Part shown: piece by piece, positions 1 through 16,102 of the stretch | Position numbering within the stretch: position 1 is the first letter of the stretch | Layout: the number at the start of each line of letters is the position of its first letter | IMG/VR virus record: IMGVR_UViG_2778261646_000017 | Location: 1 to 16,102 of that record | Strand: one strand, 5' to 3' | Length of the DNA: 16,102 nt | DNA from: a virus | Lineage: Duplodnaviria; Heunggongvirae; Uroviricota; Caudoviricetes | Translations under genes and position numbers: made by a program | Notes under the pieces: generated by a model | What the model was told of the DNA's origin: nothing | What the model saw: the letters and a program-made list of their open reading frames with translations, nothing else | Databases searched by the model: none

Positions 1-1461
1 ATGAAAAAATTACTGCGTCTTTTTTTCCCGCTCTCGCTGCGGGTACGTTTTCTGTTGGCAACGGCAGCGGTAGTACTGGTGCTTTCGCTTGCCTACGGAA
101 TGGTCGCGCTGATCGGTTATAGCGTCAGTTTCGATAAAACTACGTTTCGGCTGTTACGTGGCGAGAGCAATCTGTTCTATACCCTTGCGAAGTGGGAAAA
201 CAATAAGTTGCATGTCGAGTTACCCGAAAATATCGACAAGCAAAGCCCCACCATGACGCTAATTTATGATGAGAACGGGCAGCTTTTATGGGCGCAACGT
301 GACGTGCCCTGGCTGATGAAGATGATCCAGCCTGACTGGCTGAAATCGAATGGTTTTCATGAAATTGAAGCGGATGTTAACGATACCAGCCTCTTGCTGA
401 GTGGAGATCATTCGATACAGCAACAGTTGCAGGAAGTGCGGGAAGATGATGACGACGCGGAGATGACCCACTCGGTAGCGGTAAACGTCTACCCGGCAAC
501 ATCGCGGATGCCAAAGTTAACCATTGTGGTGGTGGATACCATTCCGGTGGAGCTAAAAAGTTCCTATATGGTCTGGAGCTGGTTTATCTATGTGCTCTCA
601 GCCAATCTGCTGTTAGTGATCCCGCTGCTGTGGGTCGCCGCCTGGTGGAGTTTACGCCCCATCGAAGCCCTGGCAAAAGAAGTCCGCGAACTGGAAGAAC
701 ATAACCGCGAATTGCTCAATCCTGCCACAACGCGAGAACTGACCAGTCTGGTACGAAACCTGAACCGACTGTTAAAAAGTGAACGCGAACGTTACGACAA
801 ATATCGTACGACGCTCACCGACCTGACCCATAGTCTGAAAACGCCACTGGCGGTGCTGCAAAGTACGCTGCGTTCTCTGCGTAGTGAGAAGATGAGCGTC
901 AGTGATGCTGAGCCGGTAATGCTGGAGCAAATCAGCCGCATTTCACAGCAAATTGGCTACTACCTGCATCGTGCCAGTATGCGCGGCGGGACATTGCTTA
1001 GCCGCGAGCTGCATCCGGTCGCCCCACTGTTGGACAATCTCACCTCGGCGCTGAACAAAGTGTATCAACGCAAAGGGGTCAATATCTCTCTCGATATTTC
1101 GCCAGAGATCAGCTTTGTTGGTGAGCAGAACGATTTTGTCGAGGTGATGGGCAATGTGCTGGATAATGCCTGTAAATATTGCCTCGAGTTTGTCGAAATT
1201 TCTGCAAGGCAAACCGACGAGCATCTCTATATTGTGGTCGAGGATGATGGCCCCGGTATTCCATTAAGCAAGCGAGAGGTCATTTTCGACCGTGGTCAAC
1301 GGGTTGATACTTTACGCCCTGGGCAAGGTGTGGGGCTGGCGGTAGCCCGCGAAATCACCGAGCAATATGAGGGTAAAATCGTCGCCGGAGAGAGCATGCT
1401 GGGCGGTGCGCGGATGGAGGTGATTTTTGGTCGCCAGCATTCTGCGCCGAAAGATGAATAA
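1..1461 (+). CDS. phoQ: Two-component sensor histidine kinase PhoQ (complete, 486 aa)
   Basis: 486-aa ORF starting [33 protein letters not shown]; periplasmic acidic patch [12 protein letters not shown] region, H-box [10 protein letters not shown], ATPase G-boxes DDGPGI and GQGVGL; recognised as E. coli PhoQ. Confidence 0.97.
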
Positions 1462-1583
1462 ATATGTCCTTTTATCACCACAGCAAGGCAACCCATTGAT
1501 TTAATTAAACAACCCACACTGCAAAAAGTGCTAAAAACAGCAAATTGACTACACCATTAACTACACCGTTCGGTGCACTGTAT

Positions 1584-1610
1584 GAAACAACGTGGAACAA
1601 ATAGACACAA
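1584..1610. promoter_or_regulatory. Partial third copy of the phased GAACAA element (gaAACAAcgtgGAACAAatagacacaag)
   Basis: 17 nt (gaaacaacgtggaacaa) identical to the start of the reverse complement of 14781-14810; lies 123 bp after the phoQ stop. Confidence 0.4.
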
Positions 1611-1900
1611 GAAATATACAGGCGGGTAATCTTTCCAGGGGGAAGCGCACCAATTCATGAGGGGCGTTAATGTCGATATGGGGATCCCCATAACGGGGCT
1701 ACCGGATTTTTTTTCCGGTTAACTGTTAATCAGGCTGGTGGGTTTTACCTGTTCGGTAGGTGTTATGATTATCGTAATACCTTTCCCCCAGTGGGGTAAA
1801 AGCTCCAACCGTAACGATGTTCGTTGTGGTTGCCTTGATGGTCTGCGTGGTCATTATGACCATTCCCAAAAACAACATATTCGTTGTTTTTCTGTGCCCC

Positions 1901-2330
1901 GACCTCCTCAAATTGAGGAGGTCGAAAGTATCAACCAGTTACCGCGCCGACTTCCTCAAATTGAGGTTCCCGAAAATATCAGCGGGTTAACGATCAAACT
2001 GGCGAGTAATTAAACTGCGAAAATTTCGCATGTGAGGGATGTAGTCGGCGCAATTTTGCGCTTTGCTTTAATCTCAGTAAGTTACCGCGCCAACTTCCAC
2101 AGTCTGTGGAAATTGGGAAGAATCAACGGTTTAGGCCTTAATCATCTGCGTAATCATAAGTAATCATAATGTTCATTCAGCCACGCAATTTTGCGTTATC
2201 GGGAATATCAGCAAGTTACCGCGCCGGATTCCGCCAATGGCTGTTTCCGAAAGAATCAACGGGTTAGGCTGGTTTCCCCGATGTTCGCCGCTGGCGAATT
2301 TCGAAAATATCAACCAGTTACCGCCGCAAC
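1901..2330. repeat. Array of seven copies of a degenerate 12-17 bp motif (ATCARC-NR-GTTA, four extended to AGTTACCGCGCC) interleaved with hairpins
   Basis: Motif copies at 1931-1948, 1976-1992, 2074-2091, 2121-2137, 2205-2225, 2254-2269, 2307-2327; perfect 11-bp-arm palindrome gacctcctcaa-a-ttgaggaggtc at 1901-1923 with a degenerate copy at 1949-1970; palindrome ttccacag-t-ctgtggaa at 2094-2110. Confidence 0.6.
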
Positions 2331-2599
2331 CGCTCCGGCTTCTTCCAGTGGTACGTTATTTTTTCTTTCTCCCGATGCAGTTCAACGCGGCGATTGTAGG
2401 CCAGCATTTCAAGAACGCGGATCCGTATGTTGCGCATATCAACATCATTAAGCTGGATACCATCACGGCGCATCACCTCAGCAACAACACGCGCATAATT
2501 TTCGGCTGTCACGCTGTCCGGCTGCGTGGTCTGTTCGTCAGCCTGCTGGTTGATTCCAGAGACGCGGCGGATTAATCGCAGTATTTCGGCTTCTGTCAT
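2318..2599 (-). CDS. Hypothetical protein, 93 aa (orphan gene after TerL; candidate accessory gene)
   Basis: ORF MTEAEILRLIRRVSGINQQADEQ...; GAGG Shine-Dalgarno 9 nt upstream of ATG at 2599; enteric-like codon usage; starts 14 bp after the TerL stop. No family recognised. Confidence 0.55.
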   Translation of the reverse strand: MTEAEILRLIRRVSGINQQADEQTTQPDSVTAENYARVVAEVMRRDGIQLNDVDMRNIRIRVLEMLAYNRRVELHREKEKITYHWKKPERLRR

Positions 2600-2612
2600 G
2601 CTGCTGACCTCA

Positions 2613-4274
2613 TTACACCCCGCTAAATTCTTCCAGTTTCTGGCGGTGGCTGTCGCTTATATCAAAAGCAAAATCCTCATGCTCTGCCTGAAATGTACCA
2701 AACGCCATCAGTGCCGCTACGCTCGGGTCTATCTTGTTCGGTGATTTTTTCTTGTTCGGCTTGATATTGGCGTTCGCGTCACTCTGCATCACGACGTTAC
2801 TCATCGACCAGGACAACACCGGATCGCCACGATGCACAATCACCCTGCGGTTAACAAAAACTTCGAACGATTTCGCCGCCGGACTGAATCTGAGGTAGGT
2901 TTGCGGGAACGGCTCCACCTCAAAGCCTGCCCCCTGTAATTGCGTTCTCAGGTGCGTGGCGTTCCACGTATCGAAGCCCACCCGCCTGATATTAAATTTC
3001 TCGGCGTCCTGCATGATGTCATCTCTGATCCGGTCGTAATCAATGCAGTCGCCAGGCGTTGTGCGTATCCAGCCCGCTTTAGCCCACTGGCGATAGACAG
3101 CGCGATTTTTATTGGCTGGGTTCTGTAGCTGGAACTCCGGCAGATAATGACGGGAAACCAGCATGATATTTTTACCGACCGGAAAGGCATAGCATACGCT
3201 GGAAATATCGCTGGTTGATGATAAGTCCAGCCCCGCGTAACACTCCTGACCGTGTAAATCTTCCTCCGTGAACGTTCCGGTACACTCAGCCCATGCACCA
3301 TTACCCATCCACGGGGTAGTCCCCTGACACCAGATATTAAATCGCTTTGTCATCATCTCCACCCACTGCGACGGAATACCCCGCGCTTTCTGGATGGTTG
3401 AGGCCAGTTTTTCACGATCCACGGAAACATCGATGTTAGGGTTAGCCTTTATCCACATCGCCGGATCATCAACCTCGTTTTCGTCGTCCAGTTCGTAAAT
3501 CAGTACAAAAATTGAATCGTTGACCTCTTCGCCGTCCAGGATCTGGCAGCAATAATCATAGTGCTGCTTACAGGCTGAAACGACGTTACTGCCCGATGTG
3601 GTAATGGCAAATAACAGCCCTTCGGGACGTGCGCCCATCCCCATATCAAGTGCGGAATAAACCCCGTTGTCTGGGTGCAGGTGATATTCATCCACAATGG
3701 CAAGACTCGGGTTTGTCCCCTCAATGGTTGCCGCTTTTGCTGCCAGTGGCTTTAACAGGCTGTTGGTTTTCGGGTGTATCACCTTATGCGCCTGAATATT
3801 CACCCGCCTGCGTAACGGTCGGGATAAAAGGCACATCTGACGCGCATCATCAAAGACGATCCGCGCCTGGTCACGGCTCACCGCTGCGGTGTAGATATCC
3901 TGCTGACCGTTCTCCATAATCAGAAACCAGTTAGCCAGAATCGCGGCGGTCGTGGATTTCGCATTTTTGCGCGGCACTTCGATAAAGGCGCTCGTGTATT
4001 TGCGCCGTCCGGTGGCCTTAACCTTAAAGCCGAGGATGCACGCAAAGGCGAACTGCTGCCACGGCTCCAGCTCAATGGGTCTGCCACGCATCGGTCCTTT
4101 TACGTGCGGGCACACCCTGGAAAAGGCAATAAACCGCTCCACAACCTCACGATCGAACGTGTAAAGGGGGCTTTTAAGGTCCGAAAAGTACCGTTTAACA
4201 GCCTGTTTTAACCGTTTACAGGCCGGAATTTTGCCCGTTTTTACGTCTTCTGCGTACTTATTCCAGGCGGTCAA
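2613..4274 (-). CDS. terL: Terminase large subunit (Terminase_1-type ATPase/nuclease), 553 aa
   Basis: N-terminus YAEDVKTGKIPACKRLKQAVKRYFSDL typical of TerL; Walker A VPRKNAKST; Walker B-like LAIVDEYH; apparent TTG start inside the TerS 3' end with AGAGGA SD (17-nt overlap with TerS). Confidence 0.93.
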   Translation of the reverse strand: MTAWNKYAEDVKTGKIPACKRLKQAVKRYFSDLKSPLYTFDREVVERFIAFSRVCPHVKGPMRGRPIELEPWQQFAFACILGFKVKATGRRKYTSAFIEVPRKNAKSTTAAILANWFLIMENGQQDIYTAAVSRDQARIVFDDARQMCLLSRPLRRRVNIQAHKVIHPKTNSLLKPLAAKAATIEGTNPSLAIVDEYHLHPDNGVYSALDMGMGARPEGLLFAITTSGSNVVSACKQHYDYCCQILDGEEVNDSIFVLIYELDDENEVDDPAMWIKANPNIDVSVDREKLASTIQKARGIPSQWVEMMTKRFNIWCQGTTPWMGNGAWAECTGTFTEEDLHGQECYAGLDLSSTSDISSVCYAFPVGKNIMLVSRHYLPEFQLQNPANKNRAVYRQWAKAGWIRTTPGDCIDYDRIRDDIMQDAEKFNIRRVGFDTWNATHLRTQLQGAGFEVEPFPQTYLRFSPAAKSFEVFVNRRVIVHRGDPVLSWSMSNVVMQSDANANIKPNKKKSPNKIDPSVAALMAFGTFQAEHEDFAFDISDSHRQKLEEFSGV

Positions 4275-4614
4275 GCTCGTCCTCTTCTTCTGTTTCCGGT
4301 GGATTTTTACGGCGGCTTATCGGGTCAAAACCGAGCAAGGAGGCCATTTTTATCATCACTCTTTCAGCGTCGGATTTTGCGCTTAATGCGGGGTTTCTGC
4401 TCTCGCCGCCCTGACTGTTAACAATGCTGAACCCGCGCGCCGCAAGGTCTGCAACGGCTTTCCGGTAAATGGAGTAGTTGACGCAATACAGTTCCAGATT
4501 GCTCCAGTCGGCGGGGGTCAGGTCTCCCCGTTCCGCAAGCTGCCGCGATTTTTCCCGCCACTGCTTCACGGCGATATCATCCAGGTAGGCGGGGGCTTTC
4601 GGTGGTCTTGCCAT
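4258..4614 (-). CDS. terS: Terminase small subunit, P27-family-like, 118 aa
   Basis: MARPPKAPAYLDDIAVKQWREKSRQLAERGDLTPADWSNLELYCVNYSIY...NPALSAKSDAERVMIKMASLLGFDP with acidic C-terminus; directly upstream of and overlapping TerL. Confidence 0.8.
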   Translation of the reverse strand: MARPPKAPAYLDDIAVKQWREKSRQLAERGDLTPADWSNLELYCVNYSIYRKAVADLAARGFSIVNSQGGESRNPALSAKSDAERVMIKMASLLGFDPISRRKNPPETEEEDELDRLE

Positions 4615-4665
4615 GCTTATTTTTCGTCAGATTATTTTTCAAAAAATTCCCGTGCATAAAAATTT

Positions 4666-4724
4666 GGGGAGGCGTTCGGTGCCCGGCGGGGTCGGGTTTG
4701 TCCTGAAAACGCCCCCCACCCCGT
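4666..4724. other. Putative cos (cohesive-end) site: GC-rich segment with partial dyad symmetry in the 288-bp HNH-TerS intergenic gap
   Basis: ggggaggcgttcggtgcccggcggggtcgggtttgtcctgaaaacgccccccacccc; it is the only long non-coding gap in an otherwise overlap-coupled operon; HK97-like cos phages place cos between the HNH gene and terS. Confidence 0.4.
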
Positions 4725-4902
4725 CATACAGCCTCATCAGCGATTGCGGAAACATTCCATAACCTCGCGGTCACGGTCGGTTAATCGCTTCGCTGTGATG
4801 CGTTCTGCGCGTCCTGACGCTTTATCTTTATGCCCTGTTTCCTGTGTCTTCCATGCGTCACGCTGCCTTATAAGTCCACGGATAAGGCGGTTTTGTTCCC
4901 GC

Positions 4903-5343
4903 TCATTCATCAGCGTCATACATCCAGTTATTGCGGTTAGCGGCCCGTTCTTCCTCTTCATGAAATCCACCTGCGGCACGCTTGCTTTTTGTTGCCGGAT
5001 CAAGCCATTTCGTTTTCTGGTTATGACACGCCTGGCACAATGGTTGATGGTTCCATTCGGGCCAGAAGAGAACATCATCACCGCCATTAATCGGGATAAT
5101 GTGATCCACCACCACGGCGGGCGTATATATCCCCTTCTCAAGGCATCGCACGCATAACGGGTTTTTACTCAGATACATGGCGCGGTATTTGTCCCACTGT
5201 CTGGAGTACCCACGCGCGCGGCGGTGTCCTCGTCTGGCATCCTCTGCACGCCATGCCGCCCGCCTGTGCTCCTCACACTTGCCGGACTTCACGCGCCTGT
5301 TACAGCCTGGTTCTGTGCATCGTCTTAATGGTTGCCACGGCAT
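4903..5343 (-). CDS. HNH endonuclease (packaging-associated), 146 aa
   Basis: Cys pairs CTEPGC...C and CVRC...C, HNH core VVDHIIPINGGDD...NHQPLCQACHNQKT; GGGGGTG SD; sits immediately upstream of the cos-like gap and terS. Confidence 0.88.
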   Translation of the reverse strand: MPWQPLRRCTEPGCNRRVKSGKCEEHRRAAWRAEDARRGHRRARGYSRQWDKYRAMYLSKNPLCVRCLEKGIYTPAVVVDHIIPINGGDDVLFWPEWNHQPLCQACHNQKTKWLDPATKSKRAAGGFHEEEERAANRNNWMYDADE

Positions 5344-5639
5344 CAGTACACCCCCACATCACGGTAAGCCGTCCAGAGCGCGCCAATCGTCATGGGTACG
5401 CGCGTTTTTGCGTTATCCGCTACCAGCTGGCGATTCTCGTACAGGTGAGCGATAAACATCATGCAGCCAATCTTTATGGCTGGCGTGAACTCCAGCCCGT
5501 CATCAAAGCGCCTGCCTATATGTATCTGGCACGCCTCAAGCGATGCGGCAATGTATCCGCTGATTAACTGGTCTTCCTCGTCGCCATCGATGCGGCAATG
5601 GAGTTTCACTTCTTCCAGGGTGATAAGTTCTTCTGTCAT
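5343..5639 (-). CDS. gp6-like head-tail connector protein, 98 aa
   Basis: N-terminal LITLEEVKLHCRIDGDEEDQLISGYIAASLEACQ matches the gp6-like connector signature; GAGGG SD; ATGA start-stop overlap with the upstream adaptor gene. Confidence 0.75.
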   Translation of the reverse strand: MTEELITLEEVKLHCRIDGDEEDQLISGYIAASLEACQIHIGRRFDDGLEFTPAIKIGCMMFIAHLYENRQLVADNAKTRVPMTIGALWTAYRDVGVY

Positions 5640-5974
5640 TTTTCCGCGCCCTCACGACAAAGAATTTCAAGGCGTGTCCTGGCGGCATCCGGCAGCGGCT
5701 GCCCGATGATATTCAGTACACGCCCCGCCAGCGGCCCCGTATTGACCTTTATCCGGCTGGTGGCGTTGATGTCCTTCCTGTAGCGTATCCATATCCTTAC
5801 CGTTCCAGTCGCCAGTTCTGCACCCGATGAAATGGCCTCCTTGCTGCTGATCATGTTCACGCTTGCCCAGAGTGTGTGACCGTCCACCCACGTTTCGAGT
5901 ATTTCGCCGGTTATATCCCTGGTCTGTTTCAGGGTCTGAATCGTTACCCTGTCACGCAGTCGCCCTATGTTCAT
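5636..5974 (-). CDS. Head-tail adaptor / head-closure (joining) protein, about 112 aa
   Basis: GRLRDRVTIQ...TGEILETW...LWASV...RIWIRYR pattern of the phage head-tail joining family; start chosen at ATG 5974, which forms an ATGA overlap with the portal stop (the ORF track's longer start at 6016 has no SD). Confidence 0.75.
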   Translation of the reverse strand: MNIGRLRDRVTIQTLKQTRDITGEILETWVDGHTLWASVNMISSKEAISSGAELATGTVRIWIRYRKDINATSRIKVNTGPLAGRVLNIIGQPLPDAARTRLEILCREGAEK

Positions 5975-7182
5975 TCCGGTTTTTCTCCCTCGCTGATTTT
6001 TACTTCCTGTTTCCATGCCTGGCTGAACTCATCACCACCATCACGCGGGGACAGCCCTTCACGTTCGCGGGCTTCGTTCGGGCACATAACGCCGGATTTG
6101 ATGCCGCGTTCATAGGTGGCAAAGCGTTCGCCAGGTGTGGCCCGTAACAGGTCCGCGCTGTCAAACTCCACCTGATACCGGATACCAGGTACAGGTGAGG
6201 CCACCAGCAGGGCGTTTTTTATCTGCTGCTCAAAGTTCGCCAGCCACGGGCGCATCGTCATGGTGAGAAATGCGCGGCTTGCCTCGCTGAAATTGCTGTA
6301 GGTGCTGTTGCTGTATTCCTGCAAAAAAATCGGCGAGACGTTGAACATTCGGGCGATGTCTTCAATGGTGAAGCGACGGGAGGCCAGCCATTCAGCATCC
6401 TGATTACTCATGCCCAGCTGCTGATAGCTCATACCCCCTTCAAGGATGGGCGTTTTTCCGGCGTTTCTGGCCCCTTTGTAGCGTTCCAGTGCGGCTAATG
6501 CCTGTTTGCCCTTCACGCCGTCCAGCCATTCGCCTGACGTGATAACCCCTGCCGCCATCATGCCATCACGCATCACGCTCGCGCCGTGGCGTTGTTGGGC
6601 CAGCCCAAGCCCCAGCGATTCGCGGCAGATGGTTACAGGTGAGCGCCCCATAAAACCGTCATCCGTGGAGTAACGAAGGTGGAGAACCTCCCACGGTAAA
6701 TAGTTGCGGGTGTTTCCGGTGTAGGCGTCAGTGATGCAGTAGCGCCAGTTATGCTCACCTGTCTGCTCCACGTTCACCGACTGCGGCGGGTAAGGATGTA
6801 AAGCCACCGGAAAACCATCACGCCCCCACCGAATCACCGCATAAGCATTACCGTTTAACAGGCAGTGGCGGATCATCATTCGCTTAAACTGGTAGGGGGT
6901 TTGCCACGCGTTCGGGCGCTCGTTGAGGATGTGATCGACCGGATGAGAATCAAGCCACTCGCGGGCCTCCTTCCCCTTCTCATTGCGTACCAGGTACAGG
7001 TAACACGGCATGGTAGCCACCGCCTCAGAGATGACCGTCACGGCGTTCATGACGGCGGGCAGTGATTCCGCTGTCCCCGATGATACGTACTCACCCGCCC
7101 CCGTGTTCGATGTGCCGGCCAGCGCCATAAACTCATCAAGCGTCATGCTGCGCTGCTCTTTTTTTCTTCTGAAAGGCCACAT
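5971..7182 (-). CDS. Portal protein (HK97-family-like), 403 aa
   Basis: 403-aa ORF between protease and adaptor with portal-like features (…FNVSPIFLQEYSNSTYSNFSEASRAFLTMTMRPW…); GGGGGTG SD; start 1 nt after the protease stop. Confidence 0.9.
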   Translation of the reverse strand: MWPFRRKKEQRSMTLDEFMALAGTSNTGAGEYVSSGTAESLPAVMNAVTVISEAVATMPCYLYLVRNEKGKEAREWLDSHPVDHILNERPNAWQTPYQFKRMMIRHCLLNGNAYAVIRWGRDGFPVALHPYPPQSVNVEQTGEHNWRYCITDAYTGNTRNYLPWEVLHLRYSTDDGFMGRSPVTICRESLGLGLAQQRHGASVMRDGMMAAGVITSGEWLDGVKGKQALAALERYKGARNAGKTPILEGGMSYQQLGMSNQDAEWLASRRFTIEDIARMFNVSPIFLQEYSNSTYSNFSEASRAFLTMTMRPWLANFEQQIKNALLVASPVPGIRYQVEFDSADLLRATPGERFATYERGIKSGVMCPNEAREREGLSPRDGGDEFSQAWKQEVKISEGEKPE

Positions 7183-7183
7183 A

Positions 7184-7741
7184 TCACACCCCCGCTAAAT
7201 CCGCCCACCAGCGGCGATTATCCGCACGCGGCATTTTTTCGGGGTGCTGCTCGTACAGGGAGCGGCGGGCCAGCTCCACGCCAGAATCAGGGTAAGCCGG
7301 TACGGATGTAACGGTAATTTCGTACAGTTCCGCCACCAGCACGGTGCGCACGCATGGATCTGTTGTGGTATCCCATACATCCTTACGGGAGCGAAAGCCA
7401 AAGCTCATGCCGGATATATCACCTCGTTTAACCAGTTCGATAACGTCCCGCCCTGTACTGGTATCCGGTGGGGTCAGTTCAAAGCGTAACCCTGTGTCGT
7501 CCTCTTCCAGTTTCAGCGTGCCGGAACGGGTGCGCCCCAGTAACATGCTGTGGTCATGCTCATACAGGCCGCGAACGTCATTACCCGCTGCAAGCCATTC
7601 AGTAAACGCTCCCCGCTGGAATTTTTCGTAAAACTCCCCCCATAGCAGCTCTGAAAGGTTATCCCAGCGAACAACGTAGCCTGTAAGCGTGTTGCTGGCG
7701 CTGGTGGTGATTTCCGATGACCGGATTTCCATACTCTTCAT
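7184..7741 (-). CDS. Prohead maturation protease (HK97-family-like), about 185 aa
   Basis: MKSMEIRSSEITT...GYVVRWDNLSE...DHS..LLGRTRSGTL...GDISGMSFGF motifs; start placed at ATG 7741 (GGTGA SD) because the longer start at 7756 lies directly on the tail of the upstream terminator. Confidence 0.85.
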   Translation of the reverse strand: MKSMEIRSSEITTSASNTLTGYVVRWDNLSELLWGEFYEKFQRGAFTEWLAAGNDVRGLYEHDHSMLLGRTRSGTLKLEEDDTGLRFELTPPDTSTGRDVIELVKRGDISGMSFGFRSRKDVWDTTTDPCVRTVLVAELYEITVTSVPAYPDSGVELARRSLYEQHPEKMPRADNRRWWADLAGV

Positions 7742-7756
7742 AATTTTTTCACCCAT

Positions 7757-7786
7757 AAAACACTAAAGGGGCTTTTAAGCCCCTTC
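7757..7786 (-). terminator. Rho-independent terminator between the capsid and protease genes
   Basis: On the - strand: AAGGGGCT-TAAA-AGCCCCTT stem-loop followed by TTAGTGTTTT, 10 nt after the capsid stop. Confidence 0.6.
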
Positions 7787-7795
7787 TGTATGCTG

Positions 7796-8953
7796 TTAAT
7801 CGTCGTCCTGTGGCAGTTCCAGAATCTTGATCGCGTTCGAATCCACCACGCCACCGCCTAAATATTTCTGCGTGAAAATTTTGATGAAGCCCGGCTCTGT
7901 GAGGTTGTCCGGTCTGGTGCGAACACCTGTTTCGTGATCAACAATGTAGTAACCGCGTTTGAAGTCACCCAGGGCAATAACGTTATCAGGCATAAACTCC
8001 AGATATTCGACCGGAAGGCCCAGCAACGTATCAGGATCACCCGCCTGTAAACGGTCGCGCCAGATGTAATCACCGTTCGCGTTCTTCACCTTCTGAAGTT
8101 TTGCGGCCGTCGTGGAGTTAACCACCCAGACCGCGTTTTTGCGATATTTTTTATGTAATGCAAATTTCAGGTCGATCAGCGGGTCCGCAGATGTCCACGC
8201 CAGAGATTCGGAAGGTTTAATTACCTGTAACGTACCAAAATCACGCTCTTTGTCGTTCTTCTCTGCACGGGGTACGGATAAAAAGCCTTTTGCTTTTTTG
8301 TCACCGTCGCCCACAACCAGATCGCTTTCTTCGGTTTCCGTGAAGGTGTCGCCAATCTCACCCGTCAGCCATGAAAGGATGTCCACATCGGAAAAATCCA
8401 CGATTTCCTGTGTGGTGCGCGGGTACGCATAGACCGGATACAGCTTAATGCTCACCTCGTTAATCTGCGGGGTGCTGGTCTGTTCGCGTGCCTTACCCTC
8501 TTCACCGTGGTTAACGGTCGCACCGCCAGCGGAAACAAGCTGCTTAAACTCGTTGCTGCTGATTTTCTTCACGGTACAGATGCGGCGCATGGTGGATTCA
8601 TCCGCCAGCATTCGCATGATTTCGGTGTTCAGCTCGGGGATAACGGTATAACCACCATCAGCGGGAACGCCTGTACTTAATGCGCGGGTTTCACCTGTCA
8701 GGATGTAGTTTCGTAGTTCTGCGGGGTCAGTGGTCTGACTGCTTTTACCTGGCTTGCTGCGCTCTTCGTCTGCAATGGCTTCAAGGCGGGAAATGTCTTT
8801 ATCGAGGGATTCAGCTTTAGCGCGTAATTCGTCAAATTTTGCGCCCTCAGCATCGTTAAGACTGCGGTTTTCTTTTTCCGCGTTCTCCAGCATGTCGCGC
8901 ATCTGATTTTTAATGGCGGTTTTCTGCTGGCGTAATTCGATTATTCTCGGCAT
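7796..8953 (-). CDS. Major capsid protein, HK97-fold with N-terminal coiled-coil scaffold (delta) domain, 385 aa
   Basis: N-terminal 60 aa heptad-rich (LRQQKTAIKNQMRDMLENAEKENRSLNDAEGAKFDELRAKAESLDKDISRLEA); C-terminal body with capsid-like features (…GYYIVDHETGV…); followed by a terminator. Confidence 0.93.
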   Translation of the reverse strand: MPRIIELRQQKTAIKNQMRDMLENAEKENRSLNDAEGAKFDELRAKAESLDKDISRLEAIADEERSKPGKSSQTTDPAELRNYILTGETRALSTGVPADGGYTVIPELNTEIMRMLADESTMRRICTVKKISSNEFKQLVSAGGATVNHGEEGKAREQTSTPQINEVSIKLYPVYAYPRTTQEIVDFSDVDILSWLTGEIGDTFTETEESDLVVGDGDKKAKGFLSVPRAEKNDKERDFGTLQVIKPSESLAWTSADPLIDLKFALHKKYRKNAVWVVNSTTAAKLQKVKNANGDYIWRDRLQAGDPDTLLGLPVEYLEFMPDNVIALGDFKRGYYIVDHETGVRTRPDNLTEPGFIKIFTQKYLGGGVVDSNAIKILELPQDDD

Positions 8954-8960
8954 AAAAAAA

Positions 8961-8990
8961 GTCCTGGGGTTAAGTAAGGAACTCCAGGAC
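8961..8990 (-). promoter_or_regulatory. Stem-loop plus U7 tract immediately 5' of the capsid ATG; the stem contains the AGGA Shine-Dalgarno
   Basis: - strand reads GTCCTGG-(16-nt loop)-CCAGGAC-TTTTTTT-ATG; the only SD-like sequence (AGGA, 8 nt before ATG) is in the 3' arm of the 7-bp stem. Confidence 0.5.
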
Positions 8991-9167
8991 GCGGCAAAAA
9001 CTCAACCGTTTTTCATAAGGAAATCAGCAATCGCACCGATCGTTTTCCCGCCTGGTAATGAATATTGGCGAGAACATTAACAGGCGGAAAAGTGGCCCCA
9101 GCGTCCTGGCACCACGGGCGAGAATAATCATGATTCAGTTCGGGTAAAATATGCCGATCCGGTCAGC

Positions 9168-9193
9168 GAACAACGTGGAACAACCACGAACAA
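9168..9193. promoter_or_regulatory. Phased hexamer element GAACAA-cgtg-GAACAA-ccac-GAACAA, about 215 bp upstream of the capsid gene
   Basis: Three perfect GAACAA hexamers at 10-bp spacing; 9169-9193 is identical to the reverse complement of 14781-14805. Confidence 0.5.
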
Positions 9194-9210
9194 ATAATTT
9201 ACAAAACATG

Positions 9211-9235
9211 ACAAAAAGCCGGATTGCTCCGGCTG
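9211..9235 (-). terminator. Rho-independent terminator after the PerC-like gene (end of the early operon)
   Basis: - strand: AGCCGGA-GCAA-TCCGGCT followed by TTTTTGT, 6 nt after the stop. Confidence 0.6.
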
Positions 9236-9240
9236 TGTGA

Positions 9241-9513
9241 TTATCTGTCCTGGTAATTTCGCCATATTTCATCACCAGCACCATCCATACCCATTTCGGC
9301 ATAAGTGCGATCGACCGCCTTTTTCAGGTCTCCGTAATTATCCGGCGGCTCCGGTGGCCTCTGTGCCTTCCTGGAACATTCCAGCCGTCGCATCGTGATG
9401 TGATGCCGTTCCTTGTCTGTCTCCACCAGTTGCATGACTTCACCCCATCGCGCCGACGCTCTCCGGTAAAAGCCTTTCGCCTCCAGTTCTTCCGCTATGC
9501 GGTCATGTACCAT
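9241..9513 (-). CDS. PerC-like small transcriptional activator (putative), 90 aa
   Basis: MVHDRIAEELEAKGFYRRASARWGEVM... resembles my recollection of the PerC-family N-terminal signature (LE..G.WRRAA.RW); strong GAGGGGGG SD; family assignment not verified. Confidence 0.55.
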   Translation of the reverse strand: MVHDRIAEELEAKGFYRRASARWGEVMQLVETDKERHHITMRRLECSRKAQRPPEPPDNYGDLKKAVDRTYAEMGMDGAGDEIWRNYQDR

Positions 9514-9522
9514 CGCCCCCCC

Positions 9523-9933
9523 TCAGAACGGAATATCATCACCGTAAGGGTCATCGCCTCCCGCTGGTGGCTGATTACCCTGTGTGCCTGTGGTCTTGCG
9601 CCGGCTCCCACCAGGTCGCGCCGTTCTGGCACTGATTACGCTGTCTGCAATAACCTGCCAGCCCTGCCGCGTTTCGCCGTTCTGGCCTGTCCACTGGCTT
9701 ACCTGCATGTTACCCGCCACGCTCACCAGCTCGCCTTTGTGGTGTTTTGCCAGTGCGTCGGCCTGTCTGCCAAACGCCAGGACGGATAACCACATCGTCG
9801 CCTGTCCGTCATCTGCCTGATTGCACGGCAGGGGGACCGCCATGCTTGCCATAGCCATTTGTGTGCCCTTGCTGGTGGTCTTTAACTGCGGGTCAGCCAC
9901 CAGCCGCCCGTAAGCGGCTATCTGTGCTGTCAT
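9523..9933 (-). CDS. ssb: Single-stranded DNA-binding protein, divergent, with canonical acidic DDIPF C-terminal tail, 136 aa
   Basis: OB-fold-like core (YGRLVADPQLK...WLSVLAFGRQAD...KGELVSVAGNMQVSQW), Gly/Pro-rich linker and C-terminal DDPYGDDIPF; ATGA overlap with the upstream gene. Confidence 0.8.
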   Translation of the reverse strand: MTAQIAAYGRLVADPQLKTTSKGTQMAMASMAVPLPCNQADDGQATMWLSVLAFGRQADALAKHHKGELVSVAGNMQVSQWTGQNGETRQGWQVIADSVISARTARPGGSRRKTTGTQGNQPPAGGDDPYGDDIPF

Positions 9934-10187
9934 GATTCCACCTCTCCGGTTTTAACGTTGATGGTTGTTACCTGTTCCGCTTCGGCAATCTCCCGTTCCG
10001 TCAGCGTGGCAAAGTTTGCCGCCGCCGTGGTCATGAATGCGCTTATCAGGTCGGGATGTGCTTTCGCGTATCCTTCCCCCGTGTTGCGGTCGATGATTTT
10101 TATCGCCACTCTCAGCCAGTGCTCTGTAAGGTCAATGGCGCGGTTATGCTGCTTCTTCTGATTATTAAGTTTTCCTGATGTGCGCAT
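9930..10187 (-). CDS. Hypothetical protein, 85 aa
   Basis: ORF MRTSGKLNNQKKQHNRAIDLTEHW...; GAGGGGG SD; translationally coupled to ssb. No family recognised. Confidence 0.55.
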   Translation of the reverse strand: MRTSGKLNNQKKQHNRAIDLTEHWLRVAIKIIDRNTGEGYAKAHPDLISAFMTTAAANFATLTEREIAEAEQVTTINVKTGEVES

Positions 10188-10229
10188 TTTTATTTTTACC
10201 CCCTCGTTTAAAAAGTTTTGAGTTGTGCC

Positions 10230-10465
10230 TCCCCTTGTCTACCTTATCTACCTTACTGGCTCTCATGCCAGTAATGGCGCGGCTTTCAGCGGGGTAGAGT
10301 GCTTTTATCCACTATCTACCCCGTATCTACCTCCCTGTCTGATTCAGGTAAAATCAGGTAGAGAGGGTAGATAGTAGGTAGACAGTGAAAAAAGGCTGTC
10401 TACCTAAGTTAATATACTGAATTAAATGTATTTTTCTTTACTCAGGTAGACAGGGTAGACAGCCA
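10230..10465. repeat. Iteron-type replication origin: at least 11 copies of GGTAGA / TCTACC in both orientations flanking an AT-rich core
   Basis: tgtctacc, tatctacc (x3), ggtagag, aggtagagagggtagatagtaggtagacag, gtctacct, then AT-rich taagttaatatactgaattaaatgtatttttctttac, then aggtagacagggtagacag; immediately 3' of the primase gene. Confidence 0.7.
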
Positions 10466-10475
10466 TTGCAAAAAA

Positions 10476-12224
10476 TTATAAAAACGCGTCGCAATCGTCT
10501 GTTGTTATTGCGTTAGTCTGCGTTACTCCCTTAACTTTCCGCGTAATATATTCATGTCCGTAAACTTTCGCGGCTGGCTTCATAGCCTTGCCAAAGTCAT
10601 TTACGTTTAGCGGTTTGCTCCTGCCTGCGTATGCCATAAACGCCAGATAGACGCGGTAAAGGCTGTTTCTGGTCGTGTACTTCACTGAATCGCCACCGCC
10701 ACCCATCATCAGGCCGCGCGCTTCCTCCAGAAAATTCAGGAACTGGCAAAACTCAATAACCGGATCCGTCTGTTGCTTTATTGCCAGTGCTTCATCACCG
10801 TCACGCTGTTCCAGTAGTAAAGCCCGTGCCTTCTCAGGGTCGGTAAAGTTCGCCAGCAAGCGGCGGATAATGACAGGGATTTCAGCCGCGATCTTTTCCG
10901 GTAGCTCCCTGTCTTTTTCTGCCTCGCTTACGATATTGTCGAAGCGGAAAATAACCCGACGACGTGACACGCCTCCGGCCCGTTCGGTGAATATCATCGG
11001 GTTGTTATTGGTCGCCAGCACCACCGCCCTGATTACCGTAGTGAAACGCTTTTCATATTTCGGGTTGATTTCCACGGGGTCGCCGCCCGTGATTTTCTTG
11101 ATGCCCGTGCCTTCGCCTGTATATTTCGGCTGGTCTGCCAGGACGATAAGACGACTCCCGACAACCTGCGCACGCCCACCAGCATCATCAAGCGATGTCA
11201 TTTCCGCGCTTACCGTGTTTTGTTTCCCCGCTAAAAGGCTGGCGATGTGGGTGAATGTACTTTTGCCGCTCCCGCCGTCTCCGGTGGCCTCAATAAACAT
11301 CTGCCAGTCGTACCGGTTCGCCATAATCATGTACAGCGCGGCACATATACGCATCATCTTGCGCTGGTCTTTTCCGGCTGCGTGATCAAGCCATTTATGA
11401 AAGTTTGGCGCGTTATCGCGGATGTTCTCCCCAGGTGCTGGTGGCGTGTACTCAATGCCGTTGTGCGTGGTGATCCAGTTCTCCGGCGTGTGCGGGGAAA
11501 ATTCCCCCGTTTTCAGGTCAAGCGCACCATTGGCGAACGGCAACAAATCGCCGGACGGCTCGCCCATTGGTTCGGCAATAACTTTTAACGCTTCCACGGC
11601 GTTATTGATTACGCGCTTGCTGAAAGTGGCCCTGTGCTCTGAATAGATCGCCACCATTTCGCGGCTAAGTTCCATTGTGCTGACCGGACACCATACCCCG
11701 CCGCGCCATACGTGAACGATTTCACTTTCCGGATGCACACAAACGCCATCAAATCGACCAGCAAGCATCTGTGCGCGCTCACTGTCTGCCATTTGTGCCA
11801 GTTGCGTATTTTTCTGCTCCGGCATGGTAAGCCCTGCGGCAATATTTTCACGCTCAGCATTCAGATAGCGCCGCCAGTTTTCACACTTCTGGACGTGCAT
11901 TCCTTCGGGGTAAAAATTTGCGTCCTGAATATCTGCCGCCGCCAGCTTCTGACCAATCTTTTTGGTCTCCACCAAATCCAGTTCTCCGGCCTGGTACAGC
12001 CTTACGCGCTTTTTCCCATCCGGAACAATTTTCAGCGCATCAAGTTCGGCAAGCTGATTTGGCCCAAGCCACACAGGCGGCACATTATCGCCGGATGCGG
12101 GGCCGTCCTGCTCCTGCCACTGTTTTGCATGTGACCACGCATCACTACCCGCGAAAATAATTACCTCTGTGTCTTTGTGTTTTATTCCGCGTGGCTGTTT
12201 TTTTACGTTCGGTGCCAGTTTCAT
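10476..12224 (-). CDS. Replication protein: primase / SF3-type helicase (P4 alpha-like, PICI Pri-Rep-like), 582 aa
   Basis: Walker A GDGGSGKST, Walker B-like RLIVLAD, N-terminal primase-like region; ATGA-coupled to the upstream small gene; iterons directly downstream. Confidence 0.88.
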   Translation of the reverse strand: MKLAPNVKKQPRGIKHKDTEVIIFAGSDAWSHAKQWQEQDGPASGDNVPPVWLGPNQLAELDALKIVPDGKKRVRLYQAGELDLVETKKIGQKLAAADIQDANFYPEGMHVQKCENWRRYLNAERENIAAGLTMPEQKNTQLAQMADSERAQMLAGRFDGVCVHPESEIVHVWRGGVWCPVSTMELSREMVAIYSEHRATFSKRVINNAVEALKVIAEPMGEPSGDLLPFANGALDLKTGEFSPHTPENWITTHNGIEYTPPAPGENIRDNAPNFHKWLDHAAGKDQRKMMRICAALYMIMANRYDWQMFIEATGDGGSGKSTFTHIASLLAGKQNTVSAEMTSLDDAGGRAQVVGSRLIVLADQPKYTGEGTGIKKITGGDPVEINPKYEKRFTTVIRAVVLATNNNPMIFTERAGGVSRRRVIFRFDNIVSEAEKDRELPEKIAAEIPVIIRRLLANFTDPEKARALLLEQRDGDEALAIKQQTDPVIEFCQFLNFLEEARGLMMGGGGDSVKYTTRNSLYRVYLAFMAYAGRSKPLNVNDFGKAMKPAAKVYGHEYITRKVKGVTQTNAITTDDCDAFL

Positions 12225-12520
12225 TTTTTACCCCTGAATACGTTAAGCATCTTTTTTATTTCCTGAATATTGGCGCGTGCTTTCTCCCTGCTGGTTGGTT
12301 TACTGCGGGGCGCTGCCTGTACCAGAGAAAAATCACGCCGAAACTGATAAACAGGCATCACGCAATCATATTCGTAGCCTTCACGACGGTAGGTGATGCG
12401 CCGTTCTGCCACGCCTTTAATCGTTACCATGCCGCCATATTTATCGCGGTAAATATCGCCGTTCATAAATTCAGGACGAGCGGGGCCGCTGGCAGTAACG
12501 CCAGAATTTTTATTTTTCAT
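12221..12520 (-). CDS. Hypothetical protein, 99 aa
   Basis: ORF MKNKNSGVTASGPARPEFMNGDIYRDKYGGMVTIKGVAERRITYRREGYEYDCVMPVYQF...; basic C-terminus; no family assigned with confidence. Confidence 0.55.
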   Translation of the reverse strand: MKNKNSGVTASGPARPEFMNGDIYRDKYGGMVTIKGVAERRITYRREGYEYDCVMPVYQFRRDFSLVQAAPRSKPTSREKARANIQEIKKMLNVFRGKK

Positions 12521-12525
12521 GTTTT

Positions 12526-12753
12526 TTATTCTCCGGTGTGCTGCGCTTTATTATTCTCGTGAATTGCCATCACTGTATTTAATTCATTAATAACAGGCGT
12601 TAATAGCGTACGCACGGCAGAAAACATCATTGAATCAGATTCATCGCCACTTTCCGGCACATCAATTAACTTAAGTAGTAATGCGTCCATTTCCTTTGCG
12701 CGGATTAATGCGTTTTCAGAATGAACAAGAACATCAAAGGGTATTTTATGCAT
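12526..12753 (-). CDS. Hypothetical protein, 75 aa (start at the internal ATG with AGGGGGGAG SD)
   Basis: MHKIPFDVLVHSENALIRAKEMDALLLKLIDVPESGDESD...; the longer start offered by the ORF track (12855) has no SD and overlaps the upstream gene. Confidence 0.5.
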   Translation of the reverse strand: MHKIPFDVLVHSENALIRAKEMDALLLKLIDVPESGDESDSMMFSAVRTLLTPVINELNTVMAIHENNKAQHTGE

Positions 12754-12916
12754 GACTCCCCCCCTGGCGAATACGGGCGACAAAAATAAGATGTGCGTGC
12801 GGCAGCTGTGCACGTGCTTCGCGCTCAGTGGCAGCGGTAACGGTGAATATTGCAATACTGTCTGTCAGGCACTGCATAAAGCGCCAGACAAAATAAGGGC
12901 GTGCGAATACAGCCAT
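12746..12916 (-). CDS. Small protein, 56 aa, paralog of the gene at 13203-13406 (possibly the Icd-like cell-division-inhibitor family; unverified)
   Basis: MAVFARPYFVWRFMQCLTDSIAIFTVTAATEREARAQLPHAHLIFVARIRQGGSHA aligns with the C-terminal 50 aa of the upstream paralog (WRF...EARxQ.P......F.ARIRQG.SHA). The reading frame stays open upstream to 13210, so the N-terminus is uncertain. Confidence 0.5.
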   Translation of the reverse strand: MAVFARPYFVWRFMQCLTDSIAIFTVTAATEREARAQLPHAHLIFVARIRQGGSHA

Positions 12917-13202
12917 GTGAAAGGCTCCCAGATGAATTTTAAGGAGTCTCGCTACTACGCTGCTAAACATGGTGGCGAGACGTAACAGGGTTAGCAGACT
13001 GGTCATCTGGAAACCAGCGAGCACAAAGGCTCCCCCGTTACGCCCCGCCATAATGCGGGTATGGGTAGGTTTACGGACACAAAAAAACCGCTTATCGGAT
13101 GTGGGCGGCTGTCCGCCAGATGTATTCAGGCTGCTAAACCCGGTCGCCATGTGGGCGACGGGGGAAGCATACAGCCCCGTGATAATTTTTTGCAAGCGGT
13201 TT

Positions 13203-13406
13203 TTACGCATGATGTGACCCCTGACGAATACGGGCGGCGAATACCATCACGCAGCCAGCCGGGGATTGCTGGCGTGCCTCCTGTTCGCTGGTGGCCTCAA
13301 TGGTAATCACGCGCGGTTGTGCCGTGCTCAGGGCGATAAAACGCCAGATGTATTTATTCAGGTTGTGCGAGTCCCGCCCTTGCGGGTGTGTGGTATGATT
13401 TCTCAT
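13203..13406 (-). CDS. Small protein, 67 aa, paralog of the gene at 12746-12916 (possibly Icd-like; unverified)
   Basis: MRNHTTHPQGRDSHNLNKYIWRFIALSTAQPRVITIEATSEQEARQQSPAGCVMVFAARIRQGSHHA; GAGG SD 6 nt upstream of ATG at 13406; it is the C-terminal part of a 352-aa track ORF whose remainder I reject. Confidence 0.55.
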   Translation of the reverse strand: MRNHTTHPQGRDSHNLNKYIWRFIALSTAQPRVITIEATSEQEARQQSPAGCVMVFAARIRQGSHHA

Positions 13407-13501
13407 AGCTACCTCGATACTTTCGCTATCGTTGGTGGTTAGAGGCTGCGAAAGGACGGCAATCCTTTTCAGCCTCGTTTGCATTGAGTGATAGTTACTC
13501 A

Positions 13502-13582
13502 ACTGGATTCCAGTATAATCATCAAGTGGAATCCACTTCAAGCATTTTGTTTTGGTCTTTTTCGTGTATACTGGATTCCAGT
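13502..13582. promoter_or_regulatory. Three palindromic operators with core TGGAWTCCA, plus -10-like hexamers, in the divergent control region
   Basis: ACTGGA-T-TCCAGT at 13502-13514, AAGTGGA-A-TCCACTT at 13524-13538, ACTGGA-T-TCCAGT at 13570-13582; TATAAT at 13514-13519. Confidence 0.6.
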
Positions 13583-13602
13583 AATCACAAAGGAAACCGG
13601 AA

Positions 13603-13782
13603 ATGGAAAGAGACCATATCAATAACAAATCACAAAAATTACAGGCTCGCGCCCCGCATGAAGTTGTTGAGGCAATGGAGCAAGTCAAAGAAACAGGCGA
13701 GAGCACTGCGCAATTTATCGTTACAGCCATGCGCGGCGAGATCAAACGCCGCCAGCGTCGCAAAGCCAAAGAATCAGAATAA
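13603..13782 (+). CDS. Small ribbon-helix-helix-like DNA-binding protein (putative regulator), 59 aa; not in the ORF track because it is under 60 aa
   Basis: MERDHINNKSQKLQARAPHEVVEAMEQVKETGESTAQFIVTAMRGEIKRRQRRKAKESE; AGGAAA SD 8 nt upstream; predicted strand-helix-helix pattern; operators directly upstream. Confidence 0.5.
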   Translation: MERDHINNKSQKLQARAPHEVVEAMEQVKETGESTAQFIVTAMRGEIKRRQRRKAKESE

Positions 13783-13839
13783 TCACTATCAGCGCCGTGG
13801 CGTGAGGTACTCCGGCGCATTGCTTTACAGGTCAGTACT

Positions 13840-14049
13840 ATGAGCAAAAAACACCGATCAGCAGATGAGATTTTTGCAGAACAACGAAGATTGCTTTTGC
13901 AAAGTATCATTTCACGCCAGCAAGAGAAGGCGCGAGCTAAACAAATGCCACCAAATACAGAACCAGCGCCTACAAGATTTGCGCTTGATGACTTTCTCGA
14001 TAAACACCCCAGGGTAATGAAAGCAAACAAAAACCGCCCACCAGGCTGA
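13840..14049 (+). CDS. Hypothetical protein, 69 aa
   Basis: MSKKHRSADEIFAEQRRLLLQSIISRQQEKARAKQ...; weak AGGT SD; followed by a + strand terminator. No family recognised. Confidence 0.4.
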   Translation: MSKKHRSADEIFAEQRRLLLQSIISRQQEKARAKQMPPNTEPAPTRFALDDFLDKHPRVMKANKNRPPG

Positions 14050-14140
14050 TCACATTGCCCACCAGCCTGATAGCGGCTATCATCCCCGTGCTTATGTTTG
14101 AGATCACACACACAAACGGCGCAGCGGGTTATCTGTTCAG

Positions 14141-14173
14141 AAAGGCGGCTCCATTTCAGGGCCGCTTTTTTTA
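14141..14173 (+). terminator. Rho-independent terminator for the two small + strand genes
   Basis: AAAGGCGGC-(11-nt loop)-GCCGC followed by TTTTTTT on the + strand. Confidence 0.55.
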
Positions 14174-14318
14174 TTCCTGAAAAACCCCAATTTTGTTGTT
14201 TTTCAGTTTCACCAGGGCGAACGAATCCCCGCCCACGTTCTGGCGTATATTCAATCTTCATGGTTATAGCTCTGTGTTCAGATGATTGATGTGTGGCGGC
14301 TGCGTGCCGCCAGCGTGA

Positions 14319-14507
14319 TTAATGAACTGCCTTGCAGCTATCCTTCCAGGCCAGAACCTCGGATAAAGACCAGCCAACGGAACGACCGCCAAGTTTACGA
14401 CGTGATGGGAATTGTCCGGCCTTTTCCAGGCGGTAGCGACACGTACGGCTAAGGCCGGTTAGTTTTTCGCATTCTTTTTCACGTATAAACCGATCAGTGC
14501 TTAACAC
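14319..14507 (-). CDS. alpA: AlpA-family transcriptional regulator / excisionase-like HTH protein (62 aa from GTG; track ORF extends to a TTG at 14588)
   Basis: DRFIREKECEKLTGLSRTCRYRLEKAGQFPSRRKLGGRSVGWSLSEVLAWK matches the AlpA HTH signature (TGLSRST.YR....G.FP...KLG.R.V.W); GTG at 14507 has a strong AAAGGGGGG SD 5 nt upstream. Confidence 0.8.
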   Translation of the reverse strand: MLSTDRFIREKECEKLTGLSRTCRYRLEKAGQFPSRRKLGGRSVGWSLSEVLAWKDSCKAVH

Positions 14508-14780
14508 TATTGCCCCCCTTTCGTTTCTTAAAGAGTCATCAGGTGTCTTATTGTGTCGTATTGTTCCCGCTAGAGTGATGAATGGCAAATATTGAGGATG
14601 TATGATTTACAGAAAATGAAACAGTAAGAATAAAATCTTTTAAATTCATGTTAATACAAAGGCATAAAATATTGTTTCATGCCTTTTTTCTCACGCGTTA
14701 AAGCGTTATTCGCTAATGTATAAAAAAACAGTCACACAAATAAAATCAGTCACTTATAAACCTGTGTGCTTTTTCGCCTC

Positions 14781-14826
14781 TTGTTCGTGGTTGTTCCACG
14801 TTGTTTCACATTGTTCTCCGTTGTAT
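14781..14826. promoter_or_regulatory. Phased hexamer element: five TTGTTY hexamers at exact 10-bp spacing, between int and alpA
   Basis: + strand TTGTTC-gtgg-TTGTTC-cacg-TTGTTT-caca-TTGTTC-tccg-TTGTAT; the first 25 nt are the exact reverse complement of 9169-9193. Confidence 0.55.
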
Positions 14827-14872
14827 CTGTGTGCTTATCCAGTATGCGCATACTGAAAAAACACGAAAAAAA

Positions 14873-16102
14873 TTATTTTCTTCTGGCTGCTGGTAGTGCG
14901 GTTACGTTTTCATGTGTTCCCGCCAGTATCCCTAACCGCTCCATCCACATATCCAGCGCATTGCGTTTAGCATCCAGATAACGGGAATGATTATAAACTC
15001 GCTGCATTCCTGGCATCTGGTGGCCTGTAAGCTGCTCCACGACGTGAGGATCCACGCCTAAATCGCTCAGCATCGTTGTAAAGGTGCGCCGGATGTCATG
15101 TAGTGACCAGTGAGGGTGATTTAGCCTCCTGTGCGCTAATCTGCCGTACTGCGACACGCTTGTTTCCTGTTTCACTTCCCCCAGCAATAAGCCCGTGTGC
15201 CTGTTCTGCTCCACCAGCTGCGTGACGAACGGCAGTATTGCTTCCGGTATGGGCCGGAATATTGCCACCTTCGTTTTGCTGTGTTCTTTCGGCACGGTCC
15301 AGAGCATTTCGGTAAAATCCCACTCGCTGATCTCCGATAACCTCAGTTCTACCGTCCGGCATCCGAACACAATCAGGAGGCGGATTAACGCGATGTAGTA
15401 GGGGGAGAATATTTTTTTGTCCAGTGCCTGCAATAATTCGCCCAGTTCTTTGGTGCTTAAGACACGCTCGCTTATATCCAGTTTTTTCCCAACGTCCGCC
15501 ACACTCATATCATCAAGAACGTTGCTGATTGCATAGCGCCGCCTCCGGCAGAACTTAAGCGCCTGTTTGCACGTCTGTAGCAAGAATCCGGCAGTAACAG
15601 GCGTTCGCTTTGCCACCTGGTCAAAACAGGCCAGCCAGTGCCGTAGCTCGCATTTATCCAGCGGCATAGCACCAATGTGCTGTATTACGTGATTATTAAG
15701 GCGCTTTTTCAGGGCGGCATAATCCACGCGGTTTTCCTTTGCGTACGACTCAAGCCAGTAGGTGAGCGCATCGCCAACCGTTACCGGCTTTAACGCTTCC
15801 TGTACGGTGTAATTAAGCTCATGACGTGGATTTTTCCCCTCTGCCAGCCATGCGCGACACTGGGCGGCTTTTTCCCTGGCTGATTTCAGGCTCAGATCAG
15901 GATAATTTCCCAGCTTAATGCGTTCCGGTGGTGCCCCCCTTCCCGTTCCGGCCCTGTAAGTGAAATACCAGGTTAAAAGGCCACTGGTTGAATGCCTGAC
16001 GCTCAGGTTTCCACCGTCATTAAGAAAGGCTGTTTTTTGGGCGGGTGTGCCGTTGATTTTCCTCAGCTGTGTATCGCTCAGTTTGTTAAGTGCTCTGCTC
16101 AT
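14873..16102 (-). CDS. int: Tyrosine recombinase / integrase, P4-type (409 aa; start codon at the window edge, could extend further)
   Basis: N-terminal arm-binding-like domain (LSDTQLRKI...GLLTWYFTYRAG), catalytic region with HDIRRTF...LGHQ-like...RVYNHSRY (R-H-R-Y residues). Confidence 0.92.
   Translation of the reverse strand: MSRALNKLSDTQLRKINGTPAQKTAFLNDGGNLSVRHSTSGLLTWYFTYRAGTGRGAPPERIKLGNYPDLSLKSAREKAAQCRAWLAEGKNPRHELNYTVQEALKPVTVGDALTYWLESYAKENRVDYAALKKRLNNHVIQHIGAMPLDKCELRHWLACFDQVAKRTPVTAGFLLQTCKQALKFCRRRRYAISNVLDDMSVADVGKKLDISERVLSTKELGELLQALDKKIFSPYYIALIRLLIVFGCRTVELRLSEISEWDFTEMLWTVPKEHSKTKVAIFRPIPEAILPFVTQLVEQNRHTGLLLGEVKQETSVSQYGRLAHRRLNHPHWSLHDIRRTFTTMLSDLGVDPHVVEQLTGHQMPGMQRVYNHSRYLDAKRNALDMWMERLGILAGTHENVTALPAARRK

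Follow-up and report, generated by a model that had tools for sequence, protein, structure and literature searches.

Capsid-forming PICIs (cf-PICIs) are known to use borrowed tails to pass from strain to strain and from species to species. Their prototype, EcCIEDL933, is the island OI-51/CP-933C of E. coli O157:H7 EDL933 and Sp7 of strain Sakai, and its capsid is PDB entry 9GYI. EcCIEDL933 excises, replicates, packages and transfers; transfer needs each packaging gene, alpA is required, and tail genes are the sole helper genes needed (10.1101/2022.09.08.507074). Experiments on it have also shown induction that depends on a helper and on AlpA, and small capsids of its own that take up island DNA exclusively. 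The cf-PICI structure paper that cites 9GYI gives a T=4 capsid of 47.5 nm and a genome of 15.5 kb. The SatelliteFinder cfPICI model defines these elements by 11 core genes and forbids tail and holin genes (PMC10085698), and a published cf-PICI analysis found low sequence identity of cf-PICI proteins to phage proteins. EcCICFT073 (CP073-3), the prototype of classical Gram-negative PICIs, lies between roxA (ycfD) and phoQ (PMC3378721). Here, we describe an island from a 16,102-nucleotide viral sequence (IMG/VR record IMGVR_UViG_2778261646_000017, positions 1 to 16,102; the window) that we hold with high confidence, judging by sequence, to be a complete, probably functional cf-PICI of the EcCIEDL933 lineage, integrated by its own P4-type integrase at the phoQ/roxA attB. 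It is thus an already known kind of element, a close relative of EcCIEDL933 at a documented site.

Insertion site and boundaries

RefSeq annotation was taken from the record of E. coli N32 (a cerebrospinal-fluid isolate), which is 100% identical to the window. The island spans 1460 to 16283, extends 181 bp beyond the window end to the attR core, and measures 14,814 bp between copies of a 10-bp direct repeat, with host genes on both sides. The features at its ends are as follows.

1460 to 1469, no strand: attL core AAATATGTCC, sharing two bases with the end of the phoQ stop codon
1544 to 1567, plus strand: tandem ATT(G/A)ACTACACC repeats, with a matching tandem pair beside attR at about 16121 to 16148
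1896 to 2322, no strand: non-coding array of at least five units of about 48 nt, beside attL
16274 to 16283, just outside the window: attR core, identical to the attL core

In K-12, the empty site reads AAATATGCCC and continues into the same right-flank sequence as at the N32 attR; this comparison had been proposed in a preliminary description of the DNA as a way to find the repeats and the exact island length. That description had recognized the satellite nature of the element correctly and placed it at 1462 to 16102, an extent now revised to the span above. It had also named tail, lysis or repressor genes just beyond the window as evidence for a prophage; none are there, roxA starting 249 bp past the int start codon (beyond the window) and being followed by pepT and potABCD. 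Its suggestion that the phoQ 3' flank was not a documented satellite site did not hold, as EcCIEDL933 and EcCICFT073 both lie between roxA and phoQ (PMC3378721), a position that we confirmed directly in the genomes carrying OI-51/CP-933C/Sp7 and EcCICFT073. The tandem repeats are putative arm-type binding sites of the integrase. Each unit of the array combines a hairpin of variable sequence with a conserved tail, and the array could represent a cis-acting or small-RNA element not yet described for PICIs.

Integration, regulation and replication genes

Integration, regulatory and replication functions are assigned to the following features.

9217 to 9234, minus strand: terminator-like hairpin directly after perC (consensus match only)
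9241 to 9513, minus strand: PerC-family regulator, PchE ortholog (Pfam, E 3e-43; 88% identical to Sakai PchE)
9523 to 9933, minus strand: SSB (Pfam)
9930 to 10187, minus strand: 85-aa hypothetical protein, phrog_1231 (99% identical to EcCICFT073)
10237 to 10460, no strand: replication origin, nine RTCTACC iterons in both orientations around an AT-rich core
10476 to 12224, minus strand: D5-type primase-helicase (pri-rep) of the EcCICFT073 type (D5_N, DUF5906, Pox_D5)
14319 to 14507, minus strand: AlpA regulator/excisionase (Pfam Phage_AlpA, E 5e-17)
14873 to 16102, minus strand: int, P4-type tyrosine integrase (Arm-DNA-bind_3 and Phage_integrase)

The integrase is 98.8% identical to that of Sp7 and 96.8% to that of EcCICFT073. 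AlpA carries a protein accession (WP_000953272.1) that also occurs in EDL933, and comparison with EcCIEDL933 gives 98.4% identity. The primase-helicase is 90% identical to that of EcCICFT073, whereas only its N-terminal 162 aa align to Sp7 (68%). It had been called a primase/SF3-helicase; the D5-type helicase part was found by Pfam, which detected no primase domain in residues 1 to 150. The iteron origin reported beside this gene is real: nine of the 10 RTCTACC matches in the window fall within 10237 to 10460, right after the primase stop codon, with 1.8 expected window-wide. The hairpin at 9217 to 9234 lies at the junction of the replication and head modules, which is a recombination breakpoint relative to Sp7.

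Head and packaging genes

The head and packaging module occupies the phoQ-proximal part of the island.

2318 to 2599, minus strand: 93-aa conserved hypothetical protein (phrog_1561), last gene of the island, common to EcCIEDL933 and EcCICFT073
2613 to 4274, minus strand: TerL (Pfam TerL_ATPase and TerL_nuclease; 97.5% identical to ECs1598)
4258 to 4614, minus strand: TerS, P27 family (Pfam; 100% identical to ECs1597)
4615 to 4736, no strand: gap between the hnh/60-aa gene and terS, putative cos position from gene order
4737 to 4919, minus strand: 60-aa hypothetical protein (phrog_3173) within the packaging module (100% identical to the Sp7 sequence)
4903 to 5343, minus strand: HNH endonuclease (Pfam; 98.6% identical to ECs1595)
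5343 to 5639, minus strand: gp6-like head-tail connector (Pfam Phage_connect_1; 99% identical to ECs1594)
5636 to 5974, minus strand: head-closure protein/head-tail adaptor (Pfam Phage_HCP; 93.8% identical to ECs1593; PDB 2KZ4, E 6e-68)
5971 to 7182, minus strand: portal (Pfam; 99.3% identical to Sp7)
7184 to 7756, minus strand: HK97-family prohead serine protease, S78 (Pfam; 99.5% identical to Sp7)
7796 to 8953, minus strand: HK97-fold major capsid protein (Pfam domain, residues 100 to 379)

All head and packaging proteins align over their full length to EcCIEDL933, at 93.8 to 100% identity. The capsid protein matches the EcCIEDL933 capsid (PDB 9GYI chain B) at 382 of 385 residues, and its N-terminal ~100 residues, outside the Pfam domain, form the delta/scaffold region, in agreement with the scaffold domain first ascribed to it. 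The adaptor diverges from its EcCIEDL933 counterpart more than any other head protein does (7 of 112 residues differ); because tail specificity is set by the adaptor and connector, this island might use tails other than those used by EcCIEDL933. HNH endonucleases are packaging accessories of HK97-type terminases, and by analogy with HK97-type genomes a cos site likely lies in the gap at 4615 to 4736. The 93-aa protein encoded by the last gene has no relative in the PDB; its identification as Rpp was rejected, RppA being 144 aa long.

Small genes and the C4/CI-type RNA cassette

Between the primase-helicase gene and alpA lies a group of small genes and RNA elements.

12221 to 12520, minus strand: DUF4222 protein, 99 aa, RgdR ortholog (84% identical to RgdR, ECs1581)
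12526 to 12753, minus strand: 75-aa hypothetical protein, its start overlapping the stop of the second Icd-like gene (ATGCATAA)
12746 to 12919, minus strand: second Icd-like gene, read from an internal AUG at 12919
12968 to 13055, minus strand: C4/CI-type antisense immunity RNA (Rfam C4 model, 72.7 bits; gathering score, 45)
13081 to 13172, minus strand: upstream C4 target block, a1b1/seqA-like (UUAGCAG, CAUCUGG), then a hairpin and U7 tract
13203 to 13406, minus strand: first Icd-like gene (98% identical to EcCICFT073)
13603 to 13782, plus strand: YlcI/YnfO-family small protein, initially read as RHH (68% identical to EcCICFT073)
13840 to 14049, plus strand (opposite strand): 69-aa hypothetical protein
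14039 to 14261, minus strand: N-terminal part of a variable gene downstream of alpA, resembling ECs1576 (RefSeq pseudogene)

The RgdR ortholog has NGD in place of RGD at residues 20 to 22 (RgdR: PMC3378721), the 69-aa protein has no family match, and the variable gene opens a 352-codon frame that continues without interruption to 13203. The small genes had been thought possibly specific to this element; instead, the PerC-like, DUF4222, first Icd-like, YlcI/YnfO and 93-aa proteins all have prototype counterparts (68 to 98% identity), the supposed 93-aa orphan being 96% identical to ECs1599 (Sp7) and 91% to the last gene of EcCICFT073. The one exception is the second Icd-like gene with its C4 RNA cassette, which neither prototype has; no C4-type RNA was detectable in EcCIEDL933 or EcCICFT073.

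C4/CI-type RNAs have been noted generically for Gram-negative PICIs (PMC10111431). Here, the C4 model match is flanked by target pairs on both sides, with exact 7- to 8-nt complementarity at the upstream and downstream blocks (fold computed). The upstream block scores 45.5 bits with the c4-a1b1 model, just below its gathering score of 46.7, and has an isrK-like match of 36.8 bits; the downstream target adjoins the ribosome-binding site of the Icd-like gene. In RefSeq, the open reading frame of the second Icd-like gene reaches 13210 and spans the RNA elements, like P4 eta. The preliminary description had seen no cI/Cro-type gene, which is right for protein repressors but overlooked this RNA cassette of repressor type. 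The cassette probably silences the Icd-like gene while the island is integrated, and probably also the downstream early genes if these depend on Icd-like translation. Another 279 complete E. coli genomes contain parts of it. The lineage of N32, AR_0013, CE10 and IAI39 covers 97 to 100% of the window in the first three and 89% in IAI39; CE10 and IAI39, which carry close relatives of the element, are O7:K1 strains. That this lineage equipped a cf-PICI with a working antisense RNA immunity switch of the C4/CI type is a rather doubtful proposition. If the switch works, RNA pairing would join helper-triggered AlpA in gating expression of the Icd-like and downstream replication genes, and the element could differ from EcCIEDL933 in its induction threshold, its spontaneous release of tail-less capsids or its helper range.

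Classification and alternative interpretations

All 11 cf-PICI core genes (int, alpA, D5-type primase-helicase, HK97-type capsid, protease, portal, adaptor, connector, HNH, TerS and TerL) are present and intact at full length, as assessed with Pfam and by alignment to EcCIEDL933. The integrase and AlpA belong to the expected families, the primase-replicase gene adjoins an iteron origin, and the island has its own capsid, maturation protease, portal, adaptor and connector. The hnh-terS-terL order follows the morphogenetic genes, as expected of Proteobacterial cf-PICIs, and the length lies in the ~10 to 15 kb expected of an element at a dedicated PICI att site. Searches of Pfam, PHROGs, NCBIfam and PADLOC assigned no open reading frame of the whole 14.8-kb island to a tail, holin/lysin or cI/Cro family. 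The preliminary inventory was therefore sound, every listed gene class lying on the minus strand where it had been placed (Pfam and RefSeq of E. coli N32), as was its recognition of a capsid-forming PICI gene set. Its further proposal, that this tail-less element would need only helper tails, holds through near-identity to the experimentally characterized EcCIEDL933. Taken as a whole, the preliminary interpretation is partly supported, its claims on the insertion site and on the small genes having failed.

On that same near-identity, a helper phage would turn on alpA, whose product would cause the island to excise and the downstream operon to be expressed. The circle would then be replicated from the iteron origin by the D5-type primase-helicase and SSB, while the island's capsid, protease and portal would build small T=4 HK97-fold heads. 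Its HNH, TerS and TerL would package island DNA only, from its own cos site, and a siphovirus tail acquired from a phage would be attached through the adaptor and connector.

A temperate tailed prophage was rejected, since tail, lysis and cI/Cro genes are lacking within 14.8 kb and roxA and phoQ flank the two ends. Flockhart et al. (2012) described OI-51/CP-933C as a decayed cryptic prophage, and the RefSeq pseudogene call for one gene after alpA could be taken to mean that the present island is likewise an immobile, P4-like remnant retaining head genes. This is very unlikely: none of the 11 core genes is truncated, neither att core is damaged, the head module is kept at ≥95% identity in about 360 genomes, and EcCIEDL933, 97.7% identical, is mobile through every step from excision to transfer. 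A satellite that remodels and uses a helper capsid and terminase, either an EcCICFT073-type PICI (in which Rpp redirects the helper's terminase) or a P4-like element (which uses the capsid of a P2-type helper and carries a psu-delta-sid operon for capsid size and transactivation), is more improbable still. The former would account for the int, alpA, primase, SSB, PerC and last genes shared with EcCICFT073 at the same att site, and the latter for an early region that resembles P4 in its CI/C4-type RNA. However, the portal, adaptor, connector and TerL encoded here are forbidden in the classical PICI model of SatelliteFinder; the EcCICFT073 late genes (144-aa RppA, head decoration and lambda-type capsid homolog) are missing, no window protein aligning to the CFT073 late-gene part, rppA region included; and no open reading frame matches Psu, Sid or Delta, the island having an HK97-type head module of its own. 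Both candidates were rejected on these grounds.

The closest solved capsid after 9GYI is that of the Rhodobacter gene transfer agent, and cf-PICIs release DNA-filled capsids without tails (cf-PICI structure paper), so that we also considered a GTA-like module for head production that the host has domesticated and retained and that has lost self-transmission. It is almost certainly not the explanation, because integrase, att sites, origin and terminase are retained and the element is far from universal. At least 80% of the head module occurs in 407 of 5,426 complete E. coli genomes (7.5%), and 89% of phoQ/roxA sites lack the element, a distribution that fits something mobile and not a fixed host function. 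No close match to the head module was found among deposited phages. For an intact cf-PICI of the EcCIEDL933 lineage, correct annotation is the main value of this analysis: RefSeq labels the genes piecemeal as phage proteins, and older literature speaks of a degraded cryptic prophage. The island also carries orthologs of PchE and RgdR, regulators first described in O157:H7.

Comparison with known systems

EcCIEDL933 has the same attB between roxA and phoQ and the same gene order. DNA identity to the EDL933/Sakai island is 97.7% over window positions 1300 to 9239 (7.9 kb) and 98.3% over 14040 to 16500; the capsid, protease, portal, connector, HNH, TerS and TerL are 97.5 to 100% identical, the adaptor 93.8% and the last gene 96%. 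The two differ in the central 4.8 kb, where EcCIEDL933 has a 710-aa DUF927-type primase in place of the 582-aa EcCICFT073-type protein, SSB, PerC and RgdR are only 82 to 88% identical, and ECs1576 to ECs1580 give way to the YlcI, Icd-like and C4-RNA genes. ECs1589 is missing from the island, which is 14.8 kb long compared with about 15.5 kb.

EcCICFT073 shares the attB, int (96.8%), primase (90%), 85-aa protein (99%), first Icd-like gene (98%), the YlcI/YnfO gene on the opposite strand and the last gene (91%). It differs in its short late region (capsid homolog, decoration protein and RppA) and its use of helper capsid and terminase, whereas the island has a complete head and terminase module. 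From these alignments, the island is a mosaic: its ends and head module are of the EcCIEDL933 type, with a replication module of the EcCICFT073 type set between them. It illustrates clearly how classical PICIs and cf-PICIs that use one att site exchange modules.

Phage HK97 resembles the island in its HK97-fold capsid with delta domain, S78 protease, portal, gp6-like connector and HNH-TerS-TerL cos packaging; its heads are T=7, unlike the T=4 heads of EcCIEDL933, and the island is without tail or lysis genes. The RNA cassette is similar to P1/P7 immI and P4 CI/seqA/seqC in having two C4 segments complementary to paired upstream and downstream targets, and to P4 in placing the RNA gene inside a longer reading frame, as CI lies in P4 eta. 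It differs from P1/P7 immI (c4-icd-ant) in that no Ant homolog lies downstream, the next genes encoding the 75-aa protein, RgdR and the primase.

Boundaries and gene content

The preliminary description took the element adjoining phoQ for a capsid-forming phage satellite (cf-PICI), an interpretation that we uphold with high confidence. The window is contained at 100% identity (hit H1) in the chromosome of Escherichia coli N32, a cerebrospinal-fluid isolate. From ~1460 to the window end, it holds a single co-oriented block on the minus strand. Pfam matches were counted above curated cut-offs, the sole exception being the integrase central domain (Phage_int_M), which was below cut-off.

Features of the window (Pfam products of the island; percentages, identity to the counterpart in the EDL933/Sakai island, all alignments full length)
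1-1461, plus: phoQ
7796-8953, minus: HK97-family capsid protein, 99.2%
S78 prohead protease, 99.5%
Portal, 99.3%
Head-closure/adaptor protein, 93.8%
gp6-like connector, 99.0%
HNH endonuclease, 98.6%
P27-family small terminase (TerS), 100%
Large terminase (TerL), 97.5%
Tyrosine integrase with arm-binding domain, 98.8%
AlpA
D5_N/DUF5906/Pox_D5 primase-helicase
SSB
PerC-family regulator

The other small open reading frames (ORFs) belonged to PHROG families of unknown function, matched Icd-like or YlcI/YnfO models, or had no match. No tail, baseplate, holin, endolysin, or cI/Cro family was matched among the window ORFs (Pfam, PHROG, and further family models), and no known defense gene among the small ORFs had a meaningful PADLOC match (the only match, PtuB, at E = 0.009 and 13.8 bits, was treated as noise). 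A promoter and terminator scan gave matches no commoner than chance. The proposed iteron origin was confirmed as nine copies of RTCTACC in both orientations (10237-10460), directly past the primase stop codon; one more match lies elsewhere in the window, with 1.8 expected by chance window-wide.

Tail or lysis genes just beyond the window, named in the preliminary description as what would mark an ordinary prophage, were absent from the N32 flanks (8 kb fetched on either side of the match): roxA (ycfD) begins 249 bp past the integrase start codon and is followed by pepT and potABCD. The satellite reading therefore stands. Comparison with the empty K-12 site, suggested earlier as a route to the att repeats and exact island length, located both junctions.

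Attachment sites
attB (K-12): GATGAATAAATATGCCC-ATACTTCACG
attL: GATGAATAAATATGTCC-TTTTATCACC
attR: TTGATAAAATATGTCC-ATACTTCACG

One copy of the 10-bp core direct repeat (AAATATGTCC) overlaps the phoQ stop codon (1460-1469) and the other lies 172 bp beyond the end of the window (16274-16283), giving an island of 14,814 bp core to core. Tandem ATTAACTACACC-type repeats, written ATT(G/A)ACTACACC, lie close to each end of the island, identically oriented (1544-1567; 24121-24148 in L001, about window 16121-16148) and are plausible arm-type sites of the integrase. Between attL and the last gene are 848 non-coding bases with at least five units of ~48 nt each (array, 1896-2322), every unit comprising a hairpin of varying sequence but preserved pairing, followed by a conserved tail (GAAAATATCAACCAGTTACC). 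The array region folds better than shuffled controls (z = -3.2) and matched no Rfam family; pieces of it were found, in varying combinations, in 1,278 of 5,426 E. coli genomes.

Prototype and insertion site

cf-PICIs were defined on EcCIEDL933, a 15.4-kb island of E. coli O157:H7 EDL933. Its induction requires alpA, none of its head and packaging genes is dispensable for transfer, and from its helpers, HK106 and HK446, it needs only tail genes (10.1101/2022.09.08.507074). The preliminary description did not recognize the phoQ 3' flank as a documented satellite site; in fact, O-island 51/CP-933C (Sp7 in strain Sakai) sits between ycfD and phoQ, and CP073-3 of CFT073 (EcCICFT073, the prototype of classical Gram-negative PICIs) has the identical location (PMC3378721). 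We verified islands between roxA and phoQ directly in the Sakai, EDL933, and CFT073 genomes. The EDL933/Sakai islands share the gene order of the window and are 97.7% identical to it in DNA over 1300-9239 and 98.3% over 14040-16500 (window coordinates).

The window capsid protein is identical at 382 of 385 residues to chain B of PDB 9GYI, and the three differing residues in 9GYI are exactly those of Sakai. This entry is cited by the cf-PICI structure paper, which describes a T=4, 47.5-nm EcCIEDL933 capsid with a 15.5-kb genome inside; the match therefore links EcCIEDL933 and O-island 51/Sp7 with each other and with the window element. The next solved relative of the capsid is that of the Rhodobacter capsulatus gene transfer agent (6TB9/6TBA, E about 1e-46). 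For the adaptor, which differs from its EcCIEDL933 counterpart by 7 substitutions, a structure has likewise been solved (PDB 2KZ4).

Replication module and small genes

EcCICFT073 is 89% identical to window 9213-12551, which covers PerC, SSB, an 85-aa protein, the origin, the primase, and DUF4222, and its primase is 90% identical to that of the window at the protein level; the 710-aa Sp7 primase can be aligned with the window primase only over the N-terminal 162 residues (68%). From this identity pattern, the element is a mosaic in which the ends and head module are of the EcCIEDL933 type and the replication module is of the EcCICFT073 type. On the side of the head module, the recombination breakpoint coincides with a terminator-like hairpin immediately past perC (9213-9239; L002 10170-10400), and the Sp7 gene ECs1589 (74 aa) is missing from the element. 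Earlier work describes regulator and primase genes passing between PICIs and cf-PICIs.

The small-gene complement, earlier thought possibly specific to this element, proved largely shared, since prototype counterparts exist at 68-98% protein identity.

Counterparts of the small genes (protein identity)
93-aa "orphan": ECs1599 of Sp7, 96%; last gene of EcCICFT073, 91%
PerC-like protein: PchE, 88%
99-aa DUF4222 protein: RgdR (ECs1581), a type III secretion regulator, 84%
First Icd-like gene: EcCICFT073, 98%
YlcI/YnfO gene: EcCICFT073, same opposite-strand arrangement, 68%

The "tandem paralogs" of the preliminary description are the two Icd-like genes. The 93-aa protein, product of the last gene, had no PDB relative; it was considered as Rpp (the PICI protein that redirects the helper TerS) and rejected, as RppA is the 144-aa c1503 product and the 93-aa protein corresponds to the following gene. 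In the RgdR ortholog (12221-12520, minus), residues 20-22 are NGD rather than RGD; in published work, RgdR engineered to carry R20N activated type III secretion less (PMC3378721). An uninterrupted 352-codon frame (13203-14261, minus) starts just past alpA and closes together with the first Icd-like gene; two genes annotated on the plus strand lie opposite it. Its ~230 N-terminal residues align to Sakai ECs1576 at 46.5%, its middle is oddly rich in Cys, Ser, and Leu, and RefSeq annotates it as two units, a pseudogene and a gene of 67 aa.

C4 antisense RNA cassette

RNA features (Rfam)
12968-13055, minus: C4 antisense RNA, 72.7 bits (gathering score, 45)
13123-13172, minus: c4-a1b1 target match, 45.5 bits, just under the gathering score of 46.7
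13081-13159, minus: isrK-like match, terminating in a hairpin and U7 tract

Within C4, CCAGAUG(A) and CUGCUAA are exact complements of CAUCUGG and UUAGCAG, a target pair present on each side of C4: upstream at 13122-13116 and 13137-13131, and downstream at 12935-12928 and 12966-12960. The downstream pair abuts GGGAG, the ribosome-binding site for the second Icd-like gene (AUG at 12919). This arrangement (12919-13172) is that of P1 immI and P4 CI/seqA/seqC. The preliminary description reported no cI/Cro-type genes, which holds for proteins; given the C4 match and its paired targets, however, the element probably carries an RNA repressor.

No C4 or isrK RNA was found in the corresponding Sp7 and EcCICFT073 regions, even at E up to 5, and the cassette is a real difference from both prototypes. 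It is not new in kind: C4 and isrK profiles match several Gram-negative PICIs, and Mageeney et al. took the matches for immunity RNAs like those of P4, embedded in "Bro zone" genes (PMC10111431). The 154-aa "Icd-like" ORF of RefSeq, which spans the C4 gene, may be over-extended or genuine; the former is made less certain by P4, where the CI RNA likewise lies inside the eta reading frame (PMC10111431). At least 80% of the 660-bp C4 stretch is present in 17 complete genomes, and part of it in 279.

Distribution and relation to known satellites

The phoQ/roxA junction was uninterrupted in 4,822 of the 5,426 genomes, leaving about 11% occupied. Coverage of the head and packaging module was 80% or more in 407 genomes (about 360 at ≥95% identity); the entire window was covered to that extent, at a single location, in 121. 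Deposited phage genomes held no close match, the best reaching 77% identity over terS/terL. Judged by its size, that record (LR881103.1; 16.5-kb "Escherichia phage vB_KppS-Ant," an "induced prophage") probably represents a packaged cf-PICI entered under a phage name.

The argument for novelty fails, as the site, the family, a 97.7%-identical and experimentally dissected prototype, and the capsid structure are all published. What sets this variant apart is its exchanged replication module, its C4 RNA cassette, and its NGD form of RgdR, all of them modest features of kinds already described.

Follow-up and report, generated by a model that had tools for sequence, protein, structure and literature searches.

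What are the short repeats, the palindrome and the hairpin that crowd the 260 bp after phoQ in this virus record (IMGVR_UViG_2778261646_000017, of which all 16,102 nucleotides analysed are here called the window), and do they belong to the host or to a mobile element? We find that positions 1462–1720 very probably represent attL, the left junction of a capsid-forming phage-inducible chromosomal island (PICI) that belongs to the EcCIEDL933 family and has integrated here; within them, 1470–1610 forms the attachment-site arm far from int, the repeats are putative sites for Int and AlpA, and the palindrome and hairpin belong to a separate block. The attL is real yet largely ordinary, the element being a phage satellite of a known kind.

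The island boundary at phoQ

The phoQ gene (1–1461, plus strand) is complete and unaltered by the insertion, as it is annotated as the same protein, WP_000735412.1, in both the 100%-identical strain N32 and K-12. Searches matched phoQ in all 5,426 complete E. coli genomes, and the matches from island-free genomes end at window positions 1463–1469; no island-free genome among the 5,426 carries the 1462–1720 sequence. The original prediction, which placed the junction within about 120 bp of the phoQ stop and had island DNA reaching at least 1584, can thus be sharpened: the boundary is fixed to the base at 1469/1470, 8 bp past the stop codon, and the DNA is island-derived from 1470 onward, with island-free genomes matching no further than 1469. 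The proposed comparison with the sequence beyond int did give a direct repeat, AAATATGTCC. This 10-bp identity block (1460–1469), which takes in the final two bases of the phoQ stop TAA (1459–1461) and has the crossover inside it, is common to attL in the window, to attR (34975–34984 of L001, a genome with the identical island) and to the empty site of strain AH20K059. The other empty att site seen, that of K-12, reads AAATATGCCC at the core block. Recombination between island and chromosome inside AAATATGTCC would have left phoQ and its stop codon intact while parting phoQ from roxA, and roxA is now cut off from the phoPQ transcription unit. By annotation, the insertion point lies between chromosomal phoQ and roxA, and no late gene of a helper prophage is its target.

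The island measures about 14.8 kb from one copy of AAATATGTCC to the other (L001 20161–34984); its body occupies 1470–16102 and runs about 180 bp past the window to attR, with all main genes on the minus strand according to the L001 annotation and Pfam. That annotation lists TerL, TerS, HNH, connector, portal, protease, capsid, PerC, SSB, primase, an AlpA-like protein and integrase between flanking phoQ and roxA, and has neither tail nor lysis genes. Pfam confirmed Terminase_4 and HNH; the PICI core genes, Int, Phage_AlpA and a D5_N/DUF5906 primase, are all transcribed in one direction, from the minus strand. The tyrosine integrase (14873–16102, minus strand, 409 aa) consists of an N-terminal arm-binding domain (Arm-DNA-bind_3, PF13356, 6.3e-18, residues 8–95) and a C-terminal catalytic domain (Phage_integrase, PF00589, 1.9e-16), and the alpA-like gene (14319–14507, minus strand, 62 aa) matches Pfam Phage_AlpA at 5.4e-17 and PHROG 2790, 'excisionase and transcriptional regulator'.

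Genomes of O157:H7 harbor a related island at the same phoQ site, which covers 78% of the present island at 96% identity, and some of them are 100% identical over window positions 1470–1900; a search of 50,697 phage records with 1470–1900 gave no match. Among genome contigs, a search for relatives of the integrase identified a single genuine relative (Shigella, 99% identical), along with a spurious match. Separately, Chi sites are four to five times as frequent per kb in the island as in its flanks.

A doubled octamer in both arms

The original prediction noted a direct repeat of ACTACACC (1548–1555 and 1560–1567) and a 17-nt match to a phased-hexamer element at 1584–1600. Both are present as noted; what was missed is their role, since both are organised parts of the attachment site and recur in the other arm, upstream of int. 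The true repeat unit is a 12-mer, present as ATTGACTACACC and ATTAACTACACC at 1544–1567 on the plus strand. The octamer occurs twice only in the 16.1-kb window, and at least two copies anywhere were seen in 3 of 200 shuffles even with no 12-bp spacing required. Just upstream of int and outside the window lies an identical doubled octamer, with the same 12-bp period and in the same orientation.

This arrangement is general among the islands compared. Nine islands, inserted at six att sites, have the co-oriented pair ACTACACC-N4-ACTACACC in each of their two arms, the octamers being invariant while the arm DNA around them is only about 75% conserved, and the octamer is confined to the att arms. 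From the centre of the core to the motif the distance is 80.5–83.5 bp in the far arm and 130.5–133.5 bp in the int arm in eight of the nine islands, and the two distances sum to 213–214 bp. The exception is L007, for which the longest common substring picks ATTTATAA as core and gives odd distances of 74.5 and 122.5 bp; we rejected this pick, as comparison with L022, whose Int is 100% identical to that of L007 over residues 1–95 and 98% identical over the remainder, points elsewhere. The L007 core is ambiguous, and the comparison indicates that the true target would be TCACGATATT and that L007 may occupy a look-alike site inside an IS element.

The bases flanking and separating the octamers provide the link to a protein. 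Whether they read ATTr or AGTr matches, in both arms, the type of Int residues 1–95, a co-variation that rests on only two independent type-B islands; they do not follow the grouping of the C-terminal part of Int or that of AlpA, and the DNA between the arms groups otherwise. Because the flanking bases vary with the arm-binding domain of the integrase, we read the doubled octamers as candidate integrase arm sites, the doubled 12-mer at 1544–1567 being those of the arm far from int. It is from this co-variation, and from where the motifs occur, that we infer which protein binds which repeat.

Two further elements complete this part of the arm. Between the core and the arm sites, AATCAATGGGTTG (1489–1501, minus strand) matches the IHF consensus WATCAANNNNTTR exactly and is a candidate H' bend site. 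Six exact matches to this consensus occur in the window versus 0.63 expected, all of them consensus matches only; the match is exact and in place in three phoQ-site islands and in the tqsA island, has one mismatch in two others, and has a conserved counterpart, also with one mismatch, in the int-side arm. On the far side of the doubled 12-mer, a conserved linker, GTTCGGTGCACTGTAT (1568–1583, plus strand), leads to the heptamers described below, and comparison of the two arms shows its first 11 bases recurring in the int-side arm as GATCGTTGCAC.

Phased heptamers at the arms and before operons

The 17-nt match noted at 1584–1600, GAAACAACGTGGAACAA, is an exact copy of 14791–14807 on the minus strand, and further copies with two to three mismatches occur at 9167–9183 and 14811–14827. 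In the window these four matches compare with 0.07 expected, a count reached in none of 200 shuffles, and the pattern GRAACAA-N3-GGAACAA gives nine matches versus 0.33 expected, again reached in 0 of 200. The 17-mer is in fact units 1 and 2 of three heptamers in a 10-bp phase (GAAACAA, GGAACAA and GACACAA; 1584–1610, plus strand), which are candidate AlpA sites. Similar runs are found at 9167–9193 (plus strand; CGAACAA, GGAACAA, CGAACAA) in the gap between perC and the capsid gene, at 14541–14567 (minus strand; GGAACAA, GACACAA, GACACCT), 34–60 bp upstream of the alpA start codon, and at 14778–14827 (minus strand), where five phased heptamers, the phased-hexamer element of the original prediction, lie about 45 bp past the stop codon of int and upstream of alpA.

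Heptamer arrays are present in both att arms of all nine islands. Of five islands scanned, four carry them after int as well as in both arms, and phased runs precede alpA in the same four; L010 has no obvious array between int and alpA. The array before the capsid operon occupies the same place in the three capsid-forming islands of the five (L001, L009 and L008). The heptamer sequence barely tracks the AlpA allele, in that the 53%-identical AlpA of L010 and L023 goes with CGAACAA units that also occur in other islands.

We suggest that the 10-bp-phased GAACAA arrays are probably AlpA sites. The alpA gene is needed for excision and circularisation (PMC11773190), and AlpA is reported not to control int expression in EcCICFT073 (PMC6092414); in the PICI literature searched, we found no definition of an operator for AlpA, the PICI master regulator. 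As the arrays lie not only in the other arm but also after int, before alpA and before the capsid operon, one protein could carry out both excision and activation. We give about even chances to a broader proposal, in which the phased heptamers are the AlpA operator and AlpA, polymerising on the repeats, couples excision, self-activation and the late genes, while the 2+2 octamer geometry (81/132 bp) is general to gram-negative PICI integrases, instead of being peculiar to the helper-embedded PICIs, and the octamer flank co-evolves with the arm domain.

A conserved block at the end of the late operon

The perfect 16-bp palindrome TATGGGGATCCCCATA (1677–1692) and the CCGGA-T8-CCGG hairpin (1702–1718) are both present as originally described. 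The palindrome is part of an end block (approximately 1655–1760) and is conserved in related islands, and it is for this conservation that we take it as real; by count it is statistically weak, as the window holds two perfect 16-bp palindromes and at least one arises in 69 of 300 mononucleotide shuffles (23%). The L015 version is a perfect palindrome of 22 bp, one-sided changes are found in L013, L006 and L008, and in many islands a 7-nt deletion takes part of the right flank. The right edge of the palindrome is also a mosaic breakpoint, at which three different continuations begin exactly, about 40 bp from a Chi site (GCTGGTGG; 1734–1741, plus strand) that falls within the best-conserved part of this block (AATCAGGCTGGTGGG). 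The hairpin can be extended to ACCGGA-T7-TCCGGT (1701–1719), with a 6-bp stem (ACCGGA/TCCGGT) so short as to be trivial by chance and with the T8 run in its loop rather than after a stem. Its 5' half is variable (CCGGA, CCTG or CCTGGC), its 3' half TTCCGGTTAA is nearly invariant (GCCAGGTTAA in L003 and L014), and the consensus stem shrinks to three pairs, with no compensatory change.

L006, whose arm motif differs, has the end block, and L007 and L010, with the arm motifs of the present island, either lack the block or have it in diverged form. Because its distribution is independent of the arm motifs, we read the palindrome and hairpin as a separate end block, situated at the end of the late operon and outside the attachment site.

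Any role of the block is inferred, and two explanations come into question. One of them, possible though doubtful, is that the palindrome and hairpin act at the RNA level, as a stop or stabiliser that ends the minus-strand operon, the phoQ transcript or both before the attachment site. The location past the last island gene and between two convergent transcription units fits such a function, as do the retention of the block in PICIs with unrelated integrases and a 66-nt minus-strand RNA that folds better than all 200 shuffles (z = -2.95). The original suggestion that the two elements may be terminator-like is nevertheless not supported in the canonical sense, since a U-tract follows neither stem on either strand, and a scan of 1462–1720 called no canonical terminator or promoter. 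Eight variants showed only one-sided, stem-weakening changes, with compensatory changes at 0 of 9 predicted pairs and a covariation term of +0.08, and the 3 conserved pairs of the hairpin and the 7-nt deletion seen in many islands likewise speak against a role at the RNA level. No Rfam family matched at E≤1 in 1300–2700.

The other explanation, held just as tentatively, is a DNA-level one, with the palindrome serving as the site of a dimeric protein or, together with the adjacent Chi, as a hotspot at which island lineages exchange their ends. It is the sequence rather than the pairing that is conserved (GGGGATCCCCA and CAGGCTGGTGGG are nearly invariant), and the perfect 22-bp version in L015 and the three continuations that start at the right edge, with Chi oriented to act there, are consistent with this. 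Against it stand the tolerance of one-sided changes and the fact that the palindrome by itself is not statistically unusual; moreover, no candidate binding protein was found, and the 93-aa protein encoded beside the palindrome matches no known family in Pfam or PHROG. Our best guess, offered with low confidence, is that the end block serves to mark or protect the long minus-strand transcript at its 3' end, or else acts at the DNA level.

Other readings of the block were set aside. A 44-aa minus-strand ORF (1557–1691) that starts inside the palindrome is cut short by premature stops in L005 and L013, ends variably and lacks a ribosome-binding site, and the 7-nt deletion that is common among relatives disrupts a 21-aa plus-strand ORF (1657–1722). 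The cos site of classical PICIs is located immediately upstream of rpp (PMC9026076). Here the G+C-rich 122-bp gap between HNH and terS would be a likelier place for cos, and the palindrome block is thus probably something else.

A proposed model for integration and excision

In the mechanism that we propose, the IHF-consensus site at 1489–1501, the first arm element inward from the crossover, would bend the DNA. The tandem 12-mers ATTrACTACACC (1544–1567) would bind the N-terminal arm domains of two integrase subunits and the identical doubled 12-mer upstream of int those of the other two, and, through IHF-type bending, the two arms would be folded over the core into a recombination complex. 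The three 10-bp-phased heptamers (1584–1610) would bind AlpA side by side on one face of the helix, and this one protein could both direct excision and switch on the island genes.

The assignment of proteins could be reversed or shared, with AlpA or another island protein on the doubled ACTACACC 12-mers and the arm domain of the integrase on the GAACAA heptamers. P4-type integrases are reported to autoregulate via sites near int, and such autoregulation could account for the heptamer array adjoining int. The heptamers, too, occur in both arms, and for the analogous doubled motif of helper-embedded PICIs a published analysis allows AlpA or an unknown protein (PMC10111431). We nonetheless consider this arrangement unlikely, because the flank and spacer of the 12-mers follow the type of Int residues 1–95 and not the AlpA grouping, because the octamer is found in the att arms only, and because the heptamers lie before alpA and the capsid operon, where an activator would be expected and an integrase would not. 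The four half-sites also fit the four arm domains of an integrase tetramer.

That the features are host intergenic DNA or functionless chance repeats is highly improbable, and for the junction, the octamers and the heptamers it is already refuted: although every element is short, and the hairpin and the palindrome are each compatible with chance, nothing past 1469 is found in island-free genomes, the octamer pair and the heptamers are conserved, recur in the other arm and keep fixed distances throughout the nine islands and their six sites, and the counts of the 17-mer and of the phased pattern were reached in 0 of 200 shuffles.

With integrase on the octamers and AlpA on the heptamers, the prototype capsid-forming PICI family acquires a testable map of its attachment site, comprising a core, a bend site, four putative integrase half-sites at fixed distances and candidate AlpA sites. 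As PICIs are under development as DNA-delivery vehicles, knowledge of the minimal attP and of AlpA-responsive sites would be of practical use. The overall picture of how such islands work is unchanged by these findings.

Comparison with known systems

One close counterpart is EcCIEDL933, the prototype capsid-forming PICI of E. coli O157:H7, for which induction by helper phage and transfer in small capsids of its own, fitted with helper tails, have been published (bioRxiv 10.1101/2022.09.08.507074). The two share the published order of int, alpA, replication genes, capsid-protease-portal-connectors and HNH-TerS-TerL, the lack of tail genes and a size of about 15 kb. The present copy differs as a mosaic variant with a replication gene of another type, and arm repeats are without description in the body text of the EcCIEDL933 literature examined.

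The attP of phage lambda has arm-type Int sites P1, P2 and P'1-3, Xis sites X1-X2 and IHF sites H1, H2 and H'. Like lambda, the present island has a heterobivalent tyrosine integrase whose arm-binding domain is N-terminal, a short core unlike the arm repeats, candidate bend sites between core and arms and, in the int-side arm between arm sites and core, candidate direct-repeat sites for a small excision factor. It differs from lambda in that the candidate arm sites come strictly as tandem pairs, in a 2 + 2 and not a 2 + 3 layout, in that the candidate excision-factor sites occur in both arms and also at promoters, and in that the core is located where a protein-coding gene has its 3' end. The satellite phage P4 resembles the island in combining a P4-like integrase with a small protein of the AlpA/Vis family (Vis being the AlpA homologue of P4) for excision and transcription regulation (PMC6092414). 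The AlpA of PICIs, in contrast, is portrayed as the island cycle's master activator and not primarily as an excisionase, and the gene content and att sites of P4 are unlike those of the present island.

A further comparison is with the helper-embedded PICIs, whose attP contains a doubled motif, tgTGTATTGCantgTGTATTGCa, in co-oriented copies 81±2 and 132±2 bp from the attP centre with a 12-bp period, a motif stated as not found in other PICIs (PMC10111431). The present island likewise has two co-oriented copies of a tandem octamer whose period is 12 bp, at 80.5–83.5 bp on the side away from int and at 130.5–133.5 bp on the int side, and in the orientation of int the octamers of the two classes, GGTGTAGT here and TGTATTGC there, share GTGTAkT. 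The differences are that the octamer here is ACTACACC and not TGTATTGC, that the integrases here target chromosomal phoQ/roxA, tqsA, yifB, smrA/abgR and clpS/cspD and not prophage late genes, and that phased GAACAA heptamers follow each copy here while they are missing in L006, the sole example of that class examined, which carries the published motif as GCAATACAcactGCAATACA. A geometry held in common despite another octamer suggests that the architecture of the recombination complex may be shared across this integrase family, with a small number of bases and of arm-domain residues setting the specificity.

Island identity and junction with phoQ

The E. coli phoQ gene fills window positions 1–1461 and is followed by an island of about 14.8 kb with all main genes on the minus strand. 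In transcription order these encode an integrase, an AlpA-like regulator, Icd-like proteins, a primase, SSB, and PerC, then a major capsid protein, a prohead protease, a portal, head closure and connector proteins, HNH, TerS, TerL, and a 93-aa protein; roxA comes next, beyond the window. The same gene set and order have been published for the capsid-forming PICIs, the prototype of which, EcCIEDL933, comes from O157:H7 (bioRxiv 10.1101/2022.09.08.507074). In O157:H7 genomes this position by phoQ is occupied by a related island (one example covers 78% of the window island at 96% identity), and strain N32 has an island that is 100% identical. By every criterion that could be tested, the island is a capsid-forming PICI.

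The original prediction put the start of island DNA within about 120 bp of the phoQ stop. When complete E. coli genomes were searched, the phoQ part of the query matched in all 5,426, and in the island-free ones, including K-12, matching ended at window 1463–1469, contrary to what would be expected if the sequence at 1462–1720 belonged to the host. Alignment of two empty sites with both island junctions identified a 10-bp core block, AAATATGTCC, common to window 1460–1469, the AH20K059 empty site, and the far junction (34975–34984 of L001, a locus with an island identical to the window's), the last being the direct repeat that had been sought beyond int. The K-12 empty site has AAATATGCCC instead. 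Taken together, the match ends and the shared block place the island start at 1470. The block overlaps the phoQ stop codon (1459–1461), and the PhoQ protein accession is identical in K-12 and the island-bearing strain.

Doubled octamers in the two attachment-site arms

The direct repeat ACTACACC is present, as predicted, at 1548–1555 and 1560–1567, with no further copy in the 16.1-kb window, and both octamers are contained in a tandem 12-mer at 1544–1567 (ATTGACTACACC/ATTAACTACACC). Beyond the window, in the int-side arm just 5′ of the int start codon, the same ACTACACCattaACTACACC occurs in the same orientation, followed by GATCGTTGCAC and then GAAACAAgctGGAACAA; the two attachment-site arms thus share a module of some 55 bp.

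The comparison took in nine related islands, which occupy six insertion sites: phoQ/roxA (L001, L020, L021), tqsA (L009), an IS110-family element (L007), yifB (L008), smrA/abgR (L022), and clpS/cspD (L010, L023). Every one of them has the doubled octamer in each of its two arms. The distance from core centre to motif is 80.5–83.5 bp in the arm away from int and 130.5–133.5 bp in the int arm, the two summing to 213–214 bp, in eight of the nine; the ninth, L007, is inserted in a sequence that resembles the smrA/abgR target within an IS element, which leaves its core ambiguous. The octamers are invariant, against a conservation of only about 75% for arm DNA closer to the core. The bases flanking the octamers co-vary, in both arms, with the arm domain of the integrase (residues 1–95): the flank is ATTr where this domain is of type A or C and AGTr in the two type B islands (L009 and L008), and type B differs in the predicted DNA-contacting stretch (SVKYLTSGK vs SVRHSTSGL). 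Other groupings are seen for the C-terminal part of the integrase, for AlpA, and for the DNA that separates the two motifs. Because of this co-variation, the position of the motifs, and the Arm-DNA-bind_3 domain carried by the integrase, we infer that the four 12-mers are candidate arm-type sites of an integrase tetramer.

Between the core and the 12-mers, at 1489–1501 (minus strand), lies a sequence that fits the IHF consensus exactly. Six of the nine islands retain this site as an exact or one-mismatch match, and the window has six exact matches vs 0.63 expected. A site with one mismatch is also conserved in the int-side arm, and these two candidate bend sites would be consistent with a folded recombination complex.

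The L007 island (19940–30830, strain SCU-112) is a classical PICI inside an IS110-family (ISEc45) transposase gene. Its integrase is 100% identical to that of L022 over residues 1–95 and 98% identical over the rest. The L022 target is TCACGATATT, between smrA and abgR, and the IS holding L007 has the look-alike CTCACGATATT; L007 appears to be a secondary-site integration into another mobile element.

Phased heptamers as candidate AlpA sites

The predicted 17-nt match at 1584–1600 proved to be an exact copy of 14791–14807 (minus strand), with degenerate copies at 9167–9183 and 14811–14827. These four matches compare with 0.07 expected (at least four in 0/200 shuffles), and the phased-pattern form of the motif occurs nine times vs 0.33 expected. 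The element described earlier as phased hexamers consists of heptamers, (G/C/A)(G/A)A(A/C)CAA, arrayed with a 10-bp period. On the plus strand, three units lie at 1584–1610 in the arm away from int, two to three beyond the window in the arm next to int, and three at 9167–9193 between perC and the capsid gene; on the minus strand, five lie at 14778–14827, about 45 bp after the int stop, and three at 14541–14567, 34–60 bp before the alpA start. Arrays occupy both att arms in 9/9 islands, and among five islands scanned in full they occur near alpA in four and before the capsid gene in all three that are capsid-forming.

The 62-aa gene product belongs to the Phage_AlpA family, and the PHROG that it matches bears the annotation 'excisionase and transcriptional regulator'. 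As small excision factors such as lambda Xis and P2 Cox bind direct-repeat arrays one helical turn apart, we propose the heptamers as candidate AlpA sites that would serve both excision and activation. Work on related PICIs shows that AlpA activates the promoter of its own gene, that overexpressing it leads to int-dependent excision and replication, and that excision and circularisation require it (PMC6092414, PMC11773190). Against AlpA as the ligand, the sequence of the heptamers shows hardly any correspondence with the AlpA allele, L010 has no clear array near alpA, and int expression in EcCICFT073 is reported not to be under AlpA control (PMC6092414).

A second perfect 16-bp palindrome, CAGTATGCGCATACTG, lies at 14840–14855, 18 bp 3′ of the int stop and 13 bp from the five-unit array, so both such palindromes of the window adjoin heptamer arrays. 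It is kept in L009 and is not found in L007 or L008.

The palindrome and hairpin block

The 16-bp palindrome at 1677–1692 is present and perfect, and the CCGGA-T8-CCGG hairpin at 1702–1718 is likewise present, with a 6-bp stem that is trivial by chance. A perfect 16-bp palindrome occurs in 23% of shuffled windows, and by itself this one is not remarkable. The suggestion that these elements are terminator-like was not supported for a canonical terminator, as neither stem is followed by a U-tract and a scan called no terminator. Small ORFs across the region were considered as genes and are not conserved.

The palindrome and hairpin are not part of the attachment-site machinery. The block that contains them (about 1655–1760) is 84% identical in the helper-embedded PICI L006, despite a different integrase arm motif and no adjacent heptamers, and L007 and L010, which keep the arm motifs, have a diverged block or none. 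The palindrome core GGGGATCCCCA is conserved across variants, with one-sided changes in L013, L006, and L008 and a lengthening to 22 perfect base pairs in L015. Three different sequences continue from its right edge, which therefore marks a mosaic breakpoint. The 5′ half of the hairpin varies and the 3′ half is nearly fixed, differing only in L003 and L014. A consensus fold of eight variants gave no compensatory pair (covariation term +0.08), Rfam gave no match for the region, and nothing similar was found in 50,697 phage records. The sole positive sign is a 66-nt minus-strand RNA that folds better than 200/200 shuffles (z = −2.95); conservation within the block is highest in AATCAGGCTGGTGGG, which includes a Chi site at 1734–1741. 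We tentatively take the block either for a marker of the late operon's 3′ end or for an element that acts as DNA, a guess held with low confidence.

L016 (strain AR24.2b, clpS site) has two partial copies of the block at about 1300–1560, one consisting of the palindrome plus CCGGAATTTTTGCCAGGTTAA and the second having GCCGGATTTTTTTTCCGGTTAAACGTTAATCAGGCTGGTGGG, which suggests that islands can duplicate the block or exchange it with one another.

Other features of the island

The 93-aa last gene (2318–2599, minus strand) matches PHROG 1561, of unknown function, and no Pfam family. It accompanies this island end in PICIs of the capsid-forming, classical, and helper-embedded types, always adjoining the repeat region and the palindrome block. 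Non-coding DNA 3′ of it (1896–2334, about 440 bp) consists of degenerate 48-nt units, each with a conserved stretch, GAAAATATCAACCAGTTACCGCGCC, and then a variable inverted repeat (e.g. CGACCTCCTCAA/TTGAGGAGGTCG); four units have exact IHF-consensus matches, at 1929, 2121, 2254, and 2308 (plus strand). The 122-bp gap from the HNH-side genes to terS (4615–4736, minus strand) is very G+C-rich (GGGGTGGGGGGCG...CCCGACCCCGCCGGGC) and occupies the position of cos in HK97-type phages, which makes it a candidate for the cos site of this island.

The window has 14 Chi sites (GCTGGTGG), seven per strand and all inside the island, from 1734 to 15218, vs 0.59 expected from shuffles, 0/200 of which reach 14. 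Chi density is 0.87–1.20 per kb in five islands (L001, L007, L008, L009, and L010) vs 0.03–0.36 per kb in chromosomal flanks, and other PICI ends have one to three Chi near the att arm. The enrichment may shield satellite concatemers or linear DNA from RecBCD; a literature search for a link between Chi and PICIs found only a review.

Comparison with known systems

The finding is real, is now explained, and is largely ordinary, leaving two modest leads: the candidate AlpA operators and an 81/132-bp attP design that is possibly general. The region studied here would work like the arm of a lambda-type attP. In helper-embedded PICIs, a doubled TGTATTGC with a 12-bp period lies 81±2 bp to one side of the attP centre and a co-oriented copy 132±2 bp to the other, and this motif was stated as not found in other PICIs (PMC10111431); we see it in L006. 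The window island matches this doubled-octamer geometry but has neither the octamer of the helper-embedded class nor its prophage-late-gene target and is therefore not a member of it; its site is the analogous site of a sister integrase group.

What the first reader, a model, noticed from the sequence alone, without database searches (positions are those of the whole stretch)
1901..2330. Seven-copy motif array with interleaved hairpins at the phoQ-proximal end of the island
Seven copies of a 12-17 bp motif (ATCARC-NR-GTTA, four extended to AGTTACCGCGCC) recur at irregular 42-100 bp spacing, each followed by a palindrome or its degenerate remnant (perfect 23-bp palindrome at 1901-1923). The array fills the otherwise gene-free 0.85 kb between the 93-aa gene and phoQ. 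In the excised circle this DNA would lie next to attP and the int promoter. Possible roles are arm-type integrase/excisionase (AlpA) binding sites, decayed att scars from repeated insertions at this site, or a binding array for a packaging or partition protein. It is not CRISPR-like: the spacing is irregular, the repeats are degenerate, and there are no cas genes.
Basis: seen in the sequence. Interest (0 to 1): 0.6.

Follow-up and report, generated by a model that had tools for sequence, protein, structure and literature searches.

The report
Satellite island's IHF-site hairpin repeats
The gene-free tail of this phage-satellite island holds seven shuffled copies of a roughly 48-base unit, each a textbook binding site for the host DNA-bending protein IHF next to a small hairpin; this looks like a satellite-specific cousin of the chromosomal BIME repeats, and its function is unproven.

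Summary
Seven motif copies lie at 1930-2320. Six fit ATCARCNRGTTA with at most one mismatch (0.77 expected in the window).

The DNA belongs to the island, not the host. Island-free E. coli match only up to base 1469. The island is a capsid-forming PICI (phage satellite) inserted after phoQ.

The motif is the IHF consensus WATCARNNNNTTR. Each copy sits 6 nt from a ~25-nt hairpin whose stem sequence varies but stays paired (61 distinct units, 93% of cells paired, 8 of 9 pairs compensated). The unit runs TAAC-NNN-YTGAT-WYTTYCG-hairpin on the gene strand. The first unit starts at the stop codon of the last late gene.

In about 145 related loci the units form one cluster per island. They lie on the gene strand, at the 3' end of several PICI types, with 0-7 copies drawn from about 10 hairpin types in more than 35 orders.

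The array is not the integrase arm sites. Those are the doubled ACTACACC 12-mers near both att ends. It is also not cos, replication iterons, CRISPR or REP.

Best reading: a PICI-specific repeat built like BIME-1/RIB elements, bound by IHF, dispensable, and remodelled by recombination at the shared motif. Function is untested. Interest is moderate.

The parts
2267..2320 (-). Unit 1, canonical. The IHF-consensus site is 2308-2320 on the + strand (TATCAACCAGTTA). Its TAA is the stop codon of the 93-aa gene. The hairpin core is TTCGCC-GCT-GGCGAA at 2284-2298.
   Evidence: CM hit 2273-2320(-), E 5e-13; IHF consensus match; palindrome
2219..2266 (-). Unit 2, canonical 48 nt. The IHF site is 2254-2266 (AATCAACGGGTTA). 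The hairpin is imperfect: GGAAACAGCCATTGGCGGAATCC on the gene strand.
   Evidence: CM hit E 7e-15
2134..2218 (-). Unit 3, long variant. The IHF-type site is 2206-2218 (TATCAGCAAGTTA) and the hairpin ACGCAATTTTGCGT is at 2183-2196. It is followed by an A/T-rich filler containing GTAATCATAA twice.
   Evidence: weak CM hit 2176-2218, E 0.66
2085..2133 (-). Unit 4, canonical. The IHF site is 2121-2133 (AATCAACGGTTTA). The hairpin has 13-bp arms at 2090-2116.
   Evidence: CM hit E 3e-10
1990..2084 (-). Unit 5, degenerate variant. The motif is ATCTCAGTAAGTTA at 2071-2084 and does not fit the IHF consensus. Two hairpins lie at 2048-2061 and 2016-2030.
1942..1989 (-). Unit 6, canonical 48 nt. The IHF-type site is 1977-1989 (TATCAGCGGGTTA). 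The hairpin CCTCAAATTGAGG is at 1954-1966, with an A-rich internal loop.
   Evidence: CM hit E 5e-15
1894..1941 (-). Unit 7, canonical and furthest from the gene. The IHF site is 1929-1941 (TATCAACCAGTTA). The perfect 12-bp-arm palindrome is at 1900-1924.
   Evidence: CM hit E 1e-13
1868..1891 (.). Hairpin AAAAACAAC-ATATTC-GTTGTTTTT, with an A run on one side and a T run on the other. It is terminator-like in both directions and lies just beyond the last unit.
   Evidence: The stem is GC-poor, so the terminator scan did not list it. Its role as a terminator is inferred.
2318..2599 (-). 93-aa gene of unknown function (PHROG 1561) and last gene of the late operon. Its stop codon opens unit 1. 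It travels with the spacer through several PICI types.
1460..1567 (.). Context, not part of the array: the attP/attL arm. It holds the core AAATATGTCC (1460-1469), a perfect IHF site (1489-1501, - strand) and the doubled arm-type-like 12-mers (1544-1567).

Best explanation
The array is a cluster of a repeat family specific to phage satellites. Each unit of about 48 bp joins a consensus binding site for the host DNA-bending protein IHF (WATCARNNNNTTR) to a hairpin-forming palindrome of about 25 nt at a fixed 6-nt distance.

The units sit head to tail in the untranslated tail of the island's late (packaging) operon. This tail runs from the stop codon of the last gene to a terminator-like hairpin, ahead of the conserved attP arm.

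Proposed mechanism:
- Shown: the anatomy, the consensus fit, the conservation of pairing and the distribution.
- Inferred: IHF binds each site and bends the DNA. The palindromes form hairpins in the transcript or in transiently single-stranded DNA. Together they act as the chromosomal BIME-1/RIB elements are thought to act at 3' ends of transcription units, as an architectural and insulating 3'-end module. Such a module would buffer the attP/int region and the neighbouring host gene from late-operon transcription and supercoiling, and may protect the mRNA 3' end.
- Inferred from comparison: the module is dispensable. It expands, contracts and reshuffles by recombination at the shared 12-19 bp motif.
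For: IHF consensus:
- WATCAANNNNTTR occurs 6 times in the window against 0.63 expected, 4 of them in the array. WATCARNNNNTTR occurs 9 times against 1.05 expected, 6 of them in the array.
- In the 35-kb locus L001, 6 of 11 matches fall within these 427 bp.
- Of 53 distinct units, 51 fit WATCARNNNNTTR. Information is 1.9-2.0 bits at the fixed consensus positions. The W position holds only A or T and the R6 position only A or G. The four N positions carry 0.6-1.25 bits.

Hairpin:
- The consensus structure has 9 pairs. In 61 distinct units 93% of cells are paired and 8 of 9 pairs show compensatory change. The covariation score is 0.467, against 0.199 for shuffles and at most 0.126 for slid controls.

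Position and distribution:
- Unit 1 starts at the stop codon. All units lie on the gene strand, in one cluster of at most 510 bp per island.
- Units occur at the 3' end of capsid-forming PICIs, Rpp-type PICIs and a RepA-helicase PICI that lacks the 93-aa gene.
- Copy number is 0-7. About 10 hairpin types appear in more than 35 orders, with junctions at or within the motif. L075 carries a recent 132-bp tandem duplication.

Precedent: BIME-1 linkers carry an IHF site, sit at 3' ends of transcription units and vary in number between strains (PMC3333891).
Against: - No binding data exist; IHF binding rests on the consensus alone.
- The A-tract that accompanies strong IHF sites is not at its usual position.
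- The covariance model was trained on the motif, so the 51/53 fit is partly circular.
- Hairpin covariation comes from about 10 old paralogous types, not from many independent events.
- Most hairpins carry a 2-3 nt mismatched internal loop and lack U runs. They are therefore poor cruciforms and are not intrinsic terminators.
- Hairpin stability does not differ between strands with RNA parameters (p = 0.65), so an RNA role is not demonstrated.
- Islands with zero units look intact, so any function is non-essential and may be nil.
Confidence: 0.4

Rival explanations
1. The element acts purely at the RNA level. The units are hairpins in the 3' UTR of the late-operon mRNA. They would protect it from 3' exonucleases, be processed into small RNAs, or sponge an RNA-binding protein through the conserved single-stranded UAACNNGUUGAUAUUUUCG linker. 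On this view the match to the IHF consensus is incidental.
For: - The units start at the stop codon, are always on the gene strand, and precede a terminator-like hairpin.
- Stems covary while the linker stays fixed.
- In model pairs, G.T cells outnumber A.C cells 47 to 8 on the gene strand.
- The gene-strand fold of 1890-2330 has z = -3.9, against -2.5 for the other strand.
Against: - 28 of the 47 G.T cells belong to one doubtful basal pair.
- Unit hairpins are equally stable on both strands with RNA parameters.
- Loops are mostly 1-3 nt.
- There is no Rfam match at E up to 5.
- The linker's pattern of fixed and free positions mirrors the IHF DNA consensus exactly, which an RNA constraint does not predict.
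Confidence: 0.2
2. The array is functionless recombination debris. The spacer between the last late gene and the att arm is where PICI modules are exchanged. Short repeats and palindromes accumulate there neutrally through unequal crossing-over and duplication.
For: - Copy number ranges from 0 to 7 and more than 35 architectures exist.
- Unit tails (GGCGCGG, GACGGCGG) copy the last codons of the 93-aa gene.
- L075 carries a recent 132-bp duplication.
- Other islands carry unrelated repeat sets in the same spacer.
Against: - Neutral debris should not keep 93% pairing with compensatory changes.
- It should not keep about 2 bits at exactly the IHF-specified positions across 53 distinct units.
- It should not keep a fixed motif-to-hairpin distance and a single orientation.
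Confidence: 0.15
3. The units are sites for a satellite-encoded or helper-phage-encoded protein. They could be decoy or borrowed binding sites for lambdoid O-type replication initiators, or operators for the adjacent 93-aa protein.
For: - The hairpin CCTC-AAATT-GAGG has the same arms and spacing as the lambda ori iterons TCCCTC-AAAAC-GAGGGA and TCCCTC-AAATT-GGGGGA.
- The 93-aa gene usually abuts the array.
- Other islands carry phased GTGAC x4 or TGTTAAC repeats in the same spacer.
Against: - Scans of 2.9 million viral contigs found tandem CCTCAATTTGAGG only once. They found ATCCCCCATTGGGGGA only inside PICI units or as lone chance hits.
- There is no DNA match to 50,697 phage records.
- Units occur without the 93-aa gene (L030), and the gene occurs without units (L021).
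- The protein has no recognisable DNA-binding family, and its structure model is poor.
Confidence: 0.08
4. The units are miniature single-strand mobile elements. A hairpin with a conserved 5' flank (TTGAT or TTAC) is the substrate architecture of Y1/HUH transposases (IS200/IS605, REP-RAYT). The units would insert next to one another and so build the array.
For: - The conserved flank lies at a fixed distance from the hairpin foot.
- Units are shuffled like cassettes, with junctions at the motif.
- TTGAT and TTAC are the target sites of ISDra2 and IS608 (recalled from memory, not tested here).
Against: - No transposase is annotated in the island.
- Units are never found outside the single cluster per island, in 1.03 Mb of loci searched. 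E. coli genomes hold a median of one place each.
- Homologous recombination at a 12-19 bp repeat explains the junctions equally well.
Confidence: 0.07
5. This is the first reader's reading: the units are arm-type integrase or AlpA sites, or scars of earlier att sites.
For: The array lies on the attP side of the island and repeats a short motif in one orientation.
Against: - The doubled ACTACACC 12-mers on both arms fit the published PICI attP layout.
- The array motif is absent from the int-side arm.
- It lies 430-850 bp from the core.
- It is present at six different att sites, and absent from some islands with the same arms.
- Units hold no core sequence.
Confidence: 0.03

Closest known systems
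BIME-1 / RIB (RIP) elements of the E. coli chromosome: REP palindromes flanking an IHF-binding linker
   Same: - An IHF consensus site is joined to hairpin-forming palindromes.
- The elements lie at the 3' end of a transcription unit.
- Copy number at a given locus varies between strains.
- No essential function is known (PMC3333891).
   Different: - There is no REP consensus sequence in the array.
- Each IHF site has one hairpin, not two inverted REPs.
- Units are tandem and co-oriented.
- About 10 stem sequences are used rather than one family sequence.
- Units are confined to one spot in phage-satellite islands, not dispersed over hundreds of loci.
IHF sites of lambdoid attP (H1, H2, H') and cosB (I1)
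   Same: - They share the same consensus.
- They occur in a mobile element, next to attP.
- The island has its own single attP IHF site at 1489-1501.
   Different: - Those are single sites at fixed positions within a recombination or packaging complex.
- Here there are 0-7 dispensable copies, 430-850 bp from the core and about 2.4 kb from the probable cos.
Doubled-motif arm sites of PICI attP (helper-embedded PICI study, PMC10111431)
   Different: That role is taken here by the ACTACACC doublets at 1544-1567 and on the int side, about 80-90 and 130-155 bp from the core. The array does not fill it.
CRISPR arrays and type III antitoxin (ToxI-like) repeat arrays
   Same: They show a partly regular ~48-nt period of a conserved segment alternating with a variable one.
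   Different: - The variable segment is itself a conserved-structure hairpin drawn from about 10 types, not a spacer.
- There is no cas gene or toxin gene.
- There is no Rfam hit.

Membership tests
REP/BIME-1 (RIB/RIP) | Palindromic units with the REP consensus (GCCKGATGCGRCG...) | tested here: not met
   With up to 2 mismatches there are 3 hits in the window, at the chance level (2.06 expected), and none in 1462-2330.
REP/BIME-1 (RIB/RIP) | An IHF consensus site in the linker beside the palindromes | tested here: met
   Six WATCARNNNNTTR sites lie in 427 bp. 51 of 53 distinct units fit the consensus.
REP/BIME-1 (RIB/RIP) | Two palindromic units in inverted orientation around the IHF site | tested here: not met
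   There is one hairpin per site, and all units are co-oriented on the gene strand.
REP/BIME-1 (RIB/RIP) | [quoted passage not shown] | tested here: met
   The first unit begins at the stop codon of the last late gene in every island examined.
REP/BIME-1 (RIB/RIP) | Dispersed at many chromosomal loci | tested here: not met
   There is one cluster per locus in 1.03 Mb searched. E. coli genomes hold a median of 1 and at most 6 places, and every place inspected was the end of a satellite island.
REP/BIME-1 (RIB/RIP) | IHF actually binds | not testable with these tools
   This needs EMSA, footprinting or ChIP.
Integrase arm-type sites / RDF (AlpA) sites | Copies on both attP arms at fixed distances from the core, specific to the integrase | tested here: not met
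   The motif is absent from the int-side arm. The array is 430-850 bp from the core. It is found at phoQ, ydgV/tqsA, allC, clpS, yifB and yejO sites, with 0-7 copies. The ACTACACC doublets meet this feature instead.
Lambda-type or HK97-type cos | A cosN cleavage sequence, or a TerS site upstream of terS | tested here: not met
   GGGCGGCGACCT has no hit in the array. In Rpp-type islands it lies beside rpp. The candidate HK97-like cos is at about 4660-4730. Islands with identical TerS carry 1-7 units.
Replication-origin iterons | The same repeat beside the initiator/primase gene, or matching helper ori iterons | tested here: not met
   No motif copy lies near the primase gene at 10476-12224. Scans for the hairpin sequences found no tandem arrays resembling phage ori iterons.
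CRISPR | Identical repeats, unique spacers and cas genes | tested here: not met
   The repeats are degenerate, the 'spacers' are hairpins of about 10 recurring types, and there are no cas genes.
IS200/IS605 or REP-RAYT type elements | An associated Y1/HUH transposase and copies at multiple target sites | tested here: not met
   No transposase is annotated in the island, and units are confined to one cluster. A transposase acting in trans elsewhere in the genome was not searched for.

The most novel reading that the evidence does not exclude
The units are a cis-acting device specific to satellites. One version has them recruit host IHF to fold or mark satellite DNA, which would favour its replication, excision or packaging over the helper's. 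Another has the multi-hairpin transcript sequester a host or helper RNA-binding factor. On either version, the copy-number differences between islands (0-7) would tune satellite fitness or helper range.
Probability: 0.12. Interest if true: 0.7.

Novelty: new variant of a known kind. Interest (0 to 1): 0.45.

Why it matters
Capsid-forming PICIs and their relatives are under active study as gene-transfer agents, and the island here matches O157:H7 strains at 100% over the array. None of the PICI papers I could search or read mentions this array.

If IHF does bind, the array would be a compact and naturally variable (0-7 copies) model for testing what IHF-plus-palindrome repeats do at the ends of transcription units. 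That question has been open for chromosomal BIME-1/RIB elements since the 1990s. Here it could be tested with a simple deletion and a transfer assay.

If the array proves neutral, it still marks the recombination joint where E. coli satellites of different packaging types exchange their att-proximal module.

Tried and rejected
- Rfam scan of 1400-2700 at E up to 5: no match.
- Sigma-70 promoter scan: none. Terminator scan: at the chance level.
- Phage records: no DNA or protein match for 1470-2600 or for the 93-aa protein.
- Lambda-type cos: cosN is absent from the array. The EcCICFT073 cos1 sequence from the supplement of PMC6092414 is unrelated to it.
- HK97-type TerS site: that is a single 15-bp site next to cos, not an array.
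- Lambda O-iteron decoy idea: it rests on a shared CCTC-N5-GAGG, but scans of viral contigs did not support it.
- Strand assignment: G.T versus A.C counts pointed to the gene strand. A paired energy test showed no difference with RNA parameters and only 0.16 kcal/mol with DNA parameters, so the strand is left undecided.
- 93-aa protein: no Pfam family, PHROG of unknown function, a narrow family of 39 clusters, and an AlphaFold pLDDT of 67. I did not run a fold search on such a weak model.
- Scan of genome contigs with the 93-aa protein: only one close relative (Shigella) and one doubtful hit. Taxonomic breadth beyond Escherichia/Shigella is therefore unknown.
- RIB reference sequences: the original RIB paper (PMC413762) is not held, and the MG1655 record carries no REP/RIP features. 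No direct sequence comparison with the BIME-1 linker was possible.
- One literature search was wasted on phoQ papers.

Full report
**Context.** The window opens with phoQ (1-1461, + strand). The rest is a mobile island whose genes all lie on the - strand: integrase (14873-16102), P4-like primase (10476-12224), SSB, PerC, HK97-type capsid, protease and portal, head completion genes, HNH (4903-5343), P27-family TerS (4258-4614), TerL (2613-4274) and a 93-aa gene (2318-2599). This is the gene set of a capsid-forming PICI as defined in bioRxiv 10.1101/2022.09.08.507074. The island is inserted between phoQ and roxA. The array is 100% identical in O157:H7 strains, so the island is probably EcCIEDL933 or a near-identical copy. 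That is an inference; I did not inspect the EDL933 record.

**Is the array host or island DNA?** Of 5426 complete E. coli genomes, 5369 match the query 1400-2700. Island-free genomes, K-12 included, match only query bases 1-70, which is window 1400-1469. 111 genomes carry 80% or more of the interval.

**The observation.** The motif ATCARCNRGTTA with at most 1 mismatch occurs six times, all on the + strand between 1930 and 2320. 0.77 are expected and no shuffle reaches six. A seventh, degenerate copy lies at 2071. Palindromes accompany the copies. Perfect hairpins with stems of 6 bp or more are five times denser in the 1470-2317 spacer than in the rest of the island, at 13 against 2.6 per kb.

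**Anatomy of the unit.** Read on the gene (-) strand, the array resolves into seven head-to-tail units that start at window 2320, 2266, 2218, 2133, 2084, 1989 and 1941. A canonical unit is TAAC-NNN-YTGAT-WYTTYCG, followed by a hairpin of about 25 nt, followed by a G-rich tail such as GGCGCGG. The hairpin has a 3-4 bp base, usually an A-rich mismatched internal loop, a 5-6 bp apical stem and a 1-3 nt loop. The TAA of the first unit is the stop codon of the 93-aa gene. Just beyond the last unit lies a hairpin with an A run on one side and a T run on the other (1868-1891). It could terminate transcription in either direction; that role is inferred.

**The motif is the IHF consensus.** On the + strand the motif is WATCARNNNNTTR, the published consensus for E. 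coli IHF. Both the A and the R forms are in the literature.
- WATCAANNNNTTR occurs 6 times in the window against 0.63 expected, 4 of them in the array.
- WATCARNNNNTTR occurs 9 times against 1.05 expected, 6 of them in the array.
- In the 35-kb locus L001, 6 of 11 matches fall within these 427 bp.
- Across 53 distinct units from many islands, 51 fit the consensus. Information content is 1.9-2.0 bits at the fixed consensus positions. The W position holds only A or T and the R6 position only A or G. The four N positions carry 0.6-1.25 bits.

The fixed and free positions of the repeat thus coincide with those of the IHF site. This is the main argument that IHF binding is the constraint. Two caveats apply. 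The model used to collect units was trained on the motif, and no binding data exist.

**The hairpin is conserved as a structure.** RNAalifold on 14 units gave a 9-pair consensus with 7 compensated pairs. A covariance model built from it found 105 strong hits in 543 kb of related loci. On the 61 distinct sequences:
- 93% of cells are paired, and 8 of 9 pairs show double changes.
- The covariation score is 0.467, against 0.199 for column shuffles and at most 0.126 for slid partners.

The variation comes from about ten recurring hairpin types, such as CCTCAATTTGAGG, TCCCCCATTGGGGGA, GCGCAAAATTGCGC, TTCGCCAGCGGCGAA and CAGCCAACGGCTG. The events are therefore old and few.

Which strand folds is undecided. 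G.T cells outnumber A.C cells 47 to 8 on the gene strand, but 28 of the 47 belong to one basal pair. Unit hairpins are equally stable on both strands with RNA parameters (p = 0.65) and differ by only 0.16 kcal/mol with DNA parameters.

**Distribution.**
- The same spacer, with units, follows the last late gene in capsid-forming PICIs at the phoQ, ydgV/tqsA, allC, clpS and yifB sites. It also occurs in Rpp-type PICIs and in a RepA-helicase PICI at yejO that lacks the 93-aa gene.
- PICIs with a protease-capsid fusion gene have the 93-aa gene and spacer but no units.
- Units are always on the gene strand, in a single cluster of at most 510 bp. There are 1-5 canonical copies per island and 0-7 when variants are counted. 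This window holds the largest array seen.
- Helper-embedded PICIs of a different integrase clade lack the units.
- 1315 of 5426 E. coli genomes carry related sequence. No phage record does, and the four plasmid records that match are all Escherichia.
- More than 35 array architectures are built from the same hairpin types in different orders. Junctions fall at or within the motif, and one locus has a fresh 132-bp tandem duplication.
- Unit tails repeat the last codons of the 93-aa gene, whose C-terminus KKPERLRR is conserved.

The simplest account of this remodelling is unequal recombination at the 12-19 bp shared motif. That account is inferred.

**What the array is not.**
- Not the attP arm sites. 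The att core is AAATATGTCC (1460-1469; its partner is at L001 31875-31884). A perfect IHF site sits at 1489-1501. A doubled 12-mer, ATTGACTACACC/ATTAACTACACC, sits at 1544-1567 and recurs co-oriented on the int side (L001 31726-31749). This reproduces the doubled-motif layout, about 81 and 132 bp either side of the attP centre, reported for PICIs in PMC10111431. In the yejO island, which uses a different att site, the doublet is replaced by TTTAGTTATACG twice.
- Not cos. The lambda-type cosN used by Rpp-type PICIs is absent from the window's array and lies beside rpp in those islands. The capsid-forming PICI has a G-rich, A-tract region upstream of terS that fits an HK97-type cos.
- Not replication iterons, since no copy lies near the primase gene.
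- Not CRISPR.
- Not REP, since the REP consensus is absent.

**Mechanism.** The closest known design is the chromosomal BIME-1/RIB element: an IHF site joined to hairpin-forming palindromes at the 3' ends of transcription units, variable in number between strains (PMC3333891). By analogy I propose that IHF binds and bends each unit and that the palindromes fold in the transcript or in transiently single-stranded DNA. The cluster would then act as a dispensable architectural or insulating module between the strongly transcribed late operon and the attP/int region, or the convergent host gene. Only the anatomy, the consensus fit, the structural conservation and the distribution are shown. Binding and effect are inferred. 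I give this 0.4.

**Novelty.** None of the PICI papers I could search or read mentions the array. It fails the sequence and dispersal criteria for REP/BIME membership but shares their logic. I therefore class it as a new variant of a known kind. Interest is moderate (0.45): the pattern is striking and testable, but the array is dispensable and no function has been demonstrated.

Noticed in passing
window 1734-15218 (14 sites; for example 1734-1741 +, 6201-6208 -): The recombination hotspot Chi (GCTGGTGG) occurs 14 times in 16.1 kb against 0.59 expected, 7 on each strand; 13 of the 14 lie inside the island. That is about one per 1.1 kb, several times the chromosomal average of about one per 4.6 kb (a figure from memory). 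One Chi site sits in the conserved att-proximal block, and Chi sites also occur in the equivalent spacer of other islands. This may protect the linear or rolling-circle satellite DNA from RecBCD.
   Followed up: partly
window 1460-1567; L001 31722-31885: The full attP-like layout is present: core AAATATGTCC, a perfect IHF site (1489-1501, - strand), and a doubled 12-mer ATT(G/A)ACTACACC on both arms, co-oriented, about 80-90 and 130-155 bp from the core. The doublet is conserved in islands at six att sites. The yejO island (L030) has TTTAGTTATACG twice instead.
   Followed up: yes
window 4660-4736 (- strand, between the 60-aa ORF and terS): A G-rich stretch (GGGGTGGGGGGCG) followed by A/T tracts lies just upstream of the P27-family terS. 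It is the likely HK97-type cos of this capsid-forming PICI.
   Followed up: no
L021 2812-2860, L013 and L007 (same spacer); L004 (reverse strand): Some islands carry GTGAC four times at exact 10-bp phasing (CGTGACGGAGAGTGACAACCAGTGACACGCCGTGAC) in place of, or beside, the IHF/hairpin units. It looks like a binding array for an unknown protein. It was not seen in the window's spacer sequence.
   Followed up: no
L029 about 2400-2560; L138 4735-4905: TTGCGGGTTA occurs three times, followed by its inverse (TAACCCGC) three times around an A/T-rich segment. In L138 this sits directly after terL, and a fragment of a phage terminase gene follows, so that capsid-forming PICI appears to be a helper-embedded PICI inserted in a prophage terL. 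These repeats are probably the arm sites of that integrase clade.
   Followed up: partly
L009 about 3570-3720: Another repeat family (TGTTAAC, about five copies in both orientations) occupies the same spacer in a clpS-site island.
   Followed up: no
window 2318-2599 (- strand): The 93-aa gene (PHROG 1561, no Pfam family) belongs to a very narrow family: 39 clusters at 50% identity among 1.8 billion proteins. Its C-terminus Y-x-W-KKPERLRR is conserved. It travels with the spacer through PICI types that have different packaging modules. The AlphaFold model is three helices with pLDDT 67. It may or may not be the 'hypothetical gene 1792' whose deletion reduced EcCIEDL933 transfer in the cf-PICI preprint.
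   Followed up: partly
window 1806-1830: The conserved hairpin ACCGTAACGATGTTCGTTGTGGT pairs fully on the + strand through two G.T wobbles but has A.C mismatches on the gene strand. This is the opposite polarity to the wobbles in the array units. The conserved 1600-1890 block may hold a separate element on the + strand.
   Followed up: no
window 1459-1470: The island is inserted 8 bp after the phoQ stop codon, which cuts phoQ off from whatever lay downstream of it. phoPQ transcripts must now end inside the island, and candidate stops are the hairpins at 1701-1719 and 1868-1891.
   Followed up: no
L075 770-925: Two identical copies of a 132-bp block (a variant unit plus the TCCCCCATTGGGGGA unit) lie in tandem. 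This is direct evidence that arrays grow by recent duplication.
   Followed up: partly

Follow-up and report, generated by a model that had tools for sequence, protein, structure and literature searches.

The capsid-first packaging module at phoQ-roxA in Escherichia coli very probably belongs to a cf-PICI and is not a rotated HK97-like map

The minus-strand region 8953-2613 of the window (the whole stretch of 16,102 nucleotides analysed here) is almost certainly the packaging module of a cf-PICI, an allele of the EcCIEDL933 prototype, with which it shares the phoQ-roxA integration site. Circular permutation of an HK97-like module, which a sequence-only reading had proposed as the origin of its gene order, is refuted as a sufficient explanation by a count of gene adjacencies. 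The capsid-first arrangement is already known: published work gives it as the organisation that defines Proteobacterial cf-PICIs. The window comes from the E. coli chromosome and matches that of E. coli N32 at 100%, and the satellite is a 14.8-kb element, set between phoQ and roxA, with int, alpA and primase. Gene identities were assigned from profile matches in Pfam and PHROG, full length for all eight packaging genes, and these searches upheld every gene assignment of the sequence-only reading and its transcription order of capsid, protease and portal, then adaptor and connector, followed by HNH, TerS and TerL (minus strand, 8953 to 2613):

9241-16102, minus strand: rest of the satellite, with a perC-like gene, ssb, D5-type primase (10476-12224), DUF4222, a C4 RNA/icd-like module, alpA (14319-14507) and integrase (14873-16102)
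8954-9240, minus strand: conserved control region upstream of the capsid gene
8953-7796, minus strand: major capsid protein (HK97 fold), 385 aa (Phage_capsid, 7e-62), 99.2% identical to the EcCIEDL933 capsid
7786-7765, minus strand: hairpin (GGGGC-loop-GCCCC) in the capsid-protease spacer, with a T-rich tract after it
7756-7184, minus strand: prohead serine protease, 190 aa (Peptidase_S78, 3.5e-48)
7182-5971, minus strand: portal protein, 403 aa (1e-90)
5974-5636, minus strand: head-closure protein Hc1, 112 aa (Phage_HCP, 1e-23), the 'adaptor' of cf-PICI papers
5639-5343, minus strand: gp6-like head-tail connector (PHROG Ad1), 98 aa (2e-11), the 'connector' of cf-PICI papers
5343-4903, minus strand: HNH endonuclease, 146 aa, a packaging accessory nuclease of HK97-type cos systems
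4919-4737, minus strand: conserved 60-aa ORF (phrog_3173, 7.5e-37; annotated WP_000174068.1), sharing 17 nt with the 3' end of HNH
4736-4615, minus strand: candidate cos region, non-coding, with G-run GGGGTGGGGGG, then ~42 nt, then CCCCAAATTTTTATGCACGGGAATTTTTTGAAAA
4614-4258, minus strand: TerS (Terminase_4 / P27 family), 118 aa (Terminase_4, 1e-23), 100% identical to EcCIEDL933 TerS
4274-2613, minus strand: TerL, 553 aa, ATPase and nuclease domains, TTG start
2599-2318, minus strand: ORF of 93 aa (phrog_1561), function unknown, 13 nt past terL, also in EcCIEDL933 and probably the last gene of the operon
1462-1469, no strand assigned: att core ATATGTCC, directly past the phoQ stop

The element lies within the size range of cf-PICIs (about 10-18 kb, att-bounded) and encodes an integrase with an arm-binding domain (Phage_integrase), an AlpA-type regulator (Phage_AlpA, 5e-17) and a primase-replicase (D5_N/DUF5906 primase). 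All eight packaging genes are present at full length in the published order, a tail module and holin or lysis genes are missing, and 97.9% DNA identity over 9.2 kb links the element to an experimentally validated member, that of EDL933. A classical PICI has no portal, connector or terL and uses the capsid proteins of its helper, whereas the present element carries portal, terL and the two connector genes. An HK97-like temperate phage would show terS-terL-portal-protease-capsid-Ad1-Hc1 followed by tail genes, which are absent here, and only two of eight adjacencies are common. Some relatives have been deposited as 'phages', e.g. vB_KppS-Ant (16.5 kb) and Pasteurella Pmp8, and the phage collection holds virion-derived records with the same module, so that the element might be taken for a complete, very small tailed phage. 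We reject this extremely improbable reading, as no Pfam or PHROG match to tail, tape-measure, baseplate, holin or endolysin was obtained for the ORFs tested in the 14.8-kb element or among the annotated genes of the record, and in published work tails are supplied by the helper. The earlier view that this is a PICI-type element and not a phage is sustained by its gene content, its att boundaries and its near-identity to EcCIEDL933, and nothing in the sequence contradicts a cf-PICI as the best explanation.

E. coli EDL933 carries EcCIEDL933 at the same roxA-phoQ site with the same gene list for the element. In a comparison made via a proxy strain, validated by identical WP accessions, the two DNAs are 97.9% identical over window positions 1-9239, the packaging proteins are 94-100% identical (protease 99.5%, portal 99.3%, TerL 97.8%), AlpA is 100% and Int 98.8% identical, and gene order, small ORFs and control region are the same. 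The most divergent packaging protein is Hc1 (93.8% identity with its EDL933 counterpart and 23-48% with those of other genera). The replication and regulation genes in the middle have been swapped, with a D5_N-type 582-aa primase here in place of a 710-aa DUF927 protein there; the icd/C4 region is different as well, identity stands at 87% for perC and 82% for ssb, and the prototype is 15.4 kb long compared with 14.8 kb here.

Codon differences relative to the EDL933 allele, 132 synonymous against 33 non-synonymous, point to purifying selection. The same order and junction pattern recur in elements of Shigella, Citrobacter, Erwinia (no Hc1 gene detected), Gilliamella and Pasteurella and in a Klebsiella-type virion record; across six genera the order is kept at 23-81% protein identity. 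A capsid-protein scan of genome contigs yielded 12 loci, a number that served for a small survey of gene order and not for a census. Among 5426 complete E. coli genomes the capsid-portal block is present in 534, of which 358 carry it at 95% identity or more. The region might also be read as a rearranged, decaying prophage fragment without function, as the missing tail and lysis genes and damaged relatives (Rosenbergiella locus L009, with a truncated portal fused beside a TerL fragment, and Shigella locus L008, with a deletion at the TerS start) might suggest. Such decay is most implausible and is rejected, given eight genes of full length against their profiles, a 4-to-1 synonymous excess, the conserved gene order, an att repeat that bounds an element with intact int and alpA, and a near-identical prototype that is experimentally functional.

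The gene order of this cf-PICI was compared with that of HK97, which reads terS, terL, portal, protease, MCP, Ad1, Hc1 and so on, with HNH at the right end. Synteny confirmed that the two orders differ, that HNH lies at the far end of the HK97 genome, and that HNH, cos and terS are contiguous in the element. For the adjacency count, the gene sets of the element and of HK97 were each treated as a circle with eight directed adjacencies. Only two of the eight (HNH to TerS and TerS to TerL) are common to both; three (capsid/protease, protease/portal and Hc1/Ad1) have the same neighbours with their order reversed and the strand unchanged, and the remaining three are new with respect to HK97. A rotation keeps all eight adjacencies, and the reversed order on the same strand therefore excludes it. 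Neither rotation nor a single inversion yields reversed capsid-protease-portal and Hc1-Ad1 blocks that stay on the same strand. The idea that an HK97-like circular module was opened at a different point draws on the HNH-cos-TerS-TerL run, which matches the circularised HK97 genome exactly, and on the Bartonella loci L016 and L018 (portal, capsid, HNH, TerS, TerL), which exemplify a true rotation, but in view of the adjacencies we consider it highly improbable for the present element. The capsid-first order would instead represent an old, fixed rearrangement of the satellite lineage.

Base-by-base reading of the junctions bore out the overlaps that had been listed, namely ATGA at portal/Hc1 (5974-5971) and at Hc1/Ad1 (5639-5636), TGATG at Ad1/HNH with base 5343 common to both, and a TTG start of TerL at 4274, 17 nt within TerS. 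A GAGG lies 6 nt upstream of this TTG. The start codon and its 17-nt overlap are kept in 6 of 8 related elements, and protease and portal are separated by a 1-nt spacer (TGAtATG). Tight translational coupling, claimed for the operon as a whole, stands at these listed junctions and fails at capsid/protease, where a 39-nt spacer contains the hairpin 7786-7765. Nor is coupling special here, because HK97 is equally coupled (head-gene spacings of -1, +2, -1, -4 and -4, with a terminator 3' of the capsid gene), and head operons ordinarily show it.

The cos-like gap described between HNH and TerS was upheld in part. Of its 288 nt, all but 122 non-coding nt (4736-4615) are taken up by the 60-aa ORF, which is identical in EDL933 and has homologues in Klebsiella-type and Erwinia elements. 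The 122 nt hold the G-run GGGGTGGGGGG and CCCCAAATTTTTATGCACGGGAATTTTTTGAAAA blocks, which are conserved in elements from E. coli through to Pasteurella and are similar to the sequences flanking cos in HK97, where a G-run and CCCCAAAT are likewise found. The cos ends are predicted within this non-coding stretch upstream of terS, by analogy with HK97 most likely near CCCCAAATTTTTATGCACGGG. The ends of LR881103.1, a linear virion record, lie just past the conserved G-run and 22 nt before terS, and were considered as cos ends; the record is without ~68 nt present between those points in all other members of the family, and it does not fix the cut site. The missing ~68 nt fit a loss of both physical ends in assembly.

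The structural genes do come first after a conserved control region, as had been proposed. In the region 8954-9240 we found a terminator-like hairpin after perC (9234-9217), a conserved TTTTGTAAAT at 9206-9197, three TTGTTC hexamers with 10-bp phasing (9193-9168), and no sigma-70-like promoter. The operon may be a single activator-dependent transcription unit that starts after the perC terminator. Within the TTGTTC lineage the array recurs upstream of alpA, at 14781-14816, and in both att arms; the hexamer sequence upstream of the capsid gene varies between element lineages. In the elements of Klebsiella, Citrobacter and Erwinia, the TTACCC-type hexamers found 5' of the capsid gene have no further copy close to int or alpA, which limits the idea of a shared operator to the TTGTTC lineage. 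The post-capsid hairpin is kept in 7 elements from 6 genera and may act as a partial terminator or an mRNA-stabilising hairpin; with the capsid gene placed before it, it would probably reduce the expression of lower-copy genes. It is conceivable, if rather unlikely, that the capsid-first order is functional and not a historical accident, with a candidate activator site (TTTTGTAAAT plus the three phased hexamers), a promoter-proximal capsid gene and an attenuating GGGGC/GCCCC hairpin acting together. If so, the ratio capsid >> protease > portal/connector > terminase would be set without phage late-gene machinery, and AlpA (or Int) would directly couple excision to head production; this would refine a known system and define no new one.

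At the integration site, a second ATATGTCC copy lies 14,814 bp from the first, just outside the window (position 18277 of locus L001), and the K-12 empty site reads ATATGCCC. A 75-nt direct repeat (window 1543-1617; L001 18125-18199) was rejected as att, as comparison with the K-12 empty site places both copies within the element, and the 8-bp ATATGTCC is the true core. An Rfam search of the structured repeat region 1462-2620 gave no match even at E <= 1.

In the prototype, alpA is triggered by a helper siphophage (HK106 or HK446) and in turn starts excision and replication. Small heads, measuring about 46 x 42 nm, are formed from its own capsid, protease and portal; its HNH, TerS and TerL, also its own, package satellite DNA only, and two connector proteins complete the head and decide which helper-phage tails attach. 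Single mutation of each gene tested in the EcCIEDL933 packaging module abolished transfer, except for hypothetical gene 1792, where transfer was severely reduced (Alqurainy et al., bioRxiv 10.1101/2022.09.08.507074). For other cf-PICIs, later work describes cohesive cos ends. Helper-dependent induction, small capsids made by the satellite and the use of helper tails are on record in the literature for EcCIEDL933 and other members. cf-PICIs build their own heads and borrow tails only, which allows identical islands to cross species boundaries. As a further allele of the prototype, at the same site and in the published order, the window adds nothing new on cf-PICIs. What remains of use is the distinction of this order from a rotated phage map, together with a candidate cos region, a conserved post-capsid hairpin and a candidate operator array common to the alpA, att and capsid-operon regions; for a system already under experimental study, these features could help to direct the mapping of promoters and cos.

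Compared with known systems, the element shares homologous families for all eight genes with HK97 and the helper HK106, which are cos siphophages with an HNH-dependent terminase, and has in common with them an HNH gene that adjoins cos and terS once the genome is circular, a post-capsid hairpin and overlapping junctions. It differs from them in the reversed relative order of capsid/protease/portal and Ad1/Hc1, in the absence of tail, lysis and lysogeny-switch genes, and in a genome about one third in size; the closest true phages have capsids only 33-37% identical and a TerL about 35% identical. Classical Gram-negative PICIs of the EcCICFT073 type have the same int-alpA-primase left half and helper-induced AlpA activation, but have no genes for capsid, portal, connectors or terL and instead divert the proteins of the helper; in SatelliteFinder, portal and connector genes are forbidden for PICI. 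In Proteobacterial cf-PICIs, capsid-protease-portal-connectors come before hnh-terS-terL, an order that the helper phage does not share (Alqurainy et al., bioRxiv 10.1101/2022.09.08.507074). Firmicutes cf-PICIs, which are thought to have arisen independently, agree with the present element in gene content and lifestyle, and differ in having the order portal-protease-capsid or an operon that opens with hnh-terS-terL.

The eight genes between 8953 and 2613 were assigned by Pfam and PHROG searches, which gave full-length matches for all eight and uphold every head and packaging identity proposed by the sequence-only reading.

Packaging genes of the window (Pfam/PHROG assignments)
8953-7796, minus strand, capsid
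7756-7184, minus strand, S78 prohead protease
7182-5971, minus strand, portal
5974-5636, minus strand, Phage_HCP head-closure protein (Hc1)
5639-5343, minus strand, gp6-like connector (Ad1)
5343-4903, minus strand, HNH
4614-4258, minus strand, TerS
4274-2613, minus strand, TerL

Naming is in conflict here, as the 'adaptor' of the literature is the head-closure gene (5636-5974), whereas PHROG gives 'adaptor Ad1' to the next gene. Minus-strand reading bore out the proposed junctions (portal/adaptor, adaptor/connector, connector/HNH and the TTG of TerL). The protease/portal junction is TGAtATG, portal/Hc1 and Hc1/Ad1 overlap in ATGA (5974-5971 and 5639-5636), and Ad1 and HNH meet in TGATG, with base 5343 common to both genes. 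TerL starts on a TTG 17 nt within terS, preceded by GAGG; six of eight related elements, with TerL identities of only 70-81%, have the same TTG and 17-nt overlap, which supports the call. The tight coupling claimed for the operon therefore holds at the overlapping junctions, but not between capsid and protease, where a 39-nt spacer carries a strong hairpin (7786-7765); since overlapping junctions are equally typical of HK97, coupling is not distinctive. Similarly, the cos-like gap claimed between HNH and TerS does include 122 non-coding nt with cos-flank motifs, but it also holds a conserved basic 60-aa ORF (4919-4737, minus strand; phrog_3173, E 7.5e-37) that overlaps the HNH 3' end. This ORF is identical in EDL933 and present in Klebsiella-type and Erwinia elements, and was not detected in the Citrobacter, Gilliamella or Pasteurella elements. 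A 93-aa ORF lies 13 nt 3' of terL.

The window is E. coli chromosome, in a region annotated in the record as flanked by phoQ (window 1-1461) and roxA, and its bases 2000-15000 match E. coli strain N32 at 100%. A single inserted element runs from just past phoQ through the integrase gene (14873-16102) at the right window edge. Comparison with the empty K-12 site defines an 8-bp att core, ATATGTCC, found immediately 3' of the phoQ stop (1462-1469) and again 14,814 bp on, just beyond the window (18277 of locus L001). The element encodes a tyrosine integrase, an AlpA regulator, a D5-type primase, ssb and a PerC-like gene; tail or lysis functions were not detected in it. The roxA-phoQ site of E. 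coli O157:H7 EDL933 is likewise occupied, by an element with a matching gene list; this is EcCIEDL933, the prototype capsid-forming phage-inducible chromosomal island (cf-PICI).

HK97 runs terS, terL, portal, protease, capsid, Ad1, Hc1 and tail genes, with HNH and cos at the far end, and the claimed difference in order is thus borne out by its map. The sequence-only reading explained this difference by circular permutation of an HK97-like module. When both eight-gene sets were taken as circles and their directed adjacencies compared, only HNH to TerS and TerS to TerL were common to the two. Capsid/protease, protease/portal and Hc1/Ad1 remain neighbours on the same strand in the opposite relative order, and portal to Hc1, Ad1 to HNH and TerL to capsid are new. 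Rotation of the HK97 circle would preserve all eight adjacencies and is rejected, as is inversion of the DNA, which would flip strands, whereas the genes stay on the same strand. Circular permutation, with two of eight adjacencies shared, therefore explains only the HNH-cos-terS-terL part, a contiguity to be expected of any HK97-type genome once circularised; the observation itself is upheld, and its interpretation is right in part. Among the loci fetched, a true rotation (portal, capsid, HNH, TerS, TerL) occurs in two Bartonella loci and the canonical order in distant relatives, namely Bacillota MAGs and Rhodovulum.

The cf-PICI order and spacing recur in E. coli, Shigella, the Klebsiella-type virion record LR881103.1, Citrobacter, Erwinia, Gilliamella and Pasteurella, with protein identities of 23-83% outside the E. 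coli/Shigella group. The spacing consists of a hairpin-holding gap, then +1, -4, -4 to -8, about 0, a large gap and -17. Of 5426 complete E. coli genomes, 534 carry the capsid-portal block. Identity to the nearest true phages reaches only 33-37% for capsid and about 35% for TerL; where the capsid gene of such a phage lies about 4.4 kb from the start of the record, the gene order looks canonical. Variants were also seen. Hc1 was not detected between portal and connector in the Erwinia locus; in Rosenbergiella a truncated portal abuts a TerL fragment, and in Shigella about 50 nt are deleted, taking away the usual start of TerS along with part of the cos region. LR881103.1 is a cf-PICI deposited as 'Escherichia phage vB_KppS-Ant'; between the two conserved cos-flank blocks it is about 68 nt short, possibly through loss of physical ends. 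Its 765-aa gene at 2036-4333 is annotated 'tail length tape measure protein' but, judged by its position after terL, may be an accessory gene. In PQ569648.1 ('Klebsiella phage P12620-1', 106.5 kb), terL (81% identical) and capsid (65% identical) genes of cf-PICI type lie at 90984-103419, in the last 16 kb or so, and the record looks like a phage and a satellite joined within one assembly.

A search of the minus strand from 1400 to 10500 gave no sigma-70-like promoter. Between the perC terminator and the capsid gene, TTTTGTAAAT (9197-9206, minus strand) precedes three hexamers with 10-bp phasing, a layout shared with the Klebsiella-type (L002 12058), Citrobacter (L010 9782) and Erwinia (L011 9776) elements. 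The hexamer is TTGTTC in the window and TTACCC-like in those three. A motif scan found TTGTTC-N4-TTGTTC arrays with 10-bp phasing at four places (6 hits against 0.12 expected).

TTGTTC arrays
1585-1600, and 18177 of L001, minus strand, att arms
14781-14816, plus strand, between int and alpA
9168-9193, minus strand, about 215-240 nt 5' of the capsid ATG

The EDL933-type and Shigella elements, whose int/alpA type is that of the window, have kept the arrays. Elements with other int/alpA types lack them, and they are a candidate common operator for AlpA or the arm-binding domain of Int. In a related PICI AlpA activates its own promoter; given this and the shared arrays, action of AlpA on the capsid operon is a reasonable guess. 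After the capsid gene, a GGGGC/GCCCC stem with variable loops and a T-rich tail was present in all seven elements examined, and HK97 likewise has a putative terminator annotated at this point. With the capsid gene leading, a hairpin at this position would tilt expression towards capsid and away from the low-copy proteins encoded downstream. In the non-coding stretch before terS, GGGGTGGGGG... and CCCCAAATTTTTAYGC...ATTTTTT form two blocks whose conservation extends from E. coli to Pasteurella. Their resemblance to the G10 run and CCCCAAAT shortly ahead of the HK97 cos end, and to the T-run ahead of its terS, supports assignment of cos to this stretch, the exact cut not being fixed by the blocks.

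Other features lie outside the packaging genes. At the element end, a non-coding array (1896-2334) comprises five or more hairpins, whose stems differ from one another but are self-complementary, and GAAA-ATCARC..GTTAcc follows each of them (7 occurrences of the motif against 0.4 expected); fold z-scores are -4.3 and -3.2. The array matched nothing in Rfam or protein families, and about 1400 E. coli genomes contain partial, mosaic copies of it. A C4 antisense RNA (RF01695, 72.7 bits; 12968-13055, minus strand) lies within an ORF annotated 'Icd-like' (12746-13210), a P1-type c4-icd arrangement in a satellite, although this ORF matches Icd-like families only over its C-terminal 50 residues or so. 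A mechanical 352-aa ORF (13203-14261, minus strand) covers an annotated Icd-like gene and an Icd-like pseudogene fragment and spans two small opposite-strand genes (YlcI/YnfO family, 13603-13782; hypothetical, 13840-14049). A 48-nt repeat (12737-12784 and 13194-13241) suggests that the icd module is duplicated.

EcCIEDL933 was compared through strain ATCC 43894, chosen because its proteins carry the same RefSeq accessions. Window 1-9239 is colinear with it at 97.9% DNA identity, and packaging proteins share 93.8-100% identity, with no difference in TerS, in the 60-aa ORF or, outside the module, in AlpA. The element centre (primase, icd/C4 region) is a different allele: against the EDL933-type element (L007), 9213-14040 is mosaic, the packaging and int/alpA ends being 98% identical and the replication/regulation centre replaced (D5_N primase here, DUF927 protein there) or only 80-87% identical. 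Codon differences from the EDL933 allele number 132 synonymous and 33 non-synonymous, and the packaging genes are therefore under purifying selection. Of the 33 non-synonymous differences, 7 fall in Hc1 (5636-5974, minus strand), whose identity in other genera is 23-48%; it is the fastest-evolving packaging protein, which fits the published tail-specificity role of the literature's 'adaptor'. A later preprint shows that tail specificity is set by adaptor and connector. Helper phages HK106 and HK446 induce EcCIEDL933 via alpA, and the island builds its own small capsids and requires only tails from the helper; mutation of each packaging gene abolished transfer, except for hypothetical gene '1792', where it was severely reduced (Alqurainy et al., bioRxiv 10.1101/2022.09.08.507074). 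This gene may be the 60-aa ORF or the 93-aa ORF after terL. The same authors describe satellite and helper modules as having 'different genetic organisations' (bioRxiv 10.1101/2022.09.08.507074), and exactly the cf-PICI gene order, with hnh-terS-terL last, is the search criterion of the later preprint. The order being already published as the Proteobacterial cf-PICI organisation, its recognition here is a correct rediscovery of a known architecture, and the window's operon is an allele of the EcCIEDL933 one, the packaging operon already known from cf-PICIs.

Follow-up and report, generated by a model that had tools for sequence, protein, structure and literature searches.

A probable SfV/HK97-type cos site upstream of the small terminase gene in an EcCIEDL933-like capsid-forming phage satellite

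Introduction

Capsid-forming PICIs (cf-PICIs) stand out among phage satellites in that they package only their own DNA into self-made capsids and borrow nothing but the tails of phages; packaging that is mutually exclusive with that of the helper phage has been described for them in the literature. Neither cf-PICIs nor HNH-dependent cos sites are new, and published work already presumes that cf-PICIs use cos packaging. Packaged DNA of one such element, KpCIDSM30104, forms concatemers via cohesive ends (He et al. 2025).

Several cos systems offer themselves for comparison. Run-off sequencing of SfI virion DNA identified the cohesive end as a 10-nt gap, 5'-TGCCCGCCCC-3' (PMC3636060), which we read as a 3' overhang because the run-off reads leave a gap and not an overlap. 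In HK97, the cohesive ends are 3' overhangs of 10 nt, the region +15 to +29 is bound by TerS, and cleavage is stimulated by the HNH protein gp74 (PMC11331095, PMC9410871); the sequence bound by HK97 TerS, CTAACCCGATTTTTT, consists of a G plus an A-tract (PMC11331095). Lambda (cosQ-cosN-cosB) and P2 also have a multipartite site just upstream of terS but differ in their 12- and 19-nt 5' overhangs, in their symmetric nick sites, and in the lack of an HNH partner. Further cos systems are those of the HNH-dependent staphylococcal phages phi12 and phiSLT, and cos-dependent satellite transfer, as in cf-PICIs, is known from SaPIbov5 and from the E. coli PICI EcCICFT073 with Rpp. SaPIbov5 and EcCICFT073 copy the helper cos or retarget the helper TerS via Rpp, whereas the element studied here brings its own TerS, TerL, HNH protein, and a putative cos unlike that of the helper. 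In these staphylococcal phages, cos reportedly lies between hnh and terS.

Here we analyzed a stretch of 16,102 nt (hereafter the window) and propose a location for the cos site of the cf-PICI that it contains. Our literature search, for which many subscription papers were beyond reach, returned no paper mapping a cf-PICI cos or the ends of an E. coli cf-PICI; the site itself is very probably an ordinary and expected cos of the SfV/HK97 type, and what is newly proposed is its location.

Genomic context of the satellite

Judged by its gene content, the window is an EcCIEDL933-like cf-PICI that adjoins phoQ and carries its packaging genes on the minus strand. Pfam matches were found for the capsid, protease, portal, connector, HNH, terS, and terL genes, while the ORF list was the sole source for the integrase and for the lack of tail genes. 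The order of the genes is that described for Proteobacterial cf-PICIs, of which EcCIEDL933 is the prototype. The packaging genes are the following:

7796–8953, minus strand: capsid gene (Pfam/ORF list)
7184–7756, minus strand: prohead protease gene (Pfam/ORF list)
5971–7182, minus strand: portal gene (Pfam/ORF list)
5636–6016, minus strand: head completion gene (Pfam/ORF list)
5343–5639, minus strand: connector gene (Pfam/ORF list)
4903–5343, minus strand: gene of the HNH endonuclease, the packaging partner of the terminase (Pfam HNH, E 1.7e-8; phrog_144)
4258–4614, minus strand: terS, P27/Terminase_4 family (Pfam, E 1.3e-23; phrog_83)
2613–4274, minus strand: terL (Pfam TerL_ATPase and TerL_nuclease)

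The HNH protein is homologous to gp74 of HK97 (39% identity, E 3e-19) and to orf53 of SfV (37%, E 6e-17). TerS of the element is 36% identical to that of SfV (E 4e-21) and falls into the same family (phrog_83) as the TerS proteins of SfV, SfI, and ST64B; sequence similarity to HK97 gp1 was not detectable. SfV TerS has an annotated N-terminal extension of ~46 aa that TerS of the cf-PICI is without. The closest TerL proteins of true phages, phi105 among them, are ~35% identical to that of the element.

The stretch from the HNH gene to terS has 100% identity with E. coli N32 and 98.3% with "prophage Sp7" of E. coli O157:H7 Sakai, which we take to be EcCIEDL933. Of 5426 complete E. coli genomes, 515 contain homologues of this stretch. 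A plus-strand ORF at the left edge of the window (1–1461) is phoQ, so in E. coli N32 the island sits directly beside the phoPQ operon. The DNA that separates phoQ from the last ORFs of the island carries an array of ~48-nt units (1896–2334), with related copies at 1297–1309 and 1489–1501; in every unit, a match to the IHF consensus WATCAANNNNTTR comes after a short hairpin of variable sequence. Most matches to this consensus in the window, including all seven exact ones, cluster in 1297–2320. The array could represent an att-arm or IHF array, or else a chromosomal repeat element.

The interval between the HNH and terS genes

In the preliminary description, the 288 bases between the HNH and terS genes had been regarded as a non-coding gap and as the only sizeable interval within the packaging operon. 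The latter holds for the gene string from capsid to terL, in which all other junctions are at most 39 nt long or overlapping, and the length of 288 bases is likewise correct, but ~60% of the interval is coding. The coding part is occupied by one gene:

4737–4919, minus strand: small conserved gene encoding 60 aa, arginine-rich, with an alternative start at 4910 (PGAP WP_000174068.1; phrog_3173)

The ORF matches phrog_3173 with an E-value of 7.5e-37 over 57 of 57 profile positions and overlaps the stop of the HNH gene; a Pfam search of the 60-aa product returned no match. Although the DNA of the region is only 34% identical, ~20 of 31 related elements retain the amino-acid motif of this product (...ERDRE..ECFRNR*). 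The annotation of the Sakai genome skips the small gene, its locus tags passing from ECs_1595 to ECs_1597. Among the 31 loci compared, the phrog_3173 gene is absent in Xenorhabdus, Aeromonas, and some others, and where present (~20 of the 31) it usually stops 15 nt before a conserved run of G. Because 4737–4919 is coding, the true non-coding gap comprises 122 bp (4615–4736). GC content within the interval is strongly uneven, with 73% in 4666–4724 vs. 25% in 4615–4665.

Conservation across enterobacterial elements

Scanning one genome per species, we recovered 33 loci with TerS identities of 68–100% from Klebsiella, Citrobacter, Enterobacter, Serratia, Erwinia, Pantoea, Xenorhabdus, Pectobacterium, Aeromonas, and others. 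The 120–135 nt upstream of terS were aligned for 31 of the 33 sequences, spanning ~20 enterobacterial genera plus Aeromonas. Mean pairwise identity along this alignment delimits the following segments:

4697–4722, minus strand: G-run block GGGGTGGGGGGCGTTTTCAGGACAAA (GGGGTGGGGGAGGTTTTCAGGACAAA), mean pairwise identity 0.76 across 31 elements
4684–4696, minus strand: variable spacer of 13 nt, mean pairwise identity 0.39
4632–4683, minus strand: putative cos core (GGCACCRCCCGCCCCCTCAAATTTTTACGCACGGTGATTTTTTTGAAAATAAAAC), mean pairwise identity 0.83
4615–4631, minus strand: poorly conserved terS leader and ribosome-binding region, mean pairwise identity 0.50

The core is made up of a C-rich region, in which the nick is predicted (see below), a run of five T (4658–4662), the motif GCACGGG, and an A/T tract (ATTTTTTGAAAAATAA). 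For comparison, terS itself has a mean pairwise identity of 0.86 at codon positions 1 and 2 and of 0.53 at position 3, and neighboring non-coding DNA is 37–50% identical. The identities of the two blocks come close to that of codon positions 1 and 2 of terS, so that selection on these non-coding stretches is about as strong as on coding positions. Across genera, the pattern of identities indicates strong purifying selection on both blocks. Among near-identical E. coli elements (IMG/VR loci L047–L126), the poly-G tract of the G-run block (window 4708–4718) varies from five to eight G after GGGGT, which reflects either homopolymer slippage or sequencing noise.

Alignment with mapped cos sites

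In SfV, SfI, ST64B, HK97, and HK106, the HNH gene directly precedes cos and terS. The conserved blocks of the cf-PICI occupy the corresponding place, with the HNH gene ahead of them and terS following on the same strand; the extra small gene (phrog_3173) separates the HNH gene from the candidate cos. A blastn search with the gap against the phage collection matched two satellite-like records only and missed SfV and HK97, hence a profile search was needed. With nhmmer, the profile HMM of the cf-PICI alignment matched the HNH–terS junctions of ST64B (E 7e-4), HK97 (1.1), SfV (5.7), and SfI (8.5) in one and the same register, these E-values being calculated with Z set to 1 Mb for an actual search space of 5 kb. 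The weak matches to SfV and SfI (E 5.7–8.5 at 1 Mb) are persuasive only due to their position, register, and spacing. Elsewhere in the window, whose own sequence is part of the profile, nothing significant was found.

The overhang end of SfI and the left end of the HK97 record fall on the same profile position; both phages have cos ends that were mapped by experiment. Since these ends align there, we place the predicted overhang of the cf-PICI at 4669–4678 and its first packaged base at 4668. Written in the sense of terS, with a slash at the cut, the junctions read as follows:

SfI: GGGGAGGGGCGGG-N31-TGCCCGCCCC/GTCGTTTTTTTATACCCGCGAAAAATGAAATTT...ATG
cf-PICI: GGGGTGGGGGGCG-N31-CGAACGCCTC/CCCAAATTTTTATGCACGGGAATTTTTTGAAAAAT...ATG
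HK97/HK106: GGGCAGGGGGGGGG-N32-CGCCGCCAAA/GTTTGAATTTAACGCTAACCCGATTTTTTTAG...ATG

The agreement is closest with the cos of SfI, SfV, SfII, SfIV, and ST64B, which share the TerS family phrog_83 (36% identity) and the HNH gene upstream of cos with the cf-PICI. The order of elements is the same in both, i.e., G-run, 31 nt, a C-rich overhang of 10 nt, T-run,.C.CG.G motif, A/T tract, and terS. The core of the SfI type aligns without gaps and agrees with the family consensus at 20 of 27 positions (manual count), and the profile search arrives at the same register. From the start of the G-run to the cut, the distance is 54 nt in the cf-PICI and 54 nt in SfI, compared with 56 nt in HK97; from the cut to the ATG of terS it is 54, 50, and 49 nt, respectively. 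The overhangs differ (TGCCCGCCCC in the SfI type vs. CGAACGCCTC in the cf-PICI), and the cf-PICI is unlike the SfI-type phages in having a phrog_3173 gene between HNH gene and cos and in being a 15-kb satellite devoid of tail genes.

HK97 and HK106 likewise have a homologous HNH protein (39%), a cos between the HNH gene and terS, a G-run ~55 nt before the cut, a cut ~50 nt before the ATG of terS, and, at about +20 to +29, an A-tract preceded by a G. They differ from the cf-PICI in their TerS family (phrog_5601), nick region (CGCCGCCAAA), and TerS site (CTAACCCGATTTTTT). Comparable G-runs thus occur at the same distance from the cut in SfI, SfV, and ST64B (GGGGAGGGGCGGG) and in HK97 and HK106 (GGGCAGGGGGGGGG).

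Taken together, these features make it very likely that the 122-bp interval 4615–4736 holds an HNH-dependent cos of the SfV/HK97 type that belongs to the cf-PICI, and we are equally confident that cos lies at 4632–4722. Two functional parts are predicted within the core:

4669–4678, terS-sense (minus) strand: predicted 10-nt cohesive end (3' overhang) CGAACGCCTC, by homology to the SfI and HK97 ends
4632–4655, minus strand: predicted TerS site (cosB-like), GCACGGGAATTTTTTG plus A-tract, at roughly +14 to +37 relative to the predicted cut

The nicks are accordingly expected between 4669 and 4668 on the terS-sense strand and between 4679 and 4678 on the other strand. The nicks are placed to the base by homology, and the 3' polarity of the overhang and the assignment of a protein to each block are likewise inferred. 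The predicted overhang differs among lineages (CGAACGCCTC, CGACCGCCTC, CGACCGCCCC, and CGCCCGCCCC), so that the exact nick could be off by a few bases, and an overhang of exactly 4669–4678 is on balance the favored placement. TerS is predicted to bind at ~4632–4655 by an analogy that leans on HK97, whose TerS has no detectable sequence kinship with that of the element; SfI and ST64B carry TTTTTATACCCGCGAAAAAT at the offset of the predicted site.

Symmetry and transcription signals

A GC-rich segment with partial twofold symmetry, reminiscent of the cosN of lambda and P2, had been noted in the preliminary description. The segment (4666–4724) is GC-rich as reported, and it contains two real 10-nt inverted-repeat pairs, each matching at 9 of 10 positions (4667–4676 with 4708–4717 and 4687–4696 with 4714–4723). 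Two such repeats are marginally unusual by chance (P ~0.02–0.05 in mononucleotide shuffles). The symmetry is, however, weak, does not covary, and lies off the predicted cut, and the likeness to lambda and P2 gives way to a match with SfV/HK97-type cos sites and their 10-nt 3' overhangs. It is nevertheless conceivable that cos lies here and that a staggered cut is centered on the inverted repeat at ~4690–4700, as in lambda cosN, and the two 9/10 repeats with a shuffling P of ~0.02 would agree with such a site. Yet the center of symmetry (~4692–4695) falls into the variable patch, the least conserved of all (identity 0.39), the arms do not covary, and the ends of SfI and HK97 align with the C-rich arm, in which the predicted cut is located. 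We consider a cut centered on the symmetry very unlikely, although ~4690–4699 still falls within the edge of the 69-nt hole described below. The interval 4615–4736 also has no IHF consensus WATCAANNNNTTR, even with one mismatch allowed, whereas lambda cosB has IHF sites.

Pairing of the G-run with the C-run could alternatively act on the transcript, as a terminator or attenuator or in the translational control of terS and terL. On the coding strand, GGGGGGCGUU can indeed pair with AACGCCUCCC, followed by the U-run AAAUUUUUA, with a minimum free energy of −31.3 kcal/mol, but this energy is at the level of shuffled sequences, the 86-nt segment folding no better than its dinucleotide shuffles (z = −0.76 as RNA and +0.07 as DNA). 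A combination of stable GC-rich hairpin and U-run, as in intrinsic terminators, is thus not what the segment presents. A promoter and terminator scan of the coding strand from 4400 to 5100 was empty, as was an Rfam search. RNAalifold found no compensatory change in any of the eight consensus G-run/C-run pairs among 31 homologues, and in E. coli variants a change in one arm is unmatched in the other. Control of transcription or translation by such a hairpin would moreover account neither for the alignment with mapped cos ends nor for the gap in a contig obtained from particles (see below), and it appears very improbable.

With z-scores near zero and no compensatory change, we also rejected a conserved hairpin or cruciform formed by G-run and C-run. 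A small variable palindrome just before the nick was discarded as well, its mean best stem being 3.1 vs. 2.8 in shuffles. Conservation applies to the sequences of the G-run, the C-rich nick region, and the A/T tracts, and not to their complementarity.

Particle-derived sequences

The only sizeable match to the gap in the phage collection is LR881103 ("Escherichia phage vB_KppS-Ant", 16,548 bp), and the match stops at the very end of that record. vB_KppS-Ant was sequenced with Nextera XT from particle DNA of a lysate on K. pneumoniae DSM 30104; its authors reported >99% identity to the host genome and called it a filamentous ssDNA phage of a novel genus (PMC8006926), with MF417951 as its closest relative (Townsend et al.). 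In LR881103, the gene that follows terL bears the annotation 'tail length tape measure protein', a surprise in an element described as having no tail genes.

Compared with the corresponding locus of K. pneumoniae ATCC 13883, vB_KppS-Ant shows 100% identity across 1000 nt to either side of cos, except that it is without exactly 69 nt, GAACACGAGGGCGCCAGGCAC-CACCCGCCCC-CTCAAATTTTTTCGCACGGTGATTTTTTTGAAAATAAA. ATCC 13883 and DSM 30104 are presumably the same type strain. We therefore take the ATCC 13883 locus (L015) as the KpCIDSM30104 of He et al., and vB_KppS-Ant is identical over these flanks to the cf-PICI of its own propagation host. Of the missing nucleotides, 21 + 10 lie on the right side of the predicted cut and 38 on its left side. 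The predicted overhang is inside the hole, 21 nt away from one end of the contig and 38 nt away from the other, and the stretch at about 4690–4699 is at the right-hand edge of the hole. Tagmentation libraries lose a few tens of terminal bases from linear molecules. A permuted genome or an arbitrarily opened circle would lose nothing. The 69-nt hole supports a cos site here, although it could in principle be an artefact of assembly or trimming.

A second lysate-derived record, PQ569648, contains a cf-PICI segment that extends from codon 2 of terS to the small ORF and omits the whole cos interval. This record (PQ569648.1, 'Klebsiella phage P12620-1, complete genome', 106.5 kb) consists of a cf-PICI in its last ~16 kb (L127–L129), which abuts unrelated DNA at codon 2 of terS and has its other end at or inside the small ORF; it looks like a chimeric assembly. 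Among the 120 IMG/VR entries listed, most of which are prophage predictions from isolate genomes, no contig starts or ends at the predicted cut, an absence that carries little weight given this origin.

Headful packaging from a pac site in the interval, yielding permuted and terminally redundant DNA, seems to us very unlikely as well, for although a TerS recognition site beside terS is also typical of pac phages, an HNH gene adjoining terS is reported to be the hallmark of HK97-type cos systems (Kala 2014), the core aligns with mapped cos ends, the packaged cf-PICI DNA described by He et al. 2025 forms concatemers via cohesive ends, and assembly of permuted DNA would close the circle and leave no 69-nt hole.

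Packaging model and specificity

For an SfV/HK97-type cos at this location, packaging could proceed as follows. TerS of the element would bind the GCACGG and A-tract region just inside the left end (T-run to A-tract, 4668–4632), and TerL together with the HNH protein would make a staggered cut in the C-rich region, leaving a 10-nt 3' overhang at 4678–4669. Packaging would then start at ~4668 and run through terS and terL and round the element until another cos is reached in the concatemer. As part of the right end of the virion DNA, the G-run block would be the last to enter the capsid.

The G-run block is a candidate for a cosQ-like element of the HNH protein or TerL, comparable with the upstream element of the multipartite lambda site. 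G-runs are common to systems with unrelated TerS families but homologous HNH proteins, and may therefore be a signal for HNH and TerL rather than for TerS. The phrog_3173 protein is encoded right against the G-run block. It is tempting, but rather speculative, to extend this to a scheme in which the G-run ~55 nt before the cut serves as a cosQ-like docking or termination signal for HNH and TerL, the TerS site and the nick sequence alone set satellite-versus-helper specificity, and the phrog_3173 protein possibly binds cos as an accessory factor.

HK106 is the helper phage of EcCIEDL933, and its cos is identical to that of HK97 in the stretch compared. Sequence similarity between the TerS proteins of HK106 (phrog_5601) and the element (phrog_83) was not detectable. 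Given the different nick sequence, TerS site, and TerS family in HK106, each terminase would be expected to package its own DNA only. These differences likely form the basis of mutually exclusive packaging, and, at the level of sequence comparison, cos and TerS of HK106 fit exclusive self-packaging by the satellite. The earlier proposal of an element-specific cos between the HNH and terS genes is thus supported by the conservation of the blocks, by the alignment with known cos sites in a single register, by the 69-nt hole, and by the differing site of HK106.

The cos anatomy proposed here, with a predicted nick at 4669–4678, a predicted TerS site at ~4632–4655, and the G-run at 4697–4722, offers a handle on the mutual exclusion of satellite and helper and should be useful for cos-plasmids packaged by cf-PICI capsids. 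It also helps to spot defective elements, such as a copy in Shigella flexneri SFBU1023 (L014, CP182556.1) from which cos has been deleted. This copy, otherwise near-identical, has a 97-nt deletion between CCCCGCC direct repeats, equivalent to window 4588–4684, that takes away the predicted nick site, the predicted TerS site, and the first seven codons of terS. Having lost cos and the start of terS, it should be unable to package itself.

Follow-up and report, generated by a model that had tools for sequence, protein, structure and literature searches.

The hairpin that immediately precedes the major capsid gene in the analysed stretch of DNA (16,102 nt, hereafter the window) is the last element of a conserved structured leader of ~200 nt, in which it follows two stem-loops, SL-A and SL-B. 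We consider it about an even bet (probability of roughly 0.5) that this hairpin, denoted hairpin C, is a negative leader element that acts as a translational block in all members of the family and probably also as a transcription attenuator in E. coli. In every lineage, the hairpin would pair the weak or only Shine–Dalgarno (SD) sequence and thereby block binding of the 30S subunit, and in E. coli and Shigella, the seven or eight U residues that follow it would make it a probable intrinsic terminator, that is, an attenuator stopping transcripts begun ~205 nt upstream, even in uninduced cells. Relief could be achieved if the 5′ arm of the hairpin, GCGUCCUGG, re-paired with the apex of SL-A, CCAGGACGC, which would free the SD and abolish the terminator stem; alternatively, or in addition, processive antitermination at induction might allow read-through.

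The 16.1-kb window matches E. coli O7:K1 CE10 with 100% identity and represents a capsid-forming PICI (cfPICI) of the EcCIEDL933 type, inserted at the site between roxA and phoQ. The cfPICIs produce capsids and terminase of their own, and only the tails are borrowed. All island genes lie on the (−) strand, and those relevant here, together with one terminator and one terminator-like hairpin, are as follows.

16102–14873, (−) strand, integrase
14507–14319, (−) strand, AlpA (PF05930, 62 aa)
12224–10476, (−) strand, primase
9513–9241, (−) strand, SSB and PerC
9212–9234 (9234–9217 in the terminator scan), (−) strand, canonical intrinsic terminator after perC, AGCCGGAGCAAUCCGGCUUUUU, which closes the upstream operon
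7796–8953, (−) strand, major capsid protein gene of the HK97 type (Pfam PF05065, E = 7e-62; RefSeq annotation)
7757–7786, (−) strand, terminator-like hairpin with a U-rich tail, directly 3′ of the capsid stop codon
Downstream of the capsid gene, (−) strand, genes for prohead protease, portal, head completion, HNH, TerS and TerL

The capsid gene, which encodes a PF05065 protein of 385 aa and starts at an ATG (8953–8951) that coincides with the RefSeq start, opens the packaging operon of the cfPICI and is preceded by a non-coding stretch of 287 nt. The terminator-like hairpin that follows it is conserved among the relatives inspected and its stems covary, which makes control of read-through into the downstream genes plausible. 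A second occurrence of the hairpin–U-tract–ATG arrangement, at the protease gene, is probably a matter of annotation, given that a better, SD-bearing start is located 15 nt downstream.

On the (−) strand, the DNA in front of the capsid gene reads 5′-GC GTCCTGG A GTT CCTTACTT AAC C CCAGGAC TTTTTTT ATG, so that the 3′ end of the leader RNA is GC-GUCCUGG-A-GUU-CCUUACUU-AAC-C-CCAGGAC-UUUUUUU-AUG. This segment contains three features.

8961–8990, (−) strand, hairpin C, with a 7-bp base stem, an A/C mismatch, three inner pairs and an 8-nt loop
8962–8965, (−) strand, AGGA, SD-like sequence within the 3′ arm of hairpin C, 8 nt from the ATG
8954–8960, (−) strand, U7 tract, abutting the stem and ending at the ATG

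The original prediction, which was made from the sequence alone, had described here a GTCCTGG/CCAGGAC stem with 16 nt between its arms, followed by seven U residues and the ATG, and this arrangement is present at the positions given for it (5′ arm GUCCUGG, 8990–8984; 3′ arm CCAGGAC, 8967–8961). RNAfold adds three inner pairs, G8982–C8969, U8981–A8970 and U8980–A8971, across the A8983/C8968 mismatch, and the true loop is therefore of 8 nt rather than 16 nt. The folding check proposed with the prediction, carried out on the 71-nt context, returned the same hairpin, which also reappears in the fold of the whole 240-nt leader. Its energy is −14.1 kcal/mol, it accounts for 87% of the ensemble, and its stability (z = −4.85) was not equalled by any of 200 dinucleotide shuffles. 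The further claim that the 3′ arm carries the only SD-like sequence proved correct as well: AGGA is the sole such element within 25 nt of the capsid ATG, and all four of its bases have a pairing probability of 1.0 in the fold of the full leader. Opening the ribosome-binding region of the capsid gene (−20 to +13 around the ATG) costs 16.3 kcal/mol. The SD is thus base-paired within a stable local structure, which is the hallmark of SD sequestration.

The defining anatomy of an intrinsic terminator is a GC-rich base stem placed against at least seven U residues. Hairpin C has this anatomy, with a 7-bp base stem (five G–C pairs) and the three inner pairs, followed directly by U7. Furthermore, a perfect 7-bp stem with a loop of up to 20 nt and a run of at least six T is found at a single site on both strands of the window, namely, at hairpin C, against a chance expectation of 0.03 per window in first-order Markov simulations. 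A simple terminator scan of the window did not list hairpin C, as expected from its rule, which demands an uninterrupted stem and a loop of 3–8 nt.

The copies of this region in E. coli are uninformative for conservation because they are nearly identical: of 361 matching genomes, 352 show an identity of at least 95% over the 240 nt upstream of the capsid gene. To collect more distant relatives, genome, viral and metagenome collections were searched with the capsid and with sequence patterns. This yielded ~140 distinct sites, and over 100 distinct cfPICI sequences across the Enterobacterales were found to carry the leader upstream of their capsid gene. The relatives form two sequence clades. 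Clade 1 comprises the elements of E. coli and Shigella, including EDL933 and a 77%-identical variant, L015. The larger clade 2 consists of elements from Citrobacter, Erwinia and Rosenbergiella and of many IMG/VR contigs of about 15 kb; in those of its members that were recovered via the capsid protein, the capsid is 66–74% identical to that of the window. A hairpin that buries the SD occupies the same position in all cfPICI relatives examined. All 63 distinct variants of the 52 nt upstream of the gene form a hairpin that includes purine-rich, SD-like bases, with energies mostly between −9 and −18 kcal/mol; two weak hairpins (−7.5 kcal/mol and, in an element with an ATA start, −4.9 kcal/mol) look degenerate. 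Of the 50 distinct clade 2 regions, 48 have a local minimum-energy fold that pairs the 5′ arm of the hairpin.

The arms themselves are unrelated in sequence between the two clades, GUCCUGG/CCAGGAC in clade 1 versus UGGUUUCaCGU/ACGGAAACCA in clade 2, where the hairpin has the form UGGUUUC-a-CGU ... ACG-GAAACCA and the SD-like purines again lie in the 3′ arm. The two clades differ also in what follows the stem. Every clade 1 variant, L015 included, combines the hairpin with U7 or U8 (U8 in EDL933 and about one third of the relatives), whereas all clade 2 relatives lack the U-tract and instead carry ACUCC or a similar sequence before the AUG. Given that the U-tract is missing from the larger clade, termination cannot be the family-wide function. 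The candidate for a family-wide block is SD sequestration, to which the U-tract would be an addition of the E. coli lineage. Changes at the hairpin within clade 1 are few and either structure-neutral or stabilising. For instance, a common variant with CC replaced by UU converts the A/C mismatch into an A–U pair and a G–C pair into a G–U pair, resulting in 11 contiguous pairs and an energy of −16.6 kcal/mol, and L015 differs in the upper stem and loop but keeps U8.

Covariation within the hairpin is not significant in either clade: in clade 1, the observed score was reached by 72 of 500 shuffles, and in clade 2, where 92% of the cells are paired and no double changes occur, by 213 of 500; nor did the RNAalifold consensus of clade 2 call the hairpin. 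Hence, support for its function does not come from the statistics of compensatory changes. The case for a functional structure rests, instead, on the thermodynamics, on the apparent arrival of two unrelated sequences at one SD-burying hairpin and on the small number of structure-neutral changes. The original claim that the structure resembles both a terminator and a translation-blocking hairpin is therefore upheld for its stability, for the SD, which is buried in all relatives examined, and for the canonical U-tract, which a published terminator prediction by FindTerm (see below) also recognizes, but its terminator part applies only to E. coli and Shigella, to which the U-tract is confined.

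Upstream of hairpin C, the leader contains the following elements.

9092–9115, (−) strand, SL-A, with an outer stem of 5 bp and an inner stem of 4 bp separated by an internal loop, and with GACG (9105–9102) as the tetraloop
9043–9091, (−) strand, SL-B, a long hairpin directly 3′ of SL-A
9119–9129, (−) strand, GAUUAUUCUCG, a perfect complement of capsid codons 2–5 (8948–8938)
9024–9131, (−) strand, leader ORF of 35 codons running through SL-A and SL-B, equivalent to XECs153 of strain Sakai

In SL-A, 99.8% of the cells are paired, three inner pairs show full compensation from one clade to the other, and the GACG loop is invariant in 102 of 102 sequences. SL-B is highly variable in both sequence and length but retains its structure; in clade 2, RNAalifold identified compensatory changes at eight of its nine basal pairs. 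We used the SL-A pattern as a proxy for the whole leader in a test of specificity. Whereas 135 of its 140 distinct matches precede a capsid start, an equally degenerate control pattern (SL-A with a Y–R closing pair) had 92 matches, none of them in a capsid context. The SL-A pattern is specific to cfPICIs. Because the control scan produced no match in a capsid context, it also supplied no third independent lineage in which covariation could be assessed. Comparison of the window leader and one clade 2 leader with the Rfam covariance models gave matches at chance level only, far below the gathering scores, and none at E ≤ 10 to any antiterminator family. No similar leader was found in 50,697 phage records.

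The predicted fold of the RNA from 9158 to +35 of the coding sequence consists of SL-A, SL-B, a small hairpin, hairpin C and a long-range helix between GAUUAUUCUCG and codons 2–5, which encloses the entire leader domain (z = −3.5 for the window). This helix (9129–9119 with 8948–8938) is not a feature of the family, being significant only in the variant represented by the window and weak in EDL933 and clade 2. A role of the leader ORF as an attenuation peptide was discarded, given that the ORF has 10 codons in clade 2, is absent from ~15% of the members and shows low ribosome footprints.

Published data on near-identical elements place a transcription start upstream of the leader. In EDL933, Cappable-seq detected a primary 5′ end at 1687918 (+), assigned to the capsid gene EDL933_RS08700 (PMC10469882, supplementary file 6), and, as we read the table, this start was present under seven of eight non-inducing conditions (PMC10469882). 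The capsid ATG lies at 1,688,124 in NZ_CP008957.1, that is, the start is located 206 nt upstream of it. Transferred to the window, the mapped start is associated with the following features.

9193–9206, (−) strand, TTTTGTAAATTATT, a conserved DNA motif that spans −48 to −35 relative to the mapped start
9168–9193, (−) strand, three TTGTTC repeats spaced at a period of 10 bp, of which the first lies at −35 of the mapped start
9158, (−) strand, equivalent of the mapped start (via NZ_CP008957.1), the A in CCGGAUCGG, implying a leader of 205 nt in the window
9121–9148, (−) strand, sigma-70-like pair of TTTAC (9148–9144, +11 to +15) and TATTCT (9126–9121, +33 to +38), separated by a 16-nt spacer

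The distance from TTTTGTAAATTATT to SL-A is fixed at 88–90 nt in nearly all relatives, and the TTGTTC repeats are found also in the type II clade 2 relatives. In the sigma-70-like pair, TTT is present in 107–109 of 110 distinct sequences, and A2 and T6 of the hexamer in all 110 (consensus TATnTT). This TTTAC-16-TATTCT arrangement could represent either a second, possibly induced, promoter that starts at SL-A or a sigma-dependent pause element. A start at SL-A had been predicted from conservation, but uninduced EDL933 has no such start. Nor was there support for TAAATT, which is part of the conserved motif, as a −10 element of this promoter: the mapped start is found 31 nt downstream of the place predicted on this basis, and none is listed near that place. 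When viral contigs were scanned with the AT-rich motif, all matches were random.

In a ribosome-profiling catalogue of strain Sakai, XECs153, which corresponds to the leader ORF, has RNA RPKM values of 29/34/10 and ribosome coverage values of 0.42/0.10/0.04 and is classed as ‘pseudo’ by the predictor used in that study (PMC5597208, supplements); a rho-independent terminator predicted by FindTerm, with a score of −14.9, lies 35 bp beyond the stop codon of this ORF (PMC5597208). This terminator is hairpin C, with identical sequence. The leader is thus transcribed in uninduced lysogens of near-identical O157 elements (RPKM of ~30 in Sakai). With a promoter that is active without induction and capsid and terminase genes that are expected to be silent, a block after initiation appears to be needed.

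A candidate means of lifting such a block is provided by a second pairing that is open to the 5′ arm of hairpin C and involves two segments.

8984–8992, (−) strand, GCGUCCUGG, the switch segment, which extends the 5′ arm of hairpin C by 2 nt and contains the family-invariant CGUC
9109–9101, (−) strand, CCAGGACGC, apex of SL-A and candidate anti-terminator/anti-sequestor strand

In clade 1, CCAGGACGC (9109–9101) and GCGUCCUGG (8992–8984) are perfect 9-nt complements; in clade 2, their counterparts, AGACGUGA and UCACGUCU, are likewise complementary. Alignment with MAFFT revealed, within the hairpin region, a C-CGUC that is invariant in both clades and complementary to the GACG loop of SL-A. Neither GACG nor CGUC varies in any of the 102 sequences, so that the four core pairs are constant, and at four further pairs (13–141, 18–136, 20–134 and 11–143 of the 102-sequence alignment) both sides change between the clades. 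With the alternative helix in register, 82% of the cells pair, compared to 23–45% in shifted registers. The clade 2 hairpin combines an invariant 5′ arm with a variable 3′ arm, as would be expected for a strand with two partners. When forced, the alternative helix lies 4–12 kcal/mol above the minimum-energy fold, except in L015, where it is itself the minimum-energy fold. Its formation would remove the bottom of the terminator stem and free AGGA in clade 1; in clade 2, the upper stem would be lost together with two base pairs, so that 5 bp remain. Judged from these complementarities, the anatomy of the leader is that of a putative terminator/antiterminator (or sequestor/anti-sequestor) switch, for which the comparative support comes essentially from one phylogenetic split.

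In most members, SL-A and hairpin C together are more stable than the alternative helix, and a factor would therefore be needed to form the latter. Two candidates encoded by the element were rejected. PerC, encoded just upstream, does not qualify as a universal activator of the operon because many clade 2 elements have no perC at this place, and the PICI AlpA, a 62-aa PF05930 protein, is unlike the 21Q-like, eight-helix AlpA of P. aeruginosa and hence is not a Q-like antiterminator. A Pfam scan that covered ten large ORFs and an equal number of small proteins, of which two came from related elements, identified no gene for a Q-like or other antiterminator. On a more speculative and, in our estimate, somewhat doubtful reading, the leader of ~160–205 nt would be a new class of cis-regulatory RNA specific to cfPICIs, which is flipped from a closed to an open state by a factor derived from the satellite, the host or the helper phage, or by a put-like action on RNA polymerase. 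The closed state would have the SD sequestered (and, in E. coli, would also be terminating), and the open state would license production of the element's own capsids only with the helper.

Three other explanations have to be weighed against a dual translational block and attenuator. The hairpin might act solely on translation, by occluding the SD, either to keep basal translation low or as the site of autoregulation by a protein of the capsid module, with the U-tract of E. coli serving as an A/U-rich spacer or S1-binding enhancer that does not terminate. Such an operator would account well for a family-wide SD-burying hairpin next to a lineage-specific U-tract, for the tolerated U7/U8 length polymorphism and for the internal mismatch and 8-nt loop, which are not ideal for a terminator. 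We nevertheless regard it as unlikely, given that 7–8 U residues are kept in all clade 1 variants, including the divergent L015, that the GC-rich base stem abuts at least seven U residues, that FindTerm scores the site as a terminator and that the primary transcript begins upstream in uninduced cells. In another scheme, slightly less likely still in our view, the element is under late control of the pR′–tR′ type. Here, an always-on promoter would produce a terminated leader RNA of ~200 nt, possibly an sRNA, processive antitermination would be required for expression, and the occlusion of the SD would be incidental. A Q-like factor might be loaded at the promoter motif and the −10-like element, or SL-A and SL-B might act in a put-like manner, with the polymerase also passing the post-capsid terminator. 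Apart from the start 206 nt upstream in uninduced cells, this scheme would make sense of the conserved motif at −48 to −35, of the −35/−10-like pair at +11 to +38 with its invariant A2 and T6 and of the post-capsid terminator-like hairpin, conserved with covariation in the relatives inspected; the two adjacent 5′-proximal stem-loops resemble the layout of putL (PMC9378689), and there is an analogy with PR′/StxS of Stx phages (PMC7547250). Yet no antiterminator gene, Q-like or other, was recognized by Pfam among the proteins scanned, the −10-like element begins at +33 although known Q or AlpA pause elements lie at −1 to ~+25, the leader is unlike any of the 50,697 phage records, the clade 2 hairpin has no U-tract, and constitutive antitermination of the put type would defeat a silencing terminator.

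It is also conceivable, but improbable, that there is no regulatory switch at all, the hairpin being a neutral or merely stabilising structure of the 5′-UTR, or the inverted repeat a protein-binding site at the DNA level, and the complementarity to SL-A a by-product of shared sequence. The non-significant covariation within each clade fits this explanation, as do the mostly invariant arms, which are compatible with a constraint on sequence rather than structure, and the presence of the CCAGGAC 7-mer twice in direct orientation. It is at odds, however, with the occurrence of an SD-burying hairpin at the same place in two unrelated arm sequences, with the G–U pairs and mismatch-to-pair changes, which point to a constraint at the RNA level, with the clear RNA-type covariation of the neighbouring SL-A and SL-B and with the four positions that change together with SL-A between the clades. 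Accordingly weighted, the evidence is most consistent with a hairpin that would block translation throughout the family and probably attenuates transcription in E. coli. A point against this reading is that the large demand for capsid protein fits poorly with an SD trap of −14 kcal/mol unless relief is efficient.

The regulatory interpretation attached to the original prediction thus singled out the right kind of element, but overstated the terminator as a general feature and missed the larger leader. Since the leader contains a candidate anti-terminator/anti-sequestor partner, relief would work differently from the way then envisaged, and tight late control requiring antitermination is an inference. 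In the cfPICI literature that we examined, the regulation of the packaging operon, that is, its silencing in the lysogen and its switch-on by the helper, is not addressed, and the leader bears on this open question of satellite biology. A promoter active without induction and a conserved leader with a hairpin that hides the ribosome-binding site together provide a concrete and cheaply testable silencing mechanism for the packaging operon, and the bases to be mutated, namely, the stem, the U-tract and the GACG/CGUC pair, are now defined. Should the leader prove to be a factor-sensing switch, it would constitute a new family of regulatory RNAs with more than 100 known members across the Enterobacterales and might offer a handle for the engineering of satellite-based delivery particles. 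The logic of terminator/antiterminator switching and of SD sequestration is already known; the leader family itself appears to be undescribed.

Among known systems, mRNA hairpins that sequester the SD include those of the early transcripts of T4 genes e and soc, of Mu mom, which is controlled by Com, and of IS10 in fold-back inhibition, with relief being brought about by a promoter inside the structure or by a named protein. In the same manner, the local hairpin of the cfPICI leader (in the window, together with the helix to codons 2–5) would silence transcripts that start upstream. The difference is that a transcript begun at TTTAC-16-TATTCT, the candidate internal promoter, would lack the long-range helix but still contain the hairpin.

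With the pR′/tR′/6S–StxS/Q module of lambdoid phages, the cfPICI leader shares a promoter that is active without induction, as indicated by the EDL933 start, a length of ~200 nt, a hairpin with a U-tract just before the late structural genes, and a conserved promoter DNA motif combined with a transcribed −10-like element. Unlike the lambdoid module, however, the cfPICI element has no Q gene, its −10-like element is located at +33 to +38 rather than within the first ~25 nt, and its terminator abuts the start codon and contains the SD, with the relatives from other genera lacking the U-tract. The put RNA of HK022 offers a likeness in layout only: SL-A and SL-B (9115–9043, 73 nt) begin at +44 of the mapped start, and, as at putL, there is a −10-like element nearby and terminators are located downstream (PMC9378689). 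In contrast to put, SL-B varies widely in length and sequence, and the constitutive action of put provides no silencing.

Finally, there are parallels to attenuators of the trp type and to riboswitch expression platforms. The cfPICI leader differs from these in having no assigned ligand, tRNA or conserved leader peptide and no match in Rfam. It resembles them in its three mutually exclusive pairings, namely, SL-A, the predicted helix of the SL-A apex with the 5′ arm, and the hairpin with its U-tract, and, as in riboswitches that control both transcription and translation, the SD is embedded in the 3′ arm of the terminator.

Two adjoining stem-loops, SL-A and SL-B, form a conserved part of the leader RNA upstream of the capsid gene, and are accompanied by the following features on the minus strand of the window:

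9193–9206 (−): DNA motif TTTTGTAAATTATT, conserved in the window and all related loci
9168–9193 (−): three copies of TTGTTC in direct orientation, recurring every 10 bp exactly
9121–9148 (−): sigma-70-like pair, TTTAC-16 nt-TATTCT
9043–9115 (−): SL-A and SL-B, which precede the capsid gene in over 100 cfPICIs
9119–9129 and 8938–8948 (−): 11-nt perfect complementarity between the leader and capsid codons 2–5
9024–9131 (−): leader ORF of 35 codons, running through SL-A and SL-B
7757–7786 (−): terminator-like hairpin directly 3′ of the capsid stop codon, in the window and L004–L241 (related loci)
7741–7756 (−): protease start region with two candidate ATGs
12746–14261 (−): several Icd-like cell-division-inhibitor fragments, including one pseudogene, in the early region (RefSeq annotation)

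Among the more than 100 cfPICIs, SL-A, which has a GACG tetraloop, is near-invariant and SL-B displays strong covariation; a search of this region against Rfam yielded no match. In L015, L061 and L093, the loci of the E. coli SB0258h1 type, the outer stem of SL-A is degenerate (3 of 5 pairs) and the predicted minimum-energy fold is the alternative helix between SL-A and the hairpin arm; these leaders may be naturally ‘open’ or defective. Variation extends to the U-tract (8954–8960, minus strand), where otherwise near-identical elements carry either U7 or U8, which moves the SD 1 nt closer to or further from the ATG. The complementarity with the capsid codons, which is weaker in EDL933 and other genera than in the window, would, if the modelled helix forms, close the entire leader domain on transcripts that begin at the upstream start.

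The distance between TTTTGTAAATTATT and SL-A is fixed at 88–90 nt in nearly all of the related loci, with variable intervening sequence. Relative to the start mapped in EDL933 (PMC10469882), the motif occupies positions −48 to −35, and is a putative binding site for a regulator. The TTGTTC repeats cover −35 to −10. The repeats are also found in part of the clade-2 elements (Citrobacter, Erwinia, Rosenbergiella and many IMG/VR contigs) but are replaced in others by a terminator-like hairpin, CCCCUGUCUCUGACGGGGGUUUUCUUU, at the same site. The sigma-70-like pair, with A2 and T6 invariant across the family, falls at +11 to +38 of the initially transcribed region. It is either a sigma-dependent pause element or a second promoter, active on induction, from which transcription would begin at SL-A. 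Further upstream, between perC and the leader, EDL933 contains a 350-bp segment that is absent from CE10 (window ~9216–9240 versus L002 3160–3520). It encodes a 74-aa protein, and many clade-2 elements carry genes for homologues (70–95 aa; H[GD]F...EQ.D.LI..L) immediately 5′ of the leader; Pfam gave no match. In the early region, a 352-aa ORF (13203–14261, minus strand) lacks a Pfam match and is not annotated in RefSeq.

Downstream of the capsid gene, the terminator-like hairpin is retained, its GC-rich stems covarying, among those relatives that were inspected, and is probably an attenuator setting the capsid:protease:portal ratio. The annotated protease start (ATG 7756) directly follows the terminator tail and has no SD, whereas the in-frame ATG 7741 has GGGUGA in front of it and is a better match in alignment to the starts in relatives, which read GGAG-ATG.

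The leader ORF is not preserved as a reading frame in other genera. It corresponds to XECs153, a ‘novel small gene’ reported from ribosome profiling of the Sakai strain, with low ribosome coverage (PMC5597208).

Follow-up and report, generated by a model that had tools for sequence, protein, structure and literature searches.

P4 Vis, a member of the Pfam family of AlpA, regulates the P4 late promoters. Tandem direct repeats at intervals of one DNA turn are the binding sites of excisionases (PMC7498355), and 186 Apl, P2 Cox, P4 Vis and ICEMlSym RdfS are small winged-helix proteins that occupy such repeats in the att region (PMC7498355, PMC11963761). These four proteins also bind and regulate promoters through further arrays, so that one protein sets both excision and transcription (PMC7498355, PMC11963761). 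In EcCICFT073, AlpA triggers excision and replication; it also activates its own promoter region (PMC6092414), while Pint is unchanged by AlpA, though an array sits just upstream of int. Capsid-forming PICIs (cf-PICIs) depend on helper phages only for tails and make the capsids themselves, and capsids of the prototype, EcCIEDL933, were produced from an alpA-overexpressing strain; no description of the timing of cf-PICI capsid production was found in the literature searched. Late genes in other systems are controlled in several ways. Ogr/Delta promoters of P2/P4 combine a weak sigma-70 promoter with an activator site near -55, and thereby control late morphogenetic genes in a satellite/helper system. 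Lambdoid late control (PR', 6S leader, tR', Q) places a leader of ~160-190 nt, ending in a hairpin and U-tract, between promoter and late genes. Attenuator and riboswitch leaders carry a terminator or SD-sequestering hairpin whose 5' strand can pair upstream. The locus described here resembles each of these in part.

The window (the whole stretch of DNA analysed, 16,102 nucleotides or 16.1 kb) was 100% identical to E. coli CE10 and encompassed an island that extends between phoQ and int. Every hallmark gene of a cf-PICI, an element of ~15 kb, had a Pfam match (int, alpA, the primase/replication module, capsid, protease, portal, head-tail connectors, HNH, TerS and TerL), and no tail or lysis genes were found in the island. 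With this gene content, and a layout like that of the EDL933-type island of strain PA20 and of the published description, the element is a cf-PICI of the EcCIEDL933 family. EcCIEDL933 itself shared its gene order and its integration site (between roxA and phoQ), with an identical AlpA, an Int 98.8% identical and a nearly identical capsid control region; between perC and the control region, however, EcCIEDL933 carries the PHROG 1957 small gene and a second copy of the terminator, both missing from the CE10 island. Published work on EcCIEDL933 does not cover the capsid control region, and the literature search found no published transcript, footprint or reporter data on it.

The gap of ~290 bases before the capsid gene is most likely the point where the satellite decides when its own capsids get built. 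We put at roughly 60% the probability that positions 9240-8954 (- strand) form the control region of the capsid/packaging operon, working in four steps: insulation by a terminator, activation through a repeat array, a weak promoter and a leader acting as a switch. An earlier note had placed a terminator, a GAACAA x3 element and a hairpin in this order on the - strand, and all three were recovered at the positions it gave by sequence inspection, scan and folding (Table 1). Its overall reading was broadly right but incomplete, having missed the wider distribution of the array, the U7 tract and the second state of the leader.

Table 1. Position and basis of the features discussed (window coordinates)
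Feature	Position	Strand	Basis or context
Intrinsic terminator (predicted)	9211..9234	-	Consensus scan; fold -14.4 kcal/mol, z = -3.8 vs shuffles
Five-unit TTGT-type hexamer array	9168..9214	-	Matches vs shuffles; homologous arrays elsewhere; proposed AlpA operator
Motif TTTTGTAAATTAT	9194..9206	-	Contains array unit 2 (TTGTAA); first cross-genus conserved sequence at the left edge of the packaging module
Alternative promoter P1 (candidate)	9146..9173	-	L063 comparison; array unit 5 TTGTTC (9173-9168) as -35, 16-nt spacer, TATTTT (9151-9146) as -10
Core promoter P2 (predicted)	9121..9148	-	Positional conservation; -35 TTTACC (9148-9143), 16-nt spacer, -10 TATTCT (9126-9121)
SL1, GUGGU-G-CCAG-GACG-CUGG-G-GCCAC	9092..9115	-	Covariation; predicted at the very 5' end of the transcript
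SL2, long stem UUUUCCGCCUG.UAAUG / CAUUA.CAGGCGGGAAAA	9043..9091	-	Folding; directly abuts SL1
SL3 (hairpin of the earlier note)	8961..8990	-	Fold -14.1 kcal/mol, z = -3.6
U7 tract	8954..8960	-	Read from sequence; between SL3 and capsid AUG (8953)
CCAGGACGC, SL1 strand (loop + 3' strand) of alternative helix	9101..9109	-	Pairs with 8992-8984
GCGUCCUGG, SL3 5' strand plus two upstream bases	8984..8992	-	Partner of 9109-9101
Array A, 5-6 GAACAA-type units, int-alpA spacer	14771..14826	-	Inverted relative to capsid array
Array C (TTGTGT, TTGTTC, TTGTTT), attR arm beside phoQ	1585..1610	-	Pattern matches vs shuffles
Tandem repeat GGTGTAGTTAAT x2, 12-bp period (candidate integrase arm-type sites)	1544..1567	-	17 bp from array C
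alpA, 62 aa from GTG start (proposed array binder)	14319..14507	-	PF05930, PHROG 2790, structure model

The terminator predicted at the upstream end of the region is canonical by sequence. Beginning 7 nt past the perC stop codon (9243-9241), it displays a 7-bp stem with five G-C pairs (AGCCGGA, 9234-9228, with TCCGGCT, 9223-9217), a short GCAA loop and, directly after the 3' arm, the U-rich stretch TTTTTGT to position 9211. Of the 19 E. coli-type contexts listed, nearly all had the same hairpin immediately ahead of the array, whether the preceding gene was perC, the PHROG 1957 small gene or another; a different terminator occupied the same spot in the diverged relative L063, while L056 and L002 had none there. 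It also followed perC in the classical PICIs CFT073 and SCU-106. Read across these islands, the putative terminator marks where the packaging module begins at its 5' side, irrespective of the preceding gene. It would stop transcription arriving from the replication/perC unit, and the proposed insulation of the packaging operon fits both the position kept across different upstream genes and the replacement terminator of L063. The spacer sits in a known variable region of cf-PICIs.

Downstream of the terminator, five hexamers (TTGTCA, TTGTAA, then TTGTTC three times) follow one another at spacings of 10, 11, 10 and 10 bp, i.e., one helical turn; the GAACAA x3 element of the earlier note (9168-9193, 10-bp phase, 0 mismatches) corresponds to the last three. 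Within the window, six matches to this three-unit element were obtained at up to 3 mismatches, against 0.03 expected (200 shuffles), and TTGT-core arrays were essentially missing from shuffled sequences (mean 0 to 0.02 per locus). The 26-mer of the array between int and alpA differed from the capsid array by one base, in inverted orientation. Across six islands with four different integration sites, TTGT arrays were confined to attL, the int-alpA spacer, the capsid spacer and attR. The element thus stands as reported, but it is not promoter-specific: its presence in both att arms and upstream of alpA assigns it to the recombination/regulation module of the island. Its distribution followed that of int and alpA. 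Arrays were present only in islands with E. coli-type int/alpA; islands with distant int/alpA lacked them both at att and at the capsid gene, and those whose AlpA was 56-66% identical had a degenerate alpA-proximal array, the att and capsid arrays still being GAACAA-like. The motif TTTTGTAAATTAT, which includes the second unit, reached further and preceded the capsid gene in Shigella, Rosenbergiella, Citrobacter, Erwinia, Gilliamella and IMG/VR relatives.

AlpA of the island matched Pfam PF05930 (1.5e-16) and PHROG 2790, 'excisionase and transcriptional regulator' (2.5e-17). Its structure model (pLDDT 86) had as best structural matches the GIsul2 excisionase 8c3t (TM 0.79) and the RdfS excisionase 8dgl (TM 0.68), and the modelled protein is of the excisionase-type winged-helix fold. 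AlpA of EcCICFT073 is 93.5% identical to it. The island thus combines a winged-helix RDF with arrays of at least three direct repeats at 10-11 bp, those at att lying beside arm-type repeats. The arrays are consistent with the operator of a dual-purpose excisionase/activator, most likely AlpA; no AlpA footprint or gel shift on the repeats was found in the literature searched. AlpA would bind the five capsid units head to tail, while the same type of operator would serve excision in both att arms and autoactivation upstream of alpA. Excision, replication, capsid production and the synthesis of the regulator itself would then be tied together by one small protein, and the array would be the first concrete model of a binding site for AlpA, the master regulator of Gram-negative PICIs. 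Compared with Apl, Cox, Vis and RdfS, the extra arrays here precede the gene of the regulator itself and a satellite-encoded capsid/packaging operon, and arrays occur in both att arms. Whereas Apl and Cox mainly repress, the geometry of the capsid array (-55 to -100) suggests activation. The array upstream of alpA is inverted with respect to the capsid array, a counterpoint to a shared operator function, as is the lack of an AlpA effect on Pint in EcCICFT073.

No sigma-70 promoter in the spacer of the window passed the promoter scan, and no strong one was seen. The best-placed candidate, P2, scored 8/12, below the scan threshold, and would start transcription at G9115; its equivalents in L057 and L015 (TTTACA-16-TATCTT and TTTACA-16-TATGTT) passed the scan. 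Conservation fixes the position of P2: in 57 distinct contexts, a -10-like hexamer lay exactly 5 nt before SL1 (TATNNT in 55, TACCTT in two), preceded 16 nt upstream by TTTAC[ACT] in 30 of them. The CE10 island and CFT073 also have the 12-mer AATCATGATTAT in common, the CFT073 hexamer being TATAAT. P2 is presumably active in this position, with the centres of the array units at about -55, -65, -75, -86 and -96 from the predicted start. The alternative promoter P1 kept its hexamers and spacing in L063 despite a different spacer, a comparison confounded by the overlap of TATTTT with the -35 of P2. The fixed -10, the weak -35 and the array at -55 to -100 resemble an activator-dependent sigma-70 promoter, and a dedicated promoter of this kind, as previously proposed, is consistent with its conserved position just downstream of the array and with the lack of a strong sigma-70 promoter. 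A protein bound at about -55 to -100 would activate TTTACC-16-TATTCT. An Ogr/Delta-type late promoter was considered and rejected, since the TGT-N12-ACA dyad was absent from 9214-9150 and no Ogr/Delta zinc-finger protein was encoded among the ORFs of the window; in place of the dyad, the capsid control region carries a direct-repeat array.

The predicted leader, ~160 nt long, displayed three conserved hairpins. In SL1 the GACG loop was almost invariant, three of the four inner pairs changed on both sides between lineages and were never broken, and the outer stem varied between GUGGC/GCCAC and GUGAC/GUCAC. A long hairpin occupied the SL2 position in five lineages with differing stem sequences. 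SL3 pairs GTCCTGG (8990-8984) with CCAGGAC (8967-8961) and is kept in L063 as GUCCUG..CAGGAC; variants in E. coli mostly keep the pairing, e.g., a CC to UU change gives a G-U plus a new A-U pair, and other lineages harbored a hairpin at the same position, also with a purine-rich stretch in its 3' arm. Alignment of whole leaders with MAFFT resolved only the SL1 inner stem and four long-range pairs, not SL2 or SL3. The 3' arm of SL3 contains an SD-like AGGA (8965-8962) at a functional spacing of 8 nt from the capsid AUG, paired in the predicted fold, and this AGGA is plausibly the SD buried by the stem. The GGAG of the 5' arm was rejected as SD, lying 28 nt from the AUG and reading GGTG in L063. 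The earlier reading of the hairpin as SD-sequestering fits this AGGA next to the start codon; what had been overlooked is that it is also terminator-shaped and may form one half of a two-state leader. Together with the tract of seven U that follows (U7-U8 in all E. coli-type relatives and L063, missing from the Rosenbergiella, Citrobacter and Erwinia-type leaders), SL3 resembles a second intrinsic terminator. As for leader peptides, a 35-codon ORF (9131-9024) was rejected, since it lacks conservation and its first codon precedes the predicted transcription start, and so was a 10-codon ORF of some other lineages, which overlaps their -10 and in others has no start codon.

The loop and 3' strand of SL1 can pair with the 5' strand of SL3 and two bases upstream of it, forming a helix mutually exclusive with SL3. 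This alternative helix comprises nine perfect base pairs, a result reached by 2 of 2000 shuffles. Among 84 leaders with 15 distinct combinations of the two strands, its core GACG:CGUC was paired in all 15, and the adjoining pair (C-G, U-A or G-C) was likewise intact in 15/15, although the covarying partner base is unpaired within SL3 itself. In register, 97 of 105 cells were paired, versus 33-64 of 105 with the partner slid. These counts were obtained with an anchor-based script, as MAFFT misaligned the two lineages when given concatenated SL1 and SL3 segments, and the covariation rests on about three or four independent lineages. Forcing the alternative helix cost only 1.3-8.3 kcal/mol relative to the minimum-energy fold, a point in favor of a switch; that the alternative fold is the less stable of the two is a counterpoint.

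Complementarity and covariation suggest that the leader is an RNA switch. In the default fold, SL3 would bury the SD and, with U7, resemble a terminator, so that the RNA itself would keep the capsid gene off; in the alternative fold, pairing of 9109-9101 with 8992-8984 would free the SD and remove the terminator hairpin. It is a tentative possibility, well short of an even chance, that the cf-PICI capsid operon is gated across Enterobacterales by a previously undescribed two-fold leader of ~160 nt in which SL1 acts as anti-sequestor/anti-terminator, combined in E. coli with an AlpA operator array borrowed from att sites. If so, the satellite would need two keys to make capsids, an excisionase/activator at the promoter and a signal flipping the leader. 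A leader acting as a switch would add a second checkpoint that may respond to the helper phage or to cellular state, and would represent a new class of cis-regulatory RNA in many gut and plant-associated Enterobacterales. As in attenuator and riboswitch leaders, covariation supports both folds. Unlike typical leaders of these types, the partners here lie ~110 nt apart, separated by a long hairpin, and no conserved leader peptide, ligand pocket, known protein site or Rfam family pointing to a sensor was found. Both the array and the leader, as predicted, offer handles for engineering satellites as delivery vehicles.

Other explanations of the array and of the promoter were weighed against this scheme. 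The arrays could be arm-type sites of the P4-family integrase, in which case the capsid copy would either regulate in an Int-dependent way or survive from an ancestral att arm since the acquisition of the packaging module by a PICI. Int does carry an Arm-DNA-bind_3 domain, arrays occur in both att arms as arm sites do, and in islands whose AlpA identity drops to 56-66% the first 100 residues of Int stay highly conserved and the att and capsid arrays stay GAACAA-like. Int and AlpA covaried and travelled together in all islands obtained, so that the comparison gave no clean separation between them as binders. The tandem repeat GGTGTAGTTAAT x2, however, is closer than GAACAA to published P4-family arm consensus sequences and to the arm repeats of L057/L060. 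It was found in both arms, between the attL array and int in relatives, and lay 17 bp from the array at both island ends (five islands, four integration sites); it resembles the TGTGTATTGC x2 repeats present at both ends of L057/L060 as well as TGKTGGTATC, the arm-site consensus of ICEMlSym IntS (PMC11963761). Of the four arrays, two are 1.3 kb and ~7 kb distant from the island ends and att core, which is unexpected for arm sites, typically confined to att arms, and three to six units at exact one-turn spacing form an excisionase pattern. The capsid array has neither a core nor a GGTGTAG partner, which rules it out as an att relic. The integrase reading is thus regarded as unlikely. Still less probable is activation by the PerC-like protein, or by the PHROG 1957 small protein of most relatives, through the array or the conserved motif. 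The PerC family is annotated as one of transcriptional activators, perC ends just before the terminator and precedes morphogenesis genes in classical PICIs too, and in many genera the motif is immediately preceded by the small gene. The E200139 island, however, has the array without perC, so that PerC is not required for the array and was rejected as its binder; the CE10 window in turn has the array without the small gene, classical PICIs with perC lack an array at the late operon, and a late-gene activator has no obvious role at att arms or upstream of alpA. It is also very improbable that the packaging genes have no dedicated promoter and owe their expression to partial read-through out of the alpA/replication operon, with array, motif and hairpins as recombination scars or hot spots at a variable-region boundary. 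The location in the variable region and the lack of a promoter passing the scan would suit this explanation, as would the homology between islands, which breaks exactly at the terminator, and the two terminator copies that flank an extra gene in L001/L014. Against it, several relatives have their nearest upstream gene on the opposite strand, excluding simple read-through, the -10-like hexamer is fixed relative to SL1, and scars would not show compensatory changes.

For the leader, the rival is that SL3 and U7 act primarily as a transcription terminator, the operon needing processive antitermination rather than translational control, brought about either by the folded leader, in the way of HK022 put RNA, or by an island or helper factor as in lambdoid PR'-tR'. 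A GC-rich stem of -14.1 kcal/mol abutting a perfect U7-U8 tract, ~160 nt from the predicted start, would fit such a terminator; another strong hairpin of terminator-like form lies past the capsid gene (7786-7765), and classical PICIs have a 14-bp hairpin and T-run before the first late gene. put RNAs are ~70 nt long with two stem-loops just past the promoter (PMC9378689), and SL1 and SL2, two adjacent hairpins at the start of the leader, span ~73 nt, a likeness of layout. The U-tract, however, is missing in most other lineages, which keep SL3, and no Q-like protein was found among the ORFs of the window. The island AlpA, comprising only the 62-aa DNA-binding domain without the N-terminal ring domain seen in AlpA of Pseudomonas, an antiterminator, makes antitermination of the Pseudomonas type unlikely. 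At gathering score, Rfam matched only a C4 RNA elsewhere in the window, and the spacer gave two chance-level matches at E up to 10. The spacer had no blastn match among 50,697 phage records, which indicates that the region was not borrowed from a known phage. Antitermination as the primary mode of control is accordingly considered improbable. The layout shares features with P2/P4 and lambdoid late control, the analogy drawn in the earlier note. The dyad, Ogr/Delta, Q and a Q-binding element were all absent, no sequence similarity to the lambdoid and put systems was found, the U-tract is lineage-specific and, unlike in lambdoid and put systems, the hairpin overlaps the SD of the first gene.

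A pattern scan of viral contigs for the hairpin followed by T7 and ATG recovered essentially only the same E. coli islands. The U7 tract could also serve as an S1-binding, U-rich translation enhancer.

The window was identical to E. coli O7:K1 CE10, and its gene set is that of a capsid-forming phage-inducible chromosomal island (cf-PICI), inserted between roxA and phoQ as is the prototype EcCIEDL933. The - strand encoded, in order, a P4-type integrase with an arm-binding domain, AlpA, a 352-aa protein, a C4 antisense RNA, DUF4222, a D5-type primase, SSB, a PerC-family protein, an HK97-type capsid protein, prohead protease, portal, head completion and connector proteins, HNH, TerS and TerL. Within the 287 bases that separate perC from the capsid gene lay the terminator, the GAACAA hexamers and the hairpin that the earlier note had placed there. 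Its interpretation was largely right but incomplete, the hexamer array being shared with att and alpA and the leader having a possible second fold. Two predictions that can be tested are the main yield: att, alpA and the capsid operon would share one type of AlpA operator, and the leader RNA would act as a conserved switch.

Positions of the features discussed (in the window unless a relative locus, L, is named)
Feature	Position	Strand	Remark
phoQ	1-1461	+	sole + strand gene; all others on -
GGTGTAGTTAAT x2	1544-1567	-	
GGTGTAGTTAAT x2, outside window	e.g. L014 about 1128-1151		upstream of int; read from sequence
AATATCANCNRGTTACCGCGCC repeats	1896-2334		
Hairpin GAAGGGGCTTAAAAGCCCCTTT	7765-7786	-	
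HK97-type capsid gene	8953-7796	-	
SL3	8990-8961	-	U7, then AUG directly 3'
SL2	9091-9043	-	long hairpin; stem sequence differs in five lineages
SL1	9115-9092	-	GACG loop near-invariant
Predicted promoter	9148-9121	-	
TTGT array, before capsid gene	9214-9168	-	cf-PICIs only
TTGT array, attL arm	about 65-90 bp upstream of int		
TTGT array, int-alpA spacer	between int and alpA		array A
TTGT array, attR arm	attR arm		
perC	9513-9241	-	
Icd-like/repressor ORF	12746-13210		
C4 antisense RNA	12968-13055	-	
Degenerate hexamers	14537-14562	-	30-55 nt before alpA GTG start
Hairpin AAAGGCAT..ATGCCTTT	about 14655-14695		then T6 on + strand
Palindrome CAGTATGCGCATACTG	about 14838-14853		perfect, 16 bp
PHROG 1957 gene	L001 2476-2700; L002 2506-2767; L005 2518-2768; L014 8446-8670		74-87 aa
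Classical PICI hairpins	L013 (CFT073) 9439-9524; L076 17560-17640		14 bp + T-run
Divergent promoter-like site	L057 9763-9791	-	10 of 12

The C4 RNA (Rfam RF01695, 72.7 bits, E 7.6e-13) and the adjoining ORF, which matched Icd-like/repressor PHROGs, form a P1/P7-type c4-icd module within a PICI. A 29-48-nt unit (AATATCANCNRGTTACCGCGCC) was repeated four to five times, with a different GC-rich palindrome after each copy, in the stretch from the last island gene to the attR arm, a region said to carry accessory/defence functions. Two IMG/VR relatives (L057, L060) sat inside a prophage terminase gene and carried two or three alpA paralogues.

The terminator upstream of the array was canonical (AGCCGGA-GCAA-TCCGGCT, then TTTTTGT). 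Nearly all E. coli-type islands had it just ahead of the array, at a distance of a few bases, despite a differing upstream gene (perC, a small PHROG 1957 gene or another), and inter-island homology often ended exactly there. At the equivalent position, an island with a 69% identical capsid (L063) displayed a different terminator (CCCTGGTTTAACCAGGG followed by T7), and array-less lineages had another terminator-like hairpin directly abutting their promoter. The terminator belongs to the packaging module, and, as terminators recur at this place across islands, insulation from upstream transcription would be a recurring feature, in agreement with the insulation proposed earlier.

Most cf-PICIs, across genera, had the conserved PHROG 1957 gene (function unknown) as the immediate upstream neighbour of the capsid control region. 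Shigella and O157 islands had it bracketed by two terminator copies. The CE10 island was devoid of it, as would be expected had the two copies recombined. In classical PICIs, a 14-bp hairpin and T-run lay immediately before the first morphogenesis gene with a TATAAT hexamer ahead, so a terminator-shaped hairpin before the late genes is common to both PICI types.

The hexamer element matched six times in the window (0.03 expected), and its core, TTGT, extended the capsid array to five units (TTGTCA, TTGTAA and three TTGTTC) spaced by 10, 11, 10 and 10 bp. In islands with both ends available, representing four different integration sites, such arrays occurred at four places only; islands with distant int/alpA had them neither at att nor before the capsid gene. 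Head-to-tail binding to tandem direct repeats with a spacing of one DNA turn is the hallmark of excisionases (PMC7498355), and 186 Apl, P2 Cox, P4 Vis and RdfS, the ICEMlSym excisionase, also regulate promoters through extra arrays (PMC7498355, PMC11963761). AlpA, which matched PF05930 and the PHROG "excisionase and transcriptional regulator", is the island's candidate array binder; the top structural matches to its confident model included the GIsul2 and RdfS excisionases. The AlpA of the classical PICI EcCICFT073, 93.5% identical, activates the promoter region of its own gene and, when overexpressed, triggers excision and replication (PMC6092414); EcCIEDL933 capsids were produced with an alpA-overexpressing strain (cf-PICI literature). 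PerC was ruled out as a requirement, the E200139 island having the array without perC.

Since int and alpA travel together in the islands compared, comparison does not separate AlpA from the integrase, which could itself bind the arrays. This is unlikely, considering a second repeat, GGTGTAGTTAAT x2 (12-bp period), found 17 bp from the array in each att arm of islands with four different integration sites. It resembled both the arm consensus of the ICEMlSym integrase IntS, TGKTGGTATC (PMC11963761), and TGTGTATTGC x2, present at both ends only of L057/L060, islands whose integrase is only 45% identical. The integrase was therefore taken as the likely binder of these candidate arm-type sites, and another protein as that of the TTGT arrays.

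Near alpA, a second, degenerate set of phased hexamers (GAACAA tacg ACACAA taag ACACCT) overlapped a scan-flagged promoter-like site (TTGCCA-17-AACAAT), the 16-bp palindrome lay between the int stop and array A, and a conserved hairpin resembled a terminator for transcription running antisense to the alpA leader.

A sigma-70 promoter scan of the spacer found none, but comparison points to TTTACC-16-TATTCT, whose equivalents in two other lineages (L057, L015) passed the scan with 9 of 12. In 57 distinct upstream contexts, drawn from genomes, viral contigs and metagenomes, SL1 was preceded at a distance of exactly 5 nt by a -10-like hexamer (TATNNT in 55), with TTTAC[ACT] 16 nt further upstream in 30. 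A 12-mer (AATCATGATTAT) was common to the island and the CFT073 classical PICI, whose hexamer is TATAAT without mismatch. Transcription is predicted to start at G9115, the base that opens SL1; this would centre the array units near -55, -65, -75, -86 and -96, on one helix face, a geometry typical of upstream activators. The last array unit may instead act as -35 with TATTTT as -10, but this pair overlaps TTTACC-16-TATTCT and is thereby confounded. In L057, the universal motif TTTTGTAAATTAT, read as its reverse complement, gave a TTTACA -35 to a divergent promoter-like site that faces an accessory gene in reverse orientation. Where cargo genes have been inserted, the motif may therefore have a further role in leftward transcription.

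The ~160-nt leader displayed three hairpins in every lineage. Three of the four SL1 inner-stem pairs changed on both sides between lineages and were never broken, and the outer stem covaried too. SL3 was stable (-14.1 kcal/mol) and, as noted earlier, buries a plausible SD, AGGA in its 3' arm, 8 nt from AUG; GGAG in the 5' arm is irrelevant here. In the E. coli/L063 lineage, U7-U8 after SL3 gives it the form of a terminator, while other lineages kept the hairpin without the U-tract.

An alternative fold was suggested by the perfect complementarity of CCAGGACGC (9109-9101; SL1 loop and 3' strand) to GCGUCCUGG (8992-8984; SL3 5' strand), 9 bp reached by only 2 of 2000 shuffles. Other lineages kept 8 perfect Watson-Crick pairs (9 if G-U is allowed) with different sequences (AGACGUGA with UCACGUCU; GACGGGAG with UUCCCGUC). 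Across 84 leaders (15 distinct combinations), the GACG:CGUC core was always paired, and the adjoining pair, whether C-G, U-A or G-C, was intact in every case; 97 of the 105 cells paired in register, against 33-64 with the partner slid. SL3 itself does not explain this covariation, since the covarying base on its side is unpaired within SL3. Forcing the helix cost 1.3-8.3 kcal/mol relative to the minimum-energy fold. A two-state leader would be the simplest reading; as independent lineages are few, we give it a probability of about 35-40%. The default fold would bury the SD and, in E. coli, also form the terminator; the alternative would release both.

The nearest systems in function are the dual-purpose excisionases of P2-like phages and P4, and also RdfS, combined with an attenuator-type leader. 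Unlike an Ogr/Delta-type late promoter, the region has neither dyad nor zinc-finger activator, and is therefore not of that type; the island showed no sign of a Q system. The spacer matched no Rfam family and no phage sequence, and the cf-PICI literature searched gave no description of this region or of any AlpA binding site. Further downstream, a strong terminator-like hairpin (9 bp) separates the capsid gene from the protease gene, and it probably determines how much capsid protein is made relative to the products encoded after it.

Follow-up and report, generated by a model that had tools for sequence, protein, structure and literature searches.

Organization of the island

The window, by which we mean the whole stretch of 16,102 nucleotides that was analysed, contains a capsid-forming PICI (cf-PICI) inserted between phoQ and roxA (Table 1). 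The chromosome of Escherichia coli O7:K1 CE10 is 100% identical across the 1.4 kb of the window that were queried, and that of E. coli IAI39 is 99.9% identical. The att core is a 21-bp direct repeat, ACTACACCATTAACTACACCG, one copy of which follows phoQ and the other the integrase gene in the CE10 record; with this core at either end, the island measures about 14.3 kb. Its main genes all lie on the minus strand and begin, in the order of transcription, with those for the integrase and AlpA, followed by a c4/Icd-like region, a DUF4222 gene and a primase/helicase-type replication initiator. Past the replication origin and the three small genes that are the main subject of this analysis comes the packaging module, with genes for the HK97-type capsid, protease, portal, head closure and head-tail connector proteins, an HNH protein, TerS and TerL. 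The capsid protein has a Phage_capsid match in Pfam (E = 7.4e-62) and the remaining packaging genes are identified by their PGAP names, among which no tail or lysis genes are found for this island.

Table 1. Features of the window, ordered by position.
Feature	Position	Strand	Evidence or remark
phoQ	1-1461		precedes the island
att core, 21-bp direct repeat	1548-1568		second copy in CE10 beyond the integrase gene (L001 18030-18050)
Hairpin array	1893-2334		distal island end, between att core and last gene
Hairpin before capsid ATG	8951-8992	-	stem GTCCTGG...CCAGGAC
Intrinsic-terminator-like hairpin and U-run	9217-9234	-	directly after perC stop; 7 pairs, 5 GC, tail TTTTTG
perC, 90 aa	9241-9513	-	ORF and PGAP CDS
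ssb, 136 aa	9523-9933	-	ORF and PGAP CDS
85-aa protein gene	9930-10187	-	ORF and PGAP CDS; first gene past the origin
Replication origin	10233-10467	.	between primase stop and 85-aa protein gene
Primase/helicase-type replication initiator	10476-12224	-	D5_N, DUF5906 and Pox_D5 (Pfam); PGAP 'DNA primase family protein'
c4/Icd-like region, then DUF4222 gene		-	after AlpA and before primase in transcription order
C4 antisense RNA	12968-13055	-	Rfam match
isrK-like match	13081-13159	-	Rfam match
a1/b1 target	13123-13172	-	Rfam match, just under gathering threshold
352-aa ORF	13203-14261	-	uncalled by PGAP; probably spurious
YlcI/YnfO-family gene	13603-13782	+	overlapped by 352-aa ORF
Hypothetical gene	13840-14049	+	overlapped by 352-aa ORF
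AlpA	14319-14588	-	Phage_AlpA Pfam match
Integrase	14873-16102	-	ORF and PGAP name

This arrangement has the features of the published cf-PICI architecture (10.1101/2022.09.08.507074): integrase, alpA and pri/rep genes, an iteron origin, a single direction of transcription, a length of about 15 kb and a specific att site, together with the island's own capsid-to-TerL set without tail or lysis genes. The sequence-only reading had taken the element for a satellite, and the cf-PICI gene set at phoQ/roxA bears this out. In O157:H7, the corresponding element occupies the identical phoQ/roxA site and encodes an identical TerS protein, so the CE10 island is an allele of EcCIEDL933, the element on which experiments have been done. 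The two differ in the primase (D5/DUF5906 in the CE10 island, DUF927 in the O157:H7 element), in an extra small ORF of the O157 copy and in the spacer between perC and the capsid gene, which is shorter in CE10. Induction and transfer by helpers HK106 and HK446, with the helper supplying the tails, were shown for the EcCIEDL933 allele, and the mutants of that study are in packaging genes only (10.1101/2022.09.08.507074).

The origin directly follows the primase gene. Its iterons, GGTAGAC/CTGTCTACC, number about a dozen and form two opposed sets, in both orientations, around an AT-rich core at approximately 10400-10440; repeat families and 24 inverted pairs were detected, and the GC content drops to 0.33. 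This agrees with the published PICI layout, in which pri-rep is followed by an iteron origin (PMC6092414).

The three-gene block

Beyond the origin, three genes encode an 85-aa protein, an SSB (single-stranded DNA-binding protein) and a PerC-family protein. PGAP calls all three CDS at the same positions in the identical CE10 sequence, in exact agreement with the three minus-strand ORFs delineated in the sequence-only reading. Its proposal that the 85-aa protein gene is ATGA-coupled to ssb also stands, as the tcat at 9930-9933 of the plus strand is ATGA on the minus strand, and the stop codon of the former gene overlaps the start codon of the latter. The ssb stop is separated from the perC ATG by 9 nt, with a G-rich Shine-Dalgarno sequence, TGAGGGGGGGCGATG, in between. 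Median dN/dS values of 0.21 for the 85-aa protein gene, 0.19 for ssb and 0.28 for perC are those of purifying selection, so these three genes are not chance ORFs.

The hairpin that follows the perC stop folds, as RNA, with -14.4 kcal/mol (z -3.8; equally stable shuffles, 0 of 200) and is succeeded by UUUUUG. It is the predicted end of the replication/early transcription unit, which fits the earlier suggestion that the early operon ends here; from perC to the packaging module there is a 287-bp gap in addition to this hairpin. A scan of the minus strand returned no sigma-70-like promoter, be it for the three-gene block or the capsid operon, and an Rfam scan of 8900-10500 returned no RNA element. 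These three genes make up the distal end of the island's replication module. RefSeq already names the SSB and PerC proteins, and the island is a member of a satellite family that has been published.

The satellite SSB

By profile searches and by its structural model, the 136-aa protein is a genuine member of the bacterial-type SSB family with a predicted canonical OB fold. It scores above both curated cut-offs, with 61 bits against PF00436 (E = 1.3e-16; cut-off 26) and 60.1 bits against TIGR00621 (cut-off 53.95), and matches phrog_44, 'single strand DNA binding protein', with E = 6.7e-41, as well as about 30 solved SSBs in a phmmer search. In the AF2 model, residues 1-101 form the OB fold with high core pLDDT (elements E2-11, E16-19, E25-35, E45-54, H55-62, E69-82 and E88-101) and residues 106-128 are disordered, with pLDDT below 50. 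The top 50 Foldseek matches of the model are all SSBs, including SsbA, with E-values down to 6.7e-9 and target-normalised TM-scores up to 0.81. The protein had been described from its letters as a highly diverged SSB with an OB-fold-like core, and at 25% identity to E. coli SSB over 125 aa (the reference sequence being 100% identical to PDB 1eqq_A) that description is confirmed.

The satellite protein shares with E. coli SSB (1eqq) the OB fold, the helix between strands 3 and 4, a disordered linker and the DDIPF end, but is shorter (136 versus 178 aa), and its linker is short and basic, with about 25 residues as opposed to about 55 in the Gly/Gln/Pro-rich linker of E. coli SSB. Of the four aromatic residues that stack on ssDNA in E. 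coli SSB, three have counterparts: W54 aligns with W48, F60 with F54 and W88 with W81, and all 26 aligned alleles keep them unchanged. W40, the fourth, has no counterpart, owing to a shorter L23 loop, and a leucine takes the place of His55, so the binding mode and oligomeric state may differ from those of the host protein.

The last five residues are DDIPF, identical to the end of E. coli SSB, just as the sequence-only reading had it. The complete tail is DDPYGDDIPF, with a family form of DDPYGD[D/G/N/E]IPF: among 120 relatives, GDDIPF is the ending of 66 and D[G/N/E]IPF that of most of the remainder, and about 110 of the 120 end in IPF. In the 26-allele alignment, tail positions D128, P129, D132, I134, P135 and F136 are invariant; over alleles of 136-149 aa, the linker varies in both length and sequence, and the ten-residue tail is conserved. 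In sequenced phages, the best tblastn identity to this SSB is about 32-35% and megablast gives no match, which makes the lineage satellite-specific.

Mobile elements are already known to encode SSBs of this type, with the tip of the host protein. SSB genes are common on other mobile elements such as conjugative plasmids (PMC8406263, PMC11137577), and both the SSB of F-type conjugative plasmids and a phage SSB-like protein ending in FDDDIPF, the latter described in a 2026 preprint (10.64898/2026.04.29.721553), carry such a tip. The plasmid proteins are encoded in the leading region and act on incoming conjugative ssDNA, whereas the satellite ssb lies beside a satellite theta/iteron origin, and its lineage is not close to either the plasmid or the phage SSBs.

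The sequence-only reading raised the possibility that the satellite SSB competes with host and helper SSB for partner proteins. A family-wide tip that matches the host's, on a satellite-specific lineage, is consistent with an interfering protein that would titrate SSB partners from host or helper DNA, or form mixed oligomers with host SSB, and thereby bias replication resources to the island or damp helper replication. The same preprint proposes that the phage protein ending in FDDDIPF may displace host ExoI or compete with it. However, plain replication support predicts a conserved tip equally well, the same cassette is present in classical PICIs that have dedicated interference genes, and EcCIEDL933 is said, in the published abstract, to reproduce without cost to the helper (10.1101/2022.09.08.507074), which argues against a strongly antagonistic role. 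Interference appears quite unlikely.

An involvement in immunity would make the satellite SSB an item of accessory cargo: towards host defences that respond to phage SSBs or ssDNA metabolism, it would be a trigger, a decoy or a shield. In the preprint, the tip-bearing phage protein is required for activation of DRT10 (10.64898/2026.04.29.721553), and PICIs carry defence cargo according to a general statement in another (10.1101/2025.02.11.637232). Against this, PADLOC matches none of the three proteins, ssb is situated beside the origin in the replication module, away from the island ends with their variable accessory regions, and it is conserved over islands with differing cargo. We consider such a role very unlikely. 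A reading of the block as defence genes proper was rejected for lack of PADLOC support and for its place in the island.

The 85-aa protein

The product of the gene coupled to ssb matches phrog_1231 (E = 2.5e-48), a family with no assigned function, as do all 52 of its 52 aligned distant relatives. An exhaustive profile search found 679 representative distant relatives (clusters) in phages and satellites, with the common motif IDxxFGxGYAKxHPELIAAFMxTAA. Searches of Pfam, NCBIfam, PADLOC and PDB, by sequence and by profile, gave no match for the 85-aa protein, and tblastn against GenBank phages gave nothing. Its AF2 model is a helical bundle of low confidence (pLDDT 66), for which Foldseek returned no structural neighbour.

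The one clue to the function of this protein is its translational coupling to ssb, and it is probably a replication accessory factor. None of six distant IMG/VR loci has the homologue beside ssb, and in one of them it follows a primase; the link to SSB is therefore one of local synteny. With a widespread family and a sharply conserved motif, this protein poses a more open question than the SSB.

Distribution and synteny

The order primase, origin, 85-aa protein gene, ssb is found in 74 of 80 related satellite loci of IMG/VR, with about 290 bp from the primase to the 85-aa protein gene. Across the 80 loci, the primase allele is 32-100% identical, and the 85-aa protein gene and ssb are at least about 70% identical. 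Both the O157:H7 EcCIEDL933-type and the classical EcCICFT073-type PICIs display the order pri-ori-small ORF-ssb(-perC), and their SSBs are about 70-100% identical to the CE10 SSB and identically annotated in RefSeq. In classical PICIs, ssb is directly followed by lambda E-like, D-like and Nu1-like genes; since the same pair of 85-aa protein gene and ssb precedes both types of capsid gene, it closes the replication module in classical PICIs and cf-PICIs alike. The block is a common cassette of these two kinds of island, which, together with the existing RefSeq annotation, goes beyond what had been read from the letters.

In 5 of the 80 loci ssb is missing after the 85-aa protein gene, so it may be dispensable. 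An HK97-type capsid gene is present in 11 of the loci and perC in 27. Counted over the loci with enough downstream sequence to judge, which are not independent of one another, perC comes after ssb in 9 of the 10 with an HK97-type capsid, 10 of the 40 of lambda-E type and 5 of the remaining 23. Given this variation, perC is an optional insert.

The region 9100-10500, in whole or in part, has DNA matches in 1711 of 5426 complete E. coli genomes, at up to six places in each. A megablast search of the block against 50,697 phage records found no DNA match, which rules out recent phage DNA as its source.

The few loci without ssb and the truncated alleles in databases could be taken to mean that the block is a decaying or hitch-hiking remnant devoid of current function. 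With dN/dS close to 0.2 in all three genes, invariant residues in both the OB core and the tail, and matches to all or part of the block in a third of complete E. coli genomes, we regard this as extremely improbable. The stricter reading of the genes as pseudogenes is contradicted by the same dN/dS of about 0.2.

Further SSB genes lie on two small circular records typed as non-mobilizable plasmids. The 22.9-kb Klebsiella pneumoniae record NZ_CP033626.1 encodes an integrase, an Icd-like protein, a DUF4222 protein, a primase-helicase, a hypothetical protein, an SSB and a PerC, the last four in the gene order of the CE10 island; it is PICI-like and, with one segment duplicated, may represent a satellite that was excised or wrongly assembled. 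In the 15.5-kb pEho8-4 of Enterobacter hormaechei, the gene for a VapE-domain protein precedes one for an SSB of 104 aa, a length that leaves no room for the tail.

The PerC-family protein

The 90-aa protein matches PF06069 along residues 1-89 (E = 2.7e-43; 146.6 bits, cut-off 22.6), so the PerC assignment made in the sequence-only reading holds over the full length of the protein. It also matches phrog_994, has a weak sub-threshold match to ANR and is named 'PerC family transcriptional regulator' by PGAP. It shares with the PerC/Pch regulators of EPEC and EHEC the full-length PF06069 match and a location on mobile elements. Transcriptional activation of LEE1/ler would be the activity expected of the family; according to PMC11773190, the PerC-like genes of EcCIEDL933 and EcCICFT073 have no effect on LEE1 fusions and the PerC homologue of the PICI EcCIMP1 represses LEE instead of activating it. 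In the CE10 island, perC would encode a small regulator and be an optional insert that parts the replication module from the packaging module.

The whole block could be viewed as a means of delivering PerC, which would switch on either a host regulon or the operon for capsid and packaging proteins, while ssb would just be transcribed along with it. The gene is placed directly upstream of the packaging module (with the terminator-like hairpin and the 287-bp gap between them), it is found after ssb far more often in HK97-capsid loci than in lambda-E-type loci, and its family is one of transcription regulators, including the PICI homologue that represses LEE. However, the loci behind these counts are not independent, perC is absent from most classical PICIs that have the pair of 85-aa protein gene and ssb, the promoter scan gave neither a promoter nor a binding site, and the conserved SSB is left unexplained. 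We judge a block centred on PerC to be unlikely, and PerC as an activator of the late operon is a weak lead.

Other features of the island

Three Rfam matches, to the C4 antisense RNA (72.7 bits; gathering threshold 45), to the a1/b1 target just upstream of it (45.5 bits, just under the gathering threshold of 46.7) and, likewise upstream, to an isrK-like RNA, all fall within the region that PGAP calls Icd-like. By sequence similarity, the satellite C4 region is a c4-icd immunity RNA module of the P1/P7/P4 type; such hits are mentioned in a PICI survey (PMC10111431). A 352-aa ORF runs across the regulatory region, where it overlaps two plus-strand genes, the YlcI/YnfO-family gene and a hypothetical gene, and where PGAP calls several Icd-like fragments, including a pseudogene. 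This ORF is probably spurious, the icd region that it covers being rearranged or duplicated.

The distal end of the island, from the att core to the last gene, is occupied by at least five hairpin units of about 48-54 nt each. The stems differ from unit to unit with the pairing retained (for example CGACCTCCTC/GAGGAGGTCG, TTCCACAG/CTGTGGAA and TTCGCC/GGCGAA) within a conserved CCG...CGAA frame, which is followed by A(A/G)TATCA(A/G)C..GTTAC. The array is unannotated and has no Rfam match; 1321 of 5426 E. coli genomes have patchy matches to it, and the PICI of CFT073 is among the places matched.

Immediately in front of the capsid ATG is another hairpin, with a loop of about 15 nt, a run of seven T after it and an AGGA Shine-Dalgarno sequence in its 3' arm. 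In a cf-PICI with a 69% identical capsid protein, the stem is kept and the loop is wholly different; two more distant islands are without it. This hairpin may work as an attenuator, or may mask the packaging operon's ribosome-binding site.

Proposed role of the satellite SSB

The gene for the SSB lies approximately 300 bp from the iteron origin, in a conserved order with the primase gene. On balance, we hold it to be reasonably probable that the protein is a replication accessory factor that uses the host partners of the SSB tip. The island's primase/helicase is most likely the replication initiator that it serves. A PICI survey groups Primase, SSB and DUF5906 in a Replication category and colocalises them with mapped origins (PMC10111431), and the C-terminal tip of SSB is an established docking site of many genome-maintenance proteins according to the abstract of PMC10164576.

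From these observations we infer that the satellite SSB binds ssDNA, recruits partners and takes part in island replication, in the following manner. A helper phage would induce the island via AlpA, and the island primase/helicase would then open the neighbouring iteron origin. The single strands exposed there would be coated by the island-encoded SSB, whose host-type tip, DDPYGDDIPF, could recruit host SSB-interacting proteins to the DNA of the island. If E. coli SSB is taken as the model, the chi subunit of the clamp loader, PriA and others would be among them. The island has an initiator and a primase but no polymerase, so the host replisome is needed. A private supply of SSB might also spare the island from relying on the host pool during joint amplification of phage and island DNA.

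A bolder variant, which we think decidedly unlikely, is that the 85-aa protein and the SSB act as a pair that redirects the host SSB interactome to the island origin, with the phrog_1231 protein as loader or specificity factor and with SSB-sensing defence being set off or blunted as a side effect. Redirection could proceed through mixed oligomers with host SSB or by monopolising tip-binding proteins such as chi, PriA or ExoI.

With matching DNA in a third of complete genomes, E. coli populations contain a large pool of accessory SSBs that share with the host protein its docking tip and little else. If satellite SSBs just support satellite replication, their identification is a matter of routine annotation. 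If it is true that they shift access to the host SSB-binding proteins, they would matter for the conflict between satellite, helper and host, and for defence systems that sense ssDNA.

Follow-up and report, generated by a model that had tools for sequence, protein, structure and literature searches.

The stretch of DNA analysed here (hereafter the window, 16,102 bp) extends from within phoQ to the start codon of a gene for a tyrosine integrase. Reading from the integrase, its minus strand encodes AlpA, a DUF4222 protein, a Rep protein of 582 aa, an 85-aa protein, SSB, PerC, an HK97-type capsid protein, a 190-aa protein that we take to be a putative prohead protease, a 403-aa protein that is presumably the portal, and TerL. 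This gene set identifies the window as a capsid-forming PICI, which is located at the phoQ/ycfD site. The sole intergenic gap in this long unidirectional operon is occupied by an array of short repeats, which lies 16 nt from the rep stop codon (10476-10478) and whose distal edge is 51 nt from the start of the next minus-strand ORF (9930-10187), which encodes the 85-aa protein. This protein had no match in Pfam or NCBIfam. Of the seven E. coli loci compared in this work, six have its gene in the interval from ori to ssb, and in the remaining one (L005) no such gene is annotated. When 5,426 complete E. coli genomes were surveyed, the 371-bp ori region was found in 508 of them, each time in the chromosome, and at least 80% of the whole island was found in 128. 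The features of the region are listed in the table.

Table. Features of the rep gene product, the repeat array and the adjoining genes in the window (positions are those of the window unless given as residues of Rep)
Feature	Position	Strand	Basis or remark
rep ('pri-rep', annotated as DNA primase family protein), 582 aa	10476..12224	-	Pfam and PDB matches
Rep N-terminal ~140 aa, TOPRIM-like domain			
Rep D5_N domain	residues 151-281		Pfam
Rep SF3 P-loop helicase, DUF5906	residues 314-415		Pfam
Rep C-terminal winged-helix-type domain, predicted to bind the origin	residues 486-574		1KA8 match
Rep-proximal direct iteron pair, GGTAGAcagGGTAGA	10445..10459	+	starts 9 nt apart; invariant in 7 E. coli loci
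AT-rich spacer, presumed DNA-unwinding element	10405..10442		84% A+T
Single inverted iteron at the far edge of the AT-rich spacer	10399..10404	-	exact search
Three direct iterons at 10357, 10366 and 10377 (spacing 9, 11), with one degenerate copy, GGTAAA, at 10347	10347..10382	+	
Distal half, inner part: GGTAGA at 10293 (+), TCTACC at 10315 and 10326	10293..10331		mirrors 10366-10404
Distal GC-rich spacer, 46-bp class	10253..10292		42% A+T; mirror image of the AT-rich spacer
Distal iteron pair, TCTACCttaTCTACC	10238..10252	-	9 nt apart
A/T tract past the distal pair, TTTAAAAAGTTTT	10207..10219		invariant in the E. coli loci
Gene for 85-aa protein, phrog_1231	9930..10187	-	RBS GAGGGGG at 10199-10205; directly past the origin
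ssb	9523-9933	-	after the 85-aa gene; accompanies rep-ori in the E. coli loci

An exact search of the window for GGTAGA and its complement TCTACC found 13 copies, 11 of which are located at 10238-10459. The other two are single copies, one in phoQ (488) and one in int (15348), and there is no second cluster. Dinucleotide-preserving shuffles gave 3.7 copies per window (sd 1.9), with none of 200 shuffles reaching 13, and for the 222 bp of the array the base composition predicts 0.11 hexamers (Poisson P ~1e-16 for at least 11). The array contains copies in both orientations, TCTACC starting on the plus strand at 10238, 10247, 10315, 10326, and 10399 and GGTAGA starting at 10293, 10357, 10366, 10377, 10445, and 10454. 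The original prediction, which had counted at least 11 hexamers in both orientations just past the replication gene, is in agreement with this count of exactly 11. When the copies are oriented alike, their extended consensus is (A/G)GGTAGA(C/T)AG. The start-to-start spacings of 9, 46, 22, 11, 31, 9, 11, 22, 46, and 9 nt form a near-perfect dyad with its centre at ~10346, and the region as single-stranded DNA has a folding z of -6.2 relative to shuffles. No tandem or low-complexity structure is present in the array. It had also been proposed that the hexamers flank a 38-bp AT-rich core. The most A+T-rich 38-mer of the region, which is joint richest in the entire window, is indeed found at 10405-10442, bordered by an inverted copy (10399) and by a direct pair (10445/10454), but it is not the centre of the array: because nine copies lie on one side of it and two on the other, it is off-centre, in the rep-proximal half.

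Several other elements are found in and beside the array. The inverted iteron at 10399 and the copy at 10445 form the arms CTGTCTACCT and AGGTAGACAG, and in the inner dyad the segment 10293..10331 and its counterpart at 10366-10404 provide 39-nt arms that are 77% complementary. The distal GC-rich spacer contains a hairpin, TTACTGGC-N6-GCCAGTAA, at 10253-10274. Beside this hairpin is a non-iteron block, CAGTAATGGCGCGG[C/G]TTTCAG (10271-10291), which is strongly conserved in all seven E. coli loci, and the spacer sequence adjoining the block varies among them. The distal iteron pair can be aligned with the pairs that end the arrays of Serratia and Morganella described below and both crr repeats of phage P4, in all of which a tract of the form A4-8(C/G/A)T4-8 is located in the same place as the A/T tract of the window. 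This tract, at 10207-10219, may be a component of the origin or, alternatively, of the 5' leader of the 85-aa gene. A DnaA-box-like sequence, TTATCCACT, is located between two iterons at 10304-10312, matches TTATCCACA at 8 of 9 positions and is kept in CFT073; it was rejected as a conserved host-factor (DnaA) site because it is missing in the E. coli loci of greater divergence (L002-L006). A perfect TTATCCACA is present in P4 at 4281-4289, beside crr. The search of Rfam at E <= 1 identified no RNA family, and the sub-threshold matches were limited to microRNA precursors at 10277-10417, which are explained by the dyad symmetry, and a riboswitch at 9897-9919.

The adjacent gene had been described in the original prediction as a primase/helicase gene, and it is the helicase part of this description that holds. 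Rep matched the Pfam families D5_N, DUF5906, and Pox_D5, and its residues 193-430 matched SaPI5 PriRep5 (PDB 7OLA) with an E of 2.7e-14; the gene product is an SF3 initiator-helicase. Residues 133-571, comprising the helicase and the C-terminal domain, are 40.9% identical to P4 α, and the last 90 residues (486-574) matched the origin-binding domain of P4 α (1KA8) with an E of 1.1e-6, so that the parallel that had been drawn with the C-terminal domain of P4 α, which binds iterons, finds support. The first ~140 residues matched no model of Pfam or NCBIfam, their only match being a PHROG without an assigned function. The possibility that this N-terminal domain is a remnant of the P4 α primase was considered and rejected on the basis of an hhalign probability of 0.2%, and what remains is the resemblance to a TOPRIM-like fold. 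The position that we assume to be that of the putative TOPRIM catalytic Glu, placed by eye from the DnaG motif, is occupied by an invariant Ala, and no DxD motif was seen in the alignment of the N-terminal domain. The same domain is also fused to RepA-type helicases in other PICIs, and among the E. coli Rep alleles it is the part that varies most (42-90% identity). Since no recognisable primase domain was found in Rep, the term 'primase/helicase' overstates the sequence evidence, and the label 'primase' is weakly founded.

The ori region of the window is 97.8% identical over 371 bp to that of an island of CFT073 at the same phoQ/ycfD site, and this island is EcCICFT073. The two intergenic regions differ by eight substitutions, none of which is in a hexamer, and all 11 hexamers and their spacings are unchanged. 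The C-terminal domains of the two Rep proteins are 100% identical, whereas the N-terminal domains are only 71% identical. The cassette at 9213-12551 (DUF4222, rep, ori, 85-aa ORF, ssb, perC) is 89% identical to positions 8071-11408 of the CFT073 locus (L001), and these genes are in the same order in EcCICFT073. In contrast, the two islands have unrelated morphogenesis modules: that of the window comprises TerL, portal, protease, and HK97 capsid, and that of CFT073 a capsid and decoration-protein set; the window is a capsid-forming PICI, whereas EcCICFT073 is a classical PICI.

It has been reported that the origin of Gram-negative PICIs is the region directly 3' of the replication initiator gene, and the iterons of EcCICFT073 have been drawn in a figure (Fillol-Salom et al. 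2018, ISME J, PMC6092414). In the same study, pri-ori, pri-Δori, and Δpri-ori were tested on derivatives of a thermosensitive plasmid with rep expressed from an arabinose promoter. The pri-ori plasmid of EcCICFT073 was maintained at 44 °C, whereas colony numbers were significantly lower with pri-Δori and with Δpri-ori (p < 0.0001 in each case) (PMC6092414). For Δori, colony numbers were described as 'significantly reduced' and abolition was not claimed, while the Δrep plasmid gave no colonies; in the island itself, the Δpri-rep mutation decreased transfer ~100-fold (PMC6092414). By use of the primer table of that paper (PMC6092414), the ends of the published constructs were located in the window, at 10472-10492 for the pri-Δori clone and at ~10167-10187 for the pri-ori clone. 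The published Δori deletion therefore corresponds approximately to 10166-10471, with the whole hexamer array inside it. For primer rep-2cNotI, no match was found in the window at up to three mismatches, because the printed primer carries a 1-nt indel relative to the sequence, and its 3' part maps to 10175-10185. The upstream primer rep-1mPstI had no match in the window, in which the corresponding end of the DUF4222 gene differs from that of CFT073. Because the deletion covers the array and the two regions are 97.8% identical, the minireplicon experiment that had been proposed as a check of the original prediction has already been done on essentially identical sequence, and its outcome, maintenance with ori and significantly fewer colonies without it, is favourable to the prediction (PMC6092414). 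The origin in the window is thus already known, having been mapped and shown to work in EcCICFT073 in 2018.

Conservation of the array was analyzed in seven E. coli loci, the identity of their ori regions to that of the window being 75-100%. The mean pairwise identity was 0.88 for the hexamer columns and 0.59 for the rest, 77% of the columns in hexamers were invariant as compared with 26% elsewhere, and when 11 hexamers were placed at random 10,000 times, no placement scored as high. A search of genome contigs with Rep yielded three loci, which were used for a comparison of layout only, since they are too few for a covariation statistic. For the Rep relatives in Serratia aquatilis (53% identical at the aa level) and Morganella morganii (52%), an equivalent array, made of (C)TGTTCA(C), is found right past the rep stop. 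The order shared by these arrays and that of the window, from the rep stop, begins with a pair of copies 9-10 nt apart, followed by an AT-rich spacer of 44-46 nt, a copy in inverted orientation, and direct copies at intervals of one helical turn; past a central gap there is another spacer of 44-46 nt and then a terminal pair. After the central gap, Serratia has a mirror-image set, like the window, whereas the copies of Morganella are direct and unmirrored.

The original prediction had also stated that the iteron would set the replication specificity of the element. In line with this, where the C-terminal domain of a relative differs, the layout is kept and the iteron is another one. P4, Serratia, and Morganella, whose iterons are all of the TGTTCAC type, have C-terminal domains that share 44-51% mutual identity and are only 31-34% identical to that of the window, whereas for the helicase domain the window and Serratia are 71% identical and the identity of P4 to any of the others is no more than 52-56%. 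The C-terminal domain of Rep tracks the iteron type and not the relatedness of the helicase. In EcCI042 (E. coli 042, L011), the SF3 Rep is replaced by a Rep with a RepA/AAA_25-type helicase, 3' of which (5725-5924) there are six AAGTGAG iterons around an AT-rich stretch. EcCI042 provides a third pairing of initiator and iteron at the equivalent position of an island. When the footprint, the layout, the homology of Rep, the covariation, and EcCI042 are considered together, these sequence comparisons argue for the iteron setting replication specificity.

Phage P4 was compared by use of its annotated record (NC_001609). In P4 ori1, the type 1 repeats are direct at 9310, 9320, and 9331, inverted at 9353, and direct again at 9396 and 9406, and the spacer between 9353 and 9396 is 35 bp long and 83% A+T. 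The rep-proximal part of the window array (10357-10459) has the same six-iteron layout, that is, three direct copies, one inverted copy, an AT-rich spacer, and two direct copies, and it can be aligned in register with ori1 (9310-9413) in the same order and orientation. The spacings are 9, 11, 22, 46, and 9 nt in the window and 10, 11, 22, 43, and 10 nt in P4. However, the iterons of P4 (GGTGAACAG) and the window (GGTAGACAG) are two positions apart (2 of 9), and the type 1 octamer of P4, TGTTCACC, is absent from the window array, whose iteron is GGTAGA(C/T)AG. Furthermore, ori1 and crr are ~4.8 kb apart in the P4 record, whereas the window has one cluster composed of two units arranged head to head. 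It is crr that is located directly 3' of α in P4, which is the position of the PICI ori, and the distal half of the window array, like a P4 crr repeat, has a terminal iteron pair followed by an A/T tract. The sequence CTGAAA occurs both in the GC-rich spacer and in the spacers of P4 crr, but at different offsets from the iterons, and was therefore not taken as a sign of homology. A terminator is present between α and crr in P4, whereas none was found after rep in a promoter and terminator scan of the window. The α protein (777 aa) contains a primase domain of ~330 aa that the window Rep is without, and hhalign detected no similarity between the N-terminal regions of the two proteins. In the literature searched, we found no mention of the collinearity of the window with P4 ori1; in the study of Gram-negative PICIs, P4 and PICIs are treated as independently evolved and the collinearity is not mentioned (PMC6092414).

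We consider it highly probable that the array serves an E. coli capsid-forming PICI as its origin of vegetative replication and belongs to the Rep-ori module of the prototype EcCICFT073. The earlier designation of the region as an iteron-type origin is supported by the fit of the array to the definition of the SaPI/PICI ori (PMC9371898) and by its location inside the published Δori deletion (PMC6092414).

Alternatively, the hexamers could be operator or promoter sites for the 85-aa ORF, ssb, perC, and the capsid module, with a transcription factor or an autoregulating Rep as the protein that binds them. Replication initiators often double as regulators. The array also fills the gap upstream of the next gene, and conserved non-iteron blocks are present at 10271-10291 and 10199-10219. 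However, no sigma-70-like promoter was found on the minus strand in 9900-10700, the transcription of Gram-negative PICIs is unidirectional from the alpA end (PMC6092414), and the matching six-iteron unit of P4 is the annotated ori1, in another gene context. Moreover, Δori impaired the maintenance of the EcCICFT073 minireplicon despite arabinose-driven rep (PMC6092414), and since rep was under the arabinose promoter, a loss of rep expression does not account for this defect. It is therefore very unlikely that the hexamers are operators instead of an origin, although the array may have a secondary role in transcription beside its origin function.

It could also be supposed that the cluster is only a cis-acting enhancer resembling crr and that initiation takes place elsewhere in the island. 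P4 crr is located at the equivalent position relative to α, and the distal half of the array is crr-like, with its terminal pair and then the A/T tract. However, the rep-proximal half matches P4 ori1 and not crr, the AT-rich spacer included, and rep and the ori stretch alone sufficed in the plasmid test of EcCICFT073 (PMC6092414). Because there is no second GGTAGA cluster in the window, a role restricted to that of crr is hardly to be expected. Satellites carry cos/pac and att sites composed of short repeats, which brings up the possibility of a packaging (cos/pac) or recombination site, in addition to that of a chance or low-complexity repeat. The probability of any of these is close to nil, since the enrichment of the hexamers is far above expectation, they are conserved in register across diverged loci, the integrase and the island ends are more than 4 kb from the array, and the EcCICFT073 cos sites were tested on constructs (pET28a cos plasmids) separate from the pri-ori plasmids (PMC6092414).

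If the array is the origin of the island, as we favor, replication could proceed as follows. Upon induction, the 582-aa Rep would bind the GGTAGA(C/T)AG iterons by means of its C-terminal winged-helix-type domain. The iterons are approximately one helical turn apart and form two mirrored units, and we therefore propose that Rep assembles on both sides of 10405-10442. Rep would then melt this 38-bp AT-rich spacer and, as an SF3 hexameric helicase, would load onto it by itself, in the form of a double hexamer and with no separate loader. Priming would probably be left to the host, and the unwound strands would be coated by SSB, which is encoded just downstream. The iteron and the matching C-terminal domain would confer the replication specificity of each PICI allele.

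The origin is needed for the amplification of the satellite after induction and hence for high-frequency transfer, and the pair formed by the iteron and the C-terminal domain probably decides which co-resident satellites cross-replicate. For this window, the result is annotation only, and its added value is modest. It also indicates that one Rep-ori cassette serves both classical and capsid-forming PICIs.

The array was also compared with other known origins. The ori of SaPIs and PICIs has been described as a region directly past the 3' end of rep in which 6-12 iterons of five or six nucleotides are placed around AT-rich DNA, and the SaPI Reps as self-loading helicases that bind hexanucleotide iterons via a C-terminal winged helix (PMC9371898). 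The origins of SaPIbov1, SaPI1, and SaPI5 are likewise directly 3' of rep, with hexamers in both orientations and an AT-rich region, and their initiators are likewise SF3-type helicases with a C-terminal DNA-binding domain. In the window, the array is located directly 3' of the rep ORF, the iterons are 11 in number and 6 nt long, TCTACC at 10399 faces GGTAGA at 10445/10454 across the AT-rich region, and the initiator is predicted to be a helicase with a C-terminal winged-helix domain, for which self-loading is predicted by homology. It differs from the SaPI origins in that the iteron is another one, the DNA sequences are not similar, and the AT-rich region is displaced from the centre (nine and two copies on its sides). 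Furthermore, the SaPI5 polypeptide includes a putative primase, whereas the window Rep has a short TOPRIM-like fold without the catalytic residues. The origins of the plasmids pSC101, R6K, RK2, F, and P1 also have repeated initiator sites beside an AT-rich unwinding element, and in iteron plasmids the pair of initiator and iteron sets specificity. The plasmid iterons are 17-22 bp long and mostly in direct tandem, and the plasmid Reps are winged-helix proteins that are not helicases and need DnaA and DnaB-DnaC. In contrast, the sites in the window are 6-9 bp long and in both orientations, and the initiator is itself the helicase. The combination of 17-22-bp direct iterons, a non-helicase Rep, and DnaA boxes that characterizes the classical iteron plasmids was not found in the window.

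With regard to P4, the collinearity of the window with ori1 suggests a common replicon ancestry, which we regard as plausible on the basis of the sequence alignment. A more specific form of this homology would be that ori1-type and crr-type units were fused head to head at the position of crr, that the iteron was retargeted by a two-base change (GGTGAACAG to GGTAGACAG) with a matching change in the C-terminal domain of Rep, and that Rep lost its primase and came to depend on the host DnaG; in our estimation, the evidence for and against this scenario is evenly balanced. Shared ancestry with P4 is a refinement of the origin assignment and does not make the array another kind of element. Since the core of the array is collinear with P4 ori1, it bears on the question of a possible common replicon ancestor of P4-like satellites and Gram-negative PICIs.

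Follow-up and report, generated by a model that had tools for sequence, protein, structure and literature searches.

The window that we analysed, a stretch of 16,102 nucleotides, is a capsid-forming phage-inducible chromosomal island (cf-PICI) of the EcCIEDL933/O-island 51 family, and its insertion site lies between roxA and phoQ. Elements of this kind are defined by the possession of int, alpA, rep, their own capsid, protease, portal, connectors, HNH, TerS and TerL, by the lack of tail genes, and by a length of about 15 kb (bioRxiv 10.1101/2022.09.08.507074); each of the listed genes is found here. In the RefSeq annotation of E. coli CE10, which is 100% identical over positions 9000-16102 of the window, the early genes are arranged in the order int, HTH/AlpA, three Icd-like genes, a hypothetical gene, a DUF4222 gene, primase, SSB and PerC, and the late genes in the order capsid, protease, portal, connectors, HNH, TerS and TerL. 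The Pfam, NCBIfam and PHROG matches of the early genes fit a cf-PICI. The AlpA-family regulator lies on the minus strand at 14319-14507 (Pfam PF05930, E 1.5e-16, and a RefSeq CDS); in Gram-negative PICIs, AlpA is the activator of island genes (PMC6092414). Helper-phage induction, followed by transfer in small capsids with helper tails, has been shown for EcCIEDL933 (bioRxiv 10.1101/2022.09.08.507074). The GC content of the island is about 47-55%; that is, the island is not AT-rich.

Between a pair of Icd-like ORFs and the gene for a primase-helicase, all on the minus strand, there are two small genes, of 75 aa (12526-12753) and 99 aa (12221-12520). A preliminary description of this DNA had singled them out as translationally coupled to the primase gene, and the positions, sizes and two outer junctions that it gave for them are borne out when the sequence is read directly. 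At the first of these junctions, the stop codon of the upstream Icd-like ORF and the start of the 75-aa gene share eight nucleotides (ATGCATAA, 12746-12753, with the ATG of the 75-aa gene at 12753), and the G-rich SD of the 75-aa gene, AGGGGGGGAG (12756-12765), is coded by the final codons of that same Icd-like ORF. The stop of the 75-aa gene is followed after 5 nt by the ATG of the 99-aa gene, a gap that recurs in most related loci, and a GGAG SD (12531-12534) is contained in the final codons of the 75-aa gene (..HTGE). Lastly, the stop codon of the 99-aa gene (TGA, 12223-12221) and the start codon of the primase gene (ATG, 12224-12222) overlap in the sequence ATGA (12221-12224), while the AGGGG SD of the replication gene (12231-12235) falls within the final codons of the 99-aa gene (FRGKK), 6 nt from the primase ATG. 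The Icd-like ORF, the 75-aa gene, the 99-aa gene and the replication gene form one tightly packed run on the minus strand. Of 84 related loci, 80 retain the 4-nt overlap of the 99-aa gene with the replication gene, and they do so irrespective of the class of the replication protein; a Salmonella relative has a GTGA overlap instead, with a RepA of different N-terminus.

Both ORFs are real genes under purifying selection. Against its homologues the 99-aa gene has a dN/dS of about 0.29 (0.15 in the core), divergent alleles of the 75-aa gene give about 0.2-0.3, and the values as a whole range from 0.15 to 0.5; the same two CDSs are annotated in CE10. Since a tblastn search of both proteins against 50,697 phage genomes returned no match, both look specific to satellites. 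The defence models of PADLOC matched none of seven small proteins of the region, and a scan for promoters and terminators gave counts that did not exceed the shuffled expectation.

The replication protein itself (582 aa, minus strand, 10476-12224) is, by its domain matches, a primase/helicase of the P4 family. It consists of a conserved N-terminal domain of some 120-160 aa, followed by D5_N, a DUF5906 P-loop and a Pox_D5 C-terminus. Among related loci the C-terminal modules belong to three unrelated families (D5/P4, RepA and DUF927) joined to one common N-terminal domain, for which a search against the PDB yielded nothing significant. A probable replication origin, with multiple GGTAGAC/GTCTACC iterons in both orientations, lies immediately 3' of the gene (10188-10475), which is the position of the PICI ori (PMC6092414). 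In EcCICFT073, rep under an arabinose-inducible promoter together with ori sufficed for the replication of a plasmid, a clone for which the presence of c1493 is not stated (PMC6092414).

The preliminary description had assigned neither small gene to a family. For the 75-aa gene this verdict stands, apart from an unnamed PHROG, but the 99-aa gene does have a family and indeed a name: it is an allele of rgdR. Its product, a small and very basic protein (pI 10.2), matches Pfam PF13973 (DUF4222) over all 53 of the 53 profile positions, at E 1.7e-24 and 85.6 bits against a cut-off of 27, and it matches no other Pfam family. It aligns over 99 aa without gaps, at 84% identity, with WP_000770148, which RefSeq names ‘prophage regulator RgdR’. 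The name refers to an RGD tripeptide that matters for the activation of type III secretion (PMC3378721). In the present protein, residues 20-22 read NGD rather than RGD, and when residue 20 of ECs1581 was engineered to N (‘R20C20N’), type III secretion was activated less strongly (PMC3378721). Of the 84 loci, 48 have N and 27 have R at position 20, the others having C, H or P. Residues G21 and D22 are conserved, and the distant members of DUF4222 mostly have P-G-D. We found no strict association of residue 20, or of the N-terminus, with the subtype of the gene upstream.

The AF2 model of the 99-aa protein predicts an SH3/KOW-like beta-barrel (core pLDDT above 90) followed by a basic C-terminal helix. 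The top Foldseek matches of this model were generic SH3/KOW/PWWP/Hfq barrels, none of them significant (best PDB E 0.024), together with small uncharacterised phage proteins and DUF1653 (best BFVD E 4e-4), and the DUF4222 profile found nothing significant in the PDB. The family is conserved to about 30% identity in other genera. One protein, P0244, has DUF4222 fused to the primase zinc ribbon PF08273, which speaks for a link with replication; a distant member, P0211, had no tblastn match in the 50,697 phage genomes. Two long proteins with repeated weak DUF4222-like matches (P0220 and P0221) were set aside, the matches being judged spurious and due to low-complexity repeats. We likewise rejected ORF151 of P4 as a hidden DUF4222 member (hhalign probability 6%, about 2-4 bits by hmmsearch). 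Two short motifs, PGEIYR and RFLREFT, are alike in ORF151 and DUF4222.

The 75-aa gene codes for an acidic protein (pI 5.0, net charge -6) that AF2 predicts to be a two-helix hairpin, with helices at residues 6-30 and 38-72 and a pLDDT of 86.5. Its sole family match is the unnamed phrog_2196; no Pfam family matched even at E 10, and no NCBIfam family matched at all. There are 70 database clusters of homologues, at 55-99% identity, most of which keep the full length of 75 aa, and all named clusters come from E. coli or Shigella. The family is, moreover, almost always found directly upstream of rgdR: the gene preceding rgdR belongs to one BLAST-linked superfamily in 78 of the 84 loci. This slot is occupied by five subtypes, of 71-80 aa, and by at least three unrelated small ORFs. 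Searches with the family in Pfam, the PDB (by profile) and BFVD gave no match, and Foldseek returned generic helical hairpins alone. A ‘75-aa unknown protein’ described in P4-like satellites (PMC8628076) belongs to a different family, as the hairpin HMM has no match in 80 P4-like loci.

Upstream of the hairpin gene there is a cassette of RNA elements and Icd-like ORFs. What had been described as a paralog pair consists of two minus-strand ORFs that match NF033153: a first copy at 13203-13406 (67 aa in RefSeq, E 1.9e-18), and a second whose core lies at 12746-12919. The second copy is annotated as an ORF of 154 aa (12746-13210), but the family match is confined to its last 57 or so residues (E 1.6e-14 on the last 57 aa; residues 107-149 when the full ORF is searched). 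Immediately upstream of this core, at 12968-13055 on the minus strand, we find a full-length match to a C4-type antisense RNA of the P1 c4/P4 cI family (Rfam RF01695, 72.7 bits against a gathering threshold of 45, E 8e-13), a model that also matches the cI region of P4. The leader region (13081-13172, minus strand) contains two weaker matches: an element at 13123-13172 resembling the c4-a1b1 target (RF03163, 45.5 bits, just under the gathering threshold of 46.7, E 1e-9), and an isrK-like hairpin-terminator at 13081-13159 (RF01394, 36.8 bits, under the threshold of 50). The annotated 154-aa ORF largely overlies these RNA elements.

The C4 RNA is probably an immunity RNA that gates the genes downstream of it. 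Such gating is not general for islands with rgdR, because the RNA is detectable in 13 of about 76 evaluable related loci and is absent from the O157-type prototype locus examined. The immI cassette of P1/P7 has the order c4-icd-ant. A comparable arrangement is isrK-orf45-anrP of Gifsy-1, in which a leader RNA and a small ORF precede an anti-repressor whose translation depends on that ORF (PMC4825925).

The 75-aa gene is the first after the C4 RNA and the Icd-like ORF, it overlaps the stop of that ORF, and it lies upstream of the primase. Because the C4 RNA and the Icd-like ORF are immediately upstream, we conclude that it occupies the slot of P4 epsilon: in P4 the order is an isrK-like element, C4, an Icd-like ORF and then epsilon, again with an 8-nt overlap (GTGCGTAA). 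A Salmonella satellite has the same 8-nt geometry between a 60-aa ORF and an epsilon-like gene (ATGCGTAA), and in the Salmonella relative this true epsilon-family gene (PF25738) stands directly upstream of the DUF4222 gene. As for resemblance between the proteins, four progressively broader hhalign comparisons of the hairpin family with epsilon profiles gave probabilities of 0.2-0.9%; the positive controls for PF25738 were recovered at E 3e-50 (P4 epsilon) and E 9e-10 (a Salmonella protein of 76 aa). The preliminary description had suggested that small genes in this position might mediate interference with, or derepression of, a helper phage. For the 75-aa gene the support is positional only, and for the 99-aa gene there is none. 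Interference in general is made less likely by EcCIEDL933, which carries both rgdR and a member of the hairpin family and which is reported neither to block helper reproduction nor to reduce helper titres (bioRxiv 10.1101/2022.09.08.507074).

We propose the following functional model for this locus. In the integrated state, the C4 RNA would silence the gene string, as in P4 (cI RNA) and P1 (c4-icd-ant). Activation through AlpA, triggered by a helper, would then lead to read-through of the string, and translation would pass along the Icd-like ORF, the 75-aa gene, rgdR and rep in turn by way of the overlapping or nearly abutting junctions. RgdR is probably co-produced with the replication protein and binds DNA; as a small accessory or regulator, it would act primarily on island replication and on the early programme, much as Cnr does in P4, and not as an essential initiator. 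The 75-aa hairpin, in the slot of an anti-repressor, probably acts as a small antagonist that binds another protein, which may be RgdR itself or a repressor of a prophage or of the host. The effects of RgdR on host virulence and motility genes would, on this model, be by-products of DNA binding of low specificity.

Several results bear on the part assigned to RgdR. Since the rep and ori of EcCICFT073 suffice for replication, RgdR is probably not an essential replication factor (PMC6092414). The O157 protein binds DNA non-specifically, activates LEE1 and represses motility, and the data on RgdR activity come from the O157 and CFT073 alleles; the published phenotypes (LEE1, motility, Congo red) are all directed at the host, which counts against a role in the replication programme (PMC3378721). 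Also counting against the model are the promoter and terminator counts, which are no higher than chance, and the consideration that compaction of the operon and linkage alone could preserve the adjacency and overlap of the genes. We are close to certain about the identities of the genes and of the element. The functional model is another matter, and we offer it as possible though rather doubtful; as the best explanation of the locus as a whole, identities and mechanism taken together, our account falls a little short of an even chance.

It is important to weigh this model against other explanations of the same arrangement. One of them, which we regard as unlikely but by no means negligible, takes up the suggestion of the preliminary description for the 75-aa gene and gives the hairpin the central role: in function it would correspond to P4 epsilon or P1 Ant without being homologous to either, and by disabling a resident helper prophage's repressor it would allow an incoming or induced island to trigger its helper, while the C4 RNA would keep the hairpin off during quiescence. 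The slot relative to the C4/Icd-like cassette and the identical overlap geometry agree with this, as does the Salmonella satellite with its bona fide epsilon-family gene next to DUF4222. So do the variability of the hairpin slot, which far exceeds that of its neighbours and would be expected of a specificity determinant, the suitability of a small acidic helical protein as a protein-binding inhibitor, and the precedent of Gifsy-1 (PMC4825925). However, the hairpin has neither sequence or profile similarity to epsilon nor any informative structural match, and in published PICI biology it is the helper that induces the island via alpA, not the reverse (PMC6092414); EcCIEDL933, moreover, leaves helper titres unreduced (bioRxiv 10.1101/2022.09.08.507074). 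The hairpin also goes with rgdR and not with C4/Icd: in most of the loci that have it no C4 is detectable, and in O157 another two small genes lie between the hairpin gene and the Icd-like ORF.

An equally improbable explanation starts instead from RgdR, which, with or without the hairpin, would be an accessory (‘moron’) regulator retained because it benefits the bacterial host, its adjacency to rep being incidental; its effect would be to reprogramme genes of the chromosome, perhaps by counteracting silencing of the H-NS type. LEE expression and type III secretion fall when either rgdR or OI-51 is deleted; loss of OI-51 also reduces the colonisation of sheep as well as adherence, which rgdR in trans restores (PMC3378721). 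Over-expressed RgdR, whose DNA binding is non-specific, represses motility and raises Congo-red binding (PMC3378721). The same island carries a homologue of PerC, and members of the PerC family also act on LEE1. The combination of raised LEE expression, lowered motility and raised curli may resemble the phenotype of an hns mutant, which would favour a host-directed role. Yet rgdR is present in islands of strains that have no LEE, including the O7:K1 background here, and every E. coli PICI that has been analysed is reported to carry it. The junction between rgdR and rep has survived exchanges of the rep module and persists from one genus to another, which would be unusual for dispensable cargo, since cargo is usually found at the ends of islands. 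With a GC content of about 47-55%, the island has no obvious need to counter its own silencing, and the present allele has N20, the residue that lowered the activation of type III secretion in ECs1581. Finally, it is highly improbable that either ORF or both lack a function, being mere chance reading frames or stretches translated only to bring ribosomes to rep, and the conservation data effectively refute this: both are short, and the next gene's SD constrains the C-terminal residues of each, but dN/dS lies far under 1, homologues at 55-99% identity keep their length, both folds are predicted with confidence by AF2, DUF4222 extends at about 30% identity into other genera, and the orthologue of rgdR has published phenotypes (PMC3378721).

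Returning to the model that we prefer, its consequences would differ for the two genes. RgdR is now filed as an ‘accessory’ regulator of EHEC virulence. Because its junction with rep is kept across three helicase modules and across genera, we argue that it is instead core to the early or replication programme of the satellite; if so, its effects on LEE and motility would have to be read differently. The 75-aa family and the C4/Icd-like cassette provide concrete targets in the study of how Gram-negative PICIs, for which no repressor has been identified (PMC6092414), are silenced and how they act on their helpers. A still more specific reading combines three claims: hairpin, RgdR and Rep form one unit in which the hairpin is an anti-repressor, RgdR a regulator coupled to Rep, and the C4 RNA the immunity factor. 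We consider this conjunction decidedly improbable. Were it true, the hypervariable hairpin would be a non-homologous protein of the epsilon/Ant type, with which cf-PICIs derepress the helper prophages resident in the cell or oppose a repressor of the host; RgdR, translationally coupled to Rep, would set island replication or early transcription; and an RNA of the C4 class would be the immunity factor of Gram-negative PICIs in this type of island. Even if the functional model fails, the recognition of an ‘unassigned’ 99-aa gene as an allele of a known regulator is useful curation, and so is the finding that much of the annotated 154-aa Icd-like ORF coincides with RNA elements.

Among the closest known systems is EcCIEDL933, the prototype cf-PICI (Alqurainy et al., bioRxiv 10.1101/2022.09.08.507074), with which the present island shares gene order and attachment region. 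The two differ in the replication protein (P4/D5 here, DUF927 there), in the subtype of the hairpin (75 aa against 80 aa), and in the C4 RNA, which we detect here and do not detect in the O157-type locus that we examined. The 99-aa protein is best compared with RgdR (ECs1581) of O-island 51/CP-933C/Sp7 in E. coli O157:H7 (Flockhart et al. 2012, PMC3378721), likewise a DUF4222 protein of 99 aa. Residues 36-99 of the two proteins are identical, and the 16 differences all fall in residues 1-35, so that the N-terminal third has diverged. The islands belong to the same family and share the roxA-phoQ insertion site, and in both of them rgdR lies immediately upstream of the replication gene and overlaps its start; but that replication gene is of the P4/D5 type here and of the DUF927 type in OI-51, the tripeptide is NGD here and RGD in O157, and the present host is of an O7:K1 type without LEE, unlike O157:H7.

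P4 provides a parallel for each of the two small genes. Its Cnr protein is, like RgdR, about 100 aa long and coded immediately upstream of the primase-helicase gene of a satellite, in the same operon. The two proteins are nonetheless unrelated, Cnr being a DUF5375 protein that is helical by sequence prediction, and RgdR a DUF4222 protein with a predicted beta-barrel. ORF106 of P4, which we take to be cnr, matches DUF5375 at E 3e-63; the 99-aa protein does not match DUF5375, and none of the 80 P4-like loci examined has a DUF4222 member. The role of Cnr is in the control of copy number (PMC8628076). P4 epsilon (PF25738), the protein by which P4 derepresses its helper, for its part resembles the 75-aa protein in being small, in following a C4-type RNA and an Icd-like ORF, and in belonging to an operon that runs toward the primase; it is 95 aa long, against 75 aa here, and the two have no detectable sequence or profile similarity. 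More broadly, the locus shares with c4-icd-ant of P1/P7 and with isrK-orf45-anrP of Gifsy-1 the succession of an antisense or leader RNA, a short ORF and a downstream gene, whose translation in those two systems depends on the short ORF. Here the position of ‘ant’ is held by the 75-aa hairpin, a protein unrelated to Ant or AnrP, and it is rgdR and the replication gene that come next.

The 75-aa ORF (12526-12753, minus strand) and the 99-aa ORF (12221-12520, minus strand) precede the 582-aa primase-helicase gene, rep (10476-12224, minus strand), whose start is overlapped by the stop of the 99-aa gene. The preliminary description had placed these two small genes between a pair of paralogs and the primase, and this anatomy is correct, since each junction can be read directly from the sequence. 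The ATGA at 12224-12221 comprises the 99-aa stop and the ATG of rep, with an AGGGG SD 6 nt ahead of that ATG, within the final codons of the 99-aa gene. The 75-aa gene ends 5 nt ahead of the 99-aa ATG, with a GGAG in its final codons. Its own ATG and the stop of the Icd-like ORF upstream overlap by 8 nt, ATGCATAA, and the G-rich SD ahead of this ATG is encoded in that ORF's final codons. The paralogs themselves (13203-13406 and 12746-13210, both minus strand) are two ORFs that match NF033153 (Icd-like). A weak sigma-70-like site, TCGCCA-16-TAAAAT (12743-12770, minus strand), overlaps the 75-aa start and could be a source of some induction-independent expression of the 99-aa gene; the promoter scan overall was not above chance.

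The 99-aa protein matches Pfam DUF4222 (E 1.7e-24) and shares 84% identity along its whole length with the RefSeq ‘prophage regulator RgdR’. RgdR (ECs1581, 99 aa) activates LEE1 and thereby type III secretion, represses motility, raises Congo-red binding and binds DNA without specificity, and residue 20, in its RGD motif, is important for activity (Flockhart et al., PMC3378721). The allele in the window has NGD where RgdR has RGD; across a survey of 84 related loci residue 20 is most commonly N (48 loci) and then R (27), and distant DUF4222 members mostly carry P-G-D here. Judged by sequence, then, the family features of the motif are G21 and D22 only, and the 99-aa protein is a DUF4222/RgdR member that lacks the RGD. 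The gene, hereafter rgdR, is under purifying selection (dN/dS about 0.29; 0.15 in the core and 0.49 in residues 1-35), and its product is strongly basic (net charge +11.5). An AlphaFold model has a confident core of five strands and a short helix (pLDDT >90 at residues 21-70), followed by a basic C-terminal helix of lower confidence. A Foldseek search with this model yielded nothing significant, its hits being generic SH3/KOW/PWWP/Hfq-type barrels and uncharacterised small phage proteins; the predicted fold would suit a small nucleic-acid or protein binder, but leaves the function unassigned.

Pfam and NCBIfam gave no match for the 75-aa protein, whose sole family is an unnamed PHROG. Its homologues form 70 clusters, most of which keep the full 75-aa length and all the named ones of which come from E. 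coli or Shigella. With a pI of 5.0 and a net charge of -6 the protein is acidic, and it is modelled as a hairpin of two helices and an acidic loop (pLDDT 86.5), for which we found no informative structural neighbours. At 78 of the 84 loci the immediate upstream neighbour of rgdR is a member of one BLAST-linked superfamily, with subtypes of 71, 73, 75, 77 and 80 aa lying 5 or 17 nt from rgdR and a divergent 69-aa member in the same place; the remaining loci have unrelated small ORFs there. Divergent alleles of the hairpin gene give a dN/dS of about 0.2-0.3, indicating purifying selection. This is a truly uncharacterised family of small proteins.

The 4-nt overlap between rgdR and rep is kept at 80 of the 84 loci. 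The replication proteins downstream fall into three C-terminal classes that are mutually unrelated (P4/D5-type, RepA-type and DUF927), and all three share an N-terminal domain of ~105-160 aa at 46-83% identity, which in the window comprises rep residues 1-160 (11745-12224, minus strand) and recurs at the compared loci L002, L003, L004 and L006. Neither Pfam nor PDB contains a match for this domain, which hits phrog_2850 alone. A DUF4222 gene from Salmonella (45% identity) overlaps its RepA-type gene by GTGA, and there the RepA N-terminus is different again. In a 50%-identity representative library one protein of 179 aa, P0244, joins DUF4222 and the primase zinc ribbon PF08273 in a single ORF, which may be a genuine fusion or may result from reading through neighbouring genes. 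A tblastn search of 50,697 phage genomes gave no match for either the 99-aa or the 75-aa protein.

Upstream of the 75-aa gene we find a full-length match to the C4 antisense RNA (Rfam RF01695; 12968-13055, minus strand; 72.7 bits, gathering score 45), a c4-a1b1 target-like element (13123-13172, minus strand; 45.5 bits, gathering score 46.7) and a sub-threshold Rfam match to an isrK-like hairpin-terminator (13081-13159, minus strand). All three fall inside the 154-aa ORF annotated as Icd-like (12746-13210), in its N-terminal two-thirds, and this part is probably not coding, because the Icd-like model matches only the final ~57 aa. C4 is detectable at only 13 of ~76 evaluable related loci, and a search of the O157-type locus detected none. 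Our literature search found no paper treating C4 antisense RNA together with PICIs, nor a discussion of this regulatory-RNA context of the 75-aa gene, rgdR and rep in such islands.

Positions 9000-16102 match E. coli O7:K1 CE10 at 100% identity, and about 1,900 complete E. coli genomes contain related DNA. In RefSeq the CE10 region lies between phoQ and roxA and encodes integrase, HTH/AlpA, three Icd-like proteins, a hypothetical protein (the 75-aa gene), DUF4222 and DNA primase; then a small ORF, SSB and PerC; and then major capsid, HK97 protease, portal, head closure, connector, HNH, TerS and TerL. Capsid-forming PICIs, with EcCIEDL933 as their prototype (bioRxiv 10.1101/2022.09.08.507074), are laid out in this way, and by gene content we assign the element to that family. 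In O157:H7 this prototype corresponds to O-island 51 / CP-933C, which occupies the same chromosomal site (PMC3378721). The PerC-family gene (9241-9513, minus strand; E 2.7e-43) lies downstream of SSB; among PerC homologues of other PICIs some activate LEE1 and others silence it. Because this gene joins rgdR, the island holds two genes of LEE-regulator families in a LEE-less strain type. The gap at 10188-10475, which separates rep from the following ORF, is dense with GGTAGAC/GTCTACC iterons in both orientations and, placed as described for PICIs, is very likely the replication origin. RefSeq also annotates two small plus-strand genes (13603-13782 and 13840-14049), one of the YlcI/YnfO family and one hypothetical, amid the otherwise minus-strand early region; they are flanked by a truncated Icd-like pseudogene (14039-14261) and the first Icd-like copy.

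From the gene identities, junctions, conservation and RNA family match we infer the following mechanism. C4 RNA probably restrains the string of Icd-like ORF, hairpin gene, rgdR and rep in this island type, on the model of the P4 cI RNA, which restrains the P4 left operon. After helper-dependent AlpA activation, as reported in PICIs (PMC6092414), the string would be expressed, with translation passed along at each junction. RgdR is probably not an essential initiator, since in EcCICFT073 rep and ori alone supported plasmid replication (PMC6092414); it would be a small DNA-binding accessory or regulator co-produced with Rep. The rival reading of RgdR as a host-directed accessory regulator agrees with all the published RgdR phenotypes, which we take to resemble those of an hns mutant, but it leaves unexplained both the conserved rep junction and the presence of the gene in all analysed E. 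coli PICIs, LEE-negative strains included. We prefer the accessory co-produced with Rep, whose host effects would follow incidentally from DNA binding of low specificity.

The order in phage P4 is that of the window: an isrK-like element, a C4 match (inside the ORF labelled ‘cI gene product’ in the P4 record), an Icd-like ORF and epsilon, the last two overlapping by 8 nt, GTGCGTAA, as the Icd-like ORF and the 75-aa gene do here. In the Salmonella satellite, C4 and an Icd-like ORF are followed by a 60-aa ORF and next by a genuine epsilon-family gene (PF25738, E 9e-10), which begins with ATGCGTAA and has DUF4222 immediately downstream. These comparisons place the 75-aa gene in the epsilon slot of a common regulatory architecture, though its product, with no detectable homology to epsilon (hhalign probability <1% in four tests), is outside that family by any sequence test. 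The hairpin protein could be an epsilon-type anti-repressor, a reading supported by its position only; against this, in published PICI biology the helper induces the island, and EcCIEDL933 does not depress helper titres (bioRxiv 10.1101/2022.09.08.507074). The earlier proposal that small genes so placed often mediate helper interference or derepression is supported in part. More broadly, the hairpin protein would be a small protein-binding antagonist, whose target could be a repressor, as in the epsilon-like reading, or RgdR itself, because their charges are opposite and their adjacency is constant. That the two ORFs are non-functional is excluded by the conservation data.

At the Salmonella enterica locus (GCA_026091335.1, 1-10303) the DUF4222-bearing satellite is bounded by two versions of a lambda-E-type major capsid gene, one a 91-aa fragment and the other a 351-aa copy, and each has an HDPD decoration gene beside it; the satellite may have inserted into a capsid gene, or related elements may be arrayed in tandem. 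In P4, the gene after epsilon, ORF151 (7440-7895, minus strand), has two short motifs in DUF4222 order, PGEIYR... and ...RFLREFT; as a DUF4222 relative it was rejected on non-significant profile tests (hhalign probability 6%). In position and size RgdR is comparable to P4 Cnr, whose gene is ORF106. Cnr is a copy-number regulator (PMC8628076). On the epsilon-like reading, the cassette as a whole would combine a leader RNA, a short ORF and an anti-repressor. P1 c4-icd-ant is built on this same logic. It is likewise documented for Gifsy-1 isrK-orf45-anrP, in which a leader RNA and a short ORF precede an anti-repressor with dependent translation (PMC4825925).
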